A stretch of 64,000 bases of DNA, from the IMG/VR virus record IMGVR_UViG_3300009082_000959; one strand, given 5' to 3'. The DNA comes from a virus (lineage: Duplodnaviria > Caudoviricetes). A model generated the notes under the pieces. That model had not been told where the DNA came from, did no database searches, and saw only the letters and a program-made list of their open reading frames with translations. Each line of letters begins with the position of its first letter. Within the stretch, counting starts at the first letter, position 1. Shown here piece after piece: positions 1 to 64,000 of this stretch. The position numbers and the translations under genes are program-made.

Positions 1-2
1 TT

Positions 3-644
3 AATTTTTCTATAAAAGATTTCGAAGAAAACCTTGATTATCATATAGTTATGGAAAAAGAACCAAATGTTATATATAATTATATGAAAAATAATCCCTA
101 CAGAGAAGACTTGCCAAGGATAATAAACAAAATTCCTTTGAGATTTTTTCCAAAGGATGCAAATCTAATTCCAGCGGTTAGATGTGATTTTAAACACAAA
201 CCAAGTCTCCGCTCTTATACAAACGAATTTGGTTCAGGATTATTTTCTGGGTATATAACCCACACAATAAGGCAACCAGCAAGTGTTTGTCTGCAAGCAC
301 TTCATTTGGCTGGCATTTTGGGTTGTAAAAATGTTTACACAATAGGATGCGACTTTTTATTTCAAGGTGATTTACGATATTATACTGGATACGACAACAA
401 AGACCACAAATCTAATATTTCTACCTCCATTGTCAGGCCAAAGAATATAGTTGAAGTAGATTTTTGTGGAGAAAAACGACTAACAGCCGAATGCTATAAA
501 AATACGGCCGATTGGACGAATAGGTTTATAAAAGAAGTGTGTCGTCCAGAGATGGAAGTCTATGATTTTAGTGGTGGTCTTTTAACAGCCGCCATTCAAT
601 TAAATTTAGAAGAATTTATGGGAAAATATGAAAACAATATTTAA
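3..644 (+). CDS. Maf/DUF115 (MptE-like) family protein, 5'-truncated by the window edge; possible nonulosonate glycosyltransferase
   Basis: The frame is open from nt 3 (NFSIKDFEENLDYHIV) into the Met at 51, so the gene starts upstream of the window. Motif ASVCLQALHLAGILGCKNVYTIGCDF resembles the DUF115/Maf pattern (A..A..LG...I.L.G.D). Confidence 0.45.
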   Translation, partial: NFSIKDFEENLDYHIVMEKEPNVIYNYMKNNPYREDLPRIINKIPLRFFPKDANLIPAVRCDFKHKPSLRSYTNEFGSGLFSGYITHTIRQPASVCLQALHLAGILGCKNVYTIGCDFLFQGDLRYYTGYDNKDHKSNISTSIVRPKNIVEVDFCGEKRLTAECYKNTADWTNRFIKEVCRPEMEVYDFSGGLLTAAIQLNLEEFMGKYENNI

Positions 645-1644
645 TATAATAACGAATAAGTATGTTTTGCTTGCACTTATCGCCGTGTTTGTTGGTTTAG
701 CAATACAAATAAAGGTTTGCTCTGTCCAAGAAAACGAAAGACTGGCAACTTACAACCGCCAATTAAGTGGACAACTTACAGAGCAAGAACATTTGCTACA
801 ATCTGCTAATCATGAACTTGGAATTGCTAATTCAAGATTAGTTACACAGAAACAACTAGCGGACGAATTAGAGAAAGCGAAGCTGGAAGTAGATAAAGAA
901 TTCGAAGCTTTCAAAAAAGAGCATAATTTGGTGATTGCTAGTAAAGACCTAGCTATAGCAAGATTGGAACAGCAATTACAAGGTTCTTCTGGAACCACTG
1001 TTGTTCCCGTTACACAAACTGACCAAGAATTATGTCTGAAAATTGAAGAAAAATGCGTAATTGGTTATACTTGGGCTGATAATTTTGGGCGGTTCTCTCT
1101 TATTGACCCAAATATTTTTAAATCTGGTGACGAAATCGTCACAATCAATCAATATTTTAGAGTACTTGTGGAGACATTTAAGCAGCAAGATGGGTCTTTG
1201 ATGATCCAGCGACTAGTTTTAAGAGAAGTATATCCAGACGGTTCCGGTGGTTATAAAGAAGTCCCAAACGGAAAAGCAGAAATTGTTGAACACGAATTTG
1301 TTTATGACAATGCACCAATTGAAATTCCGGAATGGTCTGCTTGGGATTTATTTAAATTGCGCATGGTTGTGGGAATTGGAACAGAAATTTTCCCAGAACC
1401 AGGTGATTTAAGACTTTCCGTTGGTTTGCAGTTTTTTGGGTGGCGTGGACTGGGTGTTAATAGTCACACTGGACTTGATTTCGATGACCCAAAAAACATT
1501 GCGCAGTACTTGGCCATTTCTTATGCGCCAGAATTCGATGATTTCAAGTTAAACATTGGGCTTGAGGTTGCGGTAGGAACATTTTTGTATAAACCATTTG
1601 ATGAATACAGTGTGAAGGTGGGCCTTATGTTTTATTTGTGGTAA
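628..1644 (+). CDS. Membrane-anchored coiled-coil protein with C-terminal amphipathic beta-strands (spanin-like candidate)
   Basis: N-terminal TM helix YVLLALIAVFVGLAIQI, coiled coil at about aa 35-120, and about 6 alternating hydrophobic strands at the end finishing YSVKVGLMFYLW. Confidence 0.45.
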   Translation: MKTIFNIITNKYVLLALIAVFVGLAIQIKVCSVQENERLATYNRQLSGQLTEQEHLLQSANHELGIANSRLVTQKQLADELEKAKLEVDKEFEAFKKEHNLVIASKDLAIARLEQQLQGSSGTTVVPVTQTDQELCLKIEEKCVIGYTWADNFGRFSLIDPNIFKSGDEIVTINQYFRVLVETFKQQDGSLMIQRLVLREVYPDGSGGYKEVPNGKAEIVEHEFVYDNAPIEIPEWSAWDLFKLRMVVGIGTEIFPEPGDLRLSVGLQFFGWRGLGVNSHTGLDFDDPKNIAQYLAISYAPEFDDFKLNIGLEVAVGTFLYKPFDEYSVKVGLMFYLW

Positions 1645-1672
1645 GAAAAAATTTATTTTTTTGGAGCCCTAA

Positions 1673-2377
1673 ATGAGAAAACTATCTTTTGTTTTATTGT
1701 CTGTTATTTTTTGTTCTTGTACGGTTAATTTGGTAGTTCCGCCGATTGTTTCAGATAGCACCACAAAAGTAGATACAACCAGAGAATCAATGAATTCGGT
1801 TGTAAGAATCTCTGCAAATACACCCGACGGAACAACTGCATTAACTGGAAGTGGTTGGGCTAATTCGAAAGACACAATACTAACCGCTGGGCATGTTTGT
1901 TGGGCAATTATATCACTTCAAAAGGCCGGAGTTTTGGAAGATAATATCGATATACACTATTTAAACAGAGTAGATGCCCTCAGCAAGATATCTGGTGTTG
2001 AAATAGTAGATGTTTCAGATAAAGATGATATTTGTTTGCTGTACTCTGAAAATCACGGGTTGCCGGTTTTGCAGTTTGAGGAAAGCAAAAATATAAAGTT
2101 TAATGGAGTAGCAATTGTATTAGGGTTTCCTCTTGGTGTTATGATAACCTATAATAACGGAACAATTATTGTTCCAGATACTGGTAATTATTTTGATATT
2201 GAGGTTTTGCGAAATAAACTTATAGTTTCCTCTGCAAGTACTTCTGGTAATAGTGGTGGGCCAGTGATAAATGAACATGGAAAAGTGATAGGAATGCTAA
2301 TCGCGGGCCCGAGCAATGGGTACGATCATCTATCGGTGTGCGTTACTGTTGATAGTATTAAGTCATTTATAAAATAA
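1673..2377 (+). CDS. Trypsin-like serine protease, probable lipoprotein
   Basis: Catalytic triad motifs LTAGHV, DDICLL and GNSGGP. Signal peptide MRKLSFVLLSVIFCS|C with lipobox-like Cys16. GGAG precedes the start. Confidence 0.85.
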   Translation: MRKLSFVLLSVIFCSCTVNLVVPPIVSDSTTKVDTTRESMNSVVRISANTPDGTTALTGSGWANSKDTILTAGHVCWAIISLQKAGVLEDNIDIHYLNRVDALSKISGVEIVDVSDKDDICLLYSENHGLPVLQFEESKNIKFNGVAIVLGFPLGVMITYNNGTIIVPDTGNYFDIEVLRNKLIVSSASTSGNSGGPVINEHGKVIGMLIAGPSNGYDHLSVCVTVDSIKSFIK

Positions 2378-2395
2378 TATTATGTTGGTGAAAAA

Positions 2396-5300
2396 ATGAG
2401 TGTTTTTCCTGATGCCATAGATTCAGATTTAGAATTGCCGCGCGTGGAGAATAATGTTTCCGAAATTAGCGGAGACACGATAAATTCTGTTAGGGATTCT
2501 GTGTTAGCAATAGAAAATGCCATTGGTATCAATCCACAGGGAAACACTGCTGACCTGACAACTCGCATTGGTTTGGTTATAGATGCCGACGGAAGAGTTA
2601 AAGCATCTGCTTTGGCATCCAGTGGGTTGGTGACTCTTCCAATTTCTAATTCCCAAATAGGTGTAAATGCCGCAATAGAGGAATCAAAATTAGACCTGGA
2701 TTACCCCACCGCAACACTTAATGCCAGCTTGGGTACAATATCGGCTAATTTGAGTGCTCTAATAACAACAATAAATTCACTAGCTTATAATACGGCAAGT
2801 CACTACGCCGGAACAGGAAACAAACACAAAGGAACTGCCATAGATTTGGTTTCTCCAATTTTAGGCGGAACAAATGTTGAGTCTGCACTTGGACTAGTCA
2901 ATACTGCTCTTTCTTCACACACGGCATCTACACTAAATAGTCACACGGCTAGCAGCATTTCTTTATCCGGGCCATTTATTAATATAGATTCCGACGATGT
3001 TGAAGAAGCAATAGGCGAATTAGACATAGGTCAATCTGCGGCAATAGAGGAACACCAAGACAAGTTACACAGAAATGGAATAGTAATAGGAGAAAGATCA
3101 TCTTCGCAAATTAATTCGGAATACACCACGTTTGCTGGAACAATATACCAAACCGATACCGATGAAGCGACAAATATATTTCAAATAATGAGACCAAATG
3201 TTGCACGCATTTCAAGTAAAAACATAGACTTACGCGCATTATCTTCTACTACTGCCAGGAACCTAAGAATTCAGGCAGGTGGGGTTGGTCGTGGAACGCT
3301 GGATGTAGATTTGGTTTCTACAATACCAGCTGACTCGATTGATGAAATTGTTGAGGTAATAAATACACAAGCACGCGAGCAACACTACCCTATTTCTGCC
3401 TATAATACCGGTGCTTTGACTTTGGCCCACAATATACCTGGCGCACAGTACACACTAGAGGTTTTAGATACCATATCACTAGACGCATCTAATGCGCTGG
3501 GTTTTTCTGGCATAACAAACGTAGTGTGCTCTTGGCCAGATAATGTGCCTGGATGCTTTGTTTCTGGCAAAAAAATAAGTGGAATAAAATCAATAGTATC
3601 GTGCGCGTGTGTTCAAACATCTCTTAGTCCAACAATTAATCCGGCAGTAGGTAATTTAAGTTTGCTGGGATTATCTGGGAATGAAGGAAGAGTTTTGTGT
3701 AATATCACCAATCACAGCACAGACTCTACGGTCAATGGAACATACTATATAATAAATTATCCAACAACAAGTACAATAACACTAAATGATGACATTGCGG
3801 CTGGAACTTTTGATTTAGAAATAGCCGCAGACTCTATCAACTTCGAAAATAGTGCAAGAGGGGAATTATTTGATATTTTTGTAGAACACGATCCAGATGG
3901 ATATATTGGCCACGGAGTACTTAAAAAATATAATCGTGTGAGTTATGGTACAATACCAGGTGTTGTATTGAAGTGCGTAAGTAATGACTTCGTAGATAGT
4001 GGTGATTTTGAGTGGGGAGTTTCTTCTTCTGGATATCTTACTTTATATCATAATGGAAATGCAGGAGTATCAAAGGGAATTTCAACTGGATATGTTGGGC
4101 AAATTGAGGTTTTTGCCCCCAACAATACGACTAGCGCTGTGTTTCAGGTTCACGGTAATTTTTCTGCGGCAAGAAAAGAATTCAATGTAAGCGAATTTGC
4201 CGGAAGTGATGACAAACTATACTTGGGATCAATTCACTACGGCGGAAATTTTGGACTACAAACTATTAAATATTTTATGGATAGTAGAGTCTTTGGTTCA
4301 ACACAAGACACTGAAAGCAATGATGTTATTAATAAAATAAAAACAGACGATCTTGCTAGTGAATTAAGAAACAACGGCGTCATACGTGGGTTTGATATAG
4401 AAAGTTACCTTAATACATCTTTGAGAGTTCGTGGCGGCCGGGCTCTCATAAGTGGCAAAATAATAGACGTAGAAACAAAAGATGTAACGGTTGATGTTTT
4501 TACAGAAGCAACCAGGATGCTTTTATTAGATATTAATGGAGATTACCTAATAAAAGATACGGCCAATGTTGGGTTTTCCTTTGATGAACTCACCAGTGGT
4601 ACTAATTTTGGTGATGAGGCCGGAGTTGCTCTTATTTGCGAATTTAATACCGATGGTTCCAAGATAGATGGGTACGTCACAGACAGACGACTTTTTGTAA
4701 ATAAAATAGACAAACGCTTGAATGATTTAGACTCCAGTCTTGGCGCGCGAATAGAGAATGTGCTCAGCACTGTTAGTGGTGGGTACTGGGGATTTACTAT
4801 AGCAGAAACAGCAAATGAGGATGGTTACATTGCTGAATTGGAAATGGCAAATCACGATGGCTTTAATTTTGTTCCTGACACAAATCAAACCGAGTATTCT
4901 GCGTGGGGGTTTGGAGCAGGTGAATCATCAATAACGACACGTAGATTTCAATTTGTGTCGCCCTCTTTAAATAAAACATCTATATTTAAGTCAGTTGGTT
5001 TGACGCACATTAATGTTTTTTTGGATGCAACCTATACTGGTGATCAGGATGGTATTTTGGGGCCATTTGGTGTGAGTGGAACAGTATATGTAGATATTGG
5101 TGTCGCAGTTACTGTTGGCTTAGCAAATCAAACAACAACAGAATCGTATGCTTTAGTAAAAACAATAAATGCTGGTGTTTTCCCAGTTATATCACAGATA
5201 GAGCGTTATGTTGCGTCTATTCCTGCAACTGATCTTAATCTCCAGGATAATGTCATGTTTGATGTTGTTCCTCGCATTAGAATTCGCAACACAAATTACG

Positions 5301-5449
5301 TCGACGGAGGTACGGGGCCAGACCCCGAACCAACTATTCTGTTCGATAACGTTCGTGTCGTGACAAGTAGCTATAGTGTTGCTGGCTCAGTAGGTGATAT
5401 AGATGGAACTTCCACTTCTGTTGGTGTAGCAATAAGTGATATATTATAA
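2396..5449 (+). CDS. Large virion structural/appendage protein (paralog of 5464-10575)
   Basis: 1017 aa, Ser/Thr/Gly/Asp-rich and beta-strand-like. N-terminus MSVFPDAIDSDLELPRVENNVSEI matches the next gene, as do internal blocks LH.NGI, GV.RGFD and RRL/FVN. Confidence 0.6.
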   Translation: MSVFPDAIDSDLELPRVENNVSEISGDTINSVRDSVLAIENAIGINPQGNTADLTTRIGLVIDADGRVKASALASSGLVTLPISNSQIGVNAAIEESKLDLDYPTATLNASLGTISANLSALITTINSLAYNTASHYAGTGNKHKGTAIDLVSPILGGTNVESALGLVNTALSSHTASTLNSHTASSISLSGPFINIDSDDVEEAIGELDIGQSAAIEEHQDKLHRNGIVIGERSSSQINSEYTTFAGTIYQTDTDEATNIFQIMRPNVARISSKNIDLRALSSTTARNLRIQAGGVGRGTLDVDLVSTIPADSIDEIVEVINTQAREQHYPISAYNTGALTLAHNIPGAQYTLEVLDTISLDASNALGFSGITNVVCSWPDNVPGCFVSGKKISGIKSIVSCACVQTSLSPTINPAVGNLSLLGLSGNEGRVLCNITNHSTDSTVNGTYYIINYPTTSTITLNDDIAAGTFDLEIAADSINFENSARGELFDIFVEHDPDGYIGHGVLKKYNRVSYGTIPGVVLKCVSNDFVDSGDFEWGVSSSGYLTLYHNGNAGVSKGISTGYVGQIEVFAPNNTTSAVFQVHGNFSAARKEFNVSEFAGSDDKLYLGSIHYGGNFGLQTIKYFMDSRVFGSTQDTESNDVINKIKTDDLASELRNNGVIRGFDIESYLNTSLRVRGGRALISGKIIDVETKDVTVDVFTEATRMLLLDINGDYLIKDTANVGFSFDELTSGTNFGDEAGVALICEFNTDGSKIDGYVTDRRLFVNKIDKRLNDLDSSLGARIENVLSTVSGGYWGFTIAETANEDGYIAELEMANHDGFNFVPDTNQTEYSAWGFGAGESSITTRRFQFVSPSLNKTSIFKSVGLTHINVFLDATYTGDQDGILGPFGVSGTVYVDIGVAVTVGLANQTTTESYALVKTINAGVFPVISQIERYVASIPATDLNLQDNVMFDVVPRIRIRNTNYVDGGTGPDPEPTILFDNVRVVTSSYSVAGSVGDIDGTSTSVGVAISDIL

Positions 5450-5463
5450 AAAGGATTTAGAAA

Positions 5464-8400
5464 ATGAGCGTTTTCCCAGATGACCTCGATTCCGATCTAG
5501 AAATTGCCAGAATCGAAAATAATGTTTCCGAAATTGGCGGTGATGTACTTAATTCCTTGCGCGACGCTGTTTTTGCAATTCAGCGTGTGCTTGGTATTAA
5601 TGCGCAAGGAAACAAACCAAGTTTAACAAGCCGCATTAATGTTTCTTTGGATGCTGATGGTAATATAAAGCCAAGTTCTCTTGAAGGTATTGGTTTGGCG
5701 ACCCTACCAATAACAAATTCACATGTTGGTGATAATGCAGCAGTACAAGAATCAAAACTGGATCTTGATTTTGGGACACAATATTTAAAAAACCTCATAA
5801 GCTCTGCTCGTACCGATCTTGATGCCATCACTGCATCGGTTTCCTCACAGGGTTCTGGACTGAACCTTCATATTTTGGGCCTTGGCAATTATCACGACGG
5901 ATATCATATAAAAATAAATAGCGGCACTCAAATTGGCGTCGCAGGTATGGCCTCTATCACAGTTGGTGACGCAATAAATGAATTAAGCACACGGTTGTTT
6001 TCTGGAAGCACAACAACAGAGCCACACATAGATTTAAACGTACCCTCAACAACAAAACACGCAGCAAGCGGAATATCTGTTGATAGTTCTGATTTTGTCA
6101 GTATCGATCAGTCAATTTCCACTGTCCAAGGCGCAATAGATGCACTGGATTCTGGGTCAAATCTTTTAATAGAAAAGCATGTTGATGAGCTTCATGCCAA
6201 CGGAATAATTAAAAATGTTCGATCATATGAGTTTTTTAATTCTGATCGTCGTTTGATTGGCCCAGTGAGTGGCGTTACTTATGCTTCTGGTGGAAGTGTT
6301 GTTACACTGACTGGAGAGACATCTCTATCATCTTATAAAATAAGTGTTGGGGATGTTTTAGTTATACACACTATGTCCGGTGTTCTGGATGTTGGAGCAT
6401 TCCAAGTAAGAGCAATAGGTCCCTTAGCAGAAAGTGATACACTAGGTGATTTGCCCTCATTACTAGCAAATCAGGTTGCCGTATTTCATATTTTTTCTGA
6501 AACCAAGGCATCTGGTGACGGTGTTTCGGCGAGCATATACAAACCAGGACAAGTATCAAGTGAATATGCCCCATTGGCGTGCGGTATTAGACCGAACGAG
6601 ACCATGGTTGATACAATTTCGGTTGTACGACCAGATGCGGCAAGGGTTGTTAGTGTTGGATTCAATGGCGCAATACTGGCTGCCGACGGATATGATGTAA
6701 AAATAAAAGTTGGTCTTGGAAATAGCACCTTCAGAGAGCTAATAATTACAGATCTAAATTATGATAGGATTGGAACAAACAAATCGAATCCAGTAAATTC
6801 AGAACACGTTGCAGAACGAATTAATGCATTTGTGTCAGACCCAAATTCAGAAAATCACTTTCCCATTACAGCGGCAGGTGTTGGGAATGAACTAGTAATA
6901 GCACACGATTTGGTTGGTCCGGAATATACAATAGAAATTATGGAAGGATTTAATGGAAATTATCCGTTGGGTCTGGATGCATACGGAGCAGATGTCGCCG
7001 GAAATGTGGTTGTTGGAAACCTAAATTGTTTGTATAATATAAATGGAACCGGTATACGTTCAATTGCAACAAAGTTCACCGGAACTGCATCTATTAATTC
7101 TGCGACTGGAACCTTTTCTGTTTATAATAGTGACGGTCAGCTAATAAACCCACTGAATTATGGAATTGGCCCAGGTTCTGTTATTCATATACTTGATCAC
7201 CAGACCACAGAAACAAATGGTAGTTATACAGTATTGACCGCAACTACAACATCTATTTCTGTATTTTTAGCAGAACAAATAGATGCGCCCACGTCACCTA
7301 CCACATTTACGGTTGAGGCATACGAATCTCATGTGTCATTAAACTCAATTAGCGGGACAGAGACAGATAATGGAACTGTGCAAATATTTGTAGATGAGGA
7401 TGGCAGAACACAAGTTCATCAAAGAATATCGTATGGAACAAGTTTTGGTTCTGCCTTTGAGATTGTATCTATATCAAATACTTTCCCAGAAGGAACATTT
7501 AGTATCTTAATTGACTCCGTTGGAAGTCTTTTGTCGTTCAATCTTCTTGATGACTCATTCGCTGGTGATACCGTTTCCGTTGATGAAACATTTACTGGTG
7601 GATTCAAACTATATCACCCGAATGGCCTTGACTATATAACAATACATATAGAGGATGGGTCAGTGGTTGTTGGAACAGAAACACTAATTGTTTCTTCTGC
7701 CGCCAATGATGATTATTCTCTATTACTATGTACCGCGAATTTTAACGGTGATATTGAAATAACCAATCTGGTTGACGGAAGATTATTTGGTAATATCGGG
7801 GCTGATCAAGTCCGCGATGATTTTATTGAAGTTTTTAGCCAGCTTCCCATTTCTGATTTAAGGTCCGATGGCGTTGTTCGTGGTTTCGATTTAGTTGCAC
7901 TAACATATGCCGATGTGGTCACTGGAATGCAGGCACTACCTTTGCGTGGTGGCGTGGCATACGTAGATGGTGTAAGGGTGTCAGTAGAAACACAAAAAGT
8001 GATAGTGAATTCATTTAACGATGACGAAACCCTTATTAATGGTGATAGAATAGTTGCCATTAATAACTTTGGATCAATTGAGGTTTTGCAGGATAGCATT
8101 GGAGAAATGCTGACAGATGGATATTACGCCAGTTCATCTCTTGGAAAGCTTCTGCCACTTTATAAGGTCTCCGTAGTAAATGGAGAAATATCAACCGTAA
8201 TTGATATCAGAAGGTTTATAAACGACCTAGATAGTAAGTTGGATTTGGTTGTAGATGAAACAAATAATGTGGTGGGGAATTTTAGAAGCCTTGAGGGAGC
8301 ACTTTTGTTTGCCGAAAGCTACCCAAACAGAGAGCACCTTACTGTTAGGATTCTTAATTCCGTGCATCCGACTAGAAAGATTGTCGTTCCGAATGGAGTA

Positions 8401-10575
8401 TCTTTGGTTGGAGGATTACCATTTGGCGGTGGCAGACACAAAATAATAAATCAAAATAATCTTAATGCTGCCTTTATAGAGTTGGTCGGAAACAATTTCT
8501 TAAAAAATATAGAAATTTCCAGTTCAACGGCTGGTCTTCAGGGTCCATTAGTTAAGGTATCTGGATCAAATGTTGAAATAGATAATTGTTTAATTCAGTT
8601 CAATGACATAATTTCCAGTAATAGTGGAGACATTGGCATTGAGATAACAGCAGAGTCGGACATAGTAATAAGAGATACAAAAATAAACAATGTGTATATT
8701 GGTATATCTGGCACAACCGGCACAGATAATTTACTTATAAAAAATAATAGCATTCTTGGTGTTTCTGGCGTTGGATTATCATATGCCGTGTATGTTGGTA
8801 GTAGTTCTCGCGAAATAGATAATTTAAATATAATAGGAAACACAATAGGTCTGGATAACACAGACAATACAGATTTGAGAGGAATATTTATTGACATTGG
8901 TGAGTCCATTGGAAAAGCAACAATATCTGGTAATAAAATTGTTGGTGAATTAAATGTCTTGTCTACCAACAATGTATCCAATGGTATAAGAATTATAAAT
9001 ACACTTGCGACAGGAAATGTTTTATCACAAGCAATAATACACGAAAACTATATAGAGAATGTTAAATTACTTGATAGTTCTGTGTTTGGAATTTATATTG
9101 AGGACGTAAGCAGGGTCTCAGTTTCTAACAATACTCTTGTAAATGTTGCAACGTTTGGGGCACCTTACTCTGACACTGGATTTATTTGGATTGATGACTC
9201 TGTTGGAATTGTGGACGTTCACAATAACTTATTAAATATTGGAGAGGCGTTGCGCGGAATATATGTAAAGGGCACATCGACCATAACATCAATTCTCGGA
9301 AACACTTTGAGCCAAATTGGTGACGCAAATAATGCAACCAATTTGGCTCTCCCGTACTCTGCATATATTTTGGGCAATTCGGCTCGCGCAAGTGTTGTAT
9401 CAAACACTTTTATTGGCCCAGGAGACTACGGTATTTGGTGGAAGGGAGAGAGATCAAAAATTTCAGGAAACCATTTTAGCACACCAGATAGCGCCACTAA
9501 TTATGCCTTCAAAATAGGTATAAAAGCGCAGGCAAGCTATTTGGATATATCTGATAACATGTTGGTTGGGTTTACTGACACTGATTCAATGGGAATAGTA
9601 AACGTGAGCACAGCAAACGAAGGCGTAAGAATATCTAATAATACTATAGATGGTGACGAAATGGCCAATCTAATAAAATTAAGTGGTGATTATCATGTAA
9701 TTTCTGGAAATAGGCTTAAAAACTCTACACAATCGTCTGTTGGTGGCACAACACAGTTCATTGAGTTTTCAAGTGATGCTGATAGTATATCTGTTGTTGG
9801 AAATACATTTGAGGGCAAAGGAACATCATTTATTTATTCAACCTATGCAATAACAAATGCGTCAATTTTAAATAATACCATGTATGATGCGGGCGCGGCA
9901 ATGCTAACTGGCGCACCAATTACGCTCAGCAGTGCGTCAGTAGCAGATTGTTTTATATCCGGGAATAAACTACCGGATATATCTCATTGCGGCGCTGAAA
10001 ATACAATAGGTGCTTCTCCCTCACAATTTGATTATAATACTAATACCATAGGATTTAATAAGGGTTTATTAGATAGTATTAGTCTACATGCTTCAGCTGG
10101 TGTTACTGGATACGATTCAACGGTTTCTGGTGATGGAAAGCCGTTTTGGACAATTGTGGATGGCGGAACATACTGGCAACTTAATAATACAGATAAAAAT
10201 AATTGTTACTTGTATTTCCCAATAAATTGTTTACCAAATGGTTCTGTAATAAAATCAGCACAAATACAAGGCAGGTTCACAACACAGGCTGCGGCTGCAT
10301 CTATTACGGCAAGAATATTTAAAAGAAGTGTTAATTTAATTGATACAAGTAGTCCAGTGCAACCCGTTAGTGACCCGATAACAATATCCATTAATGGTGA
10401 GTTTGTAAACACAACTTCTACCGGAACAATAGACGAAATATCTGGTGGTGAAATATCGGAAGTAATAAATTATAGTGAAAGTGCTTATTATGTGCAAATA
10501 TACTATTTGTGTTCAAACACATCTTCTGCTTCCGGAATCCAAATAAGAGGAATTACTGTTAATTTTAGACATTAA
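5464..10575 (+). CDS. Large virion appendage / tailspike-like protein with right-handed parallel beta-helix
   Basis: 1703 aa. Shares its N-terminal architecture with 2396-5449. Many I.GN.I / ISNN.I repeats at about nt 8300-9990 are typical of pectate-lyase-like beta-helices. Confidence 0.7.
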   Translation: MSVFPDDLDSDLEIARIENNVSEIGGDVLNSLRDAVFAIQRVLGINAQGNKPSLTSRINVSLDADGNIKPSSLEGIGLATLPITNSHVGDNAAVQESKLDLDFGTQYLKNLISSARTDLDAITASVSSQGSGLNLHILGLGNYHDGYHIKINSGTQIGVAGMASITVGDAINELSTRLFSGSTTTEPHIDLNVPSTTKHAASGISVDSSDFVSIDQSISTVQGAIDALDSGSNLLIEKHVDELHANGIIKNVRSYEFFNSDRRLIGPVSGVTYASGGSVVTLTGETSLSSYKISVGDVLVIHTMSGVLDVGAFQVRAIGPLAESDTLGDLPSLLANQVAVFHIFSETKASGDGVSASIYKPGQVSSEYAPLACGIRPNETMVDTISVVRPDAARVVSVGFNGAILAADGYDVKIKVGLGNSTFRELIITDLNYDRIGTNKSNPVNSEHVAERINAFVSDPNSENHFPITAAGVGNELVIAHDLVGPEYTIEIMEGFNGNYPLGLDAYGADVAGNVVVGNLNCLYNINGTGIRSIATKFTGTASINSATGTFSVYNSDGQLINPLNYGIGPGSVIHILDHQTTETNGSYTVLTATTTSISVFLAEQIDAPTSPTTFTVEAYESHVSLNSISGTETDNGTVQIFVDEDGRTQVHQRISYGTSFGSAFEIVSISNTFPEGTFSILIDSVGSLLSFNLLDDSFAGDTVSVDETFTGGFKLYHPNGLDYITIHIEDGSVVVGTETLIVSSAANDDYSLLLCTANFNGDIEITNLVDGRLFGNIGADQVRDDFIEVFSQLPISDLRSDGVVRGFDLVALTYADVVTGMQALPLRGGVAYVDGVRVSVETQKVIVNSFNDDETLINGDRIVAINNFGSIEVLQDSIGEMLTDGYYASSSLGKLLPLYKVSVVNGEISTVIDIRRFINDLDSKLDLVVDETNNVVGNFRSLEGALLFAESYPNREHLTVRILNSVHPTRKIVVPNGVSLVGGLPFGGGRHKIINQNNLNAAFIELVGNNFLKNIEISSSTAGLQGPLVKVSGSNVEIDNCLIQFNDIISSNSGDIGIEITAESDIVIRDTKINNVYIGISGTTGTDNLLIKNNSILGVSGVGLSYAVYVGSSSREIDNLNIIGNTIGLDNTDNTDLRGIFIDIGESIGKATISGNKIVGELNVLSTNNVSNGIRIINTLATGNVLSQAIIHENYIENVKLLDSSVFGIYIEDVSRVSVSNNTLVNVATFGAPYSDTGFIWIDDSVGIVDVHNNLLNIGEALRGIYVKGTSTITSILGNTLSQIGDANNATNLALPYSAYILGNSARASVVSNTFIGPGDYGIWWKGERSKISGNHFSTPDSATNYAFKIGIKAQASYLDISDNMLVGFTDTDSMGIVNVSTANEGVRISNNTIDGDEMANLIKLSGDYHVISGNRLKNSTQSSVGGTTQFIEFSSDADSISVVGNTFEGKGTSFIYSTYAITNASILNNTMYDAGAAMLTGAPITLSSASVADCFISGNKLPDISHCGAENTIGASPSQFDYNTNTIGFNKGLLDSISLHASAGVTGYDSTVSGDGKPFWTIVDGGTYWQLNNTDKNNCYLYFPINCLPNGSVIKSAQIQGRFTTQAAAASITARIFKRSVNLIDTSSPVQPVSDPITISINGEFVNTTSTGTIDEISGGEISEVINYSESAYYVQIYYLCSNTSSASGIQIRGITVNFRH

Positions 10576-10586
10576 GAGAGGAATAT

Positions 10587-11081
10587 ATGGCCGAAAGAAG
10601 TGGAATAGAAATGTTGGAAGAAATACTTTTTAAAATATCACAATTAGAGTCCCAGATTTCTGGCATTGATAAAAATATTAAGTCCTTATTAAATACCTCA
10701 AAAAACGGTGCAATAAAAAATAAACCAGAAATTAGTGTGGCCCAACCGAATACAGGACCGGTTTCTGGGTTTAAGAATTTTTCTTTTCAGCCAGAGCAAA
10801 CAGAACCAATAATTATGGTTAAAGGAAAATTAAAATTAAGCAGCGGAAACTCAACAATTCCTATTTCTGGTGTGTCTGTTACTATTTATGATTCATTTGA
10901 CAAGGTGGTAAAAAAGACCAAAACAAATAGAGCAGGACAATGGATGAGTCAGCTTAAACCCGGAAAATATGTTGCACTTTTTGAAGGAGAGGCTAATGGT
11001 AAAAAACTACTCCCTCAAAACAAGAACTTTATAGTTCCACAAACATTACCTGCTGGGCAAACAGAGTTTGAAGTAATATAA
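10587..11081 (+). CDS. Hypothetical protein with carboxypeptidase-regulatory/prealbumin-like C-terminal domain
   Basis: N-terminal coiled coil, then PISGVSVTIYD...KTKTNRAGQWMSQLKPGKYVALF, typical of prealbumin-like beta-sandwiches. Confidence 0.55.
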   Translation: MAERSGIEMLEEILFKISQLESQISGIDKNIKSLLNTSKNGAIKNKPEISVAQPNTGPVSGFKNFSFQPEQTEPIIMVKGKLKLSSGNSTIPISGVSVTIYDSFDKVVKKTKTNRAGQWMSQLKPGKYVALFEGEANGKKLLPQNKNFIVPQTLPAGQTEFEVI

Positions 11082-11095
11082 AATTGGAGTTTTAA

Positions 11096-11875
11096 ATGGT
11101 TCAACCTTACTCACATAGAGTACTTTCAGACATCTTCGGCCTAGAATCGGTTGTATCGGACATAGGCGTAGTTGCTGGGAAAAATATACTAATTGATCAC
11201 TTAAGAGATATATTTTCCAGAGATAGAGAATATCGATTTTTGAGCGATGATTTCGGTTTTCCGAAAACACCTAGCCATCTTGGTTTGTCTCCTGGCGCTG
11301 GCCTTGATGACGAAGAAACTACTCGTATTTTCATTGGTGGAACTTTTCGCTACGACGTAAAGTTTAACCCATCACTGATCATAAAAAACACCGGAAGTAG
11401 GTATATACCAATTTCCTTCAACCAAAACTTATTGGGAATTATTAATACAAAAGAAATAATTACAGATGGTTACGGAAATAGTGCTACGATATACACTCCC
11501 GCCTATCATACTTTGGTCGGCGCCTGGGACCAAACATTTGAGGTAAAGGTTGTAGCAGAAAGTGAAACAGATAGAGAAGAAATATCAGACATTGTACAGG
11601 TGACTTTGATGGGAACCAGAAGATTAGATTTACAAAATGCTGGGCTTTTTATAAAATCTCTTTCAACGTCTGGTGAGCACGAAGAAAAATATGCAAATGA
11701 TTACTTGTATTCTGTGTCTATTAACATAGATGCACGTAGTGAGTGGAAAGTGCACATTCCAATAAGTGATGTGGTAGAAAGAATTGGTGTTTGTTTGACA
11801 TTTAGTGCCTTGGGAGGAGAGACTGCCGATGCACTAACTATAAATCAACAAATAACAATGGCAGATACTTTGTAA
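11096..11875 (+). CDS. Putative tail completion/terminator (neck) protein
   Basis: 259 aa, directly upstream of the sheath gene where tail terminators usually lie. Call rests on synteny and size. Confidence 0.45.
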   Translation: MVQPYSHRVLSDIFGLESVVSDIGVVAGKNILIDHLRDIFSRDREYRFLSDDFGFPKTPSHLGLSPGAGLDDEETTRIFIGGTFRYDVKFNPSLIIKNTGSRYIPISFNQNLLGIINTKEIITDGYGNSATIYTPAYHTLVGAWDQTFEVKVVAESETDREEISDIVQVTLMGTRRLDLQNAGLFIKSLSTSGEHEEKYANDYLYSVSINIDARSEWKVHIPISDVVERIGVCLTFSALGGETADALTINQQITMADTL

Positions 11876-11884
11876 TGAAATAAA

Positions 11885-11897
11885 AAATCTATCAATA
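11885..11897 (+). promoter_or_regulatory. Intergenic motif AAATCTATCAATA, also present at 61680-61692
   Basis: Exact 13-nt match between two of the few intergenic gaps; both precede genes with an AGGAG RBS. Confidence 0.4.
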
Positions 11898-11980
11898 TTA
11901 TTGGATTAAATGTAAGGTGAGCCCTATTCGGAGTTTGCTTGGGCCTCCTTAATAGATCCGATTAATAGGAGACTAAAAGA

Positions 11981-14551
11981 ATGGCCAATTTACCAGGTAT
12001 TTCGGGTTACACACGCCCAGGAACCTATTCCAGAGTGCGAACAATTCGTCGCGGCGTAAGTATTCCCGGAGGTTTACGGATTCTGGCTATAATAGGCTTG
12101 GGTCAAGCCGAAGAGAGTATTATTTTGAGTGCCGAAGGCGGTGGGGCTGATGGAGTAAATCCAGATTTCTCTGGTTCAACTGCTCCTGATGGTAGGCACT
12201 TTGAGCTGTCAAAAACTGATTTAATATCAGCGAGAACTGATATCTACAAAAACAATATTCCCTTAACCGGAATTGAAGAAACAATTGATACCGACCCATT
12301 CGATAATAGATACGATTATCGCCTTGAACCATCTACCGGAAGAATAGAGCTTCAAAGAGCGCATTTAGTTGATCAGGGCGGTATGTATGCTCCTCCTAGT
12401 ACCGCGAATGTTGGTAATGGTTCTATGTCTACAATAGAACTTATTGACGCAAATGCTCCAGCAGAAACATGGACGTTTAGGGCAACAAGCGTTATACGCG
12501 ATGCTTACGGCGATCCAATTCCAGATGTAACCGTGTTTACTGCCATCGGATCCGTATCTGGACAACCAGTGGATGCCTACGGCGCTCCGGTTGTATTTAT
12601 AAGCGACGGAGTTGTAAGGGATAACGGTATCCTGCGCGTTGCAATAACAGAGGGTGCTACCGCCTTTGATCGCGGTGATAGGTTCACAGTAAAGGTTACT
12701 AGTGGTGTTCTTAAAAAGGGCGAATCACTTGATGCTCGATATATTGCGACAGAGGACCTTAATGATCCAGAGTTATTTACTGATGCAAACAAATTATACA
12801 TAAAACACGGCAGACCGTCTGTTACAAACACTTTGTCTTTAGGCGCAGAACTTGCCTTTGCTAATGGAGCATTTGCGGTATTGGCCCTTCAAGCAAAGCC
12901 GCCGCTGCCACGAAGAACTTCTGAAGTATTGTTGGAATCCGATAATCCATTAACTGTCGCTACAGAAGGTTTTCCCACCGTTGGTACACCAGTTGCGTCA
13001 GCAGACATAGATGCCTTCAGATACACACTTAATGGCGTTCCTGATTCAGATACTTCGGTTAATATTATGGTCATTGATCGCGAAACTGCGGATGAAACAC
13101 AGATATTTCCAACAAAGGTTGCGTTCTACAATTCTGGTATTACATCTGATCCTTACAGCGGGTTTATTGATAATGCACAATACACCTACAGTTATACCAT
13201 TATATTGGATGGTCAGGTTGAGGACGAGGGACATGATGGAGAAGTAACACTTGGTGGATTTACTTTTACGGCTGATTCCGCTTCGTTTGCTGCCTATAAT
13301 ATTGATGTTGGTGAATATGATACACTGAAGAAGCTACGTATTTTGCCATTTGATCGTTATGGAAACAATGTTAGTGCTGTTGCAGGAGAATATACTATTT
13401 CTGCAGTTGGTGACAGTTTTGGTGATGATACCATTATAACCGTCACTTCAGCGTCTTTGGTTGGAAGTTCTGGTTGGACAGCAACAGAAACTGATTTAAG
13501 ATGGGAATTAGTAGATGACGCAGATACTTCTGCTAGACTGCTTCTTACTTCTGACCTATACACTGGCGGAGCAATCAGGGTGAGAGATGGCCTAAGGTGT
13601 TCGTACATTGACGTAGACGACGCAGACTTCTTTGATACAAATTGGGCCACCGCTCTTGAGGCACTTGAGGCCGTGAATTGCCAAATGGTAGTTCCACTTC
13701 CTGATAGTGCTTTCAGTGCAATTCAACAGGCTACGGTGGCACACTGCGAGCTTATGTCAAATACGGCCAACCAACGCGAAAGAGTTTGTTTGATTGGTGC
13801 ACCTATGGGTGTAACTAATGCCGCGTTGGCAGGAAGAGAATTGGTTGCTGTTGAAGACATTGGAGTAATAGAGGGACTACAGGGTGACGACGCCGAGGAA
13901 GTTTTGGCTGGCAACATAGAGGACCTTCAGGACTACGATGTTGCAACTAATTTTGGAACTACCTTTAGAGCTATTTATTTCTGGCCAGATGAAATAATTA
14001 GGACGATAAATGGCACTAACACAACAATTCATGGTTTTTACCAAGCAGCTGCTGCTGGTGGGTTGCTGGCATCTGAGCCAAATGTTGCACGACCACTAAC
14101 AAGAAAAATTTTAACTGGCTTTAGTATTCTTCGTAGTAAAATACTACGCCCAGTGTTGCTTAATGAACTTGGAAACAATGGTGTTGCGGTTGTTCAGCCA
14201 GTAACAGGCGGTGGGCAAATTGTTCATGGTAAAACCACAACTTCAAGTGCATCACCAGAAGAAGAGGAATTATCAATAGTTTTCATTAGAGATCGCACTG
14301 CAACCGTTTTGCGATCAGTATTACAGGGGTTTATAGGGCAACCTGAAGACAAGTCATTAATTGCGTCTATAACGTCACAGGTAACAAAGACATTAAATGC
14401 ACTTATGTCACAAGGATTACTAAGTGCATATAGAAACCTGAGTGTTGCGCGAGATGATGTCGATCCAAGGCAATTTAATATATCTGTTGAAGTACAACCA
14501 GTATATCCTATCAATTGGATATTTATTGATGTCAGTGTTGGTTTAATATAA
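11981..14551 (+). CDS. Contractile tail sheath protein
   Basis: 856 aa. N-terminal PGTYSR motif, sheath C-terminal domain (ANQRERVCLIG, ELSIVFIRD, ISVEVQPVYPINWIFIDVSV), AGGAG RBS, followed by a tube-like gene. Confidence 0.92.
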   Translation: MANLPGISGYTRPGTYSRVRTIRRGVSIPGGLRILAIIGLGQAEESIILSAEGGGADGVNPDFSGSTAPDGRHFELSKTDLISARTDIYKNNIPLTGIEETIDTDPFDNRYDYRLEPSTGRIELQRAHLVDQGGMYAPPSTANVGNGSMSTIELIDANAPAETWTFRATSVIRDAYGDPIPDVTVFTAIGSVSGQPVDAYGAPVVFISDGVVRDNGILRVAITEGATAFDRGDRFTVKVTSGVLKKGESLDARYIATEDLNDPELFTDANKLYIKHGRPSVTNTLSLGAELAFANGAFAVLALQAKPPLPRRTSEVLLESDNPLTVATEGFPTVGTPVASADIDAFRYTLNGVPDSDTSVNIMVIDRETADETQIFPTKVAFYNSGITSDPYSGFIDNAQYTYSYTIILDGQVEDEGHDGEVTLGGFTFTADSASFAAYNIDVGEYDTLKKLRILPFDRYGNNVSAVAGEYTISAVGDSFGDDTIITVTSASLVGSSGWTATETDLRWELVDDADTSARLLLTSDLYTGGAIRVRDGLRCSYIDVDDADFFDTNWATALEALEAVNCQMVVPLPDSAFSAIQQATVAHCELMSNTANQRERVCLIGAPMGVTNAALAGRELVAVEDIGVIEGLQGDDAEEVLAGNIEDLQDYDVATNFGTTFRAIYFWPDEIIRTINGTNTTIHGFYQAAAAGGLLASEPNVARPLTRKILTGFSILRSKILRPVLLNELGNNGVAVVQPVTGGGQIVHGKTTTSSASPEEEELSIVFIRDRTATVLRSVLQGFIGQPEDKSLIASITSQVTKTLNALMSQGLLSAYRNLSVARDDVDPRQFNISVEVQPVYPINWIFIDVSVGLI

Positions 14552-14554
14552 TAA

Positions 14555-15364
14555 ATGAAAACAGAAAGGGGCCAGCAACGACCCGACATAAACAATGAAA
14601 TAGTGGTTAGCTTATACGACAACGGTAGGCTAACCATGAAAGAAGTTGGTGCGATACTTGGAATATCATCTGATTCGGTTTTAAATAGACTGCATGGTGT
14701 TGGAATAAGACTTCACACGCGGCACAAAATAAATCATGATGTGTTTAATATTCCAAGCAAAGAAGGTTGTTATTGGGGAGGGTTTATAGCGGCCGATGGA
14801 TGTATAAATAACAAAAAAACTGTGGTAACTGTAGAGCTTCAACGATCCGACAAAAAACATCTTGAAAAATTGTGTTTATTTGTTGGGAGAGACAATAAAA
14901 CGTGGAACAGAGAAAGAATTAGGGGTAATAAACGTTTAAAGTATTCTACTATTTCGGTTGTTTCTAAAAAGATTGTCTCTGACCTTGAGGTTAATTTTAA
15001 TATAGTTCCTCGAAAATCTATGGTTTTAGACAAACCAAATATACCGGCAAATTGTGTGAATCATTTTATTCGTGGATATATAGATGGAGATGGACACATA
15101 GGTTGGCATAACGGTGCTCCAAGAATAAATGTGGTATCTGGTTCTAAAAAAATATTATACTGGATTAGGGACGAAATAGTTAGTGGTGTCAGTGGGACAT
15201 TTTGTCCAGCAATTCTTGCAAGACACAACGGCAGTACTCTTTCCATAGAGTTTGGCGGAAAGAATTCTTATAATATTATCGAATGGTTATATAGTGATTC
15301 TACAGAAAGCACCAGATTAGAAAGAAAATTCGAAAGAATTACAGAATACTTAAATAAGAGGTAA
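14555..15364 (+). CDS. Free-standing LAGLIDADG homing endonuclease with N-terminal HTH
   Basis: Two LAGLIDADG motifs (CYWGGFIAADGCI and HFIRGYIDGDGHI) plus an HTH (LTMKEVGAILGISSDSVLNRL). Confidence 0.9.
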   Translation: MKTERGQQRPDINNEIVVSLYDNGRLTMKEVGAILGISSDSVLNRLHGVGIRLHTRHKINHDVFNIPSKEGCYWGGFIAADGCINNKKTVVTVELQRSDKKHLEKLCLFVGRDNKTWNRERIRGNKRLKYSTISVVSKKIVSDLEVNFNIVPRKSMVLDKPNIPANCVNHFIRGYIDGDGHIGWHNGAPRINVVSGSKKILYWIRDEIVSGVSGTFCPAILARHNGSTLSIEFGGKNSYNIIEWLYSDSTESTRLERKFERITEYLNKR

Positions 15365-15370
15365 ATAAAA

Positions 15371-16012
15371 ATGACAGACTTTCTATCAGCAAGTGGTTTT
15401 CCTAGCACTGGAACCAATATCAATGCAGGGCACCGAACAAACTCTGGCCTTTCTACCCAGATTATTATAAAGGTTTTTAATAGTCCGGTTGGTGCACTTC
15501 AAGAATTAACAGCATCCCAAAATAGGCCATTAACTAGAATAAAAGAAATAGGTACAGACGGAAATATAGAGATTGTTCCGAGTAGTGCTACTGACTTTAG
15601 CTTAAGCGTTCGCAGAATAGTGTTTGATCAATTGCGATTACCAGAATCATTTTCTCGTGGATTTAGATTCATTAATTCACAAAGAATTCCATTTGATATA
15701 GACATAATAGATGTCAGTGGAACTGAACCAAATGTATCCGATGATGATGGCAACAAGGTTATAATGACGTATAAAAATTGTTGGTTTACCAGATACGATA
15801 CGCCGTACTCTGCCGATAACTACATCATAACAGAAACTGCAGAAATTTGGTGTGAAACAGCCTATGCAGTTCAGCTTGGAAGAGATGGTTCCTTACGCCC
15901 TGTGGAACGCCAGGTTGATAGTGGTGGTGTCGAGGCAGAGGTTAATTCTGGACGTCGTCTTGGATCAATGGATGCAGCTGGTCTTTTGAATTCTTTGTTC
16001 AGCGGTGAATAA
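15371..16012 (+). CDS. Tail tube protein
   Basis: 213 aa after the sheath. VGALQEL...RPLTRIKEIG and MTYKNCWFTRY...ITETAEIWCE match the contractile tube pattern. Confidence 0.85.
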   Translation: MTDFLSASGFPSTGTNINAGHRTNSGLSTQIIIKVFNSPVGALQELTASQNRPLTRIKEIGTDGNIEIVPSSATDFSLSVRRIVFDQLRLPESFSRGFRFINSQRIPFDIDIIDVSGTEPNVSDDDGNKVIMTYKNCWFTRYDTPYSADNYIITETAEIWCETAYAVQLGRDGSLRPVERQVDSGGVEAEVNSGRRLGSMDAAGLLNSLFSGE

Positions 16013-16085
16013 TTTATAAAGCACAGTTAATGAAAGACAATTTAGCCACCCTCTTTTTTCTCCCCCGTTTTATTATTTATAATCA

Positions 16086-16120
16086 TATGGTGCTTATTTT
16101 ACTAGGCACCATACTTTTCT
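16086..16120 (+). terminator. Stem-loop TATGGTGC-N12-GCACCATA followed by CTTTTCT; possible weak intrinsic terminator or RNA-processing signal
   Basis: Perfect 8-bp inverted repeat (16086-16093 and 16106-16113) in the tube-to-chaperone gap. Confidence 0.4.
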
Positions 16121-16134
16121 ATTAAGGAAATAAT

Positions 16135-16668
16135 ATGTCAAAGTTATCACACCAAGGAACAAGTCAATCACAGGTTGCGCCAGCACCAAAAAATTATGTT
16201 GTTGAAAATGAAGATATTAACGAAAGGCTTTCACAGTTTGAGGAAGCAGAACCAGTTGTTTTCAGAATGCCTCCTCCAAAACCAGTATCCAAGGATTTGG
16301 AAAAATTAATTTTTATAGGTCGTCTGACACAAATTGTAGAAATTGGCGACACAAAGTTTGAAATAAGTTCATTGACAAATAAAGAATACAATCAAATATT
16401 GGAAACATTGTATAGATTTAAGGAAGCAAGTGACTTATTTAAAGTAAGAATTGTTACGCTAGCAAATTGTTTAAGAAAAATAGATGGTGTTTCTTTGGAC
16501 AATATTGAAATTGAGGGAAAATTTGAGGACGATTTTCACAAACGCATTTCCGTAATAGACAACCTACAATTACTGGTTGTTGAAAAACTTTATGCTGCCT
16601 ATGAAAAACTAGTAGCAGCGAAAGAAGAAAAGGAAGCTGGTGCAGAGAAAGAACTAAAAAACTCGTAA
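16135..16668 (+). CDS. Tail assembly chaperone (gpG-like)
   Basis: 177 aa acidic protein between tube and tape measure, ending at a slippery site. Confidence 0.75.
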   Translation: MSKLSHQGTSQSQVAPAPKNYVVENEDINERLSQFEEAEPVVFRMPPPKPVSKDLEKLIFIGRLTQIVEIGDTKFEISSLTNKEYNQILETLYRFKEASDLFKVRIVTLANCLRKIDGVSLDNIEIEGKFEDDFHKRISVIDNLQLLVVEKLYAAYEKLVAAKEEKEAGAEKELKNS

Positions 16669-16689
16669 AGGAGCCCTGGCACAGGCTCC
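16656..16689 (+). other. Programmed -1 ribosomal frameshift signal: A AAA AAC, 7-nt spacer, GC-rich hairpin
   Basis: Heptamer 16656-16662 is in frame just before TCG TAA. Hairpin GGAGCC...GGCTCC at 16670-16689. The -1 frame is open (LVKEPWHRLRWKLCQ) into ORF 16707-17081. Confidence 0.85.
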
Positions 16690-16706
16690 GCTGGAAATTA
16701 TGCCAA

Positions 16707-17081
16707 ATGTGGGGTGTGCCCGTTGACCACGAAATGTTTAATGATATCACTTCTTCTCAGTGGTTGTGGTATTATAATAATGTTGTAGAAGACAATAAAG
16801 AGTCTTTCGAACATCACAGGGATATGGTTGAGTATTTGGCTAGTTTTATGGAGCCAGAAGCCGTTAGAAAGATTAAAGAGTCAAGAGAAAATGCCGTCTT
16901 GGTTCCAGAAGAAGAGTTTGTTAAGGGTATTGAAAGCATATTTGGTAGAAAGATTAATTTACCCAGCGAAAAAAGAGGATCTTCTGTGAAAAGCACAAAT
17001 CCAGAGTCTGCAATTAAAAATTTTAAAAACCCAATAAAAAACATAAACGCTAAATATTGGGTTGATTTTGATTTGGAATAA
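16707..17081 (+). CDS. Tail assembly chaperone C-terminal extension (gpT-like), probably made as a 315-aa frameshift fusion
   Basis: Lies in the -1 frame of 16135-16668 and is open from 16662; directly precedes the tape measure gene. Confidence 0.75.
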   Translation: MWGVPVDHEMFNDITSSQWLWYYNNVVEDNKESFEHHRDMVEYLASFMEPEAVRKIKESRENAVLVPEEEFVKGIESIFGRKINLPSEKRGSSVKSTNPESAIKNFKNPIKNINAKYWVDFDLE

Positions 17082-17084
17082 AAT

Positions 17085-19625
17085 ATGTCTGAACTTGACG
17101 AACTTAATGAACAAGTAGATGATGTAGGCCAGAAATTGGAAAACCCCCTTGAGTTAAAGATAAAAACTCCTGAGCCTGGTTTCTTGGATGGTTTACTAGA
17201 AAAACTTGAAATGGCCAAGAGTGGTCTTAAAAACATGTTTTATGGTTCAGAAGAAGCATCAAGAGGTGTGTCTAGTCTTTCTGGGTCTTTGTCGGCCAGT
17301 TTTGAGCCGATGGAAAAGACACTTACAAATGTTAAGAAAGAAGTGAAATTAATTAAAGAGCAGGTTCTGGAGGCCAAAAAGAGCATAGGTTCTGATAGCG
17401 ATGGTACTGCCTCTGGACTATCATCGCACCTGAAGCACATGATGGAATCTGCCAAGAAAATGGTAGGGCCGGGAACTGCAATCGCGGCCCAAACAACAAT
17501 GAAGTCTGGGTTTCAAAAAGTAGATGATACAACTGGTGTTTTTTCAAAAGTACAAAAGCCCGTTATGGATATTCAAAAAGCCGCTATGCAAATGCAACTG
17601 GCCATGGGTAAATCATTTGACTCGGCTATTAAAAATGTAGGCGCCTTTAGAAACGAATTTACCAACGCCATGGTTGATACTAAATCCACCATGGAAGACG
17701 TCACAAAGACACAGGCGGCCTTCAGAGACGTTTTTAGCGCCGATGATGCAGTGAGACGCCTTGTGTCTCTGGAAAAGGCTACAAAGGACGTCAGAGCGAG
17801 TACAACGCTAACCACGACAGCTCTTTTGGTGGGGGCCGCCAAGGGAGTTGATTCTGCAAAAATAGCAGAGATGATGTCAAAGGCGCACTTCGAGTTGGGA
17901 GCCACAGCAGAAGAAGCAGCCGAATCAATGGGAGATATAGCTCTTGCCTCAGAAAAGTCTGGTTTAAGTTTTAGTAAATCGGCTGGAGCAATTATGGATA
18001 ATGCCTCAAAGCTTGCCATGTGGGGTGGAACGATTAAAACCGTTGCTCCTCTTTTGCAGGCTTTTACTTCTGCTCTTGGAGACAACCGAAAAGGTCTAGC
18101 TCCAAAGTTGCTAGAGGAATATGTTGGCGGGTTGGAGCGAATGGGATTTGAAATGCGGGCGCTCACAGGGATATCCACTGGTGTTGGTGGAGGAAAGGGG
18201 GCAATTGGTGCTGGTTTAGAGATGGAAGCACTTTTAGATAAGGGTGCCGAAGGTATGGCCGAAGTTTCTCAAAGATTAATCGACACAATAAAACAATTTT
18301 CTGGTGGAGAAATTATTACACGAGAGCAAGCAATAGCGGACCCAGCATTAGAACAAAACTTTTTGATACAAAGAAAACTATTGCAACAAATGACAAATAG
18401 CAGCGATAGTAGTGCAACCAGAATGATAGGTATTCTTAAAAATATCGATGCGAACGGCCTTGATGTCGGTGATCCTAGCGATGCATTATCAGAATTACAA
18501 GAGACCATGGGGCAAGGCCAAAGAGTTAAAGACTCAACTACCGATAGTTTGACTGCACAGGTTATTAATTTAAATGCCACACAAATAGAATCTGGAGAAA
18601 AAATAGTTGCAGAGTTAAGCACGTTGGTATCATTGGGGCAAGAAATGGTTAGTGCCGGTTTGTATGCCTCCGAAAGAATGGCTAAAACAGGAACCATTAC
18701 AACACAGGATATAAGAACCACTGGAAAACTTGCTGGTGCAGAAAAATTAACCGATAAACTAGTTGATGCAGTAACAAAGTCGCTTGGAATTGGCGAAGCT
18801 GGTGGCAAAAGAGAGGAAGTCAAGACAAGACTAGAGGTCGAAACCGGTATAAAGGCAGGAAGAGAGAACTCAAGAGACATTACCAATGTTGCAGTAAGAG
18901 AGTTGCTAGTAAAGAGCGAAAAACCTAATAATTTGAGCGACGAACAGAAACAAAGACTAGAAAGCACTGGAGAAATCCCCGTCAAAGAATTTGCCGAACC
19001 AATATTAAAAAAAGCCATAATGGAACTTAGTAAGTCAATTACAGAGGTTGGTGGCGGCCAGGCTAGAGAAAAACTAAGCAACATGAAAAAGGCAGAAATT
19101 GCGGTAATGGAAGAACGAATGGCTAGCTTAACCGACCTACTGAAACAGGAATATATTTTACCAGAACAACTCGGTATAAAAAAGCAGAAGCAACCGTTAC
19201 CAAAAGAACTAAACACTACACCAGTTAATACAGAACAATCTAGGGCAAACACACTGCCACCAAAAGAACCAAAAACACCTGAACCTACCAATACACCGTC
19301 AGCGGCAGCAGCAGCACAACTAATTAACAGCCAGCAGCCCACTACAGCAAGAGGCACAGTTGAATCTGGTGGAGCATTGACGGCACCACGAACAACTACT
19401 GCTGATGTGCGAGCCGTTCAGGCGTCTGTGTCTGGTAACAAGTCTACTACATCTGAAAAAATTACACAGGATATAGTATTGAATGCTAAAATAAATCCGG
19501 TTGGTGATGGTATTTTTAAGTTTGAATTAAGTCCAGAGAAATTAGATGCAACACTTAAAAACAGCGAAGAGTTGAAAAGGGTTGTTGGCGCCGAAGTAAG
19601 AAGAGAGAAACTGAAAAACGACTAA
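17085..19625 (+). CDS. Tape measure protein
   Basis: 846 aa, Ala/Gly/Leu/Lys-rich and helical, after the chaperone pair; Pro/Thr/Ala-rich low-complexity stretch near the C-terminus. Confidence 0.8.
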   Translation: MSELDELNEQVDDVGQKLENPLELKIKTPEPGFLDGLLEKLEMAKSGLKNMFYGSEEASRGVSSLSGSLSASFEPMEKTLTNVKKEVKLIKEQVLEAKKSIGSDSDGTASGLSSHLKHMMESAKKMVGPGTAIAAQTTMKSGFQKVDDTTGVFSKVQKPVMDIQKAAMQMQLAMGKSFDSAIKNVGAFRNEFTNAMVDTKSTMEDVTKTQAAFRDVFSADDAVRRLVSLEKATKDVRASTTLTTTALLVGAAKGVDSAKIAEMMSKAHFELGATAEEAAESMGDIALASEKSGLSFSKSAGAIMDNASKLAMWGGTIKTVAPLLQAFTSALGDNRKGLAPKLLEEYVGGLERMGFEMRALTGISTGVGGGKGAIGAGLEMEALLDKGAEGMAEVSQRLIDTIKQFSGGEIITREQAIADPALEQNFLIQRKLLQQMTNSSDSSATRMIGILKNIDANGLDVGDPSDALSELQETMGQGQRVKDSTTDSLTAQVINLNATQIESGEKIVAELSTLVSLGQEMVSAGLYASERMAKTGTITTQDIRTTGKLAGAEKLTDKLVDAVTKSLGIGEAGGKREEVKTRLEVETGIKAGRENSRDITNVAVRELLVKSEKPNNLSDEQKQRLESTGEIPVKEFAEPILKKAIMELSKSITEVGGGQAREKLSNMKKAEIAVMEERMASLTDLLKQEYILPEQLGIKKQKQPLPKELNTTPVNTEQSRANTLPPKEPKTPEPTNTPSAAAAAQLINSQQPTTARGTVESGGALTAPRTTTADVRAVQASVSGNKSTTSEKITQDIVLNAKINPVGDGIFKFELSPEKLDATLKNSEELKRVVGAEVRREKLKND

Positions 19626-19646
19626 ACATGGTAATTTGGAGCCCTT

Positions 19647-20561
19647 ATGGCAATTGAACAGGACATAAAGGATTTTGGAGAAAATATTGGTCATTTTGCA
19701 AGTGACAATGAGGATGCACTTGGGCAATTGCGTCAGATGCTCGACACTCCGCCTAACACACGGCTTGGCCATGGAATAACCAATAGAAATCAGCAGGTAA
19801 TGACTTGGCGCCTTCCAAATGGCAGCACGGTCCAAATGTATATTAACCCAGAAAGTTTTGTTGTGGCGGAAAGCAAACAAATACAAGCAACCAGAACAAA
19901 GGGTGGTTTTGTAGTTCAGTACTGGGGAGATAATCTTACAAAACTAACATTAAGTGGGACCACGGGATCGTCTGGTGTTCGTGGAATTCAAGTATTAAGA
20001 GATGTATATCGCGCGGAAAATAATGCTTTTGAGATTATCGCTGCTGGGCAACAAAATGACATAATAAATATGGTCACTGAGTCACAAGAACTATCTAATG
20101 CGGATTTAGCAACAGTATTTTATGGTTTAGCGCAACAAAATAGGGAAGGTAATTTCATTCTACGCCCGTCATTGGCTGCACTTGCTTTAAGTGTTTCTTT
20201 ATTTTATCAAGGCGTTCAGTATCGTGGTTTTTTTAATGATATATCTGTCACGGAAAGTATTGACAAACTGGGACTATTTAACTATAGTATTAATTTTACG
20301 GCAACAGAAACAAGAGGCAGCAGGAAAAACTTTATGGCATGGCACAAGGAACCTTTAAGTTCGGATATTGCTGGCCAACTAATATCTGGAACAATTAATG
20401 CTGTTGGCAATACTTTGCGTGGTTTATTTGGCCTTCCAAATCAAGCACAAAACCCAACACAGTTCCATCCTGAAAATGCTCCACTTTCTTTTGGTGGTTC
20501 AACTTCATTAAGTGCTTCTTTGGGAATAACACAGGGCAGTGGAAACATTGCTCCAAGGTAA
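19647..20561 (+). CDS. Putative baseplate centrepiece / tail-tube initiator
   Basis: MYINPESF...TKGGFVVQYWG...LTLSGTTG resembles tube-fold initiator proteins; follows the tape measure gene. Confidence 0.55.
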   Translation: MAIEQDIKDFGENIGHFASDNEDALGQLRQMLDTPPNTRLGHGITNRNQQVMTWRLPNGSTVQMYINPESFVVAESKQIQATRTKGGFVVQYWGDNLTKLTLSGTTGSSGVRGIQVLRDVYRAENNAFEIIAAGQQNDIINMVTESQELSNADLATVFYGLAQQNREGNFILRPSLAALALSVSLFYQGVQYRGFFNDISVTESIDKLGLFNYSINFTATETRGSRKNFMAWHKEPLSSDIAGQLISGTINAVGNTLRGLFGLPNQAQNPTQFHPENAPLSFGGSTSLSASLGITQGSGNIAPR

Positions 20562-20566
20562 ATAAA

Positions 20567-21487
20567 ATGAAGGTTTGTACTAAATGCAAAGAAGAAAAAG
20601 ATGAATCAATGTTTGGTAAAAACAAAACAAACAAAGACGGCCTAAACTGTTGGTGCAAAGTTTGTACAAAACAACACAGAGAAGTAAATAGGGAAAAAAT
20701 AGCAGAGTACAAAAAACAATACAGCGAAAATAACAAAGAAAAAATTGCAGCACACAAAAAACTATATTACGAGAACAACAAGGAAAAAATTGCAGAGCGA
20801 GGAAAACAATATCGTGAAGAAAATAAAGACACTATTTCAGAAAAGAAAAAGAAATATCAAAAAGAAAACAATGAAAAAATAAAAGAATACTCGAAGAAAT
20901 ATTACAAAAACAATAGGGATTCAATTTTAGAATGTCGTAAACAATATCGCAAGGATAATAAAGAACAAATACGCGAGTACAAAAAAGAGTATCGCAGAAA
21001 TCACAAGAAGAGCATTTTATTAAGAGACAGGAACTATCGCGACAGCCACAAAAAAGAGGCAGTAATATACCAAAAGCAATATCGTGCATCAAACAAGCAA
21101 CATGCCAAAGAGTATCAAGAAAAATATCACAAGCTTAATGGCAAAAAGATCGCAACATACTGTAGAGAACGACGGTTAAGCGACACCTCCTTTAAGATTT
21201 GTTGCAACCTGAGATCTAGATTGAATACGGCATTAAAACAAAACTATAAATCTGGGTCTGCAGTTAGAGACTTGGGATGCTCTATTGGAGAACTAAAACT
21301 GTACCTTTCTTCTAAATTTCAACCAGGAATGACCTGGGAAAACTATGGTAAGTGGCATATAGATCACATCTTACCGCTTTCTAAATTTGATTTAACAGAT
21401 AGAAATCAACTTCTTAAAGCCTGTCATTACACAAACCTACAACCGCTGTGGGCCAAAGACAATTTAAAGAAGGGAAATAGGACATAA
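20567..21487 (+). CDS. HNH (beta-beta-alpha-metal) homing-type endonuclease with N-terminal Zn ribbon and 15-aa repeats
   Basis: CxxC...CxxC N-terminus; C-terminal WHIDHILPL...NLQPLWAKDNLKKG; paralog at 28205-29008. Confidence 0.85.
   Translation: MKVCTKCKEEKDESMFGKNKTNKDGLNCWCKVCTKQHREVNREKIAEYKKQYSENNKEKIAAHKKLYYENNKEKIAERGKQYREENKDTISEKKKKYQKENNEKIKEYSKKYYKNNRDSILECRKQYRKDNKEQIREYKKEYRRNHKKSILLRDRNYRDSHKKEAVIYQKQYRASNKQHAKEYQEKYHKLNGKKIATYCRERRLSDTSFKICCNLRSRLNTALKQNYKSGSAVRDLGCSIGELKLYLSSKFQPGMTWENYGKWHIDHILPLSKFDLTDRNQLLKACHYTNLQPLWAKDNLKKGNRT
20675..21169 (+). repeat. 11 tandem 15-aa (45-nt) coding repeats, consensus about Y.E.NKEKI.E..K.
   Basis: Repeats read directly from the translation, aa 37-201. 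Confidence 0.85.
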
Positions 21488-21508
21488 TAACCGACTTCAA
21501 AGGAACAC

Positions 21509-24500
21509 ATGGCGATTATTTTTAGTAGTGGATCTGGCGCTGGCAATAATTCTGGTATTTTAGAATCCGCTTATGATGGGTTTGTAAAAGAAGCAAAAAA
21601 CCAAATGGATAGTATATTTGGTTTTGTATCAAATGCAATTAGTGGAATAAATCCGGCTCCGCCAGTAGAAAGTGTTTTTGTTGACTCTGGATTCACAAAT
21701 GTTCCAGGAACAGCATTTAATGGCTCTAATATAGATAATTTAGATGATGTGCAAACCAGGAGAATTACCTCACAGGAACCGCAACTTACGGCGTACATTA
21801 GAAAACGCGCGTTCGGTGGTTTGTCCGACGAGAATGATAGCAGATTTATGGATTCCGGCGAAAAATTATATCTTCGTGCCACCAAGATATTATTCGAAAA
21901 AAAGTGTAATCAAATTGGGTCTTACGAAGCACTGACCAAGGCTTCAAGACTGGTGTCCGATGATGCGCAACTAGATGCTGATAGAGTTCACCAGATAATA
22001 GAGCTAGCAGAAGCTTGGAAAAAATCTACACTAAAAAACCTAGATGATCGTACATTTGCCGTACAACAAACTAGCCTCGATCAGGAAGCTATTGAAGATT
22101 TAGTAAAGCAGTATGGCGAGCTTAGGCGCGGAATTGAAGCATCTGTTGGGAAAATAGAAGAATTGCGTGAGCACCTTTACAAGAAACAGGCCAAATTACG
22201 CACCGCCACTAGTACAACATGGGTAATAGACCCAGACCAAAAAGATATATTTGGAATAGGTAGAGGAGCCGGTGTAATAGAGCTAACACTGATAAGTGAT
22301 GTATCTACCGATCTCGGAATAGAAAATGACGATGGTAGTTTTACGCTCTCAATAGAAGATCCATATAATTTAACAAAAATAACGAGCGATGATATTGAAG
22401 TTTCTCTGGCAGCAGCCTATGGTGAACAAAACAGTACATCAATCGGACAAAATACATTACTGCTTGGCCCATCAACCATATTGGATTTGGCCAAAGAAAA
22501 AGAACAACGCCTTCGTAGTATTAGGGCAAATAGAGTCGCCTCAACATTCGGTTTTCCACTGTCCGCGGTTGGTAATTCTGCTGACGCTGAAATTATTTTC
22601 GAAATTAATGTATCTTCTCGCGCTGCTGATAAAGTTGTTGCTCATACCACTAGCATTGGAACAACATCTTTTAATAGAAGTAATTTTACTGTAGCTCTTT
22701 CTCAATTGCCAGCAGAACAACAGCTGACTATTACTGAGTATCAACTAGTAGATGTGATATTTAGTTTGTTGGACCAGTATGTTAGTGCCGTTTTAAGGCT
22801 CAATAAAGAAATACTAGATACCAACGGTAAAGAAGATGTAAAGTATGCAAGAAGGCAATTGCGCACACATTATCTTGGAAAAAACATTGTCCAACCAATG
22901 GATAGTGTAAATATCTACATAAGGGGCAATACAACAAAACCAAACCAAGTCGTTGGGCCGCTCAGCTCTGTTTTAAATAGCTCTAAATTTGTTCAAGACT
23001 ACTCAAAAGACCCAGATGCATCTGATGCCATTATGCGGGATGAAATGGTTCAGTTTGGAATAGATAAACTAATTTCACTTGATATTTATAAGGCTATCAG
23101 AACCGGTAGCTTTATGAGAAACGCAGGAACTCATGTTTTCGGGGGAGTTGTTTCTTCGGCAACAGAATTCTATAATGCCAGTAATGGGTCATACAAACTA
23201 AATATAAGTGGCCAAAGTAATTTGAAATGGCTAAACCTGTCTCGCGTAAATACCAAACCAAGTTTGAATCAACCAAAAGGTGTTTTGGAGGACCCACTAA
23301 CACCCTTCAAGTTTGAAACAGACTCCTCGACCGGTCTTATAAAAAAGGGGTCAGTGTTTTTGGATGAAACAAATGAAAGGATTAAGGAAAAACTCTTATT
23401 GGATAAATTTGGGCTTTATAGAGGACAAACATCAACGCATGAGTCTCTAGCGCAAGACTATGAAACATTTGCCAATGATACAAAAATAATCTACAAGCAT
23501 TGCCCGGGAATGGTTTATAAGTGGAAATCTGGTGTCATGGTTGCAACGCTTGATGCCAATTTGGGGACATCTTTGCAGGGTACGGAAAACGATATGGCCT
23601 ACCTTAAGAGATTTGTTGGCGTAAATGTTGTTGAAACTCCTTTTGCTGGTCAGGATGCGGCAGACACAGTAAGTCTGTTAATTACTGGGTTTCCTTATAG
23701 TGCTCAAAGATTTTATGATAATGCCAAAAATGTAGGGACTTTTAGTGAAGCAGGAAGCAATGCTTCACCTAGCTACTTTCATTCATTTTTTGATATTACC
23801 CGAAGCACCAACAAAACACTTGGAAACTTTCGACCATTTCGTGCCGTTGAGATGTCTGGACAATCACTGGTCACTCGCGCAGCAAAACTTAAATTACAAA
23901 ACAATATTCGTGGTGGATATTCTTTGATTGAAAATCTTAGGTCGCAGTTGGCCCAGGCGTATGATAAATTAAACTCAGTATATTGCAGGCCAGCAATTCT
24001 TGGTCCAGTTCAATCAGATGATCCGGATGAAAGAGACAGGCAGATGGTCGTTTCTGGATTTGAAACAATAATACGAAATCTTAGGGACCAAATAGCAAAA
24101 GAAGAGGCTTCACTTATATCGGCAGAAAATGAAGCAAAGAAAAGCAACATAAAACTTAGTGCCAGTGATATTATATTGGGTTTAGATAGACTATCAAGCG
24201 GTGATGAAGGTGAGGCTTATGCTGAATTCAATAAAAAAATAATGACACAAAATAGGCTGCAAAGATTTAGACCACAGTTTAATTGTAAATTTAATCTCGA
24301 CCAAAATCTATTGATAATATCTGACAAATACGATAATGACCTGGACATACAATCATTTGTACGCCGGTTAACACAACAACAAAATATTTTTGAGAGTGAA
24401 TACAAGACACCAATAGAGATTTGCAGGGAAGTAGCAAAGACAATTGATTTTGAGTTATTTGCAGATTCTCAGGGTCACATTCAGTTTAGGCCGCCGCAAT

Positions 24501-26215
24501 ATAATAGAATACCGCTCTCGTTGCTGCTTAAGTTATTTGTTTTGAATAGAAACAACAACACGCAATTATATCCAGACTTCATAACTGAAATGTTTAAGTC
24601 TCGATTAAGCACCACAAAAGATGATGAAGAAGTTTTAGAATGGCAAATTCAGATTGAGTCATTATCTTTGGGCAGAACCTATAAGCAGGACGCGGCGCTT
24701 GTTTCGGAAGTGATAAGTGGTCTTACCGAAGAAGAACTTGTTTCCGGACAGTATCTGAAAACCAATTCCAGCACAATCAACAAAATCCTATTGTCTGGAA
24801 TTTCCCAGCTTATAGTTGGTTTGCGCAACAGGATAGAAGCAAAAACAGGAAGAACATCGAATCTGCAGGACATAGAGTACACTAAAAATTATGTTTACGA
24901 ACTAAACAATCCTCAAAACCTACAAGTAAATTCCATGAGACTTAAGGTTGCCGATAGACTTAGGGCCCTTGTTGGAAAATTAGAACAAACAAAAGCATTA
25001 CGATCCAAACTTGAAGCGCAAGAACCAATATACACGAAGGGGATTGGTAATTTTTCTCGCGAAACATTTGATGAAATGATAGCCCCCTTTCAAGACCTAA
25101 TACAGGATGATTACTATGATGTGCTGGGGCCTGGTTCGGCTAAACGATTTATAATATATGACGATCAAATTATTAGTTCTTCTTTTACGGAGTCTGATGC
25201 AAATGCATTTTGCAGAGTCGATGTATATGGGGAAATAGATTTTATTGGTGACAACAAAGGAAATATCGCTCCCGGTATTCCGTCTCTCTGGGCTGGAGCA
25301 ACAGACTTTGATATGTGGAGACAGTATGGTTATAGGGCACTCGCAACAACCAGTAAACCTTTTCTAAAAAATGCAGCCGAACAGTGTGCGCCCTACGCTC
25401 TCTTTCTGCTTTCTAAGGCCAGAAGAGACATAGTAAAGGGAAGAGTTACAGTGTATGGTAATGAGTATTATCAAATAGGTGATGTAGTATATTTAAATTC
25501 CCGTGATTTGTTGTTTTATGTCACTAGCGTTAGACATCAGTTTTCTTACGAGAATGCTAGTTTTACTACAGAACTTGAACTTAGATACGGCCACGCTTTG
25601 GGAGAATATATACCAACACCACTTGATGTTATTGGAAAGACACTTATACGTAATCAGGTAGAGTTTAATGATATTCTTATTTCGCGTGAAACAGTAGACC
25701 CAGTTTCTGGCATTCATATTGGTATGGTTATTTTTGGGAATGCGGAATCAGAGGATGAGTTTAGAACTATGTTGTCTGACCCATACTCAAAATTTAATAT
25801 ATCTGAATTACAAAGATCTATTTTGTTGGCCAAAAATTATGTAAATAAGGAAGGATTTCCAAAGGTTGAAGTGAGAGGCTGGGTGACAAGCGATAACGAC
25901 AAACCAATAGTTCAGAAAAGAATGGATAGTGTGATAAAATGGCTTAAATCTCCGCGTGGTTCCGCTGTGGTTGGAAGCACAAGCGACTACACCAAATTAG
26001 AAGAACAATATGAACAAGCAAAAATGGAAAATGAAAACATACATAACGAAGTTTTAAAGGGAAAGACAAACGAAATAACTCCCGTAAACCTTTTGTCTGC
26101 ACCTCTAAGTGGTGATAACCTAAAATATTCAAGAATTCCAAGTGACGAAGTATATAATGCTTCAGATAGAGCAGATCCAACTAATATAATAGAACTTGTT
26201 TTGATTCTGGGGTAA
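21509..26215 (+). CDS. Baseplate hub protein (gp27/gpD-like), greatly enlarged
   Basis: 1568 aa. Contains FELFADSQGHIQFRPP and KGRVTVYGNEYYQIGDVVYL...YVTSVRHQFS...FTTELEL, typical hub barrel motifs; lies just before the spike. Confidence 0.75.
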   Translation: MAIIFSSGSGAGNNSGILESAYDGFVKEAKNQMDSIFGFVSNAISGINPAPPVESVFVDSGFTNVPGTAFNGSNIDNLDDVQTRRITSQEPQLTAYIRKRAFGGLSDENDSRFMDSGEKLYLRATKILFEKKCNQIGSYEALTKASRLVSDDAQLDADRVHQIIELAEAWKKSTLKNLDDRTFAVQQTSLDQEAIEDLVKQYGELRRGIEASVGKIEELREHLYKKQAKLRTATSTTWVIDPDQKDIFGIGRGAGVIELTLISDVSTDLGIENDDGSFTLSIEDPYNLTKITSDDIEVSLAAAYGEQNSTSIGQNTLLLGPSTILDLAKEKEQRLRSIRANRVASTFGFPLSAVGNSADAEIIFEINVSSRAADKVVAHTTSIGTTSFNRSNFTVALSQLPAEQQLTITEYQLVDVIFSLLDQYVSAVLRLNKEILDTNGKEDVKYARRQLRTHYLGKNIVQPMDSVNIYIRGNTTKPNQVVGPLSSVLNSSKFVQDYSKDPDASDAIMRDEMVQFGIDKLISLDIYKAIRTGSFMRNAGTHVFGGVVSSATEFYNASNGSYKLNISGQSNLKWLNLSRVNTKPSLNQPKGVLEDPLTPFKFETDSSTGLIKKGSVFLDETNERIKEKLLLDKFGLYRGQTSTHESLAQDYETFANDTKIIYKHCPGMVYKWKSGVMVATLDANLGTSLQGTENDMAYLKRFVGVNVVETPFAGQDAADTVSLLITGFPYSAQRFYDNAKNVGTFSEAGSNASPSYFHSFFDITRSTNKTLGNFRPFRAVEMSGQSLVTRAAKLKLQNNIRGGYSLIENLRSQLAQAYDKLNSVYCRPAILGPVQSDDPDERDRQMVVSGFETIIRNLRDQIAKEEASLISAENEAKKSNIKLSASDIILGLDRLSSGDEGEAYAEFNKKIMTQNRLQRFRPQFNCKFNLDQNLLIISDKYDNDLDIQSFVRRLTQQQNIFESEYKTPIEICREVAKTIDFELFADSQGHIQFRPPQYNRIPLSLLLKLFVLNRNNNTQLYPDFITEMFKSRLSTTKDDEEVLEWQIQIESLSLGRTYKQDAALVSEVISGLTEEELVSGQYLKTNSSTINKILLSGISQLIVGLRNRIEAKTGRTSNLQDIEYTKNYVYELNNPQNLQVNSMRLKVADRLRALVGKLEQTKALRSKLEAQEPIYTKGIGNFSRETFDEMIAPFQDLIQDDYYDVLGPGSAKRFIIYDDQIISSSFTESDANAFCRVDVYGEIDFIGDNKGNIAPGIPSLWAGATDFDMWRQYGYRALATTSKPFLKNAAEQCAPYALFLLSKARRDIVKGRVTVYGNEYYQIGDVVYLNSRDLLFYVTSVRHQFSYENASFTTELELRYGHALGEYIPTPLDVIGKTLIRNQVEFNDILISRETVDPVSGIHIGMVIFGNAESEDEFRTMLSDPYSKFNISELQRSILLAKNYVNKEGFPKVEVRGWVTSDNDKPIVQKRMDSVIKWLKSPRGSAVVGSTSDYTKLEEQYEQAKMENENIHNEVLKGKTNEITPVNLLSAPLSGDNLKYSRIPSDEVYNASDRADPTNIIELVLILG

Positions 26216-26218
26216 TCT

Positions 26219-28168
26219 ATGGCAGAGCCGCGAGTAATAAGAACAATACGATTGGCCGTAATACGCGATGTTAGAAAAACATTTGTTGAGTGTATGTATC
26301 TTGGCGATACTGTCGAAAAAACATTTAAGTGTCCAATACCACACCCATATGCCGGCGCTGGTGGCGGCATACTAATAGGGCCGGAAGTTAATTCTGTTGT
26401 AATAATAGCAACTGGACCAAGTGAGCAAAAATATATTATTGCTTCTGTTCCTCTGAGAAAATGCTATTTCAAAGATGGCGTTTCCTCAGATATGCCCTAT
26501 AACGCAACTCAGTTTCCAGACCTACAAGAAGGACAGATAATACTTAAGTCATCTGGGTCTGGATCAAATATAAATCTCACACCCGATGGCAATATAAAAT
26601 TAAGCGCAAGTCTCGGCGTTAGTGGGTCCAGTGTGGAGCTATCTCCCTATTCAAAAACCACTTTTTTTAGGTCTGAAAATATCTGTAGTTTTACTGAGGC
26701 TGGAAGAAAAATAGACGGCATAGTAAAAAGAGATAAGAACAAACAAGAAAATACATTCGATACAAATACAGCTAATTTCTTAAACGGCGATGATTATGAG
26801 GCACTATTAACAAAAATAGGACGATCTCCGCAAAACGAGGTTCAATTACGAACGAACAAAATAAGCAGAGACACCATAAGAAATCCTCCATTAGTAGAGA
26901 AGAGAAGCATAGTATATGAGTATGCTGATAGTTTTAATGTCAGATATTTATCTGGCGAAATCAGTTCTATGGCAAAACCAAATCAAGACGGCGGCGTTGA
27001 CAATTTGCTATCCCCGCACGGAAGCAGACAATCCAGGCGAACTGATGTTCTAAACCTAAATATGCTTAATTTCAATCATTTAATAGAGAAGGTTGAAGGA
27101 ACACTTGTTGATATTTATGGAAATATATTAGATATAAATAGAAATGTCATAAAAATACCTGATACTTCCACGCTAAATACGAATACCAATATTTCTGAAT
27201 CCCTACAAACACTTTATAAGACGCTTCGTAGATCTGTCAAATATCATCTAGAAATTAACTCAAGAAAAGAACTTTCTGGTAGCGATGAATCAAGCAAAGA
27301 TAGTGCATCTAACCATGCAGAACATAGTAGGTGGAGTTTCGATGTTGATGGAGAAGGTCTAACAAAAATAAATATTCCTGCTTCGTCAAATACTGGTAAT
27401 ATTCCAATATTAAGTAGATATCTTACGTCTATCCCGGACGTGACTGAATCAGACAAAAAGGGTGATGGTAGTTTTAGAGACGGCAATGGTATAGATATAA
27501 AACTTATGCCGTTTGGTGAGTCTGGCCCCAGCATATCAACCACGGACTCATTTAATTTAGCTGAAGGAGCACAACTAGAAGGTGCCGGAACTGCACACCA
27601 CAACATGATGGAAACTGCACAGCTAATTAAAGATTCTGGTTGGCACGGAACAAAAGATAGAATGGTTTCAGCCATTAATAACAAAATTGGAGACTTTGAT
27701 GCAAATGCTGGTGGACGCAGTTTACACGCAAACCTTGATGGAAGTGCAGAAATATCTATAGGAGCAGATGTTGCTGATTCTAAATCACTTTTATTGGATT
27801 TAAAGGGCGGAATTATATCTCACTATGGAAAGGATTTATCTGGAGTAAGCGTAATGCACCAATCTGATGGTGCCGTTATAATACAGATAGGTGAATCTAG
27901 TAGTCCCGGCAAATTAGAAATACATGTAGCGGGAATGAGCAATACGCAAAAAATAATCATAGATGAAAGAGGAATGACGCTAGATATTCAAGGAAATACA
28001 GTTTTTAAATCAAGCGGTGATATGTCTATTATGTCTGATACTCGCCTACTAATGAATGGTAAGATGAACTTTCATCATGGCTCTTGCGACACAGAAGTTG
28101 GAGGAACTAGGGCTATACAGGGAACAGAATCACTATGGATTAGAACTGGGATACCAAATACCTGGTAA
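26219..28168 (+). CDS. Central spike protein (gp5/gpV/VgrG-like)
   Basis: N-terminal OB-fold-like PHPYAGAGGGILIGPEVNSVVIIA; C-terminal short beta-repeat region; follows the hub. Confidence 0.7.
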   Translation: MAEPRVIRTIRLAVIRDVRKTFVECMYLGDTVEKTFKCPIPHPYAGAGGGILIGPEVNSVVIIATGPSEQKYIIASVPLRKCYFKDGVSSDMPYNATQFPDLQEGQIILKSSGSGSNINLTPDGNIKLSASLGVSGSSVELSPYSKTTFFRSENICSFTEAGRKIDGIVKRDKNKQENTFDTNTANFLNGDDYEALLTKIGRSPQNEVQLRTNKISRDTIRNPPLVEKRSIVYEYADSFNVRYLSGEISSMAKPNQDGGVDNLLSPHGSRQSRRTDVLNLNMLNFNHLIEKVEGTLVDIYGNILDINRNVIKIPDTSTLNTNTNISESLQTLYKTLRRSVKYHLEINSRKELSGSDESSKDSASNHAEHSRWSFDVDGEGLTKINIPASSNTGNIPILSRYLTSIPDVTESDKKGDGSFRDGNGIDIKLMPFGESGPSISTTDSFNLAEGAQLEGAGTAHHNMMETAQLIKDSGWHGTKDRMVSAINNKIGDFDANAGGRSLHANLDGSAEISIGADVADSKSLLLDLKGGIISHYGKDLSGVSVMHQSDGAVIIQIGESSSPGKLEIHVAGMSNTQKIIIDERGMTLDIQGNTVFKSSGDMSIMSDTRLLMNGKMNFHHGSCDTEVGGTRAIQGTESLWIRTGIPNTW

Positions 28169-28204
28169 AATTTTTTACATTTAATGTGGAGTTGGAGCAA
28201 GAAA

Positions 28205-29008
28205 ATGAAAATTTGTAGCAAATGTAAAGCAGAAAAAGAAGAAAGTGCGTTCTGTAAAGATAAAAGTAAAAAAGATGGATTAAATTCTTGGTGTAAAGAT
28301 TGCGCTCACCAGAATCGCGAAAAAAACAAAGATGAACGTCGTCCAAAGAGTAAGAAATATTATGAAGAAAATAAAGAGAGTATTTTGGAAAGAAAAAAAA
28401 TTTGGCGCATTAATAACAAAGAAAAAATTGCCGGCCGCGACAAGCAATATCTTGTTGAGCATAGAGAAAAAATTAACGACAAGAATAGGCGTTGGCGCAA
28501 AAATAATCCAGAGAAACTAAAAAAATCAAAAAAACTATATTATGAAAATAACAAAGAAGAAATTTTAGCAAATAGGAAACACAATTACAAAGAAAACAAT
28601 GAAGAAATTAAAAAACAACGAAAATTGTGGGATAAACGAAATAGGAAAAATATTACAGCAAAAGAGAAAGAGCGCAGGAAAAACGATATTAATTATAGAA
28701 TATCATGTAATCTTAGATCTCGTTTAAATAGTGCATTAAAAAATAACCAAAAATCAGGCTCTGCTGTTCGAGACTTGGGTTGCACTATTGCGGAACTTAA
28801 AACTTGGTTAGAGCAACAGTTTCAACCGGGAATGACTTGGGAAAATTATGGTGAGTGGGAAATAGACCATATCCTACCGCTTTCCAAATTTGACTTAGGT
28901 GATAGAAAACAACTTCTTAAAGTCTGTAATTGGTTTAATTTGCAGCCACTTTGGGCAGAAGATAATATAAAAAAGGGTAATAAGGTTGACATTATTGAAA
29001 ATAAATAA
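28205..29008 (+). CDS. HNH homing-type endonuclease, paralog of 20567-21487
   Basis: MKICSKC start at 28205 aligns with the paralog's start and follows GGAG. C-terminal WEIDHILPL...NLQPLWAEDNIKKG. Confidence 0.85.
   Translation: MKICSKCKAEKEESAFCKDKSKKDGLNSWCKDCAHQNREKNKDERRPKSKKYYEENKESILERKKIWRINNKEKIAGRDKQYLVEHREKINDKNRRWRKNNPEKLKKSKKLYYENNKEEILANRKHNYKENNEEIKKQRKLWDKRNRKNITAKEKERRKNDINYRISCNLRSRLNSALKNNQKSGSAVRDLGCTIAELKTWLEQQFQPGMTWENYGEWEIDHILPLSKFDLGDRKQLLKVCNWFNLQPLWAEDNIKKGNKVDIIENK
28313..28672 (+). repeat. 8 tandem 15-aa (45-nt) coding repeats
   Basis: Same repeat type and same start offset (aa 37) as in 20567-21487. Confidence 0.8.
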
Positions 29009-29041
29009 TACTAGTTTAATTATACCAAAAACAGGAATACA

Positions 29042-31018
29042 ATGGTAAATTTTCATTTTATTAAAGACCCACAAGCATTAGCTGTTATAGACGAGATTTT
29101 AGAGTTAGTTGGCCCAAATTTTACAGCACCATATGATGCTGACGCTCAACCATCGGATGGTGTAAAGCGCAATGATGAGAGCTTAACGCAGTTTGATATT
29201 CCTGGTGGAATTACAATTAAAAGCGTACAGAATACACAAATAAACCCAAGTATGGGGTTTGTTATAAGTAGTTTATTGACAATTCTGTCACCAATAATTT
29301 CTGCTTATGGATTTTTGTTACCAATACTGGGCATAATAAAGGCAATAATAGAAATACTATGTTGTTTAATGAATCCATATTGTATTATAGGGGCTGTTAT
29401 AAGGCTTTTTGAAAAATATCTTCCACCATTTATATCTTTGTTTCCACCATCTGCTGGCATTGTGCTGATAAAAAGTGTAATAAAACTTATTTTGGCCCTG
29501 GTATATTATGTTATGACGGAGATTGCTCCAACAATACAACTTATAATAGATAATGTTAAGAAAATAGTGTCTGCTTTCGATAGTAACCCAGTTAATTTAG
29601 CGAGTGCAGAAATAGGAAAACAAAAAATACTTACTATTATTACTGACCTATCAAATAGAATAGGACTATTATCGGTTCTTAAACCAATATTAGAACTAAT
29701 ATTTCTTTTATTGCAATTAATATCCGGAATTCCATGTGGTTCTGGAGAAGCGTCAAGTGAGAGTATGCCAATGCTTGGGGTTTTTGCTCCATCGGTCTTC
29801 GGTGGTGTGGGTTCTCTGTTTAATACTAGTCTTCCTGATACAAATTGTTGTAATACATCACAGTGCCCAGAAGAACTTGCTGTGCCACCAAGAGGAACTG
29901 GCATGGTCGCCAGAACCTCATATGGTGATGATATACCTAACTTTTCTTGGCAATTAATACCATTAACAGGCCAAACAAATGTTCCAAAATTACGACAGTA
30001 TCTACAAAATCTTAAGTCACAGTTAGACCCACAGCTTGATGAGCCAGTTAGTATTGCGGCACCAATAGGATCTCGCTACGATGCATCACACCTTCGTGTT
30101 AGAATAACTGGGAGACGGGATCAGATTATATGCCTTGAACACGCCGGCGACACAAACGTTAATATCACTGGAGAATCATTTCCAATAACGGATATCCAGG
30201 ATAACGGAGTTATTGTTTTTAGGGGTCTCAGTGGGGTTGTGTTACGGGGAATGGTTGATTATTGTATAGAACCAAATTTTGAGCAACTTATCGCAAACAG
30301 CATTATAGGAGTTGGGTGTCATCCACGTGTAATAGCGGCAAAGGATAAAATTAGAAATCAGTTTGGTGAAATTATGGAACAATCTGCCCTTAACAGATTC
30401 CCAGAGTTAGTTGGTTTTGATACAAGATACAATGAATTATATAAAAAGTTGCAAAATTACATAAATGGGATTAGAAATATAGTAGATAAACCAATAGAGG
30501 ATTTCGATTCTGGGGATGGCCCAGCAATACAGAGCATACAAGACAATATTTTGAGCGATCTTCTAGATTACTCTAAGGATTTAATTTCTGTTTTAAATGT
30601 AATTGTTTCAAGAATGTCAGACGGTGTAATGAGTTTTCTAGAGATTGATAAAAATATAGCGCGCGCGGGTGGCTCTGACTTTGCAATTATAAGAATAACT
30701 CCACGTGATGTATCTGGAACAGCAATAATGAAAAATATGAGAGATAATGTTGTACTAGATGTTCAAATTTTTACAGATTTTGGGACAATAAAAAATAAAC
30801 GATTTGATATTTCGACAGGCTCCACCATTGCCGAAATATCTTCGCCACTACCAGGGACATCATCTATCACCGCCAAGGTTGGTGACAAAATGATATTAGC
30901 GCAATATGGAAGTTCAGACCTAAAAACTGAGACGGTGCGGTTCGTTGCTGATGCAGTTCTTCCAAAGAGACGACATCGTCAAAAATCAACAACTGACATA
31001 GAGCCAGGTAACCGGTAA
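29042..31018 (+). CDS. Tail/baseplate-associated protein with long hydrophobic helical region and C-terminal Ig-like domain
   Basis: aa about 70-230 are very hydrophobic (e.g. FLLPILGIIKAIIEILCCL). C-terminal AIIRITPRD...GTSSITAKVG resembles bacterial Ig (Big_1) folds. Confidence 0.45.
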   Translation: MVNFHFIKDPQALAVIDEILELVGPNFTAPYDADAQPSDGVKRNDESLTQFDIPGGITIKSVQNTQINPSMGFVISSLLTILSPIISAYGFLLPILGIIKAIIEILCCLMNPYCIIGAVIRLFEKYLPPFISLFPPSAGIVLIKSVIKLILALVYYVMTEIAPTIQLIIDNVKKIVSAFDSNPVNLASAEIGKQKILTIITDLSNRIGLLSVLKPILELIFLLLQLISGIPCGSGEASSESMPMLGVFAPSVFGGVGSLFNTSLPDTNCCNTSQCPEELAVPPRGTGMVARTSYGDDIPNFSWQLIPLTGQTNVPKLRQYLQNLKSQLDPQLDEPVSIAAPIGSRYDASHLRVRITGRRDQIICLEHAGDTNVNITGESFPITDIQDNGVIVFRGLSGVVLRGMVDYCIEPNFEQLIANSIIGVGCHPRVIAAKDKIRNQFGEIMEQSALNRFPELVGFDTRYNELYKKLQNYINGIRNIVDKPIEDFDSGDGPAIQSIQDNILSDLLDYSKDLISVLNVIVSRMSDGVMSFLEIDKNIARAGGSDFAIIRITPRDVSGTAIMKNMRDNVVLDVQIFTDFGTIKNKRFDISTGSTIAEISSPLPGTSSITAKVGDKMILAQYGSSDLKTETVRFVADAVLPKRRHRQKSTTDIEPGNR

Positions 31019-32439
31019 TGTCAAATAAAAATAATGACTTTGATTTTGAAAAATTTGCCGTTGATGCAATAAACCAAATAGATGGAATCAGATCCTATTT
31101 CGATCTTGGAACGTCTCTTGGTTCAGAGCAACAATTAAATTCTGGAAGCCCTATATCGACAAAAAACAAACAAAGGGAATCAAGAATAAATGCATTTTAT
31201 AGATTGATTGGGTTACCAGCAGTATTACCAGCAAAAAAAGAGTCCACACAGGAACGTGTGGCGATAATTGACAGACACAATAACGGAAATGTTCATGAAT
31301 CTTTAAGAATGGACACATCTATAGGTGGATTCGAAATTGAAAAATCACTTAAAGAGCGGCAGACCAATTTTACCAGCAAAATCACGCCTAAAGAGATAGA
31401 CACATTTTTAGTAAACAATGTGTCAAAAATATCTGGCAGCGTTACCACAAATGCTTCGGACAAAAGACTTCGTGGACATTTGTTTCCAATGGTTGTTGAT
31501 GGCCGCATTAGGGTTCATCCGGCAAGGAGGCGTATTGCTGGTGCATTTCTTGATAAAGATTCTTATGAAAAACGATGGGAAAAAGACATTTATCCACCGC
31601 CGCTGATAGAGCAAATTTTATACATTCGATTAAAAGGTTCATCTGTCGTGAATTCAGAGAGTCAAAGTTCGCTTGGGTCTATGCCACTAAAAGACCTTAT
31701 TGTTGATTTCAAAAACAGCCTTGATCTTGCACTTAACAGTATTGCTCCGTCATATGAACGGGCTGTGGAAACAGCAAACAAAGTAAAGGCAAGCATAGGA
31801 AGTGACGTAGTTCCAGTTATAGCGAACGTTGCTCACGAAAACCATGATTTGGTTGAACCGGTAGAGCCGAAAAGGTCTGGTCAACTCAATGTGGAACAAG
31901 CACAGGTAGCGGCAAGAAAAGCAATTCAAGAAGCAAAATTATGGTTACTTGGGTTTAATGATACGGATTTTTCACTGGAGACCAAAAATGTGTATTCAAG
32001 TGGATTATTATCGTCATTAATAGAAATACAGGTTCCACGTAATGCAATATCACAAGCAAAACGAATAGAGGATAGGGTAGAGGAAGCGGTTGCAGAGACA
32101 GAATCTCTTTTAAAACAAGCAGTTAGGAGCATTGAGCTTTCGCTTGGATCATTTTCTGGTATTTCTGGAATAGATATATTAGTAACTATTGTTGCTCTTT
32201 TCCAAATAAACGAAGAACATCTTGTTGCACTTTTAAACAAGGATTCCAAAGATAGACTTGAAATTTTAAAGGGAAATTTAGAAAGTTTACAAAAAGCTGC
32301 TAATATTTCTATATATGATGCAGTTAAAGTTTTACAAGATAAAGTATCAGAGTTGATCGACTCTGTTTCAAATTATATTAAAGACACAAGCCTAATAACC
32401 AAGAAAGAACTACAAAATTCACAGGAAACAGAAGAATAA
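31018..32439 (+). CDS. Hypothetical protein, probably baseplate-associated
   Basis: 473 aa, coupled by TAATG overlaps on both sides within the baseplate cluster; no motif recognised. Confidence 0.6.
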   Translation: MSNKNNDFDFEKFAVDAINQIDGIRSYFDLGTSLGSEQQLNSGSPISTKNKQRESRINAFYRLIGLPAVLPAKKESTQERVAIIDRHNNGNVHESLRMDTSIGGFEIEKSLKERQTNFTSKITPKEIDTFLVNNVSKISGSVTTNASDKRLRGHLFPMVVDGRIRVHPARRRIAGAFLDKDSYEKRWEKDIYPPPLIEQILYIRLKGSSVVNSESQSSLGSMPLKDLIVDFKNSLDLALNSIAPSYERAVETANKVKASIGSDVVPVIANVAHENHDLVEPVEPKRSGQLNVEQAQVAARKAIQEAKLWLLGFNDTDFSLETKNVYSSGLLSSLIEIQVPRNAISQAKRIEDRVEEAVAETESLLKQAVRSIELSLGSFSGISGIDILVTIVALFQINEEHLVALLNKDSKDRLEILKGNLESLQKAANISIYDAVKVLQDKVSELIDSVSNYIKDTSLITKKELQNSQETEE

Positions 32440-32864
32440 TGTCATTTGATTTTGCATTGGTTAATAACGACCTAAAAATACAGACAGATGGAACTATGAA
32501 AACGGTAAAGGATACCGAAAAACTACGACAAGATATAGTTAAAATAATAATAACTCAACTTGGATCAAATAGATTTCATTCTTGGTATGGATGTTCGGTT
32601 AGTGACGACATCATAGGTAAAGAATTACCTGTCAATATGATGGAAATGGACATAAAGTCGTCGGTTACACAGTCACTTGATAGACTTCGTGTTTTGCAAA
32701 CACAGCAACTTACCGGCCAAAAAGTTAGTATGGCTGAATTAATACATATAATTGGAGAGGTGGTATCCTATCGTTCTTTAGATGATCCACGAGAAGTAAA
32801 AATTCAAGCAACCGTGTATTCTAAGAGACTCACAGAGATAAGTGAAGAATTTACACTAGTTTAA
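32439..32864 (+). CDS. Baseplate gp25/gpW-like protein
   Basis: 141 aa; EKLRQDIVKIIITQLGSNRFHSWYGC matches the gp25 pattern; directly precedes the J-like gene. Confidence 0.8.
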   Translation: MSFDFALVNNDLKIQTDGTMKTVKDTEKLRQDIVKIIITQLGSNRFHSWYGCSVSDDIIGKELPVNMMEMDIKSSVTQSLDRLRVLQTQQLTGQKVSMAELIHIIGEVVSYRSLDDPREVKIQATVYSKRLTEISEEFTLV

Positions 32865-32876
32865 TCGAGGTTCTGT

Positions 32877-35800
32877 ATGGCTATATTTAAAAGTTTTAAT
32901 GATTTGGTCGTCTCTTATATAGAATACCTTAGGTTGGTACAGCCAGAATTAGATACAAAGCCTGGAACCGTGGCAAGAGATGTATTTATTGATGCACAGG
33001 CACAGCAGCTTGCGAATTTATATTCTCAATTAAAGTCAATAGCTGACCTTCAGTCACTATTCTCCGCCTCAGGCTCTGATATAGATAAGCTTGCATCAAA
33101 TTACGGTGCGAGCAGAATTAGTGGTTCTGCCTCAACAGGAACCGTTGTATTTACCACAAACAATATGGACGTTGACGTACTTATACCAAGAGGATCTGTG
33201 GTTACCGCACGAAATGGCGTTAATTTTGAAACACTTAGTGATACAATACTTAGGTCTGATAGTGCAAACGTTTATCGCGCAAATGCTGTTAGAATGAGAG
33301 CTGATTTGGCTCTGGCTAGTATTACGGATGAGTTTGCTATAGAAACGACAGTGCAAGCTCTTACTTCTGGGATTTCTGGTAATATAGGAAGATTTTATGT
33401 AGTTTCTCATAATATAGACAGCATATCTAATGTTACAAATATTTCATCGTTTTCCGGCGGCAATGATTCGGAGAGTGACGATGAGTTTGTTAATAGAATA
33501 TTAAGCATTTTTTCAGGAAGCAATACTGGAACAGCATTAGGATATTCTACGGCACTAAGTGTTGTTCCTGGCATTTCTGATTCTGAAATTGTTGTCCCAG
33601 GTGATCCACTTCTAATAAGAGACGGAACACAAGTTACAACGAACTCTGTGGGCGAACTAGCTGTGTCTGATCCTGGAAGTGGTGGTAAAGTTGATATATA
33701 TACACTTGGGTCAGATTTGGTAAGCGAAATAGATTCGTTTATATATAATGACAAAAGTGGTAACGACGACCCGATCAATACTATAAATGATTTTATATTA
33801 GGTCAAAAGGGAGAAAGCACTACACTTAATGCTGCCCAGAGACGTGTATCTCTCATATCGGCAGATGACTTGCCATATCAACCAATAGATTCTGTTACTG
33901 GTGTGTCAGGCAGTTCTTCTGGATCAAATTTTATAGAAAAATACACAGATACAGACGGTGCAATAAAGGGAAATTATGAGTTAATAAAAGATACTGGAGA
34001 TTTTGGAGGCAGTCCGTTTGGTTTTGATAAATTGCACTGGATTTCCAATACAATATCGCTAGATGCAGAAGACGTATCCAAGGGTATTTTTAATGGGTCA
34101 GATGGCCTGAGTTTTACTGATATCAGCGGAATATCAGAAATAACACAGGATTATTTGGTAACTAATGAAAACCCAATCCTAAGTTCTTCCTCGAGAAGTT
34201 CTTTGACTTTAAGACACACTCCAATCAGAAGTGTTAGTCGCATTGTCAATCTTACAACAGGTGAGAGATATCTAGTATCAAACCAAAACCCAGATGGTTC
34301 TTCTGGTTCGCTTAATGAAACTGGTAGAATAACTATTACCGGTAGTACTCTTCCCGTCAGCACCGATACATTGCAGGTAGATTATACGTGGGTAAAAAAA
34401 TTCGATAGTAATTTGGATTTTGATAATATATCCTCATACAATTCATTAAGAACCGCACAAGATTCCGTTGATTGGGGATTTGGTAATTTAGTAAAAGACG
34501 AACCGGCCACCATTACTAATACTGGTGGAGTGTTTACTGTTTCGGTATCACATCCAGTGTACAGTGTTATTTCGGTAAACATTTTATCTACGTCAACATC
34601 TATCGTAAATAATGGAACAATAAATGTTGGACAGTTGGTTTCAAATGTTATTGATATACGCAGAGTTTCTGACGGAGCAGAACTATTTAATACAGATTCA
34701 CAGTCCGGCGCACTAACTGGAACAAGCTCGATAATATTACCAACAGATTCCTTAGCTGAAGATGGCGATAGTGCTGTTGTGAGATTCAATTCAGTAGATG
34801 TTTACTCTCCAGATGGATATAGTGGAAGTTTTAACGACGCTACCATAACATTGCCGGATTCTGGCTTAATTACAGGAAACGAGAGTGTTTTAGTGAATTA
34901 CATAGCCGATGTTAATACACTGATATCAGAAAGAGAAATATCTACTCTTCCGGCAATTGGGTATCAGAACACATTCTTGGTTGATGGGTCATATACTGGG
35001 GAACAACCTACATCGAATGTGTTTGGATTATCCGGGAATTATACAAAAAACTTAAGACGCGCAGCAACTAATGTAATCGTTAATGCGACATCTATTCCGG
35101 CAGAGGGTTCAATCGTTGTATCTGGAACGGCACTCAATAAAATAGAGGATGCAATAGTCGTTGTTACATCTGGGTCCGGATATCAAGTTGATTTACGATC
35201 TGCAATACTATCTGATATTAATTCTACATCTGTACCGAACTCTATTGCGATTGCAAGACTTATAAAATTAGAACGGGTTAATGTAAATAGCTCTGGCGTT
35301 ATACAATCGGTTGATAATGTGTATGACACAATTAACTACAAACTTAATGATAATTCATTTGATTTAGATAAATCTTTAAAGAATTCGTCTTTAAATACAA
35401 CATCAGTGGAACTTCCGCGCACGACTGGTAACTCGGATGCAATTTTGGTGACTGGTGACATAGTTAGGGTTTCGTTCTATTATACAAGAACCGGTGTCGT
35501 AGAGCAATTGTTTTATTCTAGGAATGGTGTAAAAATTACAGACAACATATTTTCTTACATAAACAGAATATCTCTTGGGTCTGGGTTTCGAGATGCAACC
35601 GGTACACTTCGCGGAAACATAGAGGTTAAAAATTATAATCAACCAGTTAGCAACACTCCTTATAGTGTAGATTACAATTATATTGCGCCAAAAGAGAATG
35701 AAAGAATAACTATCACATTTAATTACAATGCAATAGTTAATTCTGCAACAAAAGCTATAGAAAATGTTAGACCAATAACTGCCGACGTTCTTGTAAAATC

Positions 35801-36104
35801 TGCAATTGAAAAATCAATTGATGTAAACATAAAAATTGTTCTTTTGTCTGAATATATTTCTCAAGAACAGACGGTTATACAGGACGCAATAGATGTGGTT
35901 ACTAATTTCTTAAACGCAAGTAGTTTGGGAACGACAGTTGATGCATCAGATATAGTTAATGTTTTGTATTCTGTGAGTGGTATAGACCGTGTCAGTATAA
36001 TTAGTTTTAGTACCAATGGGACCGGAAATGTTTTGAGTATAACGGCAAGTAAGAATCAGTATTTAAGTGCAGGAGCCGTTACTATTCAGGCAGAGGTAAG
36101 ATAA
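32877..36104 (+). CDS. Baseplate J/gp6-like wedge protein with large internal insertion
   Basis: DTKPGTVARD, ASTGTVVFT, IPRGSVVT, GGNDSESDDEFVNRI and C-terminal DIVNVLYSVSGIDRV are J-like motifs; about 600 extra aa in the middle. Confidence 0.85.
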   Translation: MAIFKSFNDLVVSYIEYLRLVQPELDTKPGTVARDVFIDAQAQQLANLYSQLKSIADLQSLFSASGSDIDKLASNYGASRISGSASTGTVVFTTNNMDVDVLIPRGSVVTARNGVNFETLSDTILRSDSANVYRANAVRMRADLALASITDEFAIETTVQALTSGISGNIGRFYVVSHNIDSISNVTNISSFSGGNDSESDDEFVNRILSIFSGSNTGTALGYSTALSVVPGISDSEIVVPGDPLLIRDGTQVTTNSVGELAVSDPGSGGKVDIYTLGSDLVSEIDSFIYNDKSGNDDPINTINDFILGQKGESTTLNAAQRRVSLISADDLPYQPIDSVTGVSGSSSGSNFIEKYTDTDGAIKGNYELIKDTGDFGGSPFGFDKLHWISNTISLDAEDVSKGIFNGSDGLSFTDISGISEITQDYLVTNENPILSSSSRSSLTLRHTPIRSVSRIVNLTTGERYLVSNQNPDGSSGSLNETGRITITGSTLPVSTDTLQVDYTWVKKFDSNLDFDNISSYNSLRTAQDSVDWGFGNLVKDEPATITNTGGVFTVSVSHPVYSVISVNILSTSTSIVNNGTINVGQLVSNVIDIRRVSDGAELFNTDSQSGALTGTSSIILPTDSLAEDGDSAVVRFNSVDVYSPDGYSGSFNDATITLPDSGLITGNESVLVNYIADVNTLISEREISTLPAIGYQNTFLVDGSYTGEQPTSNVFGLSGNYTKNLRRAATNVIVNATSIPAEGSIVVSGTALNKIEDAIVVVTSGSGYQVDLRSAILSDINSTSVPNSIAIARLIKLERVNVNSSGVIQSVDNVYDTINYKLNDNSFDLDKSLKNSSLNTTSVELPRTTGNSDAILVTGDIVRVSFYYTRTGVVEQLFYSRNGVKITDNIFSYINRISLGSGFRDATGTLRGNIEVKNYNQPVSNTPYSVDYNYIAPKENERITITFNYNAIVNSATKAIENVRPITADVLVKSAIEKSIDVNIKIVLLSEYISQEQTVIQDAIDVVTNFLNASSLGTTVDASDIVNVLYSVSGIDRVSIISFSTNGTGNVLSITASKNQYLSAGAVTIQAEVR

Positions 36105-39100
36105 ATGACTCTTTCACCAATTAGAACATCTGAACTAACTGTATCAAGTATTAAAATTATTTTTAATGACGATCTTGATACGAATATAGGTGTTGCCAAC
36201 ATATCTATCTATTCAGAAATTGACAGCATTTCTAATCCAGAGGTTAGGTCTGTATCTGTAGAAAATGAACAACTGTCTATAACATTTAGTCCCTTATTCC
36301 CAAAAGTAAAGTATAAAATACTTTTCGTTAGCACGGACACACAGTCATTCCAATCAATTAATGGTGAGCCAATAGTTGAGGATGGTGGAAGAAATTCTCT
36401 ATTTATAGTGAGTCCTGGGGAAACACAAAACACTATAAGGGATAATGTTTTTTCAGATATATCATCGATATACGATATTGATGGCCAAACTACTGTACGA
36501 AGTCTAATAACCACACTTGCCGATGAATTGCAGACATCCTCCGACGCAATCAGCACTACCAAATCTGGTAACTATCTATCTCAACAGGTTATAGATGAAT
36601 TAAAGATTAGAGATGATGGCCCTGTCGATAAGCTAGATAATGGGGGGGCTTTTCAAATATTACGTGTTGCCTCCACCCCAACTGGGTTTAGTAAAAATGG
36701 AACACTGTTATTCAATTCAACCAGGGAACAGACCTTTTCATCAAGAAATGGTATAATAATAAATTCTGCTGTAAGTGATCTTCCGTCTGATCCAATAAGC
36801 TTACAGGAAATAGATGTAATAAATGAAAAAGTTACCGATAACATAGACCTGCCAAATTATTTTAGCGGACTTTTTGTAAAATTATCATATGGTCCAATAA
36901 TTAGGGTTGTATCTGTTGCATTGAAGCGCAACGGTACATACACTGAGTATGATATAGAAAATTTTGGATATACTCTTTTTACAAATTATTATGACACTAG
37001 TTCTGCTTCAACAAATGTGAATATAGGCAATAATGAGTTTGAGCTGTCTTCATCATCTTTAACCGGAAATACTGGTGGGTTTTTAACTCCACAGGCGGGC
37101 GACGAATTATATGTATCCTATACTTACAAAAGACTTGGTAGAAATATAGATGGCGACTCAATTGAATTAAGCAGAGTTAAAAATGTTGTCAGAGAGGCTG
37201 CTCCAGCAATCGTGAACATATTTTCACTAGATTATGCCCCAATAGTTAATTCTTCTGGTATCATATTTGAAACAGGAGGTGTTACGTTTTATAACACGAT
37301 AGCATACGATGGCCATCCAGCACTAACATACGACCACCCAGCATTTATAAGAGAGATACCATATAATCTTTTGCATCTTCCAGAACAAGCCGGAGAGTAT
37401 TCTGTAGATTACTCAAGTGGGAGTGTTATAGTTTATGGCGAGGATGAAACCAACAAAGGAACAGGATTAAATCCACCTGTTGCATCCTATTCTTATAAAC
37501 ACATTTTTGATAACACAATTGACTATACATTCGATAGTGATAATTCATCATTATCATTGAATTCTACAAGGGAAATAGATGGTCTTGATGCAACAATATC
37601 GTTTAATTATGAAGACACATTTGCAGAGGGAACTGATTTCAGGGTGTTATCACATGTTGAAGTTCTTAATGAGAGGATTCTAAATAAACTAACAGGGTCT
37701 TTTGCTCTGGAGACACAAAACTTTCCAATAACAGATGTTTTTAGAATATTCAATGAAACAACTGGTGAGATATACTCGCTAGACAGATTTAATGACACAA
37801 CAGTTTTTTTCAATGGAACACAGGCACCCAGACAAAAGGACATAGTACGTGAAAGAGCTACATTTGTTCGTGTTCCGCAGGAGATTTTACTTATCTCTGA
37901 TGAGCTATCAAACACAATTGGTTTAACTGTTTTTAAAATAAATCTTGAAAATAATGGAATAGCAGATAGTCACGGAACATTTGTTGGTGCTAACTTTGAT
38001 ACATCTGCATTGTTTTCAAATGCAGATGTATTTGTTAGAGAATTCTTTTACGAAGATCGTCTGTTTACTAGTGTTGAAACCAATATAGATAGACTACTAC
38101 AAGTTGGTGACTATTCGATTGACTATAACAATGGAATTATTTATGTTGCCGTATCTGCATCACAGGATTCAAATATAGGCGATGTTACATATTTGCATAA
38201 GAAAATAGATACATCTAATTCAAATATTTTGGGCGTTAACAATATATATAAAAGCAAGTCAGCACTTCAATCGAATGTAGTAAATTATCTTATCGGCGAC
38301 ATATCTGATACAGAAGCGGAGGTTGTTGGTCTCGAACAAATTGGTGAAAGATTTATTAATGGCACTTCGTCTAGGGTGTTGGTTGTTGGTGCACATCAGA
38401 ACGGCGAAGATGGAGTTACCTCTGAGAACATTTTTACCTCAAATGGTGCTATATTTACAGAAGATGATGTCGGTAGATATCTTACTGTTGGGTCGTCTGT
38501 ACAACCACCAGTACAAGAGGTTTTAATAACTGGACTAATTAATATTCATCAAGTACTGGTTTCTCCTGATTTTATCTACTCGGGTGCTGGTAGAGTTTGG
38601 TCTGTTGTTGATTTATCACCAGGATCGCCAAAAACAATAACTCTTGATCACGACATAGTTTCTGTAAATAATATATACACTGTTTCGCAGCTCGGCACGT
38701 TACCATCGTCACTGTTGGATGGGTATTTTGATATAAATCGCGATACTGTAAGCGGAAATGTAATTACTCTTGGTGACGACAATCCGCTAGAGCTTGGTGC
38801 GGCAGTTGTAGTTAGTTATAATTTTGGAAATATTTTTATTGATTATAAGTATTTGCGCGACAATATTATTATATCTTACGAATATGGCAAAAATTCAATA
38901 GATTGGAGTATAAGTAATTCACTATATAGTGGCCAAGAATATTATGTAACCTACAAATACGGCGCATTACGAAATTCTCTTCTATTAAATTTTGGTTCTT
39001 TGACTCAAATACCACAACTTACAAATTTTTCACCAAATCTTAACAGAGAAACATATCGGTCTGTACTGTCGGGAACACTGCAATCATTCATAGAGGGTCC

Positions 39101-42100
39101 AACAGTAAGGTCAATAGAGAGATTGGTAGAATCATTCACTGGAGTAACGCCAGAAATAGAGGAGTCTACGTTTAGTAATTGGGTTGTTGGTAGAGATAAG
39201 TTGCATCTAAGAAAACCAACCTACTTATCAACACAGTCGTTCGATTTGGGCCGGTTTGATAAAGGTGCCATTATAGACTCCACTAATTTTATTAGTGTTC
39301 CGGCACTGTCACATATAAAAATTAACGAGGGGACTATATCTGCATGGTTGCGGCCGAACTGGAGTGGCTTGGCGAATGATGCCCAGATAACTTTTGACAT
39401 TCAAATGGATGGGTACTACGATGAGTCAAGAGTATTTATAGGATTCTCTGGTTTTCATCCTGATTCAATTCCCTTTACACTTAATTCGTCTGATGATGAT
39501 CCCAGCGTAACAAGTGTTCCGAATGTTTTAGATAGTGAAACTGGATATTTTATTTGGTATGATGAGTTCGAAAAGAAATGGAATATAGTTTGGAGAGAAA
39601 ACTCATCATTTAATCATAATTTTACTGGAACAATATCAACCGATGGTGAATTTTATAGCGTAAATAATTACACTGGGCTAGACGGATATTCCAATAACGA
39701 AACCAGTGATATAATAACTAGTTCACTGGATTATATAAAGTTTTCTGGGTACATAGATGGTTATGATTCAGGATACTCATCTGATGGTATATCATTTGCA
39801 TCTGATTTACATCACTATATATTCGACATGGCCGCATCACCTAGTGCAAACAGAATGTCATTATTCAAAGATGGGTCTGGATATTTAAATTTCCAGGTAT
39901 TTGACAATAGAGGAATGGATATTGATGGTTTTTCTGGTTTCTATAATGTTTCAAAGGACATAAGCGCTTGGAATGAAGACGAATTGCATCATGTTGCTGT
40001 TTCGTGGAGATTTAATTCTGACGAAGAAAATGATGAAATGCATTTGTTTGTAGATGGTTCAGAGGTACAAAATCTATTTAAATATGGTGGTAATCCGAAA
40101 GCAAGCTCATTATATGATTTTGGAAATGTATCAGAGGAAGTTGTGATATCCAGTGCAACAAAACCAATTATAGGTGGTAGCGATGGCTCTACTTATGCTG
40201 GGTCTTTTGTGTTTGTTTCTACTTCTTCAGATTTTTCCACAGATGGCGTTTCTATAGGAGACTCACTATACTTATTGGATGACACAGCAGACGGAACAGG
40301 GTCACCAAACTATGGAACTCCTTATGGAATTACTGGTGTTGGTTCATCGAGCATTACCTTGGACCGTGCTCCAACATTAACGCTTAGTAGTGTAAAATTT
40401 AGCGTAAATTCTACAACAAAAACCGTAGATACACATGTTAATATTCAGGACTTCATAGTTGTTAAAATTGATGCCGATGGAAATGAAACAGAATTAGCGG
40501 GGGTAGATTCTTCTGACCCAGATTATTCTACTGTACGCGGAACATACTATAATCATACACTCACAATAAATAATGGAATAGCTATCGGGGATCGTGTTGT
40601 AATTAGACCACTTGGTTTAATATTAAGAAGATGTAAAGATAAAGTTTATGTGTACGGCGGAGGATACGATGAAATTAGATTAAATTCTGCTCCACCAGTT
40701 TCGTTGGCTGATGTCAAAATAACATCCATTGTGCTTGACAAAACAAGCATAAGTGAAGATGGGTACTTTGATTTTGCATCTGGCATAGTTGATGCACAAT
40801 TGGTTACATTATTAACCAGAACGATAAGTGATATGTGTCAACCAAGCAATCAATCTGCTGGCAAAAAATTAGATATCACATTTAGCGGTGATAATTTTAA
40901 TTATACCTTATCGGGAAATACCGTTGTCATAAATGGAACAACATATTCAGGGGCAACAACTGAAACCCTATCTTTCACAGAAAGTACAACAACTACTTCT
41001 TCACAGTATTGGAAAACTATAGAAAATTTAACCATTTCCGCAATACCAATTGATTTAGAGAAAGGGGCCGGAACAGTAGAAATACGTGAATCTATACCAA
41101 TAACTGTGTCAGAAAATAACGGTGATTATGCAGAAATAGTTGATTATGCTAACGGTATATTTAGATTGGAAACATATGGAACTGGTGGAAACCCATATAT
41201 ACTTAATGCTTGTACCTATGAGGTTGACTACCCATCTTATTTGAGAGTTCCATTTGATAGTATTCCAGATAAATTTTATATTGGGTGCGACCACAACGAG
41301 TCGAATAATTTATCTGGAACAATAGATGAGTTTAAGATACTTGATTTTATGGCATCGGATACCAGAGTAGGAGAAGAGGTTGTATCAGGCGAATACTCGA
41401 TAACAACCGATTATAATTCATCCAATGAGTCAGAGGAAGACGCAAACACATTACTACTTATGCATTTAAATAGTACTGTAGAAGACTCATCGATTTTTAG
41501 AGACAGATTTAATGCCGGATATGAGGTTTCGTCTAGCATAAACTCTGATTTTGGCATGGCGATTAAATTCGGCAAAAATAATCCTTACATTGTCAACGAT
41601 GCCTCTATTTTCAATACTGACGAGGGTTCAATAGAGTTTTGGGTTAGTCCTTTTCAAGATTCAATAGGTGATCCAAATTATAGATACTACGTTGATATGA
41701 CTACCAGTGTAGAAATAGAGGTAGAATCAGTTTCAAGGGTGTCAGTAATATCTCCAAGAAGTATAAGGGAAGTGGAAAGCATAAGACTTGTTTCAGATAT
41801 ATATAATACTGGAATAAATTATTTTGACGGAGGTTCATTATCTACTGTTGATAATAAAACAATTTCACTCAGTACTCCGCTTCCAGATTACAATACTCCT
41901 GTTAGAATTAGATTTGTTTCATTGGACAACCAGGGAGACCGAGTAAGTATTTTTAGAGACCCAGATGGTAGAGTTAATTTTTTTGTAAAAGCCTCTGGGG
42001 TTGAGCACTTACTCAGTGTATCTACCGTGTGGGACAGACATACCTGGCACAGAATTATGGTTATGTGGAAGACAAACAGCTCAGATGGCCAGGATAGATT

Positions 42101-42647
42101 GCGCTTATTTGTGGACGGGGAGGAGAGAGGCACAATACGATATGGAACTGGACTCATATATGGAACTGGAGTTATATACGGACAAGAGGAGATTCGTTCT
42201 GGAGCAGATAGATTTTTAGTAGATAATATTGATCTTACAGATGTGTTTTCAACAATATATCTGGGTTCTGATATAACTAGCAATAATGGTGCAAGTGCCA
42301 AGATGGATAATATAAGATTTTCAGAAATTCAACGACTTGAAACCATTAAAGTTGTATCAAGCACAACAATTGATGTCAATTACTATCAGAATACTCTGTT
42401 GGCGATTCCGGTAACAGAGGATGTATATACTACTAAGATTTTTAATTTTGACGATGACAGTTCTAATGTGATATATTTAGCCACAGTTGTGAATAAAGAA
42501 CGTGGCATTTTCCGGTTTAAAGTAAAAGTAATAGATTCGTTTGATAGAGTAATTGGTAATACGGAACTAGAGAACCTTTTGGTAACTCTTATAAATACAA
42601 TAAAAGCAGCTCACTGTGAGGCTATAGTTGAGTACATTAGGTGGTAA
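36105..42647 (+). CDS. Baseplate wedge (gp7/gpI-like) protein with Ig-like and LamG/concanavalin-A-like domains
   Basis: 2180 aa. gpI-like block RETYRSVL...GPTVRSIERLVESFTG; LamG motifs EGTISAW, LHHVAVSW, LFVDG, GTIDEFKI, EGSIEFW, WHRIMVMW, MDNIRFS. Confidence 0.7.
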   Translation: MTLSPIRTSELTVSSIKIIFNDDLDTNIGVANISIYSEIDSISNPEVRSVSVENEQLSITFSPLFPKVKYKILFVSTDTQSFQSINGEPIVEDGGRNSLFIVSPGETQNTIRDNVFSDISSIYDIDGQTTVRSLITTLADELQTSSDAISTTKSGNYLSQQVIDELKIRDDGPVDKLDNGGAFQILRVASTPTGFSKNGTLLFNSTREQTFSSRNGIIINSAVSDLPSDPISLQEIDVINEKVTDNIDLPNYFSGLFVKLSYGPIIRVVSVALKRNGTYTEYDIENFGYTLFTNYYDTSSASTNVNIGNNEFELSSSSLTGNTGGFLTPQAGDELYVSYTYKRLGRNIDGDSIELSRVKNVVREAAPAIVNIFSLDYAPIVNSSGIIFETGGVTFYNTIAYDGHPALTYDHPAFIREIPYNLLHLPEQAGEYSVDYSSGSVIVYGEDETNKGTGLNPPVASYSYKHIFDNTIDYTFDSDNSSLSLNSTREIDGLDATISFNYEDTFAEGTDFRVLSHVEVLNERILNKLTGSFALETQNFPITDVFRIFNETTGEIYSLDRFNDTTVFFNGTQAPRQKDIVRERATFVRVPQEILLISDELSNTIGLTVFKINLENNGIADSHGTFVGANFDTSALFSNADVFVREFFYEDRLFTSVETNIDRLLQVGDYSIDYNNGIIYVAVSASQDSNIGDVTYLHKKIDTSNSNILGVNNIYKSKSALQSNVVNYLIGDISDTEAEVVGLEQIGERFINGTSSRVLVVGAHQNGEDGVTSENIFTSNGAIFTEDDVGRYLTVGSSVQPPVQEVLITGLINIHQVLVSPDFIYSGAGRVWSVVDLSPGSPKTITLDHDIVSVNNIYTVSQLGTLPSSLLDGYFDINRDTVSGNVITLGDDNPLELGAAVVVSYNFGNIFIDYKYLRDNIIISYEYGKNSIDWSISNSLYSGQEYYVTYKYGALRNSLLLNFGSLTQIPQLTNFSPNLNRETYRSVLSGTLQSFIEGPTVRSIERLVESFTGVTPEIEESTFSNWVVGRDKLHLRKPTYLSTQSFDLGRFDKGAIIDSTNFISVPALSHIKINEGTISAWLRPNWSGLANDAQITFDIQMDGYYDESRVFIGFSGFHPDSIPFTLNSSDDDPSVTSVPNVLDSETGYFIWYDEFEKKWNIVWRENSSFNHNFTGTISTDGEFYSVNNYTGLDGYSNNETSDIITSSLDYIKFSGYIDGYDSGYSSDGISFASDLHHYIFDMAASPSANRMSLFKDGSGYLNFQVFDNRGMDIDGFSGFYNVSKDISAWNEDELHHVAVSWRFNSDEENDEMHLFVDGSEVQNLFKYGGNPKASSLYDFGNVSEEVVISSATKPIIGGSDGSTYAGSFVFVSTSSDFSTDGVSIGDSLYLLDDTADGTGSPNYGTPYGITGVGSSSITLDRAPTLTLSSVKFSVNSTTKTVDTHVNIQDFIVVKIDADGNETELAGVDSSDPDYSTVRGTYYNHTLTINNGIAIGDRVVIRPLGLILRRCKDKVYVYGGGYDEIRLNSAPPVSLADVKITSIVLDKTSISEDGYFDFASGIVDAQLVTLLTRTISDMCQPSNQSAGKKLDITFSGDNFNYTLSGNTVVINGTTYSGATTETLSFTESTTTTSSQYWKTIENLTISAIPIDLEKGAGTVEIRESIPITVSENNGDYAEIVDYANGIFRLETYGTGGNPYILNACTYEVDYPSYLRVPFDSIPDKFYIGCDHNESNNLSGTIDEFKILDFMASDTRVGEEVVSGEYSITTDYNSSNESEEDANTLLLMHLNSTVEDSSIFRDRFNAGYEVSSSINSDFGMAIKFGKNNPYIVNDASIFNTDEGSIEFWVSPFQDSIGDPNYRYYVDMTTSVEIEVESVSRVSVISPRSIREVESIRLVSDIYNTGINYFDGGSLSTVDNKTISLSTPLPDYNTPVRIRFVSLDNQGDRVSIFRDPDGRVNFFVKASGVEHLLSVSTVWDRHTWHRIMVMWKTNSSDGQDRLRLFVDGEERGTIRYGTGLIYGTGVIYGQEEIRSGADRFLVDNIDLTDVFSTIYLGSDITSNNGASAKMDNIRFSEIQRLETIKVVSSTTIDVNYYQNTLLAIPVTEDVYTTKIFNFDDDSSNVIYLATVVNKERGIFRFKVKVIDSFDRVIGNTELENLLVTLINTIKAAHCEAIVEYIRW

Positions 42648-42699
42648 TATATTTGTCGCTCTATATGATTGTTTCTTGGTTTTCCACGGTCTAATGACC

Positions 42700-42727
42700 T
42701 TTATACACGAGAAATTTTGGTTGTCAA
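42700..42727 (-). promoter_or_regulatory. Sigma70-like promoter on the minus strand (TTGACA-N16-TATAAA)
   Basis: Plus strand shows TTTATA at 42700-42705 and TGTCAA at 42722-42727 in a 111-nt intergenic gap. Confidence 0.4.
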
Positions 42728-42758
42728 GCGACTTATAAGAAATTTTTAGGAGAAAAAA

Positions 42759-45587
42759 ATGGCTAGGTCTAATTGGTCGAGAGTAAATTTTTTTGATGGT
42801 CAAGAGGTTTCTGAAACGGACCTCGATGTTGAACAGAGCGCATGGCATAATGGCTTGGCCAATGCCGTAGATTTTTTGGCGGGTAGCGGGGTAGAAAAGG
42901 ATTCTGCAGTTCAAAGAGTGTTGTTTGACTCGGATGATGTTCCTGCGTCTATATCTAGTCTGATTTCGTCAACATCATTTGATGGAGAGCCTATATATCC
43001 AACAGATGCGTTTGGCCAGGTTGTTTTTCTGCAGCCATCCGATGCATCTGAGGGAAACCAATTAGAGGTTGAAATATCTGGATCATCATTGGACGGGACT
43101 CCAAGTGCCAAGGTATTTGTATTTGGTCAGATTTTTGGCGGAACATTTACTCACGAGGTGCTGGTATTTGACAAAAATACATCTATTGTAACCAGGAACT
43201 ATTTTAATAATATAGTTTCTATAATGACGCAGGATTTTCTGGGGAACCAAAATACAATAGTGGACGGCGTTGCATCAAGAAACAATGGAGGAAGATTAAG
43301 AATTCTTGAAGCTCTGCCAATGTCACTAACTCACGACACCATAATGGCGGAACAAGTCGCAGAGCCTAGTATGGATTACGTGAATTTTAAACCAGCAACA
43401 TTATCTAAAACATTAGATATAGTGTTGGATGAAATAGCTGCTACAGAAGGATTATCAAAAGATGACCTAAGAATAAATGTAACCGCAACCACCACAAGGA
43501 CACTTCCAATAAATGAAAGTACCGGAATGATAGTTGGCCAAAAATTTAAGGCTACCACCAACAATATTCAAAAGATTTCAGTGCTGTTGTCTGTTGAAGA
43601 AAACACTCTAGCAACACCAGGACAGGAATTTGATTGGTCTGGAGAAATTATCGTTGGTATTAGAGCACTACAAACGACAACCACATGTCCAACCGCAGCA
43701 ATACCAAACACATCAATCGAATTTGATCCTGAATTATATCCGTTGGCCGAAGTTTCTTTTTCGCAAAACGATCTTGAAGACATAGGGGTGATATTAACTG
43801 ATGAACCCCAAGTAGTTGATTTTGTATTTACACAGTCTCTGCTGGCAAACCCAAACATAGAACCATCTATTGTTCCTGGAAAATATTATATTCTAACAAT
43901 ACGCAGGTCTGGTGATTTGAGCAAAGGTAACATTGTATTGCAGGAGGCAGAGAATACAAATGTTTCCGACACAGACGACATGATGATGTCTGTGTTCTCA
44001 CAGAATGTTTGGACAGATATTCCAGAAAGTGACTTGTGGTTTAGAATACACACAGACGCAATAAGAATAACAAGCGGAACAGCATTTGATGGTGGAGTAC
44101 AAATAACATCAAATAAAACAAAAAAGAATGATTCGACGGGAGTGCTGGAACCATATGTCAACGGATACTATAATTTACTAGATATATCTAGTTCTGCGAA
44201 AAATTATGTGATTGTACAAAAATCAACAGAGTTTTCCGATTCAATACCACATCCGTCGACCGGAAACCAAGTGTTTACCAGAATACTTGATGTGCCAGAT
44301 GTTGTTGTTGTATCAGAAGATACCCTGACAACATTAATTGACGCAGGAACAGAGCCAATAATTTTGGGATATGCAACTGATACTAATCCAATTGGAAATC
44401 CGAGTATTACCGGATACACAGAGTTTCCTGGATTAGCAAGAAGTAATACCCTTACATTGATTAATCCAAGTTCTGATATAACCAATAATAATTTGGTCGG
44501 GTCAATACTAACGCCAAATACTGGTGAGCCAGAATTAAAATACAGAATAATAAAAGTTCAGTCGTACGACGATGCCTACGGTGATATTAATAATGACCTA
44601 GGCGTGGACGTATTTGATGTTTCGCGGGCATTGATTTTGGACGGGTACTCAAAGACATTGGTAGATGGAACAGTATCGTCCGTCGACCAGCAAAGGGCAA
44701 TTGTAGCCGGCACAGTAACAATGGAAGAAATCATAAGAGCTGATGTCACTAACGATGGTGAGATAGATATTCTTGATGCACAATTGATACAACAAAACAT
44801 ATCTCTTGGGACATCATTTAGTTCTGGTAGCACTTTTAATAGGGTTGTAATAACTGTCGAAAGTCTTACTAGTCCACTTAGCACAACTCCTAATATTATA
44901 GGATCAGATAGTTCATTTAATGATGTTCCGTTTTCACAGATACAGTTTAGAATAGACTTTGTTCCACTTTGGACACAATCAAACATAACCATAGTGGATT
45001 TAAGAAGGTTTGTTCCGAATACTTTTACACAGTTGGAATCCGATGATATAACTGGAAGCACACCTAATGGCGGAAAGAATGTTGCGTACATTCCAGGTGA
45101 CTTGTTGCTGGGCGGAAATCTTCTAACACCAGAGGGAGAATCATACTCTGTTGATTTAGAGGTAAACACGATAACAATAGATTTGCCGGATGGAGATACT
45201 CAGGGAGAAGTTGATATATTTACAAACTTTATTAAAAATAAAATGTATTTCTCGGATGGCTCATTGGTAACTGCCGACGCAATAACAGATAATCAAATTA
45301 AGGTGTCAGCAGCGATTGGTTCACTTGCTAAGAACAACGAGGACTTGGATGGATATGACTTCCAAAGCATAGACGGAGTAACGACAGTTGATACTTCGGT
45401 TTCTGTGTTGTATATGCAGGAGTTCGGTTTATTGAGAATTAGAGCATATAATATAAAAAATATATCAACTGTCCCGGAACTAAAAACAAAAATTATTCTT
45501 ACCGTGTTCCTAAAGAAAGCCGGTTTTGCTAACAGTGAGGTTGAAGTAACACCACAAGAATTAAGCGACATATTAACGGTAATATAA
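42759..45587 (+). CDS. Tail fibre/baseplate-peripheral protein with dockerin-like EF-hand pair
   Basis: 942 aa. N-terminal RVNFFDGQEVSETDLDVEQ is typical of fibre-attachment domains; GDINNDLGVDVFD and ADVTNDGEIDILD loops; AGGAG RBS. Confidence 0.6.
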   Translation: MARSNWSRVNFFDGQEVSETDLDVEQSAWHNGLANAVDFLAGSGVEKDSAVQRVLFDSDDVPASISSLISSTSFDGEPIYPTDAFGQVVFLQPSDASEGNQLEVEISGSSLDGTPSAKVFVFGQIFGGTFTHEVLVFDKNTSIVTRNYFNNIVSIMTQDFLGNQNTIVDGVASRNNGGRLRILEALPMSLTHDTIMAEQVAEPSMDYVNFKPATLSKTLDIVLDEIAATEGLSKDDLRINVTATTTRTLPINESTGMIVGQKFKATTNNIQKISVLLSVEENTLATPGQEFDWSGEIIVGIRALQTTTTCPTAAIPNTSIEFDPELYPLAEVSFSQNDLEDIGVILTDEPQVVDFVFTQSLLANPNIEPSIVPGKYYILTIRRSGDLSKGNIVLQEAENTNVSDTDDMMMSVFSQNVWTDIPESDLWFRIHTDAIRITSGTAFDGGVQITSNKTKKNDSTGVLEPYVNGYYNLLDISSSAKNYVIVQKSTEFSDSIPHPSTGNQVFTRILDVPDVVVVSEDTLTTLIDAGTEPIILGYATDTNPIGNPSITGYTEFPGLARSNTLTLINPSSDITNNNLVGSILTPNTGEPELKYRIIKVQSYDDAYGDINNDLGVDVFDVSRALILDGYSKTLVDGTVSSVDQQRAIVAGTVTMEEIIRADVTNDGEIDILDAQLIQQNISLGTSFSSGSTFNRVVITVESLTSPLSTTPNIIGSDSSFNDVPFSQIQFRIDFVPLWTQSNITIVDLRRFVPNTFTQLESDDITGSTPNGGKNVAYIPGDLLLGGNLLTPEGESYSVDLEVNTITIDLPDGDTQGEVDIFTNFIKNKMYFSDGSLVTADAITDNQIKVSAAIGSLAKNNEDLDGYDFQSIDGVTTVDTSVSVLYMQEFGLLRIRAYNIKNISTVPELKTKIILTVFLKKAGFANSEVEVTPQELSDILTVI

Positions 45588-45594
45588 ATAAACC

Positions 45595-47712
45595 ATGACA
45601 GAAATTGTTGGTGGACACGGCGGCAGGTGGAGGGGCAGGTCTATAAGGCCAATCTTCAAAGATGGGTCGTCCTGCGCCTCTATGCCAAACAAAGATTCAA
45701 TGATTATGTCTCCATGCAATGTGGAGTGTGATTCTGTTTATCAAGTTTCAGTTTGCGCATCAAAAAATGGCGGCAACGGAATTTTGCTGGTGAATTTTTT
45801 TGGTGGGCAAAACTACGATGGTGCTCCAGCAACGGTCAATATAACAACACAAAACATATCTACCTATAAAGCCACAATTAGATCTCCAAAATTTCCAAAA
45901 GGATTACCAATAAGTTTGAGAATTTGGAAACCGTCCTCGTCCACTGGGAATGTATATGTTAAATTAATTAAAATTGATAAGGTTGTTGTCTCTGCGCAAA
46001 TTCAACAACAATCTAGGCCAATTATAAACACAATACCAAAAGTTCCACCTGCGTTGATTAAGAGAGAGGAACCAAAGAAAGTAAAAAGAGAAAGAAAAGA
46101 AATAATAGTTAGGCCAAAAAAGAAACAAGTTGCAATTGTTAAAGAAAAAAAGAAACCGTCTATTAATAAGTTTAGTGACTTGTTGTCTTTTGATACTAGT
46201 CTCGTTCCCTTGGTTTCTATTATTACACCAACTCGCGACGGTAGAAATTTAGTAGAAAGTTGCTACAAGGCAATAAAAGAAAACACCATCTATCCTAATT
46301 GGGAGTGGATAATTGGAGATAGTAATTCACAAGATGGAACGGCAGAATTAATCAAATCCTGGCAAGACCCCAGAATAAAATTAGTGGAAAGAAAAACCAC
46401 AGAAGGGTCATTTTCTTCGATAAACAATGAGTTGGTAAAGTATTCAACAGGTGAGTACTTACTGTTTTTGAACGATGACACGCAACCGCAATTTCTGTGG
46501 CTATACACTATGGTTTCAAAGCTTCATAATAGAGAAAACATAGGGGTGGTAGGTGCGCGTCTTTTATACTTAGAAAATAAAATACAGCACGCCGGCGTTG
46601 CGTTTATACCACATGGCCCCGTTAATGTTGGTAAGTCTGTACTTAAGTCTTTGCCGCAAGATTTCCCAAACAACGATAGGTTTTATCAAGCAGTTACGGG
46701 CGCTTGTATGTTGGTGAGAAAAACAGATTTTCTTGCTGTGGGCGGGTTTGATGAAGGATACTATTTTTGTTATGAAGACATAGACCTGTGTTTAAAAATT
46801 AATAAACAATTAAATAAAAAAATAGTTTATGCTTCGTCCGCAAAAGTATATCATAGGGAGAGTGCCACACAAAAGAAGTTTGGAACTGCTTGTGAAAAAC
46901 AAAGAAACGGAATCGCCTTGTTTCGCGCAAGGTGGTCATCATTTGTGAGGTCGGATTTAGTTGAGTTTAGCGGCAACCCAAACGCTGATATTAAGAAAAC
47001 AGACATATCGTTTGTTACTTGTGTTAGCAATTTAAATCAGTATAAATCACACGTACTGATGTCGTTGCTGAAAAACACAACAAAGAAAAACTATGAAGTT
47101 ATTCCAGTACTAAACGCCGGCAATAAATACTCAGCGGCCCAAGCATTAAATATTGGAATAAAATCTGCAAAAGGAAATATAATTGTTTTATGCCATCAGG
47201 ATGTGGTGTTTTTTGAGAAATGGATAGACAATTTATTTATTAGAATTGCAGAGGTTGAAGGAAAAACAAGCAAGTGGGGTGTTTTGGGAACCGCGGGAAT
47301 AAATTCTTCTGACACCACGATAGGAAGAGTGTATAATATAAAGGGTAAGCTGTCGTGGGCATCAACAACTGACAAAACCATAATGCCGGCCCAAACAGTT
47401 GATGAACATTGTATGGTGATTAAAAAGAACTCTGGGTTGCTGTTTGATGAAAAAACAGTTAAGGGGTTTCATTTTTACGGTGCGGATATTTGCTTGAACG
47501 CCAGTATAAATAAGGGCCTGGTGAACTATGGTATTTTGTGTCCAATAATTCATAATTCCGCTTCTGGTAGTTTAAATATTGGAAAAAAAGAGTTTGAGAG
47601 ACTTATGGTTGTGTTTGCAGAGAAATGGAAAAAAGTCCCAGTTATAAGGACACCAACGTCATTAATAAACAGAAAGTCTAAAAAGACATTTTTGAAGTTT
47701 AAGAAAAGGTAG
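45595..47712 (+). CDS. Multi-domain glycosyltransferase (N-terminal beta-domain plus two GT-A/GT2-like domains)
   Basis: LVSIITPTRD, FLNDDT, GFDEGYYFCYEDIDLC; second domain LCHQDV, VDEHC, FHFYGADIC. Confidence 0.88.
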   Translation: MTEIVGGHGGRWRGRSIRPIFKDGSSCASMPNKDSMIMSPCNVECDSVYQVSVCASKNGGNGILLVNFFGGQNYDGAPATVNITTQNISTYKATIRSPKFPKGLPISLRIWKPSSSTGNVYVKLIKIDKVVVSAQIQQQSRPIINTIPKVPPALIKREEPKKVKRERKEIIVRPKKKQVAIVKEKKKPSINKFSDLLSFDTSLVPLVSIITPTRDGRNLVESCYKAIKENTIYPNWEWIIGDSNSQDGTAELIKSWQDPRIKLVERKTTEGSFSSINNELVKYSTGEYLLFLNDDTQPQFLWLYTMVSKLHNRENIGVVGARLLYLENKIQHAGVAFIPHGPVNVGKSVLKSLPQDFPNNDRFYQAVTGACMLVRKTDFLAVGGFDEGYYFCYEDIDLCLKINKQLNKKIVYASSAKVYHRESATQKKFGTACEKQRNGIALFRARWSSFVRSDLVEFSGNPNADIKKTDISFVTCVSNLNQYKSHVLMSLLKNTTKKNYEVIPVLNAGNKYSAAQALNIGIKSAKGNIIVLCHQDVVFFEKWIDNLFIRIAEVEGKTSKWGVLGTAGINSSDTTIGRVYNIKGKLSWASTTDKTIMPAQTVDEHCMVIKKNSGLLFDEKTVKGFHFYGADICLNASINKGLVNYGILCPIIHNSASGSLNIGKKEFERLMVVFAEKWKKVPVIRTPTSLINRKSKKTFLKFKKR

Positions 47713-47717
47713 GTTAT

Positions 47718-48935
47718 ATGAAAGAAAGTTTAAATGTAAGATTAAATTCGTGGCTTTCTGGAAATTTAAGTTGGGCGTACGTAATGGGTAGGTTGGGTCA
47801 GGCTTTCGAGGAATTGGGGCATAATGTCTATACAATTTCCACCAACGGATTGAAAAATTCTGATCCATATTTTAATGAAGATAAAATGCTTAAGTCTGTC
47901 GCGGAACTTCAAAAATTTGGGCCGGGGAAACAAGCAATAAATATTGATCTTACCTATACGGTGCCACAAAATTTTCCAAAACGTTTTTTGCAAAATTCAA
48001 AAAACCGTTGTGCGATATACAACTACGAGACATGGAGCCCTGATGGTGGTTGGCCTAAAGACTGGGCAAAGTATTATGGACTAGTTGACTACTTTTTCCC
48101 AAGTTCTAGCTTCAGTGCTGAAGTGTTTGTTTTAAATAAAGTGCCGGCCCATAAAATTTTTGTTATACCGCACGGTGTCGATCAAAAAGTCTTCAATCCA
48201 TCTATACCAAAAATCAAATTAAACACTGATAAAAAGTATAAGTTTGTGTCAGTTACAGCACCACACTTTAGGAAAAATATTCCAGGGTTGCTGCACGCTT
48301 ACTGCCAAGCGTTTAGTGCTGCCGACGATGTTTGCTTGGTTCTCAAGACAAAGGCTTTCAAGCACTCCGATGGAATATACGACGCCCAGAAAAATCCTAA
48401 TGGTCGTAAGGGATTTGAAATAGTATTAGGAGACACATTTAAAGAAATTGCAAAGAAATATGGAAAAAATATTCCAAGCATAGAATTAGTTCAGGGACAT
48501 GTGGAGAATGTAGCGAGTGTCTACAATGCTGCTAGTTGTAATATTAGTTGTACTGGTAGTGAGGGGAACGGAATGATTTTTAGTGAAGCATTATCCTGTG
48601 GCCTTTTGAATATAGCACCCAGATACTCGGGGCAATTAGATCTGCTTAATGACGATAATTCTCTTCTAATTGATACCACCTTACGGCCCGCCAAAAATAC
48701 GGAACAGTACTGGAATTATAATCCAAAGAGTATGATTGGAGAGGTAAGTATTTCACACGCAGCAGAATTAATGCAAAAAGCACACAAAGAGCATGACACG
48801 CTATTAGAAAAGTTTAGACCAAATGTTGAGAAGGCAATTAAAGAATTATCCTGGACGAATCAAGTGCAAAAAATTATTAATGCTGTTTCTGGAAATGCAA
48901 AGCCATATGTGTCAGGAACTTATAAATTAAAATAA
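47718..48935 (+). CDS. Glycosyltransferase family 4 (GT-B)
   Basis: VIPHGVD, RKNIPGLLHAY and EGNGMIFSEALSCG (E-x7-E signature). Confidence 0.88.
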   Translation: MKESLNVRLNSWLSGNLSWAYVMGRLGQAFEELGHNVYTISTNGLKNSDPYFNEDKMLKSVAELQKFGPGKQAINIDLTYTVPQNFPKRFLQNSKNRCAIYNYETWSPDGGWPKDWAKYYGLVDYFFPSSSFSAEVFVLNKVPAHKIFVIPHGVDQKVFNPSIPKIKLNTDKKYKFVSVTAPHFRKNIPGLLHAYCQAFSAADDVCLVLKTKAFKHSDGIYDAQKNPNGRKGFEIVLGDTFKEIAKKYGKNIPSIELVQGHVENVASVYNAASCNISCTGSEGNGMIFSEALSCGLLNIAPRYSGQLDLLNDDNSLLIDTTLRPAKNTEQYWNYNPKSMIGEVSISHAAELMQKAHKEHDTLLEKFRPNVEKAIKELSWTNQVQKIINAVSGNAKPYVSGTYKLK

Positions 48936-50213
48936 ATGCGTAAAAAAATAACATTAGGGTATTGTTGCGATTTAGCAAAAAAGAAAAACGGCAAATGTTT
49001 GTCAACCGAATATGAACATTCTCATGCTAAAATGTTTTGGGAGTGTGAACAAGGGCATCGATGGCAAGCGAGTGTAAATACTATTCAACATGGGCATTGG
49101 TGTCTTGATTGCTCCGGGTTACGAAAAAAAGATCTCAAGTGGTGTTGTGAATTAGCCAGAGAAAAGGGAGGGAAGTGCTTATCTACAGGATATAAAAACA
49201 ATCGCGAAGCTATGCTATGGCAATGTTCAGAAGAACACCAATGGTGGGCGTGTGTGGGCTCTATTAAACAAGGAACCTGGTGTCCTTTCTGTGCGGGGAC
49301 AAATAAAAAAGACCTTCAATGGTGTTGTGATTTGGCAAAAAAGAAAAATGGTAAATGTTTGTCAACTGAATATAAAAACGCTTTAACTGACATGCTATGG
49401 GAGTGTGAGTATGGACACCAGTGGGAAGCAAAGGCAAATACTATTAATAACGGACACTGGTGTTCGCTGTGCGCCGGTAATAAAAAGAAAAATCTTGAAT
49501 GGTGTTGCTCGATGGCAAAAAAGAAAAACGGCAAGTGTTTGTCAACTGAATACGAACATTCTAATGCTAAAATGTTTTGGGAGTGCGCATTGGGACATCA
49601 GTGGTCAACAACGGCCCACATGATTCAAAGCGGACATTGGTGTTCTACTTGCGGATGGCAAAAGAAAAACCTTGGATGGTGTTGCGAATTAGCAGAAAAA
49701 AGAGGCGGGAAATGTTTGTCAACCGACTATAAAAATAATTGTACAAATATGTTGTGGCAGTGTTCAGAAGAACATCGGTGGAATGCGAGCGCAAGCAACA
49801 TTCAACGTGGGTCTTGGTGCCCAGAATGTAAAAATAAAACTCAAAGAAAATTAAAACAAATTATAATGGAAATTTTTAATCTGACGGAAAAACAGGTTGC
49901 GTTTAATTTTACTGGATTTGATTGGTTAAAAACGATTAAAAACAATAAACAAGAAATAGATATTTGGTTACCAGAGAAAAAACTTGCCATAGAATATGAT
50001 GGAGAACAACATTTTGGGCCAGTTAATTTTGGTGGCATCGGGGCAGAAAAAGCTCAAGCAAATTTTATTAAAACACAGTTTCTTGATATTATTAAAAATG
50101 AAAAAATCTCTGCTCATCCAGAGGATGTACAATATTTTGTAAGGTTTAGCTACAAAGAACCGATTACCATTGAACATGTTAGAGAAAAATTAATTAAAGA
50201 GGGAATCAAATGA
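48936..50213 (+). CDS. Zinc-ribbon repeat protein with C-terminal PD-(D/E)xK (Vsr/DUF559-like) nuclease
   Basis: Five repeats GKCLS..Y......W.C..GH.W......I..G.WC..C, then EIDIWLPEKKLAIEYDGEQH. Confidence 0.85.
   Translation: MRKKITLGYCCDLAKKKNGKCLSTEYEHSHAKMFWECEQGHRWQASVNTIQHGHWCLDCSGLRKKDLKWCCELAREKGGKCLSTGYKNNREAMLWQCSEEHQWWACVGSIKQGTWCPFCAGTNKKDLQWCCDLAKKKNGKCLSTEYKNALTDMLWECEYGHQWEAKANTINNGHWCSLCAGNKKKNLEWCCSMAKKKNGKCLSTEYEHSNAKMFWECALGHQWSTTAHMIQSGHWCSTCGWQKKNLGWCCELAEKRGGKCLSTDYKNNCTNMLWQCSEEHRWNASASNIQRGSWCPECKNKTQRKLKQIIMEIFNLTEKQVAFNFTGFDWLKTIKNNKQEIDIWLPEKKLAIEYDGEQHFGPVNFGGIGAEKAQANFIKTQFLDIIKNEKISAHPEDVQYFVRFSYKEPITIEHVREKLIKEGIK
48945..49829 (+). repeat. Five tandem zinc-ribbon coding repeats with 180-nt period
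   Basis: The CC codon pairs start at 48963, 49143, 49323, 49503 and 49680. Confidence 0.9.
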
Positions 50214-50890
50214 AAGTCTCAATTATCATTCCTGTTTACAATCAATTAAAATTAACAATAAAGTGTTTATCGGATGTCCTTAACACTTGCGATATTGATT
50301 TCGAAACAATAGTTGTAGATGATTGTTCAGCAAAAGAACCAATATCAAAAATACTACCAAAACTTTTCCCAAATATTAAACTTATAACCAACGCAACTAA
50401 CCTTGGATTTGCCAAAAGTATCAATGCTGGTATCGAGAATTCTGCTGGAGAGTTTTTGTGTTTTCTTAATAACGATACAGAGTTGCCTAACCCGCGATGG
50501 CTTAAAATTTTAGTCGACGCAATGCAGGACTATGATATCACCGGTCCTGCTGGTGGTCGTCTCAACAAGAATTACGACTATTTGCCAGGAGAAGCGAAAA
50601 AAAGAGGAGAGGACTTTCAATTTATCTCGTTTTGGTGTAGTATGCTAAAGCGAGAGGTGATAGAGAAAATAGGACCGCTGCCACTAAATTTTCAACTGGG
50701 ATATTGGGAGGATGTTTATTTTTGTCATATGGCCAAGGAGGCCGGTTTCAAAATGGGCATAACGGAAGGAACAGAGGTAAAACACTTGTATCACCAAACA
50801 TTTAAAGCAGAGGGTTTTAATCTACAAGAAGAATACAACAAAAACAGAAAAATATTTTTAGGACTAATTGGAAAGGAAAATAAAAAATGA
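50210..50890 (+). CDS. Glycosyltransferase family 2
   Basis: VSIIIPVYN, VVDDCS, NLGFAKSIN, FLNNDT, YWEDVYFC. Confidence 0.9.
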   Translation: MKVSIIIPVYNQLKLTIKCLSDVLNTCDIDFETIVVDDCSAKEPISKILPKLFPNIKLITNATNLGFAKSINAGIENSAGEFLCFLNNDTELPNPRWLKILVDAMQDYDITGPAGGRLNKNYDYLPGEAKKRGEDFQFISFWCSMLKREVIEKIGPLPLNFQLGYWEDVYFCHMAKEAGFKMGITEGTEVKHLYHQTFKAEGFNLQEEYNKNRKIFLGLIGKENKK

Positions 50891-51162
50891 GTAAGCCAAA
50901 GTTTAGTGTTCAGGAAAGTTGGGACAATAGCGGAGACGTAGATGTATGGTTTATCGAGGGCATATCTAATAATTTAGAAGAGAAGGTAGCAAGCCAATTG
51001 AACGAGGAGCTTGCCAGACTTCGGCCGCAAGAAAAAAGCGTATTTCATGTTGAGCGTGCAGTTGAAAAAATTATAGACGGAATGCACCGCGGCGGCAACT
51101 TAATAAAAAATAGGAAAAACAAGTGGGCCTGGGCTGAATCGGTTTACGCGGTTTGTAAATGA
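50887..51162 (+). CDS. Hypothetical protein
   Basis: 91 aa with ATGA overlaps at both ends. Confidence 0.65.
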   Translation: MSKPKFSVQESWDNSGDVDVWFIEGISNNLEEKVASQLNEELARLRPQEKSVFHVERAVEKIIDGMHRGGNLIKNRKNKWAWAESVYAVCK

Positions 51163-51509
51163 AAGTAAATCACGAAAAACAAATAGCGCGGCTGGTTGAT
51201 TTGGTTGGTAGGCTTGAGGCGCTAACAGAAAATAAGATAGAGCCTGAGGTCTTGCATTCGGCAAAAAGCTTTCTATTGAATTTACCCAAAACACACGAGA
51301 CGCCCAAAGTAGCGCCAGACGGAGAGGGCGGTATTATTTTTGCATGGGAAGTGGGGAAGACAGTCCGTATTTTGTCGGTGGATAGTCTTTGTTTGCATCT
51401 TGTAATTATTAATAAAGGACAATCAACCTCTTATCTAGAGGACATAGATTATGAAGAGGGTAAGATTCCAGAATTAATATTGGATAATCTTCCAAGAAAA
51501 GGCATATAA
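51159..51509 (+). CDS. Hypothetical protein
   Basis: 116 aa, translationally coupled; contains PKVAPDGEGGIIFAW. Confidence 0.65.
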   Translation: MKVNHEKQIARLVDLVGRLEALTENKIEPEVLHSAKSFLLNLPKTHETPKVAPDGEGGIIFAWEVGKTVRILSVDSLCLHLVIINKGQSTSYLEDIDYEEGKIPELILDNLPRKGI

Positions 51510-52331
51510 ATGCAGATTGATATTTGCACAACAACTTATCGCAATACCGCAAAACTTAAGACATTTCTTTCATCTGTGGTATCTAAAACCAAGTACGTAG
51601 ACTATAAGATTTTTGTTTTAGCAAATGATCCCAACGACGAAGTAAAAAAGGTAATAGAAGACTCCATGTATCTGGATGGCATTCTTTTTAATGACCGAAT
51701 AGAGCCAGTGTTCAATGACGACAACAGTGGTTCCTTTTCTTCAAACAATAATTTAATAGCGGCCGAAGGAAATGGAGACTACATTCTTTTTGCAAACGAC
51801 GACACTTACCCAATCAACGAAGATTGGCTACACCAGATGTCTCGAGTACTGGTTTCCGATCAGAAAGTTGGAGTAGTTGGCGCATTGTTGCTCTACCCCG
51901 GAGCTAAAATAATTCAACACTGTGGTGTTTTCTTCAGCCACCGCACAAATAATTTACCATATCACATGTTTTTTCGTAAGCCACTCAAAGAAGTGGCCGG
52001 TTTTGTTTACATGCCAAGATACTATCAAGCAGTTACTGGTGCTTGTATGCTGGTGAGGAGATCCGATTTTGAAAAAATCGGTGGGTTCTCAGAGGATTAT
52101 TGGTATTCTTTTGAAGATACCGATTTATGCATCAATATGAAAAGCAAGCTAAAGAAATCATGTGTGTTTACTCCTATGGCACAATTAATACACGCGGAGG
52201 GAATTTCTGGAACACAACCAAGGCTGACGGAGAACATAAATGCTTTTCGTAAAAATTGTGCTGGGAAATATTACAATGATTTGGAGTTTTATCAGAACGA
52301 TCCAAGATTTATGTTATACAAAACAAAATAA
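51510..52331 (+). CDS. Glycosyltransferase family 2
   Basis: FANDDT, VGALLLYP...IQHCG, AVTGACMLVRRSDFEKIGGFSEDYWYSFEDTDLC. Confidence 0.9.
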   Translation: MQIDICTTTYRNTAKLKTFLSSVVSKTKYVDYKIFVLANDPNDEVKKVIEDSMYLDGILFNDRIEPVFNDDNSGSFSSNNNLIAAEGNGDYILFANDDTYPINEDWLHQMSRVLVSDQKVGVVGALLLYPGAKIIQHCGVFFSHRTNNLPYHMFFRKPLKEVAGFVYMPRYYQAVTGACMLVRRSDFEKIGGFSEDYWYSFEDTDLCINMKSKLKKSCVFTPMAQLIHAEGISGTQPRLTENINAFRKNCAGKYYNDLEFYQNDPRFMLYKTK

Positions 52332-54277
52332 TGTTTCCAAAAAACTACAAGACTGAAAGCGCAACAATAGTAAATAAGAAAAAAGGTTCTGTAATATCTT
52401 TATCAAAACCACGTTCAAAAATTCTAATTCCGTTCGAAATAGATCTTAAAACTACCTATGAACTAATAATAGTCGCATCTAAAGTTAGTGGAAATGGTTG
52501 TTTATTTGTTTCAATAGAAGACAATAATCCAGTTGCAGTCTTGGTTGATGGAAACGAGGAAGACGAATACAGAGTTGTTCTTGGAAAATGTGGTGGTAAG
52601 TTTTTTAAGATTAGCAGAGAAACCAGAGGAACCGGGTGTCTGTATGTAAAATCCGTTGTAATATTATCTACTAATAAGGAGATAGACACAAAATCAATTG
52701 TGTTTGGATCAAGGAAACTAATGAAAACTAGGCAGAAAAAAACATACTATAATGTTGGTGGTGTAATTTGTAGCGGCAAAGATTTTCCCTTGGTTTCTAT
52801 TATTACACCAACTAGAGATGGCCACGATTTAATAGAAAGTTGCTACAAAGCAATAAAAGAAAACACTATTTATCCGAACTGGGAATGGATAATTGGTGAT
52901 AGTAATTCTCAAGATGGAACTTCTGAACTGATTAAGTCTTGGCAAGACTCCAGAATAAAATTAGTGGAAAGAAAAACAACAGAGGGATCATTTTCTTCGA
53001 TAAATAATGAGTTGGCTTCAAAGGCACTAGGGGAATATCTGCTATTTTTGAACGATGACACACAACCGCAGTCGTTTTGGTTGTGTAGTATGATGTCTCA
53101 AATTAGGACCGCGGATGTCGGTGTGGTCGGAGCACAATTATTATACCCGAACGGACAAGTACAACACGCTGGAGTTGCATTTACCGCACAGGGACCAGTT
53201 AATATTGGTAAAGCTGTACTGGGTTCGTTTCAAGAAAATTTCAGCAACACAAATCACGAGCTACAAGCAATTACCGGCGCTTGTATGTTAGTAAGAAAAA
53301 CAGACTTTCTCGAAGTAGGTGGGTTTGATGAAGGATATTATTTTTGTTATGAAGACGTGGATCTTTGTTTAAAAATTAATAAACAATTAAATAAAAAAAT
53401 AGTTTATGCTTCGGCCGCAAAAGTAATTCATGCAGAAAGCGTTTCTCAAAAAAAGTATCCGACATCTGGAACAAAACAAAAAGATGGCATAGCTTTATTT
53501 AAAAGTAGGTGGCTGAACAAAGTTGATTTGGATTTTCTAAAACTAATGAAAGAAAAAAACTTTGACCGCCTAGATGTGTCATTTGTTGTGTGTGTTAGTA
53601 ATAAAGAACAATTAGCAACGCATGTGGTTGGCTCTTTGCTACACAGTAAAACTAAAAAGAAAATCGAGATTGTGCCCATTTTTAATGAGGGGAATAGATA
53701 TAGTGCAGCACAAGCATTAAACCTCGGCACTGATACTGCAAAATCTAATTTGATTGTTTTATGCCACCAGGATGTAGCATTTTTCGAAGACTGGATAGAC
53801 AATTTATTTGAAAGAATTTCAGAAATAGAAACTGAAACAAATAAGTGGGGCGTTCTGGGAACTGCTGGGATAACCAGAAAAGATGATACGATTGGAGTTG
53901 TCTATAGCGGTAGTGGTTCTATTCAATGGGGCTCTACCGTAAGGGCCAAAAAATTAAGAGTTCAGACTGTAGATGAGCATTGTATGGTGATTAAAAAGAA
54001 CTCTGGATTGCGGTTTGATGAGAAAAATTTTGACGGATTTCACTTGTATGGTCCAGACATATGTTTGGAGGCAGAGAGTCGCGGATTTCAGAATTTTGGA
54101 ATACTTTGTCCATTGATTCATAATTCTGCGTCAGCAAGCACAAATACCGGCAAATCAGAATTTATGAGGGTCCTAAAAGTGCTGGCAGACAAGTGGGGTA
54201 GTAAATACCCGAAAATTAGAACACCAACATCAGTGATAGACAACGGAAAATTACAAACATATATAAATTTTAAATAG
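52331..54277 (+). CDS. Multi-domain glycosyltransferase, paralog of 45595-47712
   Basis: Same three-part architecture; the first 76 aa of the GT2 domain are 71/76 identical to the paralog. Confidence 0.88.
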   Translation: MFPKNYKTESATIVNKKKGSVISLSKPRSKILIPFEIDLKTTYELIIVASKVSGNGCLFVSIEDNNPVAVLVDGNEEDEYRVVLGKCGGKFFKISRETRGTGCLYVKSVVILSTNKEIDTKSIVFGSRKLMKTRQKKTYYNVGGVICSGKDFPLVSIITPTRDGHDLIESCYKAIKENTIYPNWEWIIGDSNSQDGTSELIKSWQDSRIKLVERKTTEGSFSSINNELASKALGEYLLFLNDDTQPQSFWLCSMMSQIRTADVGVVGAQLLYPNGQVQHAGVAFTAQGPVNIGKAVLGSFQENFSNTNHELQAITGACMLVRKTDFLEVGGFDEGYYFCYEDVDLCLKINKQLNKKIVYASAAKVIHAESVSQKKYPTSGTKQKDGIALFKSRWLNKVDLDFLKLMKEKNFDRLDVSFVVCVSNKEQLATHVVGSLLHSKTKKKIEIVPIFNEGNRYSAAQALNLGTDTAKSNLIVLCHQDVAFFEDWIDNLFERISEIETETNKWGVLGTAGITRKDDTIGVVYSGSGSIQWGSTVRAKKLRVQTVDEHCMVIKKNSGLRFDEKNFDGFHLYGPDICLEAESRGFQNFGILCPLIHNSASASTNTGKSEFMRVLKVLADKWGSKYPKIRTPTSVIDNGKLQTYINFK

Positions 54278-54285
54278 GTGGTAAC

Positions 54286-55290
54286 ATGGCCGAAAAATTA
54301 ATGAGCATAATTATTTTGTCGTGGAATAGGTTGACTTATACGAAACAAACAGTCGAATGCGTGCTGAAAAAAACCAATATGCAGAATGAAATAGTACTCG
54401 TGGATAATAATAGCACAGAAGAATCGGGTGTTAGGCAATATTTGGACACTATTACTGGTAATGCAAATACCGTTAATGTTATACGACAATATAATTCAAA
54501 GAACCTTGGGGTCGGGGCTGGCCGGAACAGCGGCCTTATTCAGGCAAACGGTGATTTCCTTGCGACCATTGATGATGATGTGTTGATTCCTGACCATTGG
54601 GATGTAAAACTAGCAGAGGCATGCACCATGATACCGAAATTAGGAATTACTGGTGTTAATGTTGAGCCGGTAAAATATCCAGTTCAAACTATTAATGGAA
54701 TCAGGGTTAGGCCAAAAAACGGAAACTTGGGAGGAGCGTGTTTGTGTCTTCCAAGAAGAATATTGTCTAGCATAGGGTATTATAGGGTATTTGGGCAATA
54801 TGGGTTAGAGGACTCAGATTATTATGTTCGTTTAAAAGTCGCAGGACTAATGAGTGCGTATATAGAACCAAAAGGAATACATCTTGATACAGATAAAGAT
54901 AAAGCTTACAGAGCAGCAAAAACAAGAGCACAAACAAAGGGGTCGATACAAATAAGATCTTTTGCTGCGGCTAAGGCTTATTACGAAAAAACACGAAACG
55001 TATATGTTCCGTATACCCCATATGATCCAGATGCACCAGAGTGGAGTAATTTTGAGAGCATGGACGGAACACTAACCGCCAAAATTGATTTACGTAAGCT
55101 ACTAGACTTGTTTGATTTTACCAAAGGTATGAAATTAGGAAACAAAACAGAATTAATTAAAAGTGATTCTGAATTTTTAATTAATTCGGGTGCGGAAACA
55201 AGAAAGCTGACAGAAGAACAGTATAATATCTTAATAACAAAATTTGAGGAGTTCAATATTTTGTATTCAAAACAAACAAATCTTGGATAA
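54286..55290 (+). CDS. Glycosyltransferase family 2
   Basis: SIIILSWNR, LVDNNS, NLGVGAGRNSG, TIDDDV, YGLEDSDY. Confidence 0.88.
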   Translation: MAEKLMSIIILSWNRLTYTKQTVECVLKKTNMQNEIVLVDNNSTEESGVRQYLDTITGNANTVNVIRQYNSKNLGVGAGRNSGLIQANGDFLATIDDDVLIPDHWDVKLAEACTMIPKLGITGVNVEPVKYPVQTINGIRVRPKNGNLGGACLCLPRRILSSIGYYRVFGQYGLEDSDYYVRLKVAGLMSAYIEPKGIHLDTDKDKAYRAAKTRAQTKGSIQIRSFAAAKAYYEKTRNVYVPYTPYDPDAPEWSNFESMDGTLTAKIDLRKLLDLFDFTKGMKLGNKTELIKSDSEFLINSGAETRKLTEEQYNILITKFEEFNILYSKQTNLG

Positions 55291-55296
55291 AATATA

Positions 55297-56046
55297 ATGC
55301 TTTCAATAATAGTGCTGTGCTACAACCGTCTTGATTTTACCAAACAAACCATAAAGGCTCTTATGGAAAAGACAACGGTAAAGAGTGAATTTATTTTTGT
55401 GGATAATGCATCAACGGATGGAACAAAAAATTATTTGAAATCACTGAAACATAAAACCGGAGCAGTGAGAGAAATTTTGGTGTTCAATAAATTCAACCAA
55501 GGAATTTCTATCGGGCGTAATAAAGGAATAGTTCAGTCTCGTGGAGACTTCATACTTACTTTAGACAATGACATAATAGTCCCCGAAAATTATGATAAAC
55601 TCTTAATAGAGGCGTGCAATAAGATTAAAAACCTTGGGATGGTTGGCATTAGCGTAGAGAAACCAGACTATGATATTATTACGCAAAATGGCGTAAGTAT
55701 TCAGTACAAGAAAAACAACATAGGTGGCGCAGCGATTTGTTTGAGGCGCGAGATTTTTAATAGAATTGGATACTTTCACGCAGACCACTTGTACGGTGCA
55801 GAGGACTGTAATTACTATATTAGAATGCAATACCTTGGTTTAATAAATGGCTATATTATTCCAAAGGGCATTCATCTTGGATTAGAAGACTCGAAACAGG
55901 AATATAAATTACTTGCTCACAGTGCAGATTCGTATCAGGTTAAAAAACTAGCAGAAACTGTGGCAAAATATGTTAAGCGCGGAAGCGCATACGAACCTTA
56001 TGCAGAACCTCGCAAAATCAATAAGGATGGGTCGTTTGTATGGTAG
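55297..56046 (+). CDS. Glycosyltransferase family 2, tandem paralog of 54286-55290
   Basis: SIIVLCYNR, FVDNASTDG, TLDNDI, YGAEDCNY and shared PKGIHL. Confidence 0.88.
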   Translation: MLSIIVLCYNRLDFTKQTIKALMEKTTVKSEFIFVDNASTDGTKNYLKSLKHKTGAVREILVFNKFNQGISIGRNKGIVQSRGDFILTLDNDIIVPENYDKLLIEACNKIKNLGMVGISVEKPDYDIITQNGVSIQYKKNNIGGAAICLRREIFNRIGYFHADHLYGAEDCNYYIRMQYLGLINGYIIPKGIHLGLEDSKQEYKLLAHSADSYQVKKLAETVAKYVKRGSAYEPYAEPRKINKDGSFVW

Positions 56047-56074
56047 TTGTTATGTTGGTGACAAAAGCTTATAA

Positions 56075-56317
56075 ATGTATTATGCGGAGCAAACCATGAA
56101 AGTAGATATAACAGAAATGATTTTTAGCGCCTTAAAAGAATTTGGAATAGACTGCGACCGTAATAAAGAAGCAGTTCAAAATTTGCTACTGCATTTTAAG
56201 TTTGTAGATTTCAGCGGGTTTTTGGGTTGCACTGCCGATAATAGATTGCTTGCGGCTATTAATAATGCGGTGCGTGCAGAAGTTCGTCATAGCATAGAAT
56301 TAGGAAATTTTATATGA
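56075..56317 (+). CDS. Hypothetical protein (start may be 56096)
   Basis: 80 aa; GGAG precedes the ATG at 56096; ATGA overlap with the next gene. Confidence 0.6.
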   Translation: MYYAEQTMKVDITEMIFSALKEFGIDCDRNKEAVQNLLLHFKFVDFSGFLGCTADNRLLAAINNAVRAEVRHSIELGNFI

Positions 56318-57081
56318 AAAAAATAGTTCTGGTGAGTTTAGTGCACAACAGGAAAAACTTGGTTGGTTTAGCAATAGATTCTGCTTTGAATCAAACGCTA
56401 GATAAATCAAAGTGGATTCATTTATTGATTGACAATAATTCCACGGACGGAGCAGATAAAGTATGTGAAGCCTATGCCGCAAAATACCCACATATTCGTT
56501 TTGTGAAAATGGATAGTAATGTTGGCCAGCAGAAAGCATATAATTGGATATTAGATACATGGTTGCCGCAGAACGAACCAGCGGCAGAGATTCTTTCCGT
56601 ATTAGACAGTGATGACTTGTTGGTTAATATTGCCCTGGAAGAAGTAGAAAAAATGTTCGACGCTCACCCAGAAATAGGAATGACTTATTCTGGGTTTAGC
56701 ATTATAGACGACAATGGCAAATACAAGGTAAAGGATCACCCAAAAGCCAGATATGTTCCAAATCAATTCACTCCTGCGGGCCAAATGATTTTAAGAAAGA
56801 TATTTATTACGCAAAACCCAATAGGACACCAGCGTTCTTTTAGGATTTCTTGTTTAAGGGCTGTGGGCGGATTCAATACAAACTACCAGTATGCCACAGA
56901 CTATAATGCTGCTGGACGAATTTTAGAGAAATTTCCAGTAGTAAAGATAAACAAAGTTTTATATTTGTGGAGACAACACAAAAATCAAATAGAGAGACAA
57001 TGCTCGGCCCAACAAACACTGGATTGGAAGAACATGCAAAAAGAGTTTAGCGAGAGATGGAAAAAGCTAAAACTGATATAG
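56314..57081 (+). CDS. Glycosyltransferase family 2
   Basis: IDNNSTDG, VLDSDD, VGGFNTNYQYATDY, VLYLWRQH. Confidence 0.9.
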   Translation: MKKIVLVSLVHNRKNLVGLAIDSALNQTLDKSKWIHLLIDNNSTDGADKVCEAYAAKYPHIRFVKMDSNVGQQKAYNWILDTWLPQNEPAAEILSVLDSDDLLVNIALEEVEKMFDAHPEIGMTYSGFSIIDDNGKYKVKDHPKARYVPNQFTPAGQMILRKIFITQNPIGHQRSFRISCLRAVGGFNTNYQYATDYNAAGRILEKFPVVKINKVLYLWRQHKNQIERQCSAQQTLDWKNMQKEFSERWKKLKLI

Positions 57082-57088
57082 GAGTCAT

Positions 57089-57562
57089 ATGTTAAAAAAT
57101 TATCTTACAAAAGAAGAGTTCGAGTTGGAGTGGAATGTTAAGCTAATAAGTAAGAAACAATCGCTATGGATGAGGCTGACTGGTTGGTTTATTACGATTT
57201 TCAGCCCATACTTTATGATTGGAATGTTTACTACTTATAGGCTCCCGTTTCAGAAATACGGAACCATAGCACATCCTGACGGCCTAAATCCACTTAAATT
57301 TCCTGATGTGCTGGAACACGAACTTATGCATGTAGAACAGCAACGCACTGCTTGGGGCTTGTTTAAATCGGCGTTACTGTATTCCTTGCTACCGCTTCCC
57401 GTGTTTTTCTCTGGGCGATGGTTTGTGGAAAGAGAACCCTATTTAATGGACATCAGGAAAGGATTATTTACGCCAGAGCAAGCAGCGGACATACTCTGGG
57501 ACCATTATGCTTGGTGCTGGCCTAAATCTTTGATGATTAAGTGGTTTAAAGAGCATAAATAA
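57089..57562 (+). CDS. Putative zinc metallopeptidase (HExxH)
   Basis: VLEHELMHVEQQR motif, a downstream ERE, and two hydrophobic stretches. Confidence 0.55.
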   Translation: MLKNYLTKEEFELEWNVKLISKKQSLWMRLTGWFITIFSPYFMIGMFTTYRLPFQKYGTIAHPDGLNPLKFPDVLEHELMHVEQQRTAWGLFKSALLYSLLPLPVFFSGRWFVEREPYLMDIRKGLFTPEQAADILWDHYAWCWPKSLMIKWFKEHK

Positions 57563-57741
57563 TGGACCAAGAAAAGGCACTGATTTATGTATCTTATCTT
57601 GGAAAAACCAAGCCAAAGAGGTTGGGAGCAATACTGAAATTAATCCACACAACAGGAACAGGTTTTTTTGAGAAATATAGCACACCAACTGATACAATAC
57701 TATGTTTTATAAATAAATTGGTGGAGAAAAATCTTTTATGA
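57562..57741 (+). CDS. Small hypothetical protein, 59 aa, missing from the ORF track
   Basis: MDQEKALIYVSYLGKTKPKRLGAILKLIHTTGTGFFEKYSTPTDTILCFINKLVEKNLL; TAATG overlap upstream and ATGA overlap downstream. Confidence 0.65.
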   Translation: MDQEKALIYVSYLGKTKPKRLGAILKLIHTTGTGFFEKYSTPTDTILCFINKLVEKNLL

Positions 57742-58100
57742 CTATATGGGAACGAGAGAAACAGGCTTTCAGTGCTCTTAAAATACTGGGAAAGGAATTA
57801 GAGCAAGTTAGGGAATTACTAGAAGATGCTGACATAAACAATATAGATTCATTATGTACCGTTGCGGAAGAAATACTATTAGAATACGCTATGGCTCTTG
57901 AAGAATATCAGGTCACCGCGGCGGCTGGAAATTATACAAACGCTCTCGATCATTATTTGCTACGAACGCAAAGGTCGGAGATGTTGAAAATAATAAAGTG
58001 CGCAGCCAGCGGAAAATACAGCAAAAGCGAAATTATGGAAATGTCGATAAAATATTTGGAAGATATTAATGAAATGGTTAAAGTTTCGGAAGGAAATTAA
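57738..58100 (+). CDS. Hypothetical helical protein
   Basis: 120 aa, acidic and coiled-coil-like, coupled on both sides. Confidence 0.6.
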   Translation: MTIWEREKQAFSALKILGKELEQVRELLEDADINNIDSLCTVAEEILLEYAMALEEYQVTAAAGNYTNALDHYLLRTQRSEMLKIIKCAASGKYSKSEIMEMSIKYLEDINEMVKVSEGN

Positions 58101-59089
58101 TGGCAGTTATTTGGTTTAATACGGCACCAGCTCTTTCTGGTGGTCCGAGTGTATGGGTTTATAAGACGGCAAATGAATTAAGGAGGCGTGGTCACAAGGT
58201 AATTTTTGATGACCCCAAGAAATCCGATGTGGCGGTTTGTGTAATAAGTGTTGGGAAAACGATAAGGAAAATTGATAGGTCTAAAACTAAAATCATATTG
58301 CGGGTAGACGGTGTGTTTAACGCCGAATATAATAAATTATTTAATAGACCAGTAAGACCTGATATGGTTGCTCTACATAAAGATCTTGAAATAAATATTC
58401 CGCGAGTTGATTTTGTCGTATTTCAGAGCTACTTTTCTAAGGAAAGAATAAACGAAGAAATAGTCACTAGGCAGGATAATAATTGGGCAGTAATTAATAA
58501 TGGCGTAGATGTAAATTTATTTAAACCCGCACCAAAGAATGATAAAACAATAACCTTATTTCATATAGGCAATATAAGAAACGGCTATATAATGGAAAGC
58601 CTTATTGGAGTATATTCTGAATTGCTTAAAAGAGGCCACAAAATTAAACTTACGATAGCCGGCGGAATGGATGCAGAGTGCTCAAAGATATACAATCAGC
58701 ACAAGGGTGATAAAAACATATCATATTTGGGTTCAGTTCCTAACACGGCGGCAGCGAAATTATTTTCACTTGGAGACATATATCTGGGTCCGCGAATGGG
58801 AAGCTCAAACGATAATGTAATTTCAGAAGCACTTGCGTGTGGATTACCAGTGATTGTTCCGCAATGGTCTGGAAATGCTGAGTTGATAACTGACGGCTCA
58901 GAGGGTATAATTGTTGATAGCGGCGGCCACTGGAACTACGGACCAGACTACGATAGTAAATTAGCAGACGGGGTTGAGAGGATACTACCAAACCTGGATG
59001 ACTTTAAGACTAGGGCACGAAAGCACGCAGTAGCTAATTTAACCGTGTGGGCCATGACAGATAAATACTTGAAAGCGATGGGCCTATGA
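58100..59089 (+). CDS. Glycosyltransferase family 4 (GT-B)
   Basis: GGPSVW...LRRRGH, VINNGVD, SNDNVISEALACGLPVI. Confidence 0.88.
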   Translation: MAVIWFNTAPALSGGPSVWVYKTANELRRRGHKVIFDDPKKSDVAVCVISVGKTIRKIDRSKTKIILRVDGVFNAEYNKLFNRPVRPDMVALHKDLEINIPRVDFVVFQSYFSKERINEEIVTRQDNNWAVINNGVDVNLFKPAPKNDKTITLFHIGNIRNGYIMESLIGVYSELLKRGHKIKLTIAGGMDAECSKIYNQHKGDKNISYLGSVPNTAAAKLFSLGDIYLGPRMGSSNDNVISEALACGLPVIVPQWSGNAELITDGSEGIIVDSGGHWNYGPDYDSKLADGVERILPNLDDFKTRARKHAVANLTVWAMTDKYLKAMGL

Positions 59090-59400
59090 AAGTAGTTCAT
59101 TGTAAAAGAGAAAAATACGATGTTTATATTGGTCGACCGTCTGAGTGGGGCAATCCTTATTCACACAAAGATGGAACCATAGCACAATTTAAGGTTGCGA
59201 CTAGAGAAGAAGCTATTGAGAAATACGAAGAATATTTGCGTAGTAACAGCCACTTAATGGGGAAAATAGAATGCTTGCGAGGAAAAATACTTGGGTGTTG
59301 GTGTGCTGGAAAAGAACCGCTAACGCAAAATGATACACCATTTAAGTGCCATGGACAAATTATTTTAAAAATTTTGGCAGAGAAAGAAAGCACACTATGA
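59086..59400 (+). CDS. DUF4326-like protein
   Basis: VVHCK...DVYIGRPSEWGNPY...LRGKILGCWCA...CHG is the characteristic DUF4326 pattern. Confidence 0.85.
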   Translation: MKVVHCKREKYDVYIGRPSEWGNPYSHKDGTIAQFKVATREEAIEKYEEYLRSNSHLMGKIECLRGKILGCWCAGKEPLTQNDTPFKCHGQIILKILAEKESTL

Positions 59401-60140
59401 CAGATTTAACGGTTTTGACGGTAGTTGAGAATGATAAGGGTCTATTAGACCTTATGATTAGTTCTATATATAAATTCACCAACCCAACGCCCAAAATAAT
59501 AATTTGTGATAATGGAAACAACGGAAGGGTTTTAAGCAAATACGCTAATGATAAAAACATTCAAATTATAAGATTTAAACCAACCCTTGCGTCTGGTTCT
59601 GTTAGGCATGGTGAATCATTAAATAAAATTTTCCCCTTAGTTACAACGAAAAAAACAGCAATAGTCGAATCGGATTGCATACTGCTGCGGTCTGGGTGGG
59701 ATAATTTAGATACGACAGTACACCAAATGTCCGCGGCAAAAAAGGCAATCGTTAATGGTCTTAATCTATATCATATATGTTTTTTGGTATTTGAAACAGA
59801 GCCGCTGGCACTAGGCGGGTTTGATTTTAGACCAGGCACAAATGGGAACCGAAAGAATAGGTCATTTTCGGTAGAAGAGGATGTGGGTTGGAGGTTGGCT
59901 AATAAAATAGACCACAGACTTATCAAAGAGATAGAATTCATTGATTGTAAAACCGGCAAGGGAAAGTTTTTTGATAAAACATTTCAGTCAGATGAATTTT
60001 GGGTTGATGGTATTCCAACCGTAGCACATTTTGGTCGCGGTTCAAATTTAGCAGGCAAGGCAATTAGAAATGGCTTCGCCCACCCAACCAAACAACTTGA
60101 GGACTGGAAGAAAATCGCGGAGACAATACTAAATGCTTGA
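59397..60140 (+). CDS. GT2-like (GT-A) glycosyltransferase
   Basis: LTVLTVVEN, ICDNGN, VESDCIL, EEDVGW; start placed at 59397 (ATGA overlap) rather than 59346. Confidence 0.65.
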   Translation: MTDLTVLTVVENDKGLLDLMISSIYKFTNPTPKIIICDNGNNGRVLSKYANDKNIQIIRFKPTLASGSVRHGESLNKIFPLVTTKKTAIVESDCILLRSGWDNLDTTVHQMSAAKKAIVNGLNLYHICFLVFETEPLALGGFDFRPGTNGNRKNRSFSVEEDVGWRLANKIDHRLIKEIEFIDCKTGKGKFFDKTFQSDEFWVDGIPTVAHFGRGSNLAGKAIRNGFAHPTKQLEDWKKIAETILNA

Positions 60141-60570
60141 AATTAAAGAAATTTTAGAAAAAATAGCAGAAAACAAAAAGCGTAGTTCTAAAGAATACTA
60201 CCATCCACTGCCAAAACAAGAATCAATATTAATTAGAAAATATTTTGCCGACCACATACTGATTCCGATAAGTGGCGACCCAGTAATGGAAATATTTAAT
60301 AAGGAAAACACACTTATTTCCAAGGGTTACGAGAGAATAGTAATAGGTGACTATGGCCCATTTTTGGAATTTACCGCGCAACAAGCTGTATTGGCCAACT
60401 TGGTTAATCATTTTCCAGGTGCCCCAAGAAGAAAAGTTAAATATATTTGGATGGAAACCAAAGACAAAACAAGAACAAAGGTATATTTTCAGCAAGGAAG
60501 AGTTAGTTACGCCGACTACAAAATTGGCAGATACTATGTCGATTCATTTGAGGTTTTGTATAAAGAATAA
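60133..60570 (+). CDS. Hypothetical protein
   Basis: 145 aa, coupled on both sides; contains RIVIGDYGPFLEF. Confidence 0.6.
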   Translation: MLEIKEILEKIAENKKRSSKEYYHPLPKQESILIRKYFADHILIPISGDPVMEIFNKENTLISKGYERIVIGDYGPFLEFTAQQAVLANLVNHFPGAPRRKVKYIWMETKDKTRTKVYFQQGRVSYADYKIGRYYVDSFEVLYKE

Positions 60571-61655
60571 TGATAGGTATAATTGTAAGAGGTCTGACAT
60601 TTTTAAAGGTCCTTGCTCCCATAATGCTTGAATTAAAAGCATTGGGTAAGGACTATATTATATTTTATCACGACGCTTCTCACGGAGCAAAAGAATACGA
60701 TAGACCTACACTGGTCAGACTACAAGAGGCTCATGCTGCGTCAGCCAAGCAAGCAAAAAAACTAGTTCCGTTCTCAAATGATGGTAAATTGGTTTCATTA
60801 CTGGTCGCAAACAAGGTTAAAAAAATCGTGAGTCTGGAAGTATGGATTTGTTCAAGAAAACACATTAAAGGGTTTAAGAAACACAACATAAAAATATGCA
60901 GTGTTTCTTATCTCACCGATTCTATTTGGCAACCAGAACAATCCGTAACCTCAGTAGATAGGGTTTATTATTCAAGCGAATACCTTATGCGCATACACCA
61001 TGATTTCGCAAAAATTAAGTTTTTGCCAACAAGAGATAGGTGCCTAGGTAGCCCACTGTTTGATAGTTTATATACCGAGCAAGATAAAAAAACGAATGAT
61101 GTGCTGGTTCTTTTGCCCAACTTAAAATCAGAACACGTAAAGTCTGCTTTTGGTAAACAGGACAATTTTTTTAAAATCATAGAAAAAATTCATAGCAGCG
61201 GTAGGCCATTGATTTTTAAAACGCGGAAAAAGCAATGGATGCCATCAGAAATATCCAAATATTCAAAGAAAATAGTGTATGATGGAAAAACAATGTATCC
61301 GTCGGCAATGTCAGATTTGCTAAAAACATGCTCGACAACCATACTTTTTTATTCAAGTGGAATATTCGAGTCAGTATATGGTCAAAATCATACTATAAAT
61401 ATACCTTTGCCACTAAAAAGGTGGAGTTGGGATATTACAAAACTAAAACAATATTTCTCAAAAGAACAAGATTCTCTATACAATTTTAGTGGTTGTGTCG
61501 AGAATGCAGAGCAATCAGATATACTCTCTGGAAAATTTATTCTACCCAGCACGCCAATAGACCAATCAAGAAGAGACCTGTGGATTCAAAAATTCATAGG
61601 TTCTTGCCACAACGGCAGCGCCAAAAGAATAGCAACAGACATAGCCAGTCTATAA
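60570..61655 (+). CDS. Putative GT-B-fold transferase (glycerophosphotransferase/capsule-synthesis-like)
   Basis: FLKVLAPIMLEL N-terminus, LIFKTRKK, ILFYSSGIFE and position next to the PseB-like gene; family uncertain. Confidence 0.4.
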   Translation: MIGIIVRGLTFLKVLAPIMLELKALGKDYIIFYHDASHGAKEYDRPTLVRLQEAHAASAKQAKKLVPFSNDGKLVSLLVANKVKKIVSLEVWICSRKHIKGFKKHNIKICSVSYLTDSIWQPEQSVTSVDRVYYSSEYLMRIHHDFAKIKFLPTRDRCLGSPLFDSLYTEQDKKTNDVLVLLPNLKSEHVKSAFGKQDNFFKIIEKIHSSGRPLIFKTRKKQWMPSEISKYSKKIVYDGKTMYPSAMSDLLKTCSTTILFYSSGIFESVYGQNHTINIPLPLKRWSWDITKLKQYFSKEQDSLYNFSGCVENAEQSDILSGKFILPSTPIDQSRRDLWIQKFIGSCHNGSAKRIATDIASL

Positions 61656-61675
61656 ACCATAAAAACAATTTTTCC

Positions 61676-61708
61676 ATACAAATCTATCAATAATCTATAG
61701 ATTTGTAT
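61676..61708. promoter_or_regulatory. Perfect 12-bp inverted repeat ATACAAATCTAT-N9-ATAGATTTGTAT; operator-like
   Basis: Arms at 61676-61687 and 61697-61708; nested palindrome AATCTATAGATT at 61692-61703; 28 nt upstream of an HTH-bearing gene. Confidence 0.6.
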
Positions 61709-61736
61709 AGGATTTTTTTGTTTATTAGGAGATTAT

Positions 61737-62903
61737 ATGTCCGATTATACCATAGGTGAGATGTCTAAAAAACTAGGCAAATCAATAAAAACCCTAAGAG
61801 AATGGGATAAGAAAGGTATTCTCGTGGCAAAGAGAGGCCCGACCAATCGAAGAACCTATACGCATGAGCAATTTTTAGAAATATCTGGTAAAGAAAAATA
61901 CATTTGTTCTGGAACTGATTTGGATGCAGTAAAGGATAAAGTTGTCTTAATTACCGGAGGAACAGGATCACTCGGCCAAGCACTGACCAGGAAAATATGC
62001 TCAGTTGCCAAAAAAGTAATAATATTTAGTAGGTGCGAACTTAAGCAAGCAAACATGCAGCAAAAGTTCGCAGACCAAACAAATATTCGGTATATGCTTG
62101 GTGATGTTAAAGATAAAAGCAGGTTGCTATTTGCGTTGTCCGGCGTTGATATTTGTATCCATGCGAGTGCGTATAAGAGAATTGACAGTTGTTACTACTC
62201 ACCATTTGAGGCGGTTAAAAATAATGTTATTGGTTCTATGAATGTTGCAGAAGCAACGATTGAGGTTAAAACACCAAGGGTAATATTAGTATCAACTGAT
62301 AAGGCAACAGAAAGCGTTACGCTTTATGGAGGATCAAAATTTGTGTCAGAGCAAATGTTTATTGGTGCAAACAACTACTCGCGTAGGGATGGTACAATAT
62401 TATCCGCAGTAAGATATGGAAATGTATATGGAAGTAATGGTAGCGTAAGACATATTTTTAAGAAACAGGCAGAGGAATGTGGAGAAATAAGTATTACACA
62501 CAAAGATATGACTAGGTTTTTTATGTCATTAAACGATGCCTGTGATTTGGTTTTATTTTGTGCCAATAATATGATCGGTGGAGAAATTTTTATACCAAAA
62601 ATGAAATCAATAGAGATAGCAAAATATGCATCGATGGTTTTTCCAAATATTCCACAAAAAATAATAGGTCTACGTGCTTACGAAAAAATACACGAGAAAT
62701 TAATATCAGAAACAGAATCTAGCTGTGTTATAAAGTGTAATGAAAAATATTATAAAATAGTTCCACCAAATGTAAATATTCCGGGAGTTGGGTGGGATAG
62801 TAATTATCCAGTAGGGAAAAAAGAAAAACCTTTTATTATGTCTTCAGAAACAGCAGAGAGACTTTCTGAAGAAGAGATAGAAAAACTAGATAGTGATTTT
62901 TAA
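61737..62903 (+). CDS. pseB: UDP-N-acetylglucosamine 4,6-dehydratase (PseB/FlaA1-like) fused to N-terminal MerR/IS607-type HTH
   Basis: ITGGTGSLG, FSR.ELKQ, STDKA, YGGSK, VRYGNV.GS.GSV, MTRF, GGEIFIPK; aa 1-50 are YTIGEMSKKLGKSIKTLREWDKKGILVAKRGPTNRRTY. Confidence 0.8.
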   Translation: MSDYTIGEMSKKLGKSIKTLREWDKKGILVAKRGPTNRRTYTHEQFLEISGKEKYICSGTDLDAVKDKVVLITGGTGSLGQALTRKICSVAKKVIIFSRCELKQANMQQKFADQTNIRYMLGDVKDKSRLLFALSGVDICIHASAYKRIDSCYYSPFEAVKNNVIGSMNVAEATIEVKTPRVILVSTDKATESVTLYGGSKFVSEQMFIGANNYSRRDGTILSAVRYGNVYGSNGSVRHIFKKQAEECGEISITHKDMTRFFMSLNDACDLVLFCANNMIGGEIFIPKMKSIEIAKYASMVFPNIPQKIIGLRAYEKIHEKLISETESSCVIKCNEKYYKIVPPNVNIPGVGWDSNYPVGKKEKPFIMSSETAERLSEEEIEKLDSDF

Positions 62904-64000
62904 TGTCTAATAAAATATCAATAGAAGATTGTAAGTATCTCGGAATCATGTGTGGTTTTGAGTGCATTTCTGATATTTATATAAGTAAAACAAAATTGGA
63001 GTGGAAGTGTTCTAACGGCCATACTTGGTTTGCTCTTTACGATAATATACGTAAGGGAAGCGGTTGTCCATATTGTTCAAAACGCGCAGTTTTACCACAT
63101 GAACCCGCTGACTACGCAGCCAAACACGGCGGCATTTGTTTATCTGTTTATAAAGATTATAAAACAAAAATGGAGTGGGAGTGCAAATACAGACATAAGT
63201 GGTTTGGTAGTTTTGGTTCAATGAGATCTAAAAATAATTGGTGTCCACATTGTTCTAGAAATGCTCGTCTTTCTATTGAGGAATGCGGCTCGCTTGCACA
63301 AAAACACGAAGGTGTGTGCCTTTCTGAGTCATATGTAAACAGCATTAGCAAATTAGAGTGGCAGTGTAAAAATGGTCATATTTTTTGGTCAACGCCATCA
63401 CGTGTTAAACACTTAGATAATTGGTGCCCATATTGTTTTGGTAATGCAAAATTAACAATAGATGATGCCAAATATTTAGCCAATCTAAACGACGGAAAAT
63501 GCCTATCAAAAGAATACAAGAATGCGGTTTCAAAATTATCTTGGAAATGCGCAAATGAGCATGTTTGGGATGCAACATATGCGTGTGTAAAAAAAGGGTC
63601 TTGGTGTCAGGAATGCAATTCTATAAGCAAAAAGCAAAGGAAGCTAGGGAATATAATAAGAAGTTTGACCAATTGTACTATAGTACATAATTTTAAGGGA
63701 TTCGATTGGCTATACGCAGACGATACAAATTACAGACTTGAAATTGATATATGGGTTCCAGAAATTAAATTAGGGATAGAATATGATGGAGAGCAACACT
63801 TTAAACCGATTGCATTTGGTGGACAAGATGAATATTCAGCAAATATTGGTTTTGAAAGAACAAAGAAACTAGACATCATAAAAAACAAAAAAATTTCAGA
63901 GCACAAAAGTGAAGTGAACAGTTTTGTTAGATTTACCTGCTACGACAAAATAATTGAACAACAGGTAAAGGATAAACTTTTAAAAAACGGAGTGTGTTAA
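62903..64000 (+). CDS. Zinc-ribbon repeat protein with C-terminal PD-(D/E)xK nuclease, paralog of 48936-50213
   Basis: Four repeats, then FKGFDWL...EIDIWVPEIKLGIEYDGEQHF; TAA ends at the last base of the window. Confidence 0.85.
   Translation: MSNKISIEDCKYLGIMCGFECISDIYISKTKLEWKCSNGHTWFALYDNIRKGSGCPYCSKRAVLPHEPADYAAKHGGICLSVYKDYKTKMEWECKYRHKWFGSFGSMRSKNNWCPHCSRNARLSIEECGSLAQKHEGVCLSESYVNSISKLEWQCKNGHIFWSTPSRVKHLDNWCPYCFGNAKLTIDDAKYLANLNDGKCLSKEYKNAVSKLSWKCANEHVWDATYACVKKGSWCQECNSISKKQRKLGNIIRSLTNCTIVHNFKGFDWLYADDTNYRLEIDIWVPEIKLGIEYDGEQHFKPIAFGGQDEYSANIGFERTKKLDIIKNKKISEHKSEVNSFVRFTCYDKIIEQQVKDKLLKNGVC

What the first reader, a model, noticed from the sequence alone, without database searches (positions are those of the whole stretch)
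3896..45356. DGY tripeptide concentrated in peripheral virion proteins: possible tyrosine-modification sequon
Seen (manual count): DGY occurs 15 times, at nt 3896, 4667, 4820 (1017-aa protein); 5896, 6685, 8116 (1703-aa); 11465 (259-aa); 34812 (J-like); 38718, 39408, 39681, 39756, 40758 (2180-aa); 44640, 45348 (942-aa). That is about 7200 aa, where a rough composition estimate gives only 2-3. I found none in sheath, tube, tape measure, hub, spike, nucleases or the GT cluster, although DG is common there. Codons vary (GAT/GAC, GGA/GGG/GGT, TAT/TAC), so selection acts on the peptide, not the DNA. A related DAYG occurs 4 times (sheath twice, 1703-aa, 942-aa). Established: tyrosine O-glycosylation occurs on some bacterial S-layer proteins (e.g. 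Paenibacillus alvei). Inference: DGY may be the acceptor motif for the adjacent GT cluster, or a docking motif for a decoration protein.
Basis: partly seen in the sequence, partly recalled or inferred. Interest (0 to 1): 0.8.

Follow-up and report, generated by a model that had tools for sequence, protein, structure and literature searches.

The report
DGY tag on huge-phage tail proteins
The outward-facing tail, baseplate and fibre proteins of this uncultured huge phage and its relatives carry the three-residue motif Asp-Gly-Tyr about ten times more often than chance, in exposed loops; this is a real, undescribed surface mark, perhaps the attachment site for sugars added by the phage's own enzymes, though no modification has been shown.

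Summary
The count is exact. There are 15 in-frame DGY at the stated coordinates, in six proteins (7,176 aa; 1.6 expected), and none in the other 37 ORFs. DGY is the most enriched of 8,000 tripeptides in the window (Bonferroni p 0.017).

Relatives settle the question:
- In four orthologous families from 27 IMG/VR huge-phage loci, DGY is 344 observed against 27.8 expected.
- In 150 independent cluster representatives it is 501 against 55.6.
- DGF, DGW, NGY, EGY, SGY and GGY are at or below expectation. Only DAY is co-enriched, so the motif is D-[G/A]-Y.

The sites behave like a functional surface motif:
- They lie in predicted loops, occupy 74 different alignment columns and sometimes expand to DGYDGYDGY.
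- When lost, the Tyr is replaced by Phe in 6% of cases, against 40% at other Tyr columns.
- Two other huge phages, and some orthologous lineages, have baseline DGY.

A GT4 glycosyltransferase gene follows the fibre genes in every motif-rich lineage examined. It also occurs in some motif-poor ones. The sequon reading therefore survives but is unproven.

This scan found the same tag earlier in at least seven other genomes. I found no published description.

The parts
2396..5449 (+). 1017-aa fibre-like protein; DGY at residues 501, 758, 809 (nt 3896, 4667, 4820)
   Evidence: No Pfam or PHROG hit. Its N-terminal ~230 aa are shared with the 1703-aa protein. All 3 sites are kept in a 48%-identical homologue in G005.
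5464..10575 (+). 1703-aa beta-helix fibre-like protein; DGY at residues 145, 408, 885 (nt 5896, 6685, 8116); DAYG at 505
   Evidence: Pfam Beta_helix. All 3 sites are kept in the G005 homologue, which has 2 more.
11096..11875 (+). 259-aa protein; DGY at residue 124 (nt 11465)
   Evidence: Homologues in L051 and L052 also carry 1 DGY.
11981..14551 (+). Tail sheath (856 aa); no DGY, but the variant DAY at residues 174 and 198
   Evidence: Pfam Phage_sheath_1C. DAY198 aligns with DGY in the sheaths of L051 and L052.
32877..36104 (+). Baseplate J-like wedge protein with a long C-terminal extension; DGY at residue 646 (nt 34812)
   Evidence: Pfam Baseplate_J and phrog_6. The site is kept in 63% of 27 homologues.
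36105..42647 (+). 2180-aa baseplate/fibre protein with two ConA/LamG-like domains; DGY at residues 872, 1102, 1193, 1218, 1552 (nt 38718, 39408, 39681, 39756, 40758)
   Evidence: The AF2 model of residues 840-1350 puts all four of its sites in coil or loops. Retention in homologues is 30, 59, 81, 48 and 0%.
42759..45587 (+). 942-aa protein with a dockerin-like Ca-loop module; DGY at residues 628 and 864 (nt 44640, 45348); DAYG at 605
   Evidence: In the AF2 model, site 628 is coil after a helix and site 864 lies in a disordered loop.
47718..48935 (+). GT4-family (GT-B) glycosyltransferase, the only GT that keeps its place after the fibre genes in all motif-rich clades; candidate writer
   Evidence: Weak Pfam GT1/GT4 hits here, clearer in orthologues. 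Orthologues follow the 942-like gene in 17 IMG/VR loci, in G001, G004 and G005, and in L083, L087, L088, L089 and the P0071 contig.
45595..47712 (+). 705-aa double GT2 protein (GT2 + Glyco_tranf_2_5)
50210..57081 (+). Run of GT2 genes (50210-50890, 51510-52331, 52331-54277, 54286-55290, 55297-56046, 56314-57081)
58100..59089 (+). Second GT4/GT1-family glycosyltransferase
61737..62903 (+). MerR HTH fused to a Polysacc_synt_2 nucleotide-sugar 4,6-dehydratase (PglF/CapD type)
   Evidence: A related epimerase/dehydratase gene sits downstream of the fibre genes in L080, L082, L083, L088 and L090.

Best explanation
Asp-[Gly/Ala]-Tyr is a short surface motif that selection maintains on the outward-facing tail proteins of this clade of huge myovirus-like phages. 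The carriers are the two fibre-like proteins, the 259-aa protein, the sheath (as DAY here), the extension of baseplate J, the 2180-aa LamG protein and the 942-aa protein. Shown: the motif sits in loops, needs Tyr rather than Phe and Asp rather than Glu or Asn, is gained and lost at many positions, can be tandemly expanded, and rises and falls together in unrelated proteins of one genome. That pattern implies something acting in trans that reads the tripeptide. In this reading it would put a first sugar on the Tyr hydroxyl in the cytoplasm before or during tail assembly. In this phage the GT2 run would then extend the glycan, using a sugar made through the PglF-type dehydratase, so that the distal tail gets a sugar coat.
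For: Enrichment:
- The window has 15 DGY against 1.6 expected in the carriers and 0 elsewhere.
- Four orthologous families in 27 relatives have 344 against 27.8, while core and GT families have 5 against 8.0.
- 150 independent representatives have 501 against 55.6.

Specificity:
- Observed/expected is DGF 0.67, DGW 0.61, NGY 0.59, EGY 0.06, SGY 0.60, GGY 0.57 and DAY 4.2.
- DGY occupies 74 distinct alignment columns, against 14 for DGF and 11 for NGY.

Surface, non-structural character:
- All six modelled sites are coil or loop, two of them at low pLDDT.
- A lost Tyr becomes Phe in 6% of cases against 40% at other Tyr columns, and becomes polar or small in 66% against 31%. Gaps are 26% against 9%.
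- DGYDGYDGY insertions occur.
- Orthologues with the same domains but baseline DGY exist.

Conservation: the window's sites are retained at 42% against 13% for all tripeptides, p 6.5e-4.

Genome-level trait: DGY density in the 2180-like and 942-like proteins correlates across 31 genomes, rho 0.72.

Link to the GT:
- A GT4 orthologue follows the fibre genes in every motif-rich lineage with coverage.
- It is the only GT there in the richest clades.
- The GT4-less L080/L081 has baseline DGY, while its sister L083 has GT4 and 5 DGY against 0.79 expected.
- Phage G and LR745208.1 have baseline DGY in their tail or baseplate modules. Phage G has no GT4 homologue anywhere in its genome, and no homologue of a window GT was seen within 20 kb of LR745208.1's baseplate module.
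- No GT carries DGY.
Against: - No chemical evidence of any modification exists.
- L078 and L082 have the GT4 orthologue but baseline DGY, so GT4 is at best necessary and not sufficient.
- The association is not corrected for phylogeny, and the informative contrasts are few: two GT4-less lineages, one of them on a truncated contig.
- GT clusters beside tail genes could instead modify the host surface or the DNA.
- No GT4 enzyme acting on tyrosine turned up in my literature searches, and I know of none.
- A tripeptide is very short for enzyme recognition.
- The flanks show no further consensus.
Confidence: 0.38

Rival explanations
1. DGY is itself a binding motif, comparable to RGD or to Tyr/Gly/Asp-rich antibody loops. 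Many copies in flexible loops of distal tail proteins would give multivalent, low-affinity attachment to a host-surface polymer or protein. No modification would be involved.
For: The sites are in loops of lectin-like ConA/LamG domains and in fibre proteins. Tandem expansion and dense clusters such as DGYGPDGYRDGYDGYDVTGHDGY would raise avidity. Density is labile between lineages, as expected if hosts differ. Some lineages have GT4 without the motif.
Against: Generic sticky loops should tolerate SGY, GGY, NGY, DGW and DGF, yet all are at or below expectation. The motif also occurs on the sheath and on the baseplate J extension, which are unlikely first-contact surfaces. No motif-rich lineage lacks the GT4.
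Confidence: 0.25
2. DGY is read by something other than a glycosyltransferase. Candidates are another Tyr-directed modification (sulfation, phosphorylation, nucleotidylylation, oxidative cross-linking) or a docking site for a decoration or assembly protein encoded elsewhere in the genome.
For: The strict need for Tyr and Asp and the genome-level co-variation fit any trans-acting reader. GT4 presence does not predict the motif. Only 64 kb of a genome of more than 200 kb was visible.
Against: Pfam found no sulfotransferase, kinase or Fic-type enzyme in the ORFs scanned. No candidate reader co-located with the fibre genes across clades other than the GT4.
Confidence: 0.17
3. DGY is an ordinary structural element (an Asp-Gly turn followed by an aromatic strand start), or a composition or statistical artefact of beta-rich proteins.
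For: DG is enriched 1.5-fold generally, and DGS, DGT and DGV are about 2-fold enriched. With a Markov-1 null the window alone is only marginal (15 against 5.24). Several sites follow a beta strand.
Against: NGY, DGF and DGW are not enriched. The Tyr is rarely replaced by Phe. Tandem repeats occur in low-confidence loops. Orthologues with the same folds have baseline DGY, as do two other huge phages. Beta-rich inner tail proteins have none.
Confidence: 0.05
4. DGY marks cleavage sites (P1 = Tyr) for the trypsin/chymotrypsin-fold peptidase encoded at 1673-2377, just upstream of the fibre-like genes.
For: Pfam Trypsin_2 at 1673-2377. Chymotrypsin-like enzymes cut after aromatic residues (general knowledge).
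Against: A homologue was found in only 2 of 5 motif-rich genome records, and it is not at that position in G005. Multiple and tandem cuts inside folded baseplate domains make little functional sense. Phe should also serve as P1.
Confidence: 0.03

Closest known systems
Virion glycosylation of mycobacteriophages by phage-encoded glycosyltransferases (Freeman et al. 2023, Cell Host Microbe; cited as ref. 80 in PMC12582341)
   Same: Phage-encoded GT genes lie beside structural genes, and the proposed targets are virion surface proteins made in the cytoplasm.
   Different: From my own knowledge, capsid and tail-tube subunits are the targets there, and no tripeptide Tyr motif is described. Here the targets are distal tail, baseplate and fibre proteins with a D-[G/A]-Y motif, and no glycan has been shown.
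Sequon-directed cytoplasmic glycosylation of fibrous adhesins (HMW1C/NGT at Asn-X-Ser/Thr; GtfA/GtfB, a GT4 enzyme, on serine-rich repeat adhesins) - from my own knowledge
   Same: A soluble GT-B enzyme would modify many copies of a very short motif on large, beta-rich surface proteins. GtfA belongs to family GT4, like the syntenic enzyme here.
   Different: The acceptors there are Asn or Ser/Thr, not Tyr. The sequences are unrelated: PDB sequence search gave only weak GT-B hits.
Tyrosine O-glycosylation of S-layer proteins (Paenibacillus alvei SpaA, Thermoanaerobacter; PMC2943079)
   Same: Tyr is the O-glycan acceptor on a repetitive surface protein.
   Different: The glycan there is built on a lipid carrier and transferred outside the cytoplasm by an O-oligosaccharyltransferase. 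No such enzyme was found in the window, and that review mentions no DGY-type consensus.
Bacteroidetes general O-glycosylation motif D-(S/T)-(A/I/L/V/M/T) and Campylobacter D/E-X-N-X-S/T - from my own knowledge
   Same: A three- to five-residue sequon that starts with an acidic residue and is used on many proteins.
   Different: Those systems are periplasmic and use a lipid-linked donor with Ser/Thr or Asn as acceptor. Here the proteins are cytoplasmic and the candidate acceptor is Tyr.

Membership tests
Protein-glycosylation sequon system (motif plus dedicated GT) | A short acceptor motif over-represented on the target proteins and not elsewhere | tested here: met
   15 against 1.6 in the carriers and 0 in the other ORFs. 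Clade-wide 344 against 27.8, compared with 5 against 8.0 in core and GT families.
Protein-glycosylation sequon system (motif plus dedicated GT) | The acceptor residue cannot be replaced by a non-acceptor look-alike | tested here: met
   DGF observed/expected 0.67. Tyr to Phe is 6% of replacements, against 40% at other Tyr columns.
Protein-glycosylation sequon system (motif plus dedicated GT) | Motif accessible on the folded protein | tested here: met
   All six modelled sites are coil or loop by DSSP, two at pLDDT below 60. The sites are indel-prone and tandemly expandable. Solvent accessibility itself could not be computed because no coordinates were available.
Protein-glycosylation sequon system (motif plus dedicated GT) | Motif and transferase are inherited together | tested here: inconclusive
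   Every motif-rich lineage examined has the GT4, and two GT4-less lineages are motif-poor. However, L078 and L082 have GT4 with baseline DGY. The test is not phylogeny-corrected.
Protein-glycosylation sequon system (motif plus dedicated GT) | A glycan is covalently attached to the motif residue | not testable with these tools
   Needs mass spectrometry of virions or of co-expressed proteins.
S-layer-type tyrosine O-glycosylation | Membrane O-oligosaccharyltransferase (Wzy_C type) with a lipid-linked donor | tested here: not met
   No such Pfam family appeared among the 36 window ORFs scanned. Only soluble-type GT2 and GT4 domains were found. Seven small ORFs were not scanned.
EF-hand / dockerin-type Ca-binding loop (DxDxDG) | Asp or Asn at loop positions 1 and 3, before the D-G | tested here: not met
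   The flanks of the 15 sites and the logo of 74 columns show no D-x-D upstream. Only site 628 of the 942-aa protein lies next to a dockerin-like module, and that Pfam hit is below the cut-off (E 0.004).
Generic beta-turn plus aromatic structural motif | Conservative interchange with N-G turns and with Phe or Trp | tested here: not met
   Observed/expected is NGY 0.59, DGF 0.67 and DGW 0.61. Replacements are mostly polar residues or gaps.

The most novel reading that the evidence does not exclude
A tripeptide sequon, D-[G/A]-Y, directs tyrosine O-glycosylation of the distal tail of huge phages by a cytoplasmic phage GT4 enzyme. To my knowledge this would be the first sequon-defined Tyr glycosylation system and the first glycan-coated phage tail apparatus.
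Probability: 0.35. Interest if true: 0.85.

Novelty: new variant of a known kind. Interest (0 to 1): 0.72.

Why it matters
If the motif is a Tyr-glycosylation sequon, it would define a new protein-modification chemistry with a portable three-residue tag. It would also show that huge phages coat their host-recognition machinery with sugars, which bears on host range, on evasion of host or environmental proteases and receptors, and on glyco-engineering. If it is instead a binding tag, it would be an RGD-like adhesion code for phages. Either way, the motif is a simple sequence marker for the exposed virion proteins of an uncultured clade in which most such proteins have no annotation.

Tried and rejected
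- Complex prediction of the GT4 with the ConA-like domain of the 2180-aa protein gave no verdict. It is not used as evidence either way.
- Foldseek of the 511-residue model against the PDB gave only weak laminin-G, galectin and adhesin hits. They support a lectin-like sandwich and nothing more.
- No relative of the 2180-aa protein was found among deposited phage genomes. A single-sequence scan for the 1703-aa protein in IMG/VR found nothing; homologues were reached later through G005.
- No whole genome is held for the window, so a genome-wide count in this phage was not possible. Contigs from the look-up of encoding contigs could not be searched whole.
- Literature: 'DGY motif' gave 0 papers, 'DGY + phage + tail' gave 1 irrelevant paper, and 'Asp-Gly-Tyr' gave nothing relevant. 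Two papers were not held.
- Rejected: a DNA-level motif, because 15 of 16 + strand matches are in frame, 2 lie on the - strand and codons vary.
- Rejected: an internal repeat domain, because the flanks are unrelated.
- Rejected: an EF-hand loop.
- Rejected: a substitute tripeptide in motif-poor lineages; none stands out.
- Judged unlikely: a protease site.
Full report
**What the window is.**
All long ORFs are on the + strand and form the tail module of a huge myovirus-like phage.
- A trypsin-fold peptidase comes first.
- Two fibre-like proteins follow, of 1017 and 1703 aa. They share their N-terminal ~230-250 residues, and the 1703-aa one has a beta-helix.
- Next come a 259-aa protein, the sheath, a LAGLIDADG ORF, and large inner tail and baseplate proteins.
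- Then a baseplate J-like protein of 1075 aa, a 2180-aa protein with LamG/ConA-like domains, and a 942-aa protein with a dockerin-like module.
- From 45.6 to 59.1 kb there are at least ten GT2 and GT4 domains.
- At 61.7 kb a PglF/CapD-type sugar dehydratase is fused to a MerR HTH.
- No whole genome is held. Earlier notes place the window more than 147 kb into its genome.

**The observation.**
- All 15 DGY are in frame at the stated positions, in six proteins of 7,176 aa. None occur in the other 37 ORFs.
- Composition predicts 1.62 in the carriers and 3.29 overall.
- DGY is the most enriched of 8,000 tripeptides (Bonferroni 0.017). A Markov-1 expectation is 5.24, because DG itself is 1.5-fold enriched, so the window alone would be only suggestive.
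- In the carriers 15 of 69 DG are followed by Tyr; elsewhere 0 of 67 are.
- Fifteen sites falling in six or fewer proteins has P = 0.009.
- The DNA pattern occurs in frame in 15 of 16 + strand matches and only twice on the - strand. Codon choice at the sites mirrors overall usage.
- The flanks of the 15 sites are unrelated, so this is not a repeated domain.

**Relatives settle the statistics.**
- IMG/VR holds 27 loci with orthologues of the 2180-aa protein (35-60% identity), on contigs of up to 442 kb.
- Over four orthologous peripheral families (131,690 aa), DGY is 344 against 27.8 expected. This is by far the top tripeptide. Core tail and GT families have 5 against 8.0.
- The enrichment is sequence-specific. 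Observed/expected is DGF 0.67, DGW 0.61, NGY 0.59, EGY 0.06, SGY 0.60 and GGY 0.57. Only DAY (4.2) shares it.
- Counted as distinct alignment columns, DGY occupies 74, against 14 for DGF and 11 for NGY, so it has arisen many times.
- A profile search of 1.84 billion cluster representatives gave 712 homologues. The best 150 are less than 50% identical to each other and hold 501 DGY against 55.6 expected.
- The window's own sites in the J, 2180 and 942 families are retained in 42% of homologues, against 13% for all tripeptides (p 6.5e-4).
- All six sites of the 1017- and 1703-aa proteins are kept in 47%-identical homologues.
- Sheath DAY198 aligns with DGY in other sheaths.
- Tandem DGYDGY occurs 23 times on the coding strand of five large records, never on the other strand and never in the reversed-pattern control.
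- (DGY)3 occurs 45 times in IMG/VR. About half of these are in this clade's tail proteins.
- In a complete 442-kb genome the pattern is 102 on the coding strand against 8 on the other. It clusters in the tail region.

**Negative controls.**
- Bacillus phage G was the best-scoring hit, and the best among cultured phages, by baseplate J (31% identity). Its tail module has 2 DGY against 2.1 expected, and it has no GT4 homologue anywhere in its genome.
- The 485-kb uncultured phage LR745208.1 has 2 against 1.9.
- Within the family itself, some orthologous modules are at baseline. L078 has 1 against 1.28, L080 has 1 against 0.67 and L085 has 1 against 0.99. No substitute tripeptide appears in them.
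- The folds therefore do not require DGY.

**Nature of the sites.**
- AF2 models built on 28- and 23-sequence alignments put every modelled site in coil.
  - Site 872 follows a helix.
  - Sites 1102 and 1218 directly follow beta strands of a ConA-like sandwich.
  - Site 1193 is in a loop of pLDDT 56.
  - Site 628 follows a dockerin-like helix.
  - Site 864 is in a loop of pLDDT below 50.
- Where homologues lack the motif, the Tyr position holds Phe in 6% of cases, against 40% at other Tyr columns of the same proteins. It holds polar or small residues in 66% against 31%, and gaps in 26% against 9%.
- In some relatives the same loops carry DGYDGYDGY, and other proteins carry clusters such as DGYGPDGYRDGYDGYDVTGHDGY.
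- Beyond the tripeptide there is no flank consensus, apart from a mild preference for Asp at +1.
- This is the behaviour of an exposed, all-or-none linear motif in which the Tyr hydroxyl and the Asp carboxylate matter. It is not the behaviour of a packing aromatic.

**A genome-level trait.**
- On a tree of 70 long homologues, rich and poor lineages are interleaved.
- DGY density in the 2180-like and the unrelated 942-like proteins co-varies across 31 genomes (Spearman 0.72, not phylogeny-corrected).
- This points to a trans-acting reader, or to a selective agent that is common to one genome's tail proteins.

**Who reads it?**
- The only gene that keeps its place next to the carriers across clades is a GT4-family glycosyltransferase, the orthologue of 47718-48935.
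- It follows the 942-like gene in 17 IMG/VR loci, is single-copy in G001, G004 and G005, and is present in four further motif-rich lineages drawn from the unbiased profile search.
- In the richest clades (L009, L016, L089) it is the only GT there.
- L080/L081 lacks it and is at baseline. Its sister L083 has it, with 5 DGY against 0.79 expected.
- L085 also lacks it in the 5.9 kb covered, and it too is at baseline.
- Against a simple rule, L078 and L082 carry the GT4 but have baseline DGY.
The reverse case exists, and the informative contrasts are few.
- The trypsin-fold peptidase is found in only 2 of 5 motif-rich records.
- A complex prediction of the GT4 with a DGY domain gave no verdict.

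**Verdict.**
- The best-supported reading is a trans-read surface tag.
- Tyr O-glycosylation started by the syntenic GT4 is the leading mechanism, at about 0.38.
- A direct adhesion motif (0.25) and another reader or writer (0.17) remain open.
- A structural or statistical artefact is essentially excluded.
- I found no published description.
- The same tag was noted and followed up earlier in this scan in at least seven other genomes, with similar conclusions. Those notes are not independent evidence.
- I tested their co-occurrence claim myself and found it holds only in one direction.

Noticed in passing
window 14555-15364: A LAGLIDADG homing-endonuclease-like ORF with an N-terminal HTH is wedged directly after the sheath gene. 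A 39%-identical copy sits in the tail region of G001 (L076).
   Followed up: partly
window 48936-50213 and 62903-64000: Two proteins are built of tandem DUF4379 treble-clef zinc fingers (at least five ~60-aa repeats with GHWC / WCP / WCC). They lie inside and after the GT cluster and explain the WCP, WCC and HWC tripeptide enrichment. A DUF4379 protein also sits beside the GT4 in L087.
   Followed up: partly
window 2396-3100 and 5464-6220: The 1017-aa and 1703-aa proteins share their N-terminal ~230-250 residues (38-45% identity to each other's homologues). This is typical of alternative fibres that share one attachment domain.
   Followed up: partly
window 61737-62903: A MerR-type HTH is fused to a Polysacc_synt_2 (PglF/CapD-type) nucleotide-sugar 4,6-dehydratase, which is an unusual fusion. 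Relatives have an unfused epimerase/dehydratase next to a TubZ tubulin and a helicase.
   Followed up: no
window 1673-2377: A trypsin-fold serine peptidase lies immediately upstream of the fibre-like genes. It is present in only 2 of 5 related genome records.
   Followed up: partly
window 44570-44800 (942-aa protein, residues ~605-680): A dockerin-like pair of Ca-binding loop-helix motifs (DAYGDINND... and a second loop), below the Pfam cut-off but conserved across 23 homologues. A dockerin-type module on a phage tail protein is unusual.
   Followed up: partly
L075 (G001:269500-274600) and L076 (G001:353600-361400): DGY-dense proteins with no homologue in the window: a 420-aa ORF with 8 DGY, and a 659-aa ORF fragment with five DGY within 25 residues. 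The motif reaches further virion proteins outside the region studied.
   Followed up: partly
L088 (NCBI GCA_902731535.1, CACVJY010000001.1, 374,858 bp): A publicly deposited huge-phage genome of this family, with 13 DGY in its 2326-aa orthologue, 6 in the next protein, and the GT4 directly downstream. It would be a convenient reference genome for follow-up.
   Followed up: partly

Follow-up and report, generated by a model that had tools for sequence, protein, structure and literature searches.

Why would a tailed phage carry eleven glycosyltransferase-fold proteins directly behind its tail-fibre genes, and where would their product go? The island that raises this question occupies positions 45595-62903 of a 64-kb window, the whole stretch of DNA analysed here (64,000 nucleotides), from an uncultured huge tailed phage. 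Its genes, like all window features described below, are on the + strand. In our best reading, the island belongs to a larger phage glyco-module and forms the half of it that assembles the glycan. Specifically, we put the probability at about one half that its enzymes work in the cytoplasm and build a glycan containing a nonulosonate onto the fibres of the virion.

Layout and glycosyltransferases of the island

The first island gene starts 7 nt past the stop of a 942-aa fibre-region gene (45587), just as the original prediction had stated. Packing is operon-like, with overlaps of 1-8 nt at 12 of the 21 island gene junctions. The entire 64-kb window has its genes in one orientation, however, and their closeness therefore says less about co-regulation than it might seem to. 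The earlier picture of a single block without obvious terminator holds at the fibre junction, where no G+C-rich terminator was detected, but not further downstream: an A+T-rich hairpin with a U-run (61677-61719; 15-bp stem, 9-nt loop, fold energy -19.9 kcal/mol, z = -5.06) stands between the transferase block and the PseB-like gene. This hairpin is a candidate intrinsic terminator of the transferase block and/or an operator, and its presence there counts against our best reading. Its left arm contains the 13-mer AAATCTATCAATA, which recurs upstream of the sheath gene and, in the related contig L004, upstream of PseB.

Eleven island proteins have a glycosyltransferase fold, in agreement with the earlier count of eight GT-A, two GT4-like and one uncertain GT-B enzymes. 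Seven have a Pfam GT2 domain above the cut-off (genes starting at 45595, 50210, 51510, 52331, 54286, 55297 and 56314), two of these with tandem GT-A domains. One more is GT-A, two are GT4-like GT-B enzymes, and the last is a TagF/Capsule_synth-like GT-B enzyme.

The two tandem enzymes are paralogues with 52% identity. The first, of 705 aa (45595-47712; Pfam GT2 1.3e-25, Glyco_tranf_2_5 5.2e-15), comprises a beta-sandwich N-domain, a Lys-rich linker and tandem GT-A domains. Among PDB sequences it matched 2qgi at 1e-9 and K4CP (2z86) at 1.5e-8, the latter through its first GT-A domain. The resemblance of its N-domain to CBM_4_9/CBM6 (TM 0.50-0.56) is a lead only. The second, of 648 aa (52331-54277; Pfam GT2 3.2e-24, Glyco_tranf_2_5 2.2e-16), likewise has a beta-sandwich N-domain and tandem GT-A domains. 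In its AF2 model (pLDDT 87), residues 1-115 form an all-beta domain, residues 119-140 are disordered, and two GT-A domains are present. The best Foldseek matches were K4CP (E 5.6e-19), PmHS2, COLGALT1, LARGE1 and GlfT2, at an overall TM of only 0.25-0.3, so the domain packing probably differs; both GT-A domains are conserved, and the comparison with K4CP gave TM 0.28-0.31 and an rmsd of about 19 Å. Based on these models, the architecture appears polymerase-like.

Such enzymes, with their carbohydrate-binding-like N-domain, might need no protein acceptor to lengthen a chain. The product might then be a free or loosely attached polysaccharide or glycoconjugate in the infected cell, acting for example as matrix, decoy or metabolic sink, with no covalent bond to the virion and no place in the host envelope; no acceptor-specific initiating enzyme was identified. 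We nevertheless consider such a product improbable, as no exporter was found in related contigs and the conserved linkage to fibre genes would stay unexplained.

The remaining GT2 enzymes have single domains: 226 aa (50210-50890; Pfam GT2 7.7e-25), 273 aa (51510-52331; 4.8e-10; orthologues in L001-L003 57-66% identical), two paralogues of 334 and 249 aa with 40% mutual identity (54286-56046; 1.6e-16 and 5.2e-21), and 255 aa (56314-57081; 3.2e-16; orthologues in L002-L004 52-70% identical). Three stretches of the paralogous family occur in L002 and one in L003. The eighth GT-A enzyme (247 aa, 59397-60140, its start taken from the Atlas record and the gene call on the Logan contig L010) has no Pfam match; its Atlas model resembles GT2 clusters at TM 0.75-0.80 with a feature score of 0.98.

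Of the GT-B enzymes, the 405-aa GT4-like protein (47718-48935) matched Pfam Glycos_transf_1 at 1.4e-5, below the cut-off, and a profile built from it and its orthologues matched sucrose-phosphate-synthase-like, BshA and GlgA chains, all GT4-type GT-B, at E 4e-5. The 329-aa GT4 (58100-59089) passed the Pfam cut-off, with Glyco_trans_1_4 at 1.5e-14 and Glycos_transf_1 at 5.9e-14. The third (60570-61655) gave no match in a PDB sequence search; its Atlas model (pTM 0.83) has a GT-B fold of TagF/Capsule_synth/epimerase_2-like type, with TM 0.68-0.78 to Glyphos_transf, Epimerase_2 and LpxB clusters, and makes it a candidate ulosonic-acid or polyol-phosphate transferase. In L016 and L018, a 352-aa gene with a weak Capsule_synth match occupies a similar position, the likeness being one of placement.

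Island proteins have no membrane segment, as had been predicted for the transferases: no 19-residue window reaches a Kyte-Doolittle value of 1.6, the sole exception being the extreme N-terminus of the protein encoded at 60570 (1.93).

Parts of the earlier gene account had to be amended. The ORF at 48936-50213 is a homing endonuclease, a selfish insert (DUF4379 2e-12; phrog_559 HNH endonuclease 2.9e-52) that is absent from the corresponding site in L001-L003, and is not a transferase. A second homing endonuclease of 365 aa (62903-64000; DUF4379 4.6e-13, phrog_559 2.7e-44) is 41% identical to it, and L010 places its end at window position 64000. A 104-aa protein (59086-59400) belongs to DUF4326 (Pfam 6.9e-21), a family predicted to be a rhodanese-phosphatase-like enzyme on ADP-ribose-derived phosphates (PMC9503650). 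No family match was obtained for the small ORFs of 91 and 116 aa (50887-51509, the former kept in L001 and L002), 80 aa (56075-56317), 157, 59 and 120 aa (57089-58100, in agreement with L010 gene calls) and 145 aa (60133-60570).

A predicted nonulosonate pathway joined to the island

Past the transferase block, the gene at 61737-62903 encodes a MerR-type HTH (8e-10) fused to a UDP-GlcNAc 4,6-dehydratase (Polysacc_synt_2 3.7e-80). The dehydratase had been called PseB-like from the outset. Its best family was TIGR03589, at 312 bits but under the equivalog cut-off of 407.75, the best PDB match was H. pylori FlaA1/PseB (2gn4, E 7e-71), and FnlA and CapE types scored below the PseB type. L004, L013 and L018 have this fusion as well.

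The island had been thought to end at 62903. It does not: L010, which matches the window without a difference along 10,617 nt and reaches 1,453 nt beyond it, adds a CMP-nonulosonate synthetase-like CTP_transf_3 gene (251 aa) and a GNAT gene (182 aa), that is, PseF- and PseH-type genes in the same phage. In this phage's own sequence as covered here, up to the end of L010, no PseC, NeuB or PseG gene was located, a point against our best reading; genes of these types are known from the relatives L004, L013, L016 and L018. Together, the relatives have a near-full pseudaminic-acid-type set of PseB, PseC, NeuB, PseF, a GNAT and a weak Epimerase_2-like gene, the last read weakly as PseG/NeuC, along with an SDR, a formyltransferase, a pyruvyl transferase and second NeuB/CMP-synthetase sets. 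Judged by these predicted functions, the joining of the island to a nonulosonic-acid pathway of pseudaminic type is the main chemical clue, and one that the original prediction missed.

A candidate enzyme for using the activated sugar lies at the other end of the window. The gene at 3-644 lacks its 5' end, which lies outside the window, and shares 36% identity (E 1e-41) with L013:16264-17019. When the AF2 model of this family (pLDDT 92.8) was compared with the PDB, Maf (5mu5) ranked first (E 4.9e-7, TMq 0.59), ahead of CstII, GT29 sialyltransferases and ST8Sia; the Pfam MptE-like match was weak (E 0.0097; 20.5 and 16.1 bits against a cut-off of 34.6). The model makes it a candidate CMP-nonulosonate transferase. 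At 250-266 aa, against 632 residues for the Maf chain, the family lacks the N- and C-terminal flagellin-binding flanking domains and is classed as Maf/sialyltransferase-fold only. An assignment to Maf proper (PF01973) was rejected on these grounds.

The MerR domain on PseB is of a DNA-binding type, which would suit DNA hypermodification, in which the transferases would put sugars on modified phage DNA bases and evade restriction. We regard this weakest of the alternatives as very improbable. The GT2, GT4 and Maf-like families are those of glycan and protein glycosylation, the island is in the tail module rather than the replication module, and no thymidylate-synthase-family hydroxymethylase (Thymidylat_synt, PF00303) was found in the related contigs, including one of 206 kb. 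Eleven transferases plus a nonulosonate pathway go far beyond known DNA-sugar systems; we know of none that approaches this content. Transferases that glycosylate phage DNA are nevertheless well known from the T-even phages (on phage DNA glycosylation: Pyle 2024, as cited in PMC12619734), and DUF4326 has been predicted to connect ADP-ribose chemistry with DNA modification (PMC7824862).

Fibre genes, relatives and the probable acceptor

Two large genes precede the island. Following a Baseplate_J gene, 36105-42647 encodes a 2180-aa fibre-type protein (Pfam Laminin_G_3 1.5e-13) with five DGY tripeptides against 0.64 expected; its orthologues stand upstream of the island in L001 and L003, and it is a candidate glycan acceptor. 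The last structural gene, 42759-45587, encodes the 942-aa protein, assigned as a distal tail or fibre protein by position only; it had no PDB or phage-record match and contains two DGY against 0.12 expected.

The linkage is conserved. In three of four related viral contigs, the island directly follows orthologous fibre genes and varies in transferase content. In L001-L003, whose proteins are 50-65% identical to those of the window, it follows the 942-aa orthologue (63-65% identity) with varying transferase copy number; the 47718 orthologue is the first recognised island gene in each, at a distance of 55 nt (L003), 746 nt (L002) or 1013 nt (L001).

Lipid-carrier machinery was sought with profiles PF02397, PF00953, PF01943, PF04932 and PF01061. 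Bac_transf, Wzx, Wzy_C, the WecA family and ABC2_membrane were absent from the four related viral contigs, one of 206 kb, while control genomes were positive; the contigs are all fragments (CheckV 6-25%), so these absences are no proof. The earlier failure to recognise a flippase or Wzy thus extends to these fragments.

These results bear on a different destination, the host surface. Phage enzymes could act on host lipid-linked intermediates or on surface proteins (flagellin, S-layer), altering O-antigen, capsule, teichoic acid or a surface glycoprotein during infection. Using the host's initiating transferase and exporter, they would block superinfection or keep progeny off debris. We consider this possible, though on balance doubtful. 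Nonulosonates are typical components of LPS, capsule and flagellin, and the tandem GT-A enzymes resemble the capsule polymerases K4CP and PmHS2. The TagF-like, Capsule_synth-like and pyruvyl-transferase genes of the relatives are typical of cell-envelope polymers and count against a virion glycan, as does the number of transferases: to our knowledge, phage virion glycosylation involves two to four, versus eleven here. Moreover, the transferases that make O-antigen, capsule and teichoic acid are likewise soluble or peripheral, normally free of membrane helices, so the lack of membrane segments in the island is no argument against a host-surface role; since host export machinery could be borrowed, the missing membrane parts are compatible with it as well. 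Large transferase and sugar clusters in jumbo cyanophages have been read in this way (PMC7824862, section 3.4.10; PMC12801897). Against it stand the failure to find an initiating transferase, flippase, polymerase/ligase or ABC exporter in the four related contigs, the conserved position of the island at the tail-fibre module's end, where the junction gave no sign of a terminator, the Maf-like gene among virion genes, and the 13-mer upstream motif common to the sheath gene.

The original idea of soluble, stepwise glycosylation of the virion therefore gains from the soluble enzymes, the absence of export machinery in the sequence examined, the fibre-gene synteny and the Maf-fold gene near virion genes, while conversion of the host surface keeps a lesser share of the probability. 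In the preferred virion-glycan reading, soluble phage enzymes would make the activated sugars, with the PseB-like dehydratase starting a pseudaminic-acid-type nonulosonate pathway to which the CMP-sugar synthetase-like enzyme and GNAT just past the window would belong. With these sugars, about eleven cytoplasmic transferases would assemble a complex glycan straight on virion proteins that face outward; the large tail fibres, whose genes lie just upstream, are the most probable acceptors. A repeating chain may be lengthened by the two tandem GT-A enzymes, and the nonulosonate may be attached by the Maf/sialyltransferase-fold enzyme, the TagF-like GT-B enzyme or both. Such a coat would serve to shield the fibres or tune them, for example by providing protection or adhesion or by avoiding non-productive binding. 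Expression of the island is probably late.

More speculatively, and with distinctly less confidence, we suggest that the long tail fibres in a clade of huge tailed phages bear a coat of complex and possibly polymeric glycan containing a pseudaminic-acid-type nonulosonate, made by phage enzymes without a lipid carrier and entirely in the cytoplasm, for which the exposed, over-represented DGY could be the acceptor site. If true, bacteriophages would have their own counterpart to the fibril glycosylation of Mimivirus, and no nonulosonate coat made by a virus would precede it.

Comparison with known glycosylation systems

Bacterial flagellin pseudaminylation uses PseBCHGIF and Maf (Campylobacter, Helicobacter; Magnetospirillum Maf structure 5mu5). 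It resembles the predicted phage system in its PseB-first route to a CMP-nonulosonate and in its use of a Maf-fold transferase, which needs no lipid carrier and modifies a filament protein while this is still in the cytoplasm. The phage enzyme differs in its size of about 250 aa and in that no flagellin is involved, and its fold is just as near to CstII and WaaZ, which act on glycans. Similarly, K4CP (E. coli K4), PmHS2 (Pasteurella) and human LARGE1 share with the tandem enzymes two GT-A domains per chain; the phage proteins have an extra beta-sandwich N-domain, and their polymerase activity is putative.

Among tailed phages, the mycobacteriophages Che8, Corndog and Myrna glycosylate their virions with transferases of their own (Freeman et al. 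2023, as cited in PMC12363180 and PMC12619734), and the best phage matches of the present sheath are Myrna-group sheaths. The mycobacteriophage systems use soluble GT2-type transferases to modify their own structural proteins in the cytoplasm, with few transferases placing simple sugars on the C-terminal tails of capsid and tail-tube subunits. The system predicted here shares the soluble phage-encoded transferases (11 proteins, none with a membrane segment) but has tandem-domain enzymes, a nonulosonate pathway and a position after fibre genes.

Jumbo cyanophages are alike in that big myophages carry large and polymorphic clusters, in which paralogous transferases stand together with NAD-dependent epimerase/dehydratases and nucleotidyltransferases. 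Their 'LPS' clusters (15 genes in P-SSM2; 13 transferases in S-SCSM2R), whose function is putative, have been interpreted as modifying the host surface, and no report places them directly behind fibre genes; Kdo genes are reported, but not a Pse-type pathway or Maf-like enzyme (PMC7824862, PMC12801897).

Chloroviruses and Mimivirus likewise encode the soluble transferases that build their virion glycans (PMC9614988). These giant viruses have clade-specific clusters of rare bacterial-type sugar pathways with many soluble, often multi-domain transferases, in some cases with pyruvyl transferase and Kdo/CMP-sugar genes, and the products are chlorovirus capsid glycans and polysaccharide laid on the outer Mimivirus fibrils (PMC9614988, PMC10117803). 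They differ as eukaryote-infecting Nucleocytoviricota, and nonulosonic acids, whether pseudaminic, legionaminic or any other, do not appear in a 2022 review of them (PMC9614988). By its predicted gene content, the island is a variant of these known phage and giant-virus glycosylation clusters, with a putative function.

Transferase genes downstream of the fibre region

All long ORFs of the 64-kb window are on the + strand, and the G+C content is even (0.34-0.44). A contractile-tail module occupies the upstream part. It includes a sheath gene (phrog_2839/279, E ~3e-19), the gene for a Baseplate_J/wedge protein (E 2.7e-41) and that for a 2180-aa protein with a Laminin_G_3 domain (36105-42647). 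Searching with the sequence of the 942-aa protein encoded next (42759-45587) brought up neither a PDB entry nor a protein of any deposited phage genome. A trypsin-like serine protease gene (Trypsin_2, E 2e-13; 1673-2377) is located at the start of the large structural genes, two genes downstream of a Maf-like gene with one ORF between them; its product may be a virion maturation protease.

The glycan-building island was predicted to follow the tail genes directly, without an obvious terminator, and both points were confirmed: its first gene begins at 45595, 7 nt past the stop codon of the 942-aa gene, and no terminator was picked up at this junction by consensus scans. Scans for sigma-70 promoters and G+C-rich terminators otherwise gave chance-level results. 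The island genes are tightly packed, with overlaps of 1-8 nt at 12 of 21 junctions.

The predicted count of eleven GT-like genes, split 8 + 2 + 1, was reproduced using Pfam, PDB profiles and Atlas models. Specifically, seven genes scored above the Pfam cut-off for GT2 (45595, 50210, 51510, 52331, 54286, 55297 and 56314), two of which, 45595 and 52331, also encode a Glyco_tranf_2_5 second domain. Gene 58100 was above the cut-off for GT4; the GT-B gene 47718 was under it, and its orthologue profile matched GT4-type PDB enzymes (E 4e-5). The remaining two genes had no Pfam match. The Atlas model of the first (59397-60140) has a GT-A fold, with TM scores of 0.75-0.80 against GT2 clusters, and that of the second (60570-61655) a GT-B fold, with TM scores of 0.68-0.78 against TagF, epimerase_2 and LpxB-type GT-B clusters. 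PDB sequence searches with the 60570, 59346 and 942-aa proteins yielded nothing useful. Assignment of the 60570 protein as PseG was provisionally set aside as less likely because relatives carry a separate Epimerase_2-like gene beside NeuB. As predicted, the transferases lack a membrane anchor: no island protein has a hydrophobic stretch of membrane-helix strength, except in the first residues of the 60570 protein.

The 17-kb glycosylation island (45595-62903) was thus borne out as an observation, with corrections: not every ORF within the range is a sugar gene, and sugar genes continue past 62903. A DUF4326 protein is encoded between the GT4 and GT-A genes (59086-59400); this family is predicted to process ADP-ribose-derived phosphates (PMC9503650). 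Genes 48936-50213 and 62903-64000 encode proteins with a DUF4379 zinc finger, which were ruled out as sugar enzymes by their match to the HNH-type homing-endonuclease family phrog_559 (E about 1e-44 to 1e-52). The two are free-standing paralogues, 41% identical, that interrupt the series of island genes. At these two positions relatives have no copy, but copies are found elsewhere in their sugar clusters, as in the related contig L004 (16441-17559 and 18516-19658). The L004 cluster also contains thymidine kinase and HNH endonuclease genes (7482-8027 and 8143-8694), and the island therefore tolerates unrelated insertions.

By megablast, the island had no near-identical match among 50,697 phage records. 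In three IMG/VR relatives whose proteins are 50-65% identical (L001-L003), an orthologue of the 942-aa gene precedes the island; L001 and L003 likewise have the 2180-aa orthologue ahead of it. The GT-B gene comes first and the GT2 genes follow in the same order, while the 54286/55297 family and the GT4 gene differ in copy number. The extra 705-aa gene and the homing endonucleases are absent from these three islands. Fixed placement with a variable repertoire is the pattern expected of a surface glycan under diversifying pressure.

The 705-aa and 648-aa enzymes (genes 45595 and 52331) are paralogues, 52% identical, represented by one copy in relatives. In the model of the 648-aa enzyme (pLDDT 87), an all-beta N-domain (residues 1-115) is joined through a disordered linker to two GT-A domains; in the 705-aa copy, the linker is rich in Lys. 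The model's best solved matches were bifunctional polymerases, namely K4 chondroitin polymerase (E 5.6e-19) and Pasteurella heparosan synthase 2, followed by COLGALT1, LARGE1 and GlfT2. Overall TM scores were low (0.25-0.3), so the domain packing differs. Exhaustive searching with the first GT-A domain frequently placed its homologues inside proteins of 1000-4000 aa, matched over three to five stretches. The tandem GT-A enzymes may plausibly extend a chain. The N-domain resembles CBM_4_9/CBM6 beta-sandwiches with TM scores of 0.50-0.56, which we treat as a lead only. In some relatives, the tandem GT-A frame is 854-858 aa long (L003, 10001-12577; contig G002:C1, around 52353-53567). The L003 frame holds a second N-domain-like stretch, 31% identical to residues 1-145, and the beta-sandwich module may therefore have been duplicated.

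The dehydratase fusion and nonulosonate genes

The prediction of a PseB-like dehydratase was upheld (Polysacc_synt_2, E 3.7e-80), with H. pylori FlaA1 as the best solved relative (E 7e-71). The best family for the 61737-62903 protein was TIGR03589 PseB, at 312 bits, a score under that family's strict cut-off. The dehydratase is fused in frame to a MerR-type HTH (61737-61900), and the fusion is kept in several related phages from different samples (L004, 9992-11182; L013, 1873-3021; L018, 69-1253).

The 81-nt gap 5' of PseB contains a hairpin with a 15-bp stem followed by a U-run (z = -5.06), which may terminate the transferase transcript, act as operator of the HTH-PseB fusion or do both. Just 5' of the fusion in the window is a near-perfect palindrome; none was found upstream of MerR-PseB in L004 or L013. 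The left arm of the hairpin includes the 13-mer AAATCTATCAATA (61680-61692), which recurs exactly at 11885-11897, upstream of the sheath gene. This 13-mer or a close variant is found twice upstream of PseB in L004 (9880-9892 and 9899-9911) and, with 2 mismatches, in L013 (1832-1844), although the relatives' intergenic DNA has otherwise diverged. Its occurrence upstream of the sheath gene and PseB, in the window and in relatives, thus identifies a conserved cis element, a candidate phage promoter or operator and perhaps a late promoter. When one mismatch was allowed, the 11-mer showed no enrichment in the window; the evidence lies solely in exact copies of the 13-mer and their conservation in relatives.

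A Logan contig that matches the window without a difference for 10,617 nt extends 1,453 nt past it and carries genes for a CTP_transf_3 CMP-sugar synthetase-like protein and a GNAT acetyltransferase, as well as the start of a candidate aldo-keto-reductase-like gene, read by eye. In related viral contigs, the same MerR-PseB fusion is followed by genes for a DegT-type aminotransferase (PseC), an SDR, an Epimerase_2-like protein, up to three NeuB-family nonulosonate synthases, CMP-sugar synthetases and GNAT. Further genes encode a class-III aminotransferase, a formyltransferase, GlmS, a hexapeptide acyltransferase, a polysaccharide pyruvyl transferase, methyltransferases and TagF/Capsule_synth-like GT-B enzymes. 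This gene set, with PseC, NeuB and a putative PseG read in relatives, points to a clade predicted to make at least one pseudaminic-acid-type nonulosonate, which probably carries unusual N-acyl groups. The four NeuB relatives are all from samples other than this phage's, and a metagenome scan for this phage's sequence returned a 1.2-kb relative. Querying with NeuB from L004 gave matches in only 3 of 50,697 deposited phage records, no cultured phage among them; the pathway is thus little known in phages.

A second conserved module occurs in L015 (IMGVR_UViG_3300033148_007408, 87511-102655) and L013. It encodes a 60570-like GT-B protein, an ORF of ~370 aa, a Maf-like enzyme, a small ORF, a CMP-sugar synthetase, a pyruvyl transferase and NeuB. 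In L015 the Maf-like gene is present twice, and one contig carries at least three NeuB-like genes across two loci (L004 and L015). The second module and the extra NeuB genes suggest that ulosonic acids of more than one kind are made and that the glyco-region spans ~50 kb.

The Maf-like protein of L013 (251 aa) has a weak MptE-like match and, in the first positions of the window (3-644), a homologue with 36% identity. The AlphaFold model, based on an alignment of 23 homologues, was confident, with a pLDDT of 92.8. The best solved match was the Maf flagellin glycosyltransferase 5mu5 (E 4.9e-7, TMq 0.59), followed by sialyltransferase CstII and mammalian sialyltransferases, with Kdo transferase WaaZ among Swiss-Prot models. 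In BFVD, similar folds are common among proteins of uncultured tailed phages. As Maf's flanking domains are absent, we refer to the protein as a Maf/sialyltransferase-fold enzyme; judged from its modelled fold, it is a candidate nonulosonate transferase.

Possible acceptors of the glycan

The original prediction of cytoplasmic glycan building on virion proteins was supported in part. Bac_transf, WecA-family, Wzx, Wzy_C and ABC2_membrane proteins were absent from four related viral contigs (fragments, one of 206 kb), as were thymidylate-synthase-type hydroxymethylases; control genomes scored positive. Combined with enzyme solubility, the island's location behind the fibre genes, a Maf-fold gene close to virion genes and a motif in common with the sheath gene, the absence of these six families favours direct cytoplasmic glycosylation of virion proteins; we estimate the probability of virion glycosylation at about 0.5. 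Seven large peripheral proteins together contain 15 copies of the tripeptide DGY, versus ~1.8 expected, and the island enzymes contain none, which fits an acceptor mark. Modification of DNA, for which the hydroxymethylases were sought, is the weakest rival and highly improbable; other products are unlikely.

Remodelling of the host surface is a possible, less probable reading. Envelope transferases are likewise soluble, the carrier and exporter missing from the related contigs could come from the host, and the TagF-like, Capsule_synth-like and pyruvyl-transferase genes are characteristic of envelope polymers. For jumbo-cyanophage clusters, published views also lean towards host-surface change (PMC7824862). 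If the host surface is remodelled, the island is a large example of this already proposed strategy. If the glycan is instead on the virion, phage particle glycosylation would not be limited to the few-enzyme actinobacteriophage systems, and its complexity could equal that of giant viruses, including a sialic-acid-like sugar that bacteria put on flagella and capsules. Virion glycosylation would bear on how huge phages protect or aim their fibres, on predicting host range from fibre sequence alone, and on phage immunogenicity. As a source of tools for glyco-engineering, the island is compact and supplies soluble transferases, among them tandem GT-A enzymes that carry a beta-sandwich N-domain.

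Comparison with known glycosylation systems

Work cited in PMC12363180 and PMC12619734 has established that the mycobacteriophages Che8, Corndog and Myrna encode the enzymes that glycosylate their virions. Giant viruses build fibril and capsid glycans from clade-specific clusters of sugar pathways and soluble multi-domain transferases (PMC9614988, PMC10117803), and jumbo cyanophages have clusters of 13-15 transferase genes with a proposed role in host-surface change (PMC7824862, PMC12801897). Among the papers listed by a literature search, none joins pseudaminic acid with jumbo, huge or mega phages or giant viruses, and a 2022 review of giant-virus glycans does not mention nonulosonates (PMC9614988). 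Relative to these three systems, the island differs in combining eleven transferases with a Maf-fold enzyme and a nonulosonate pathway of the pseudaminic type, all tied to the fibre genes of a tailed phage.
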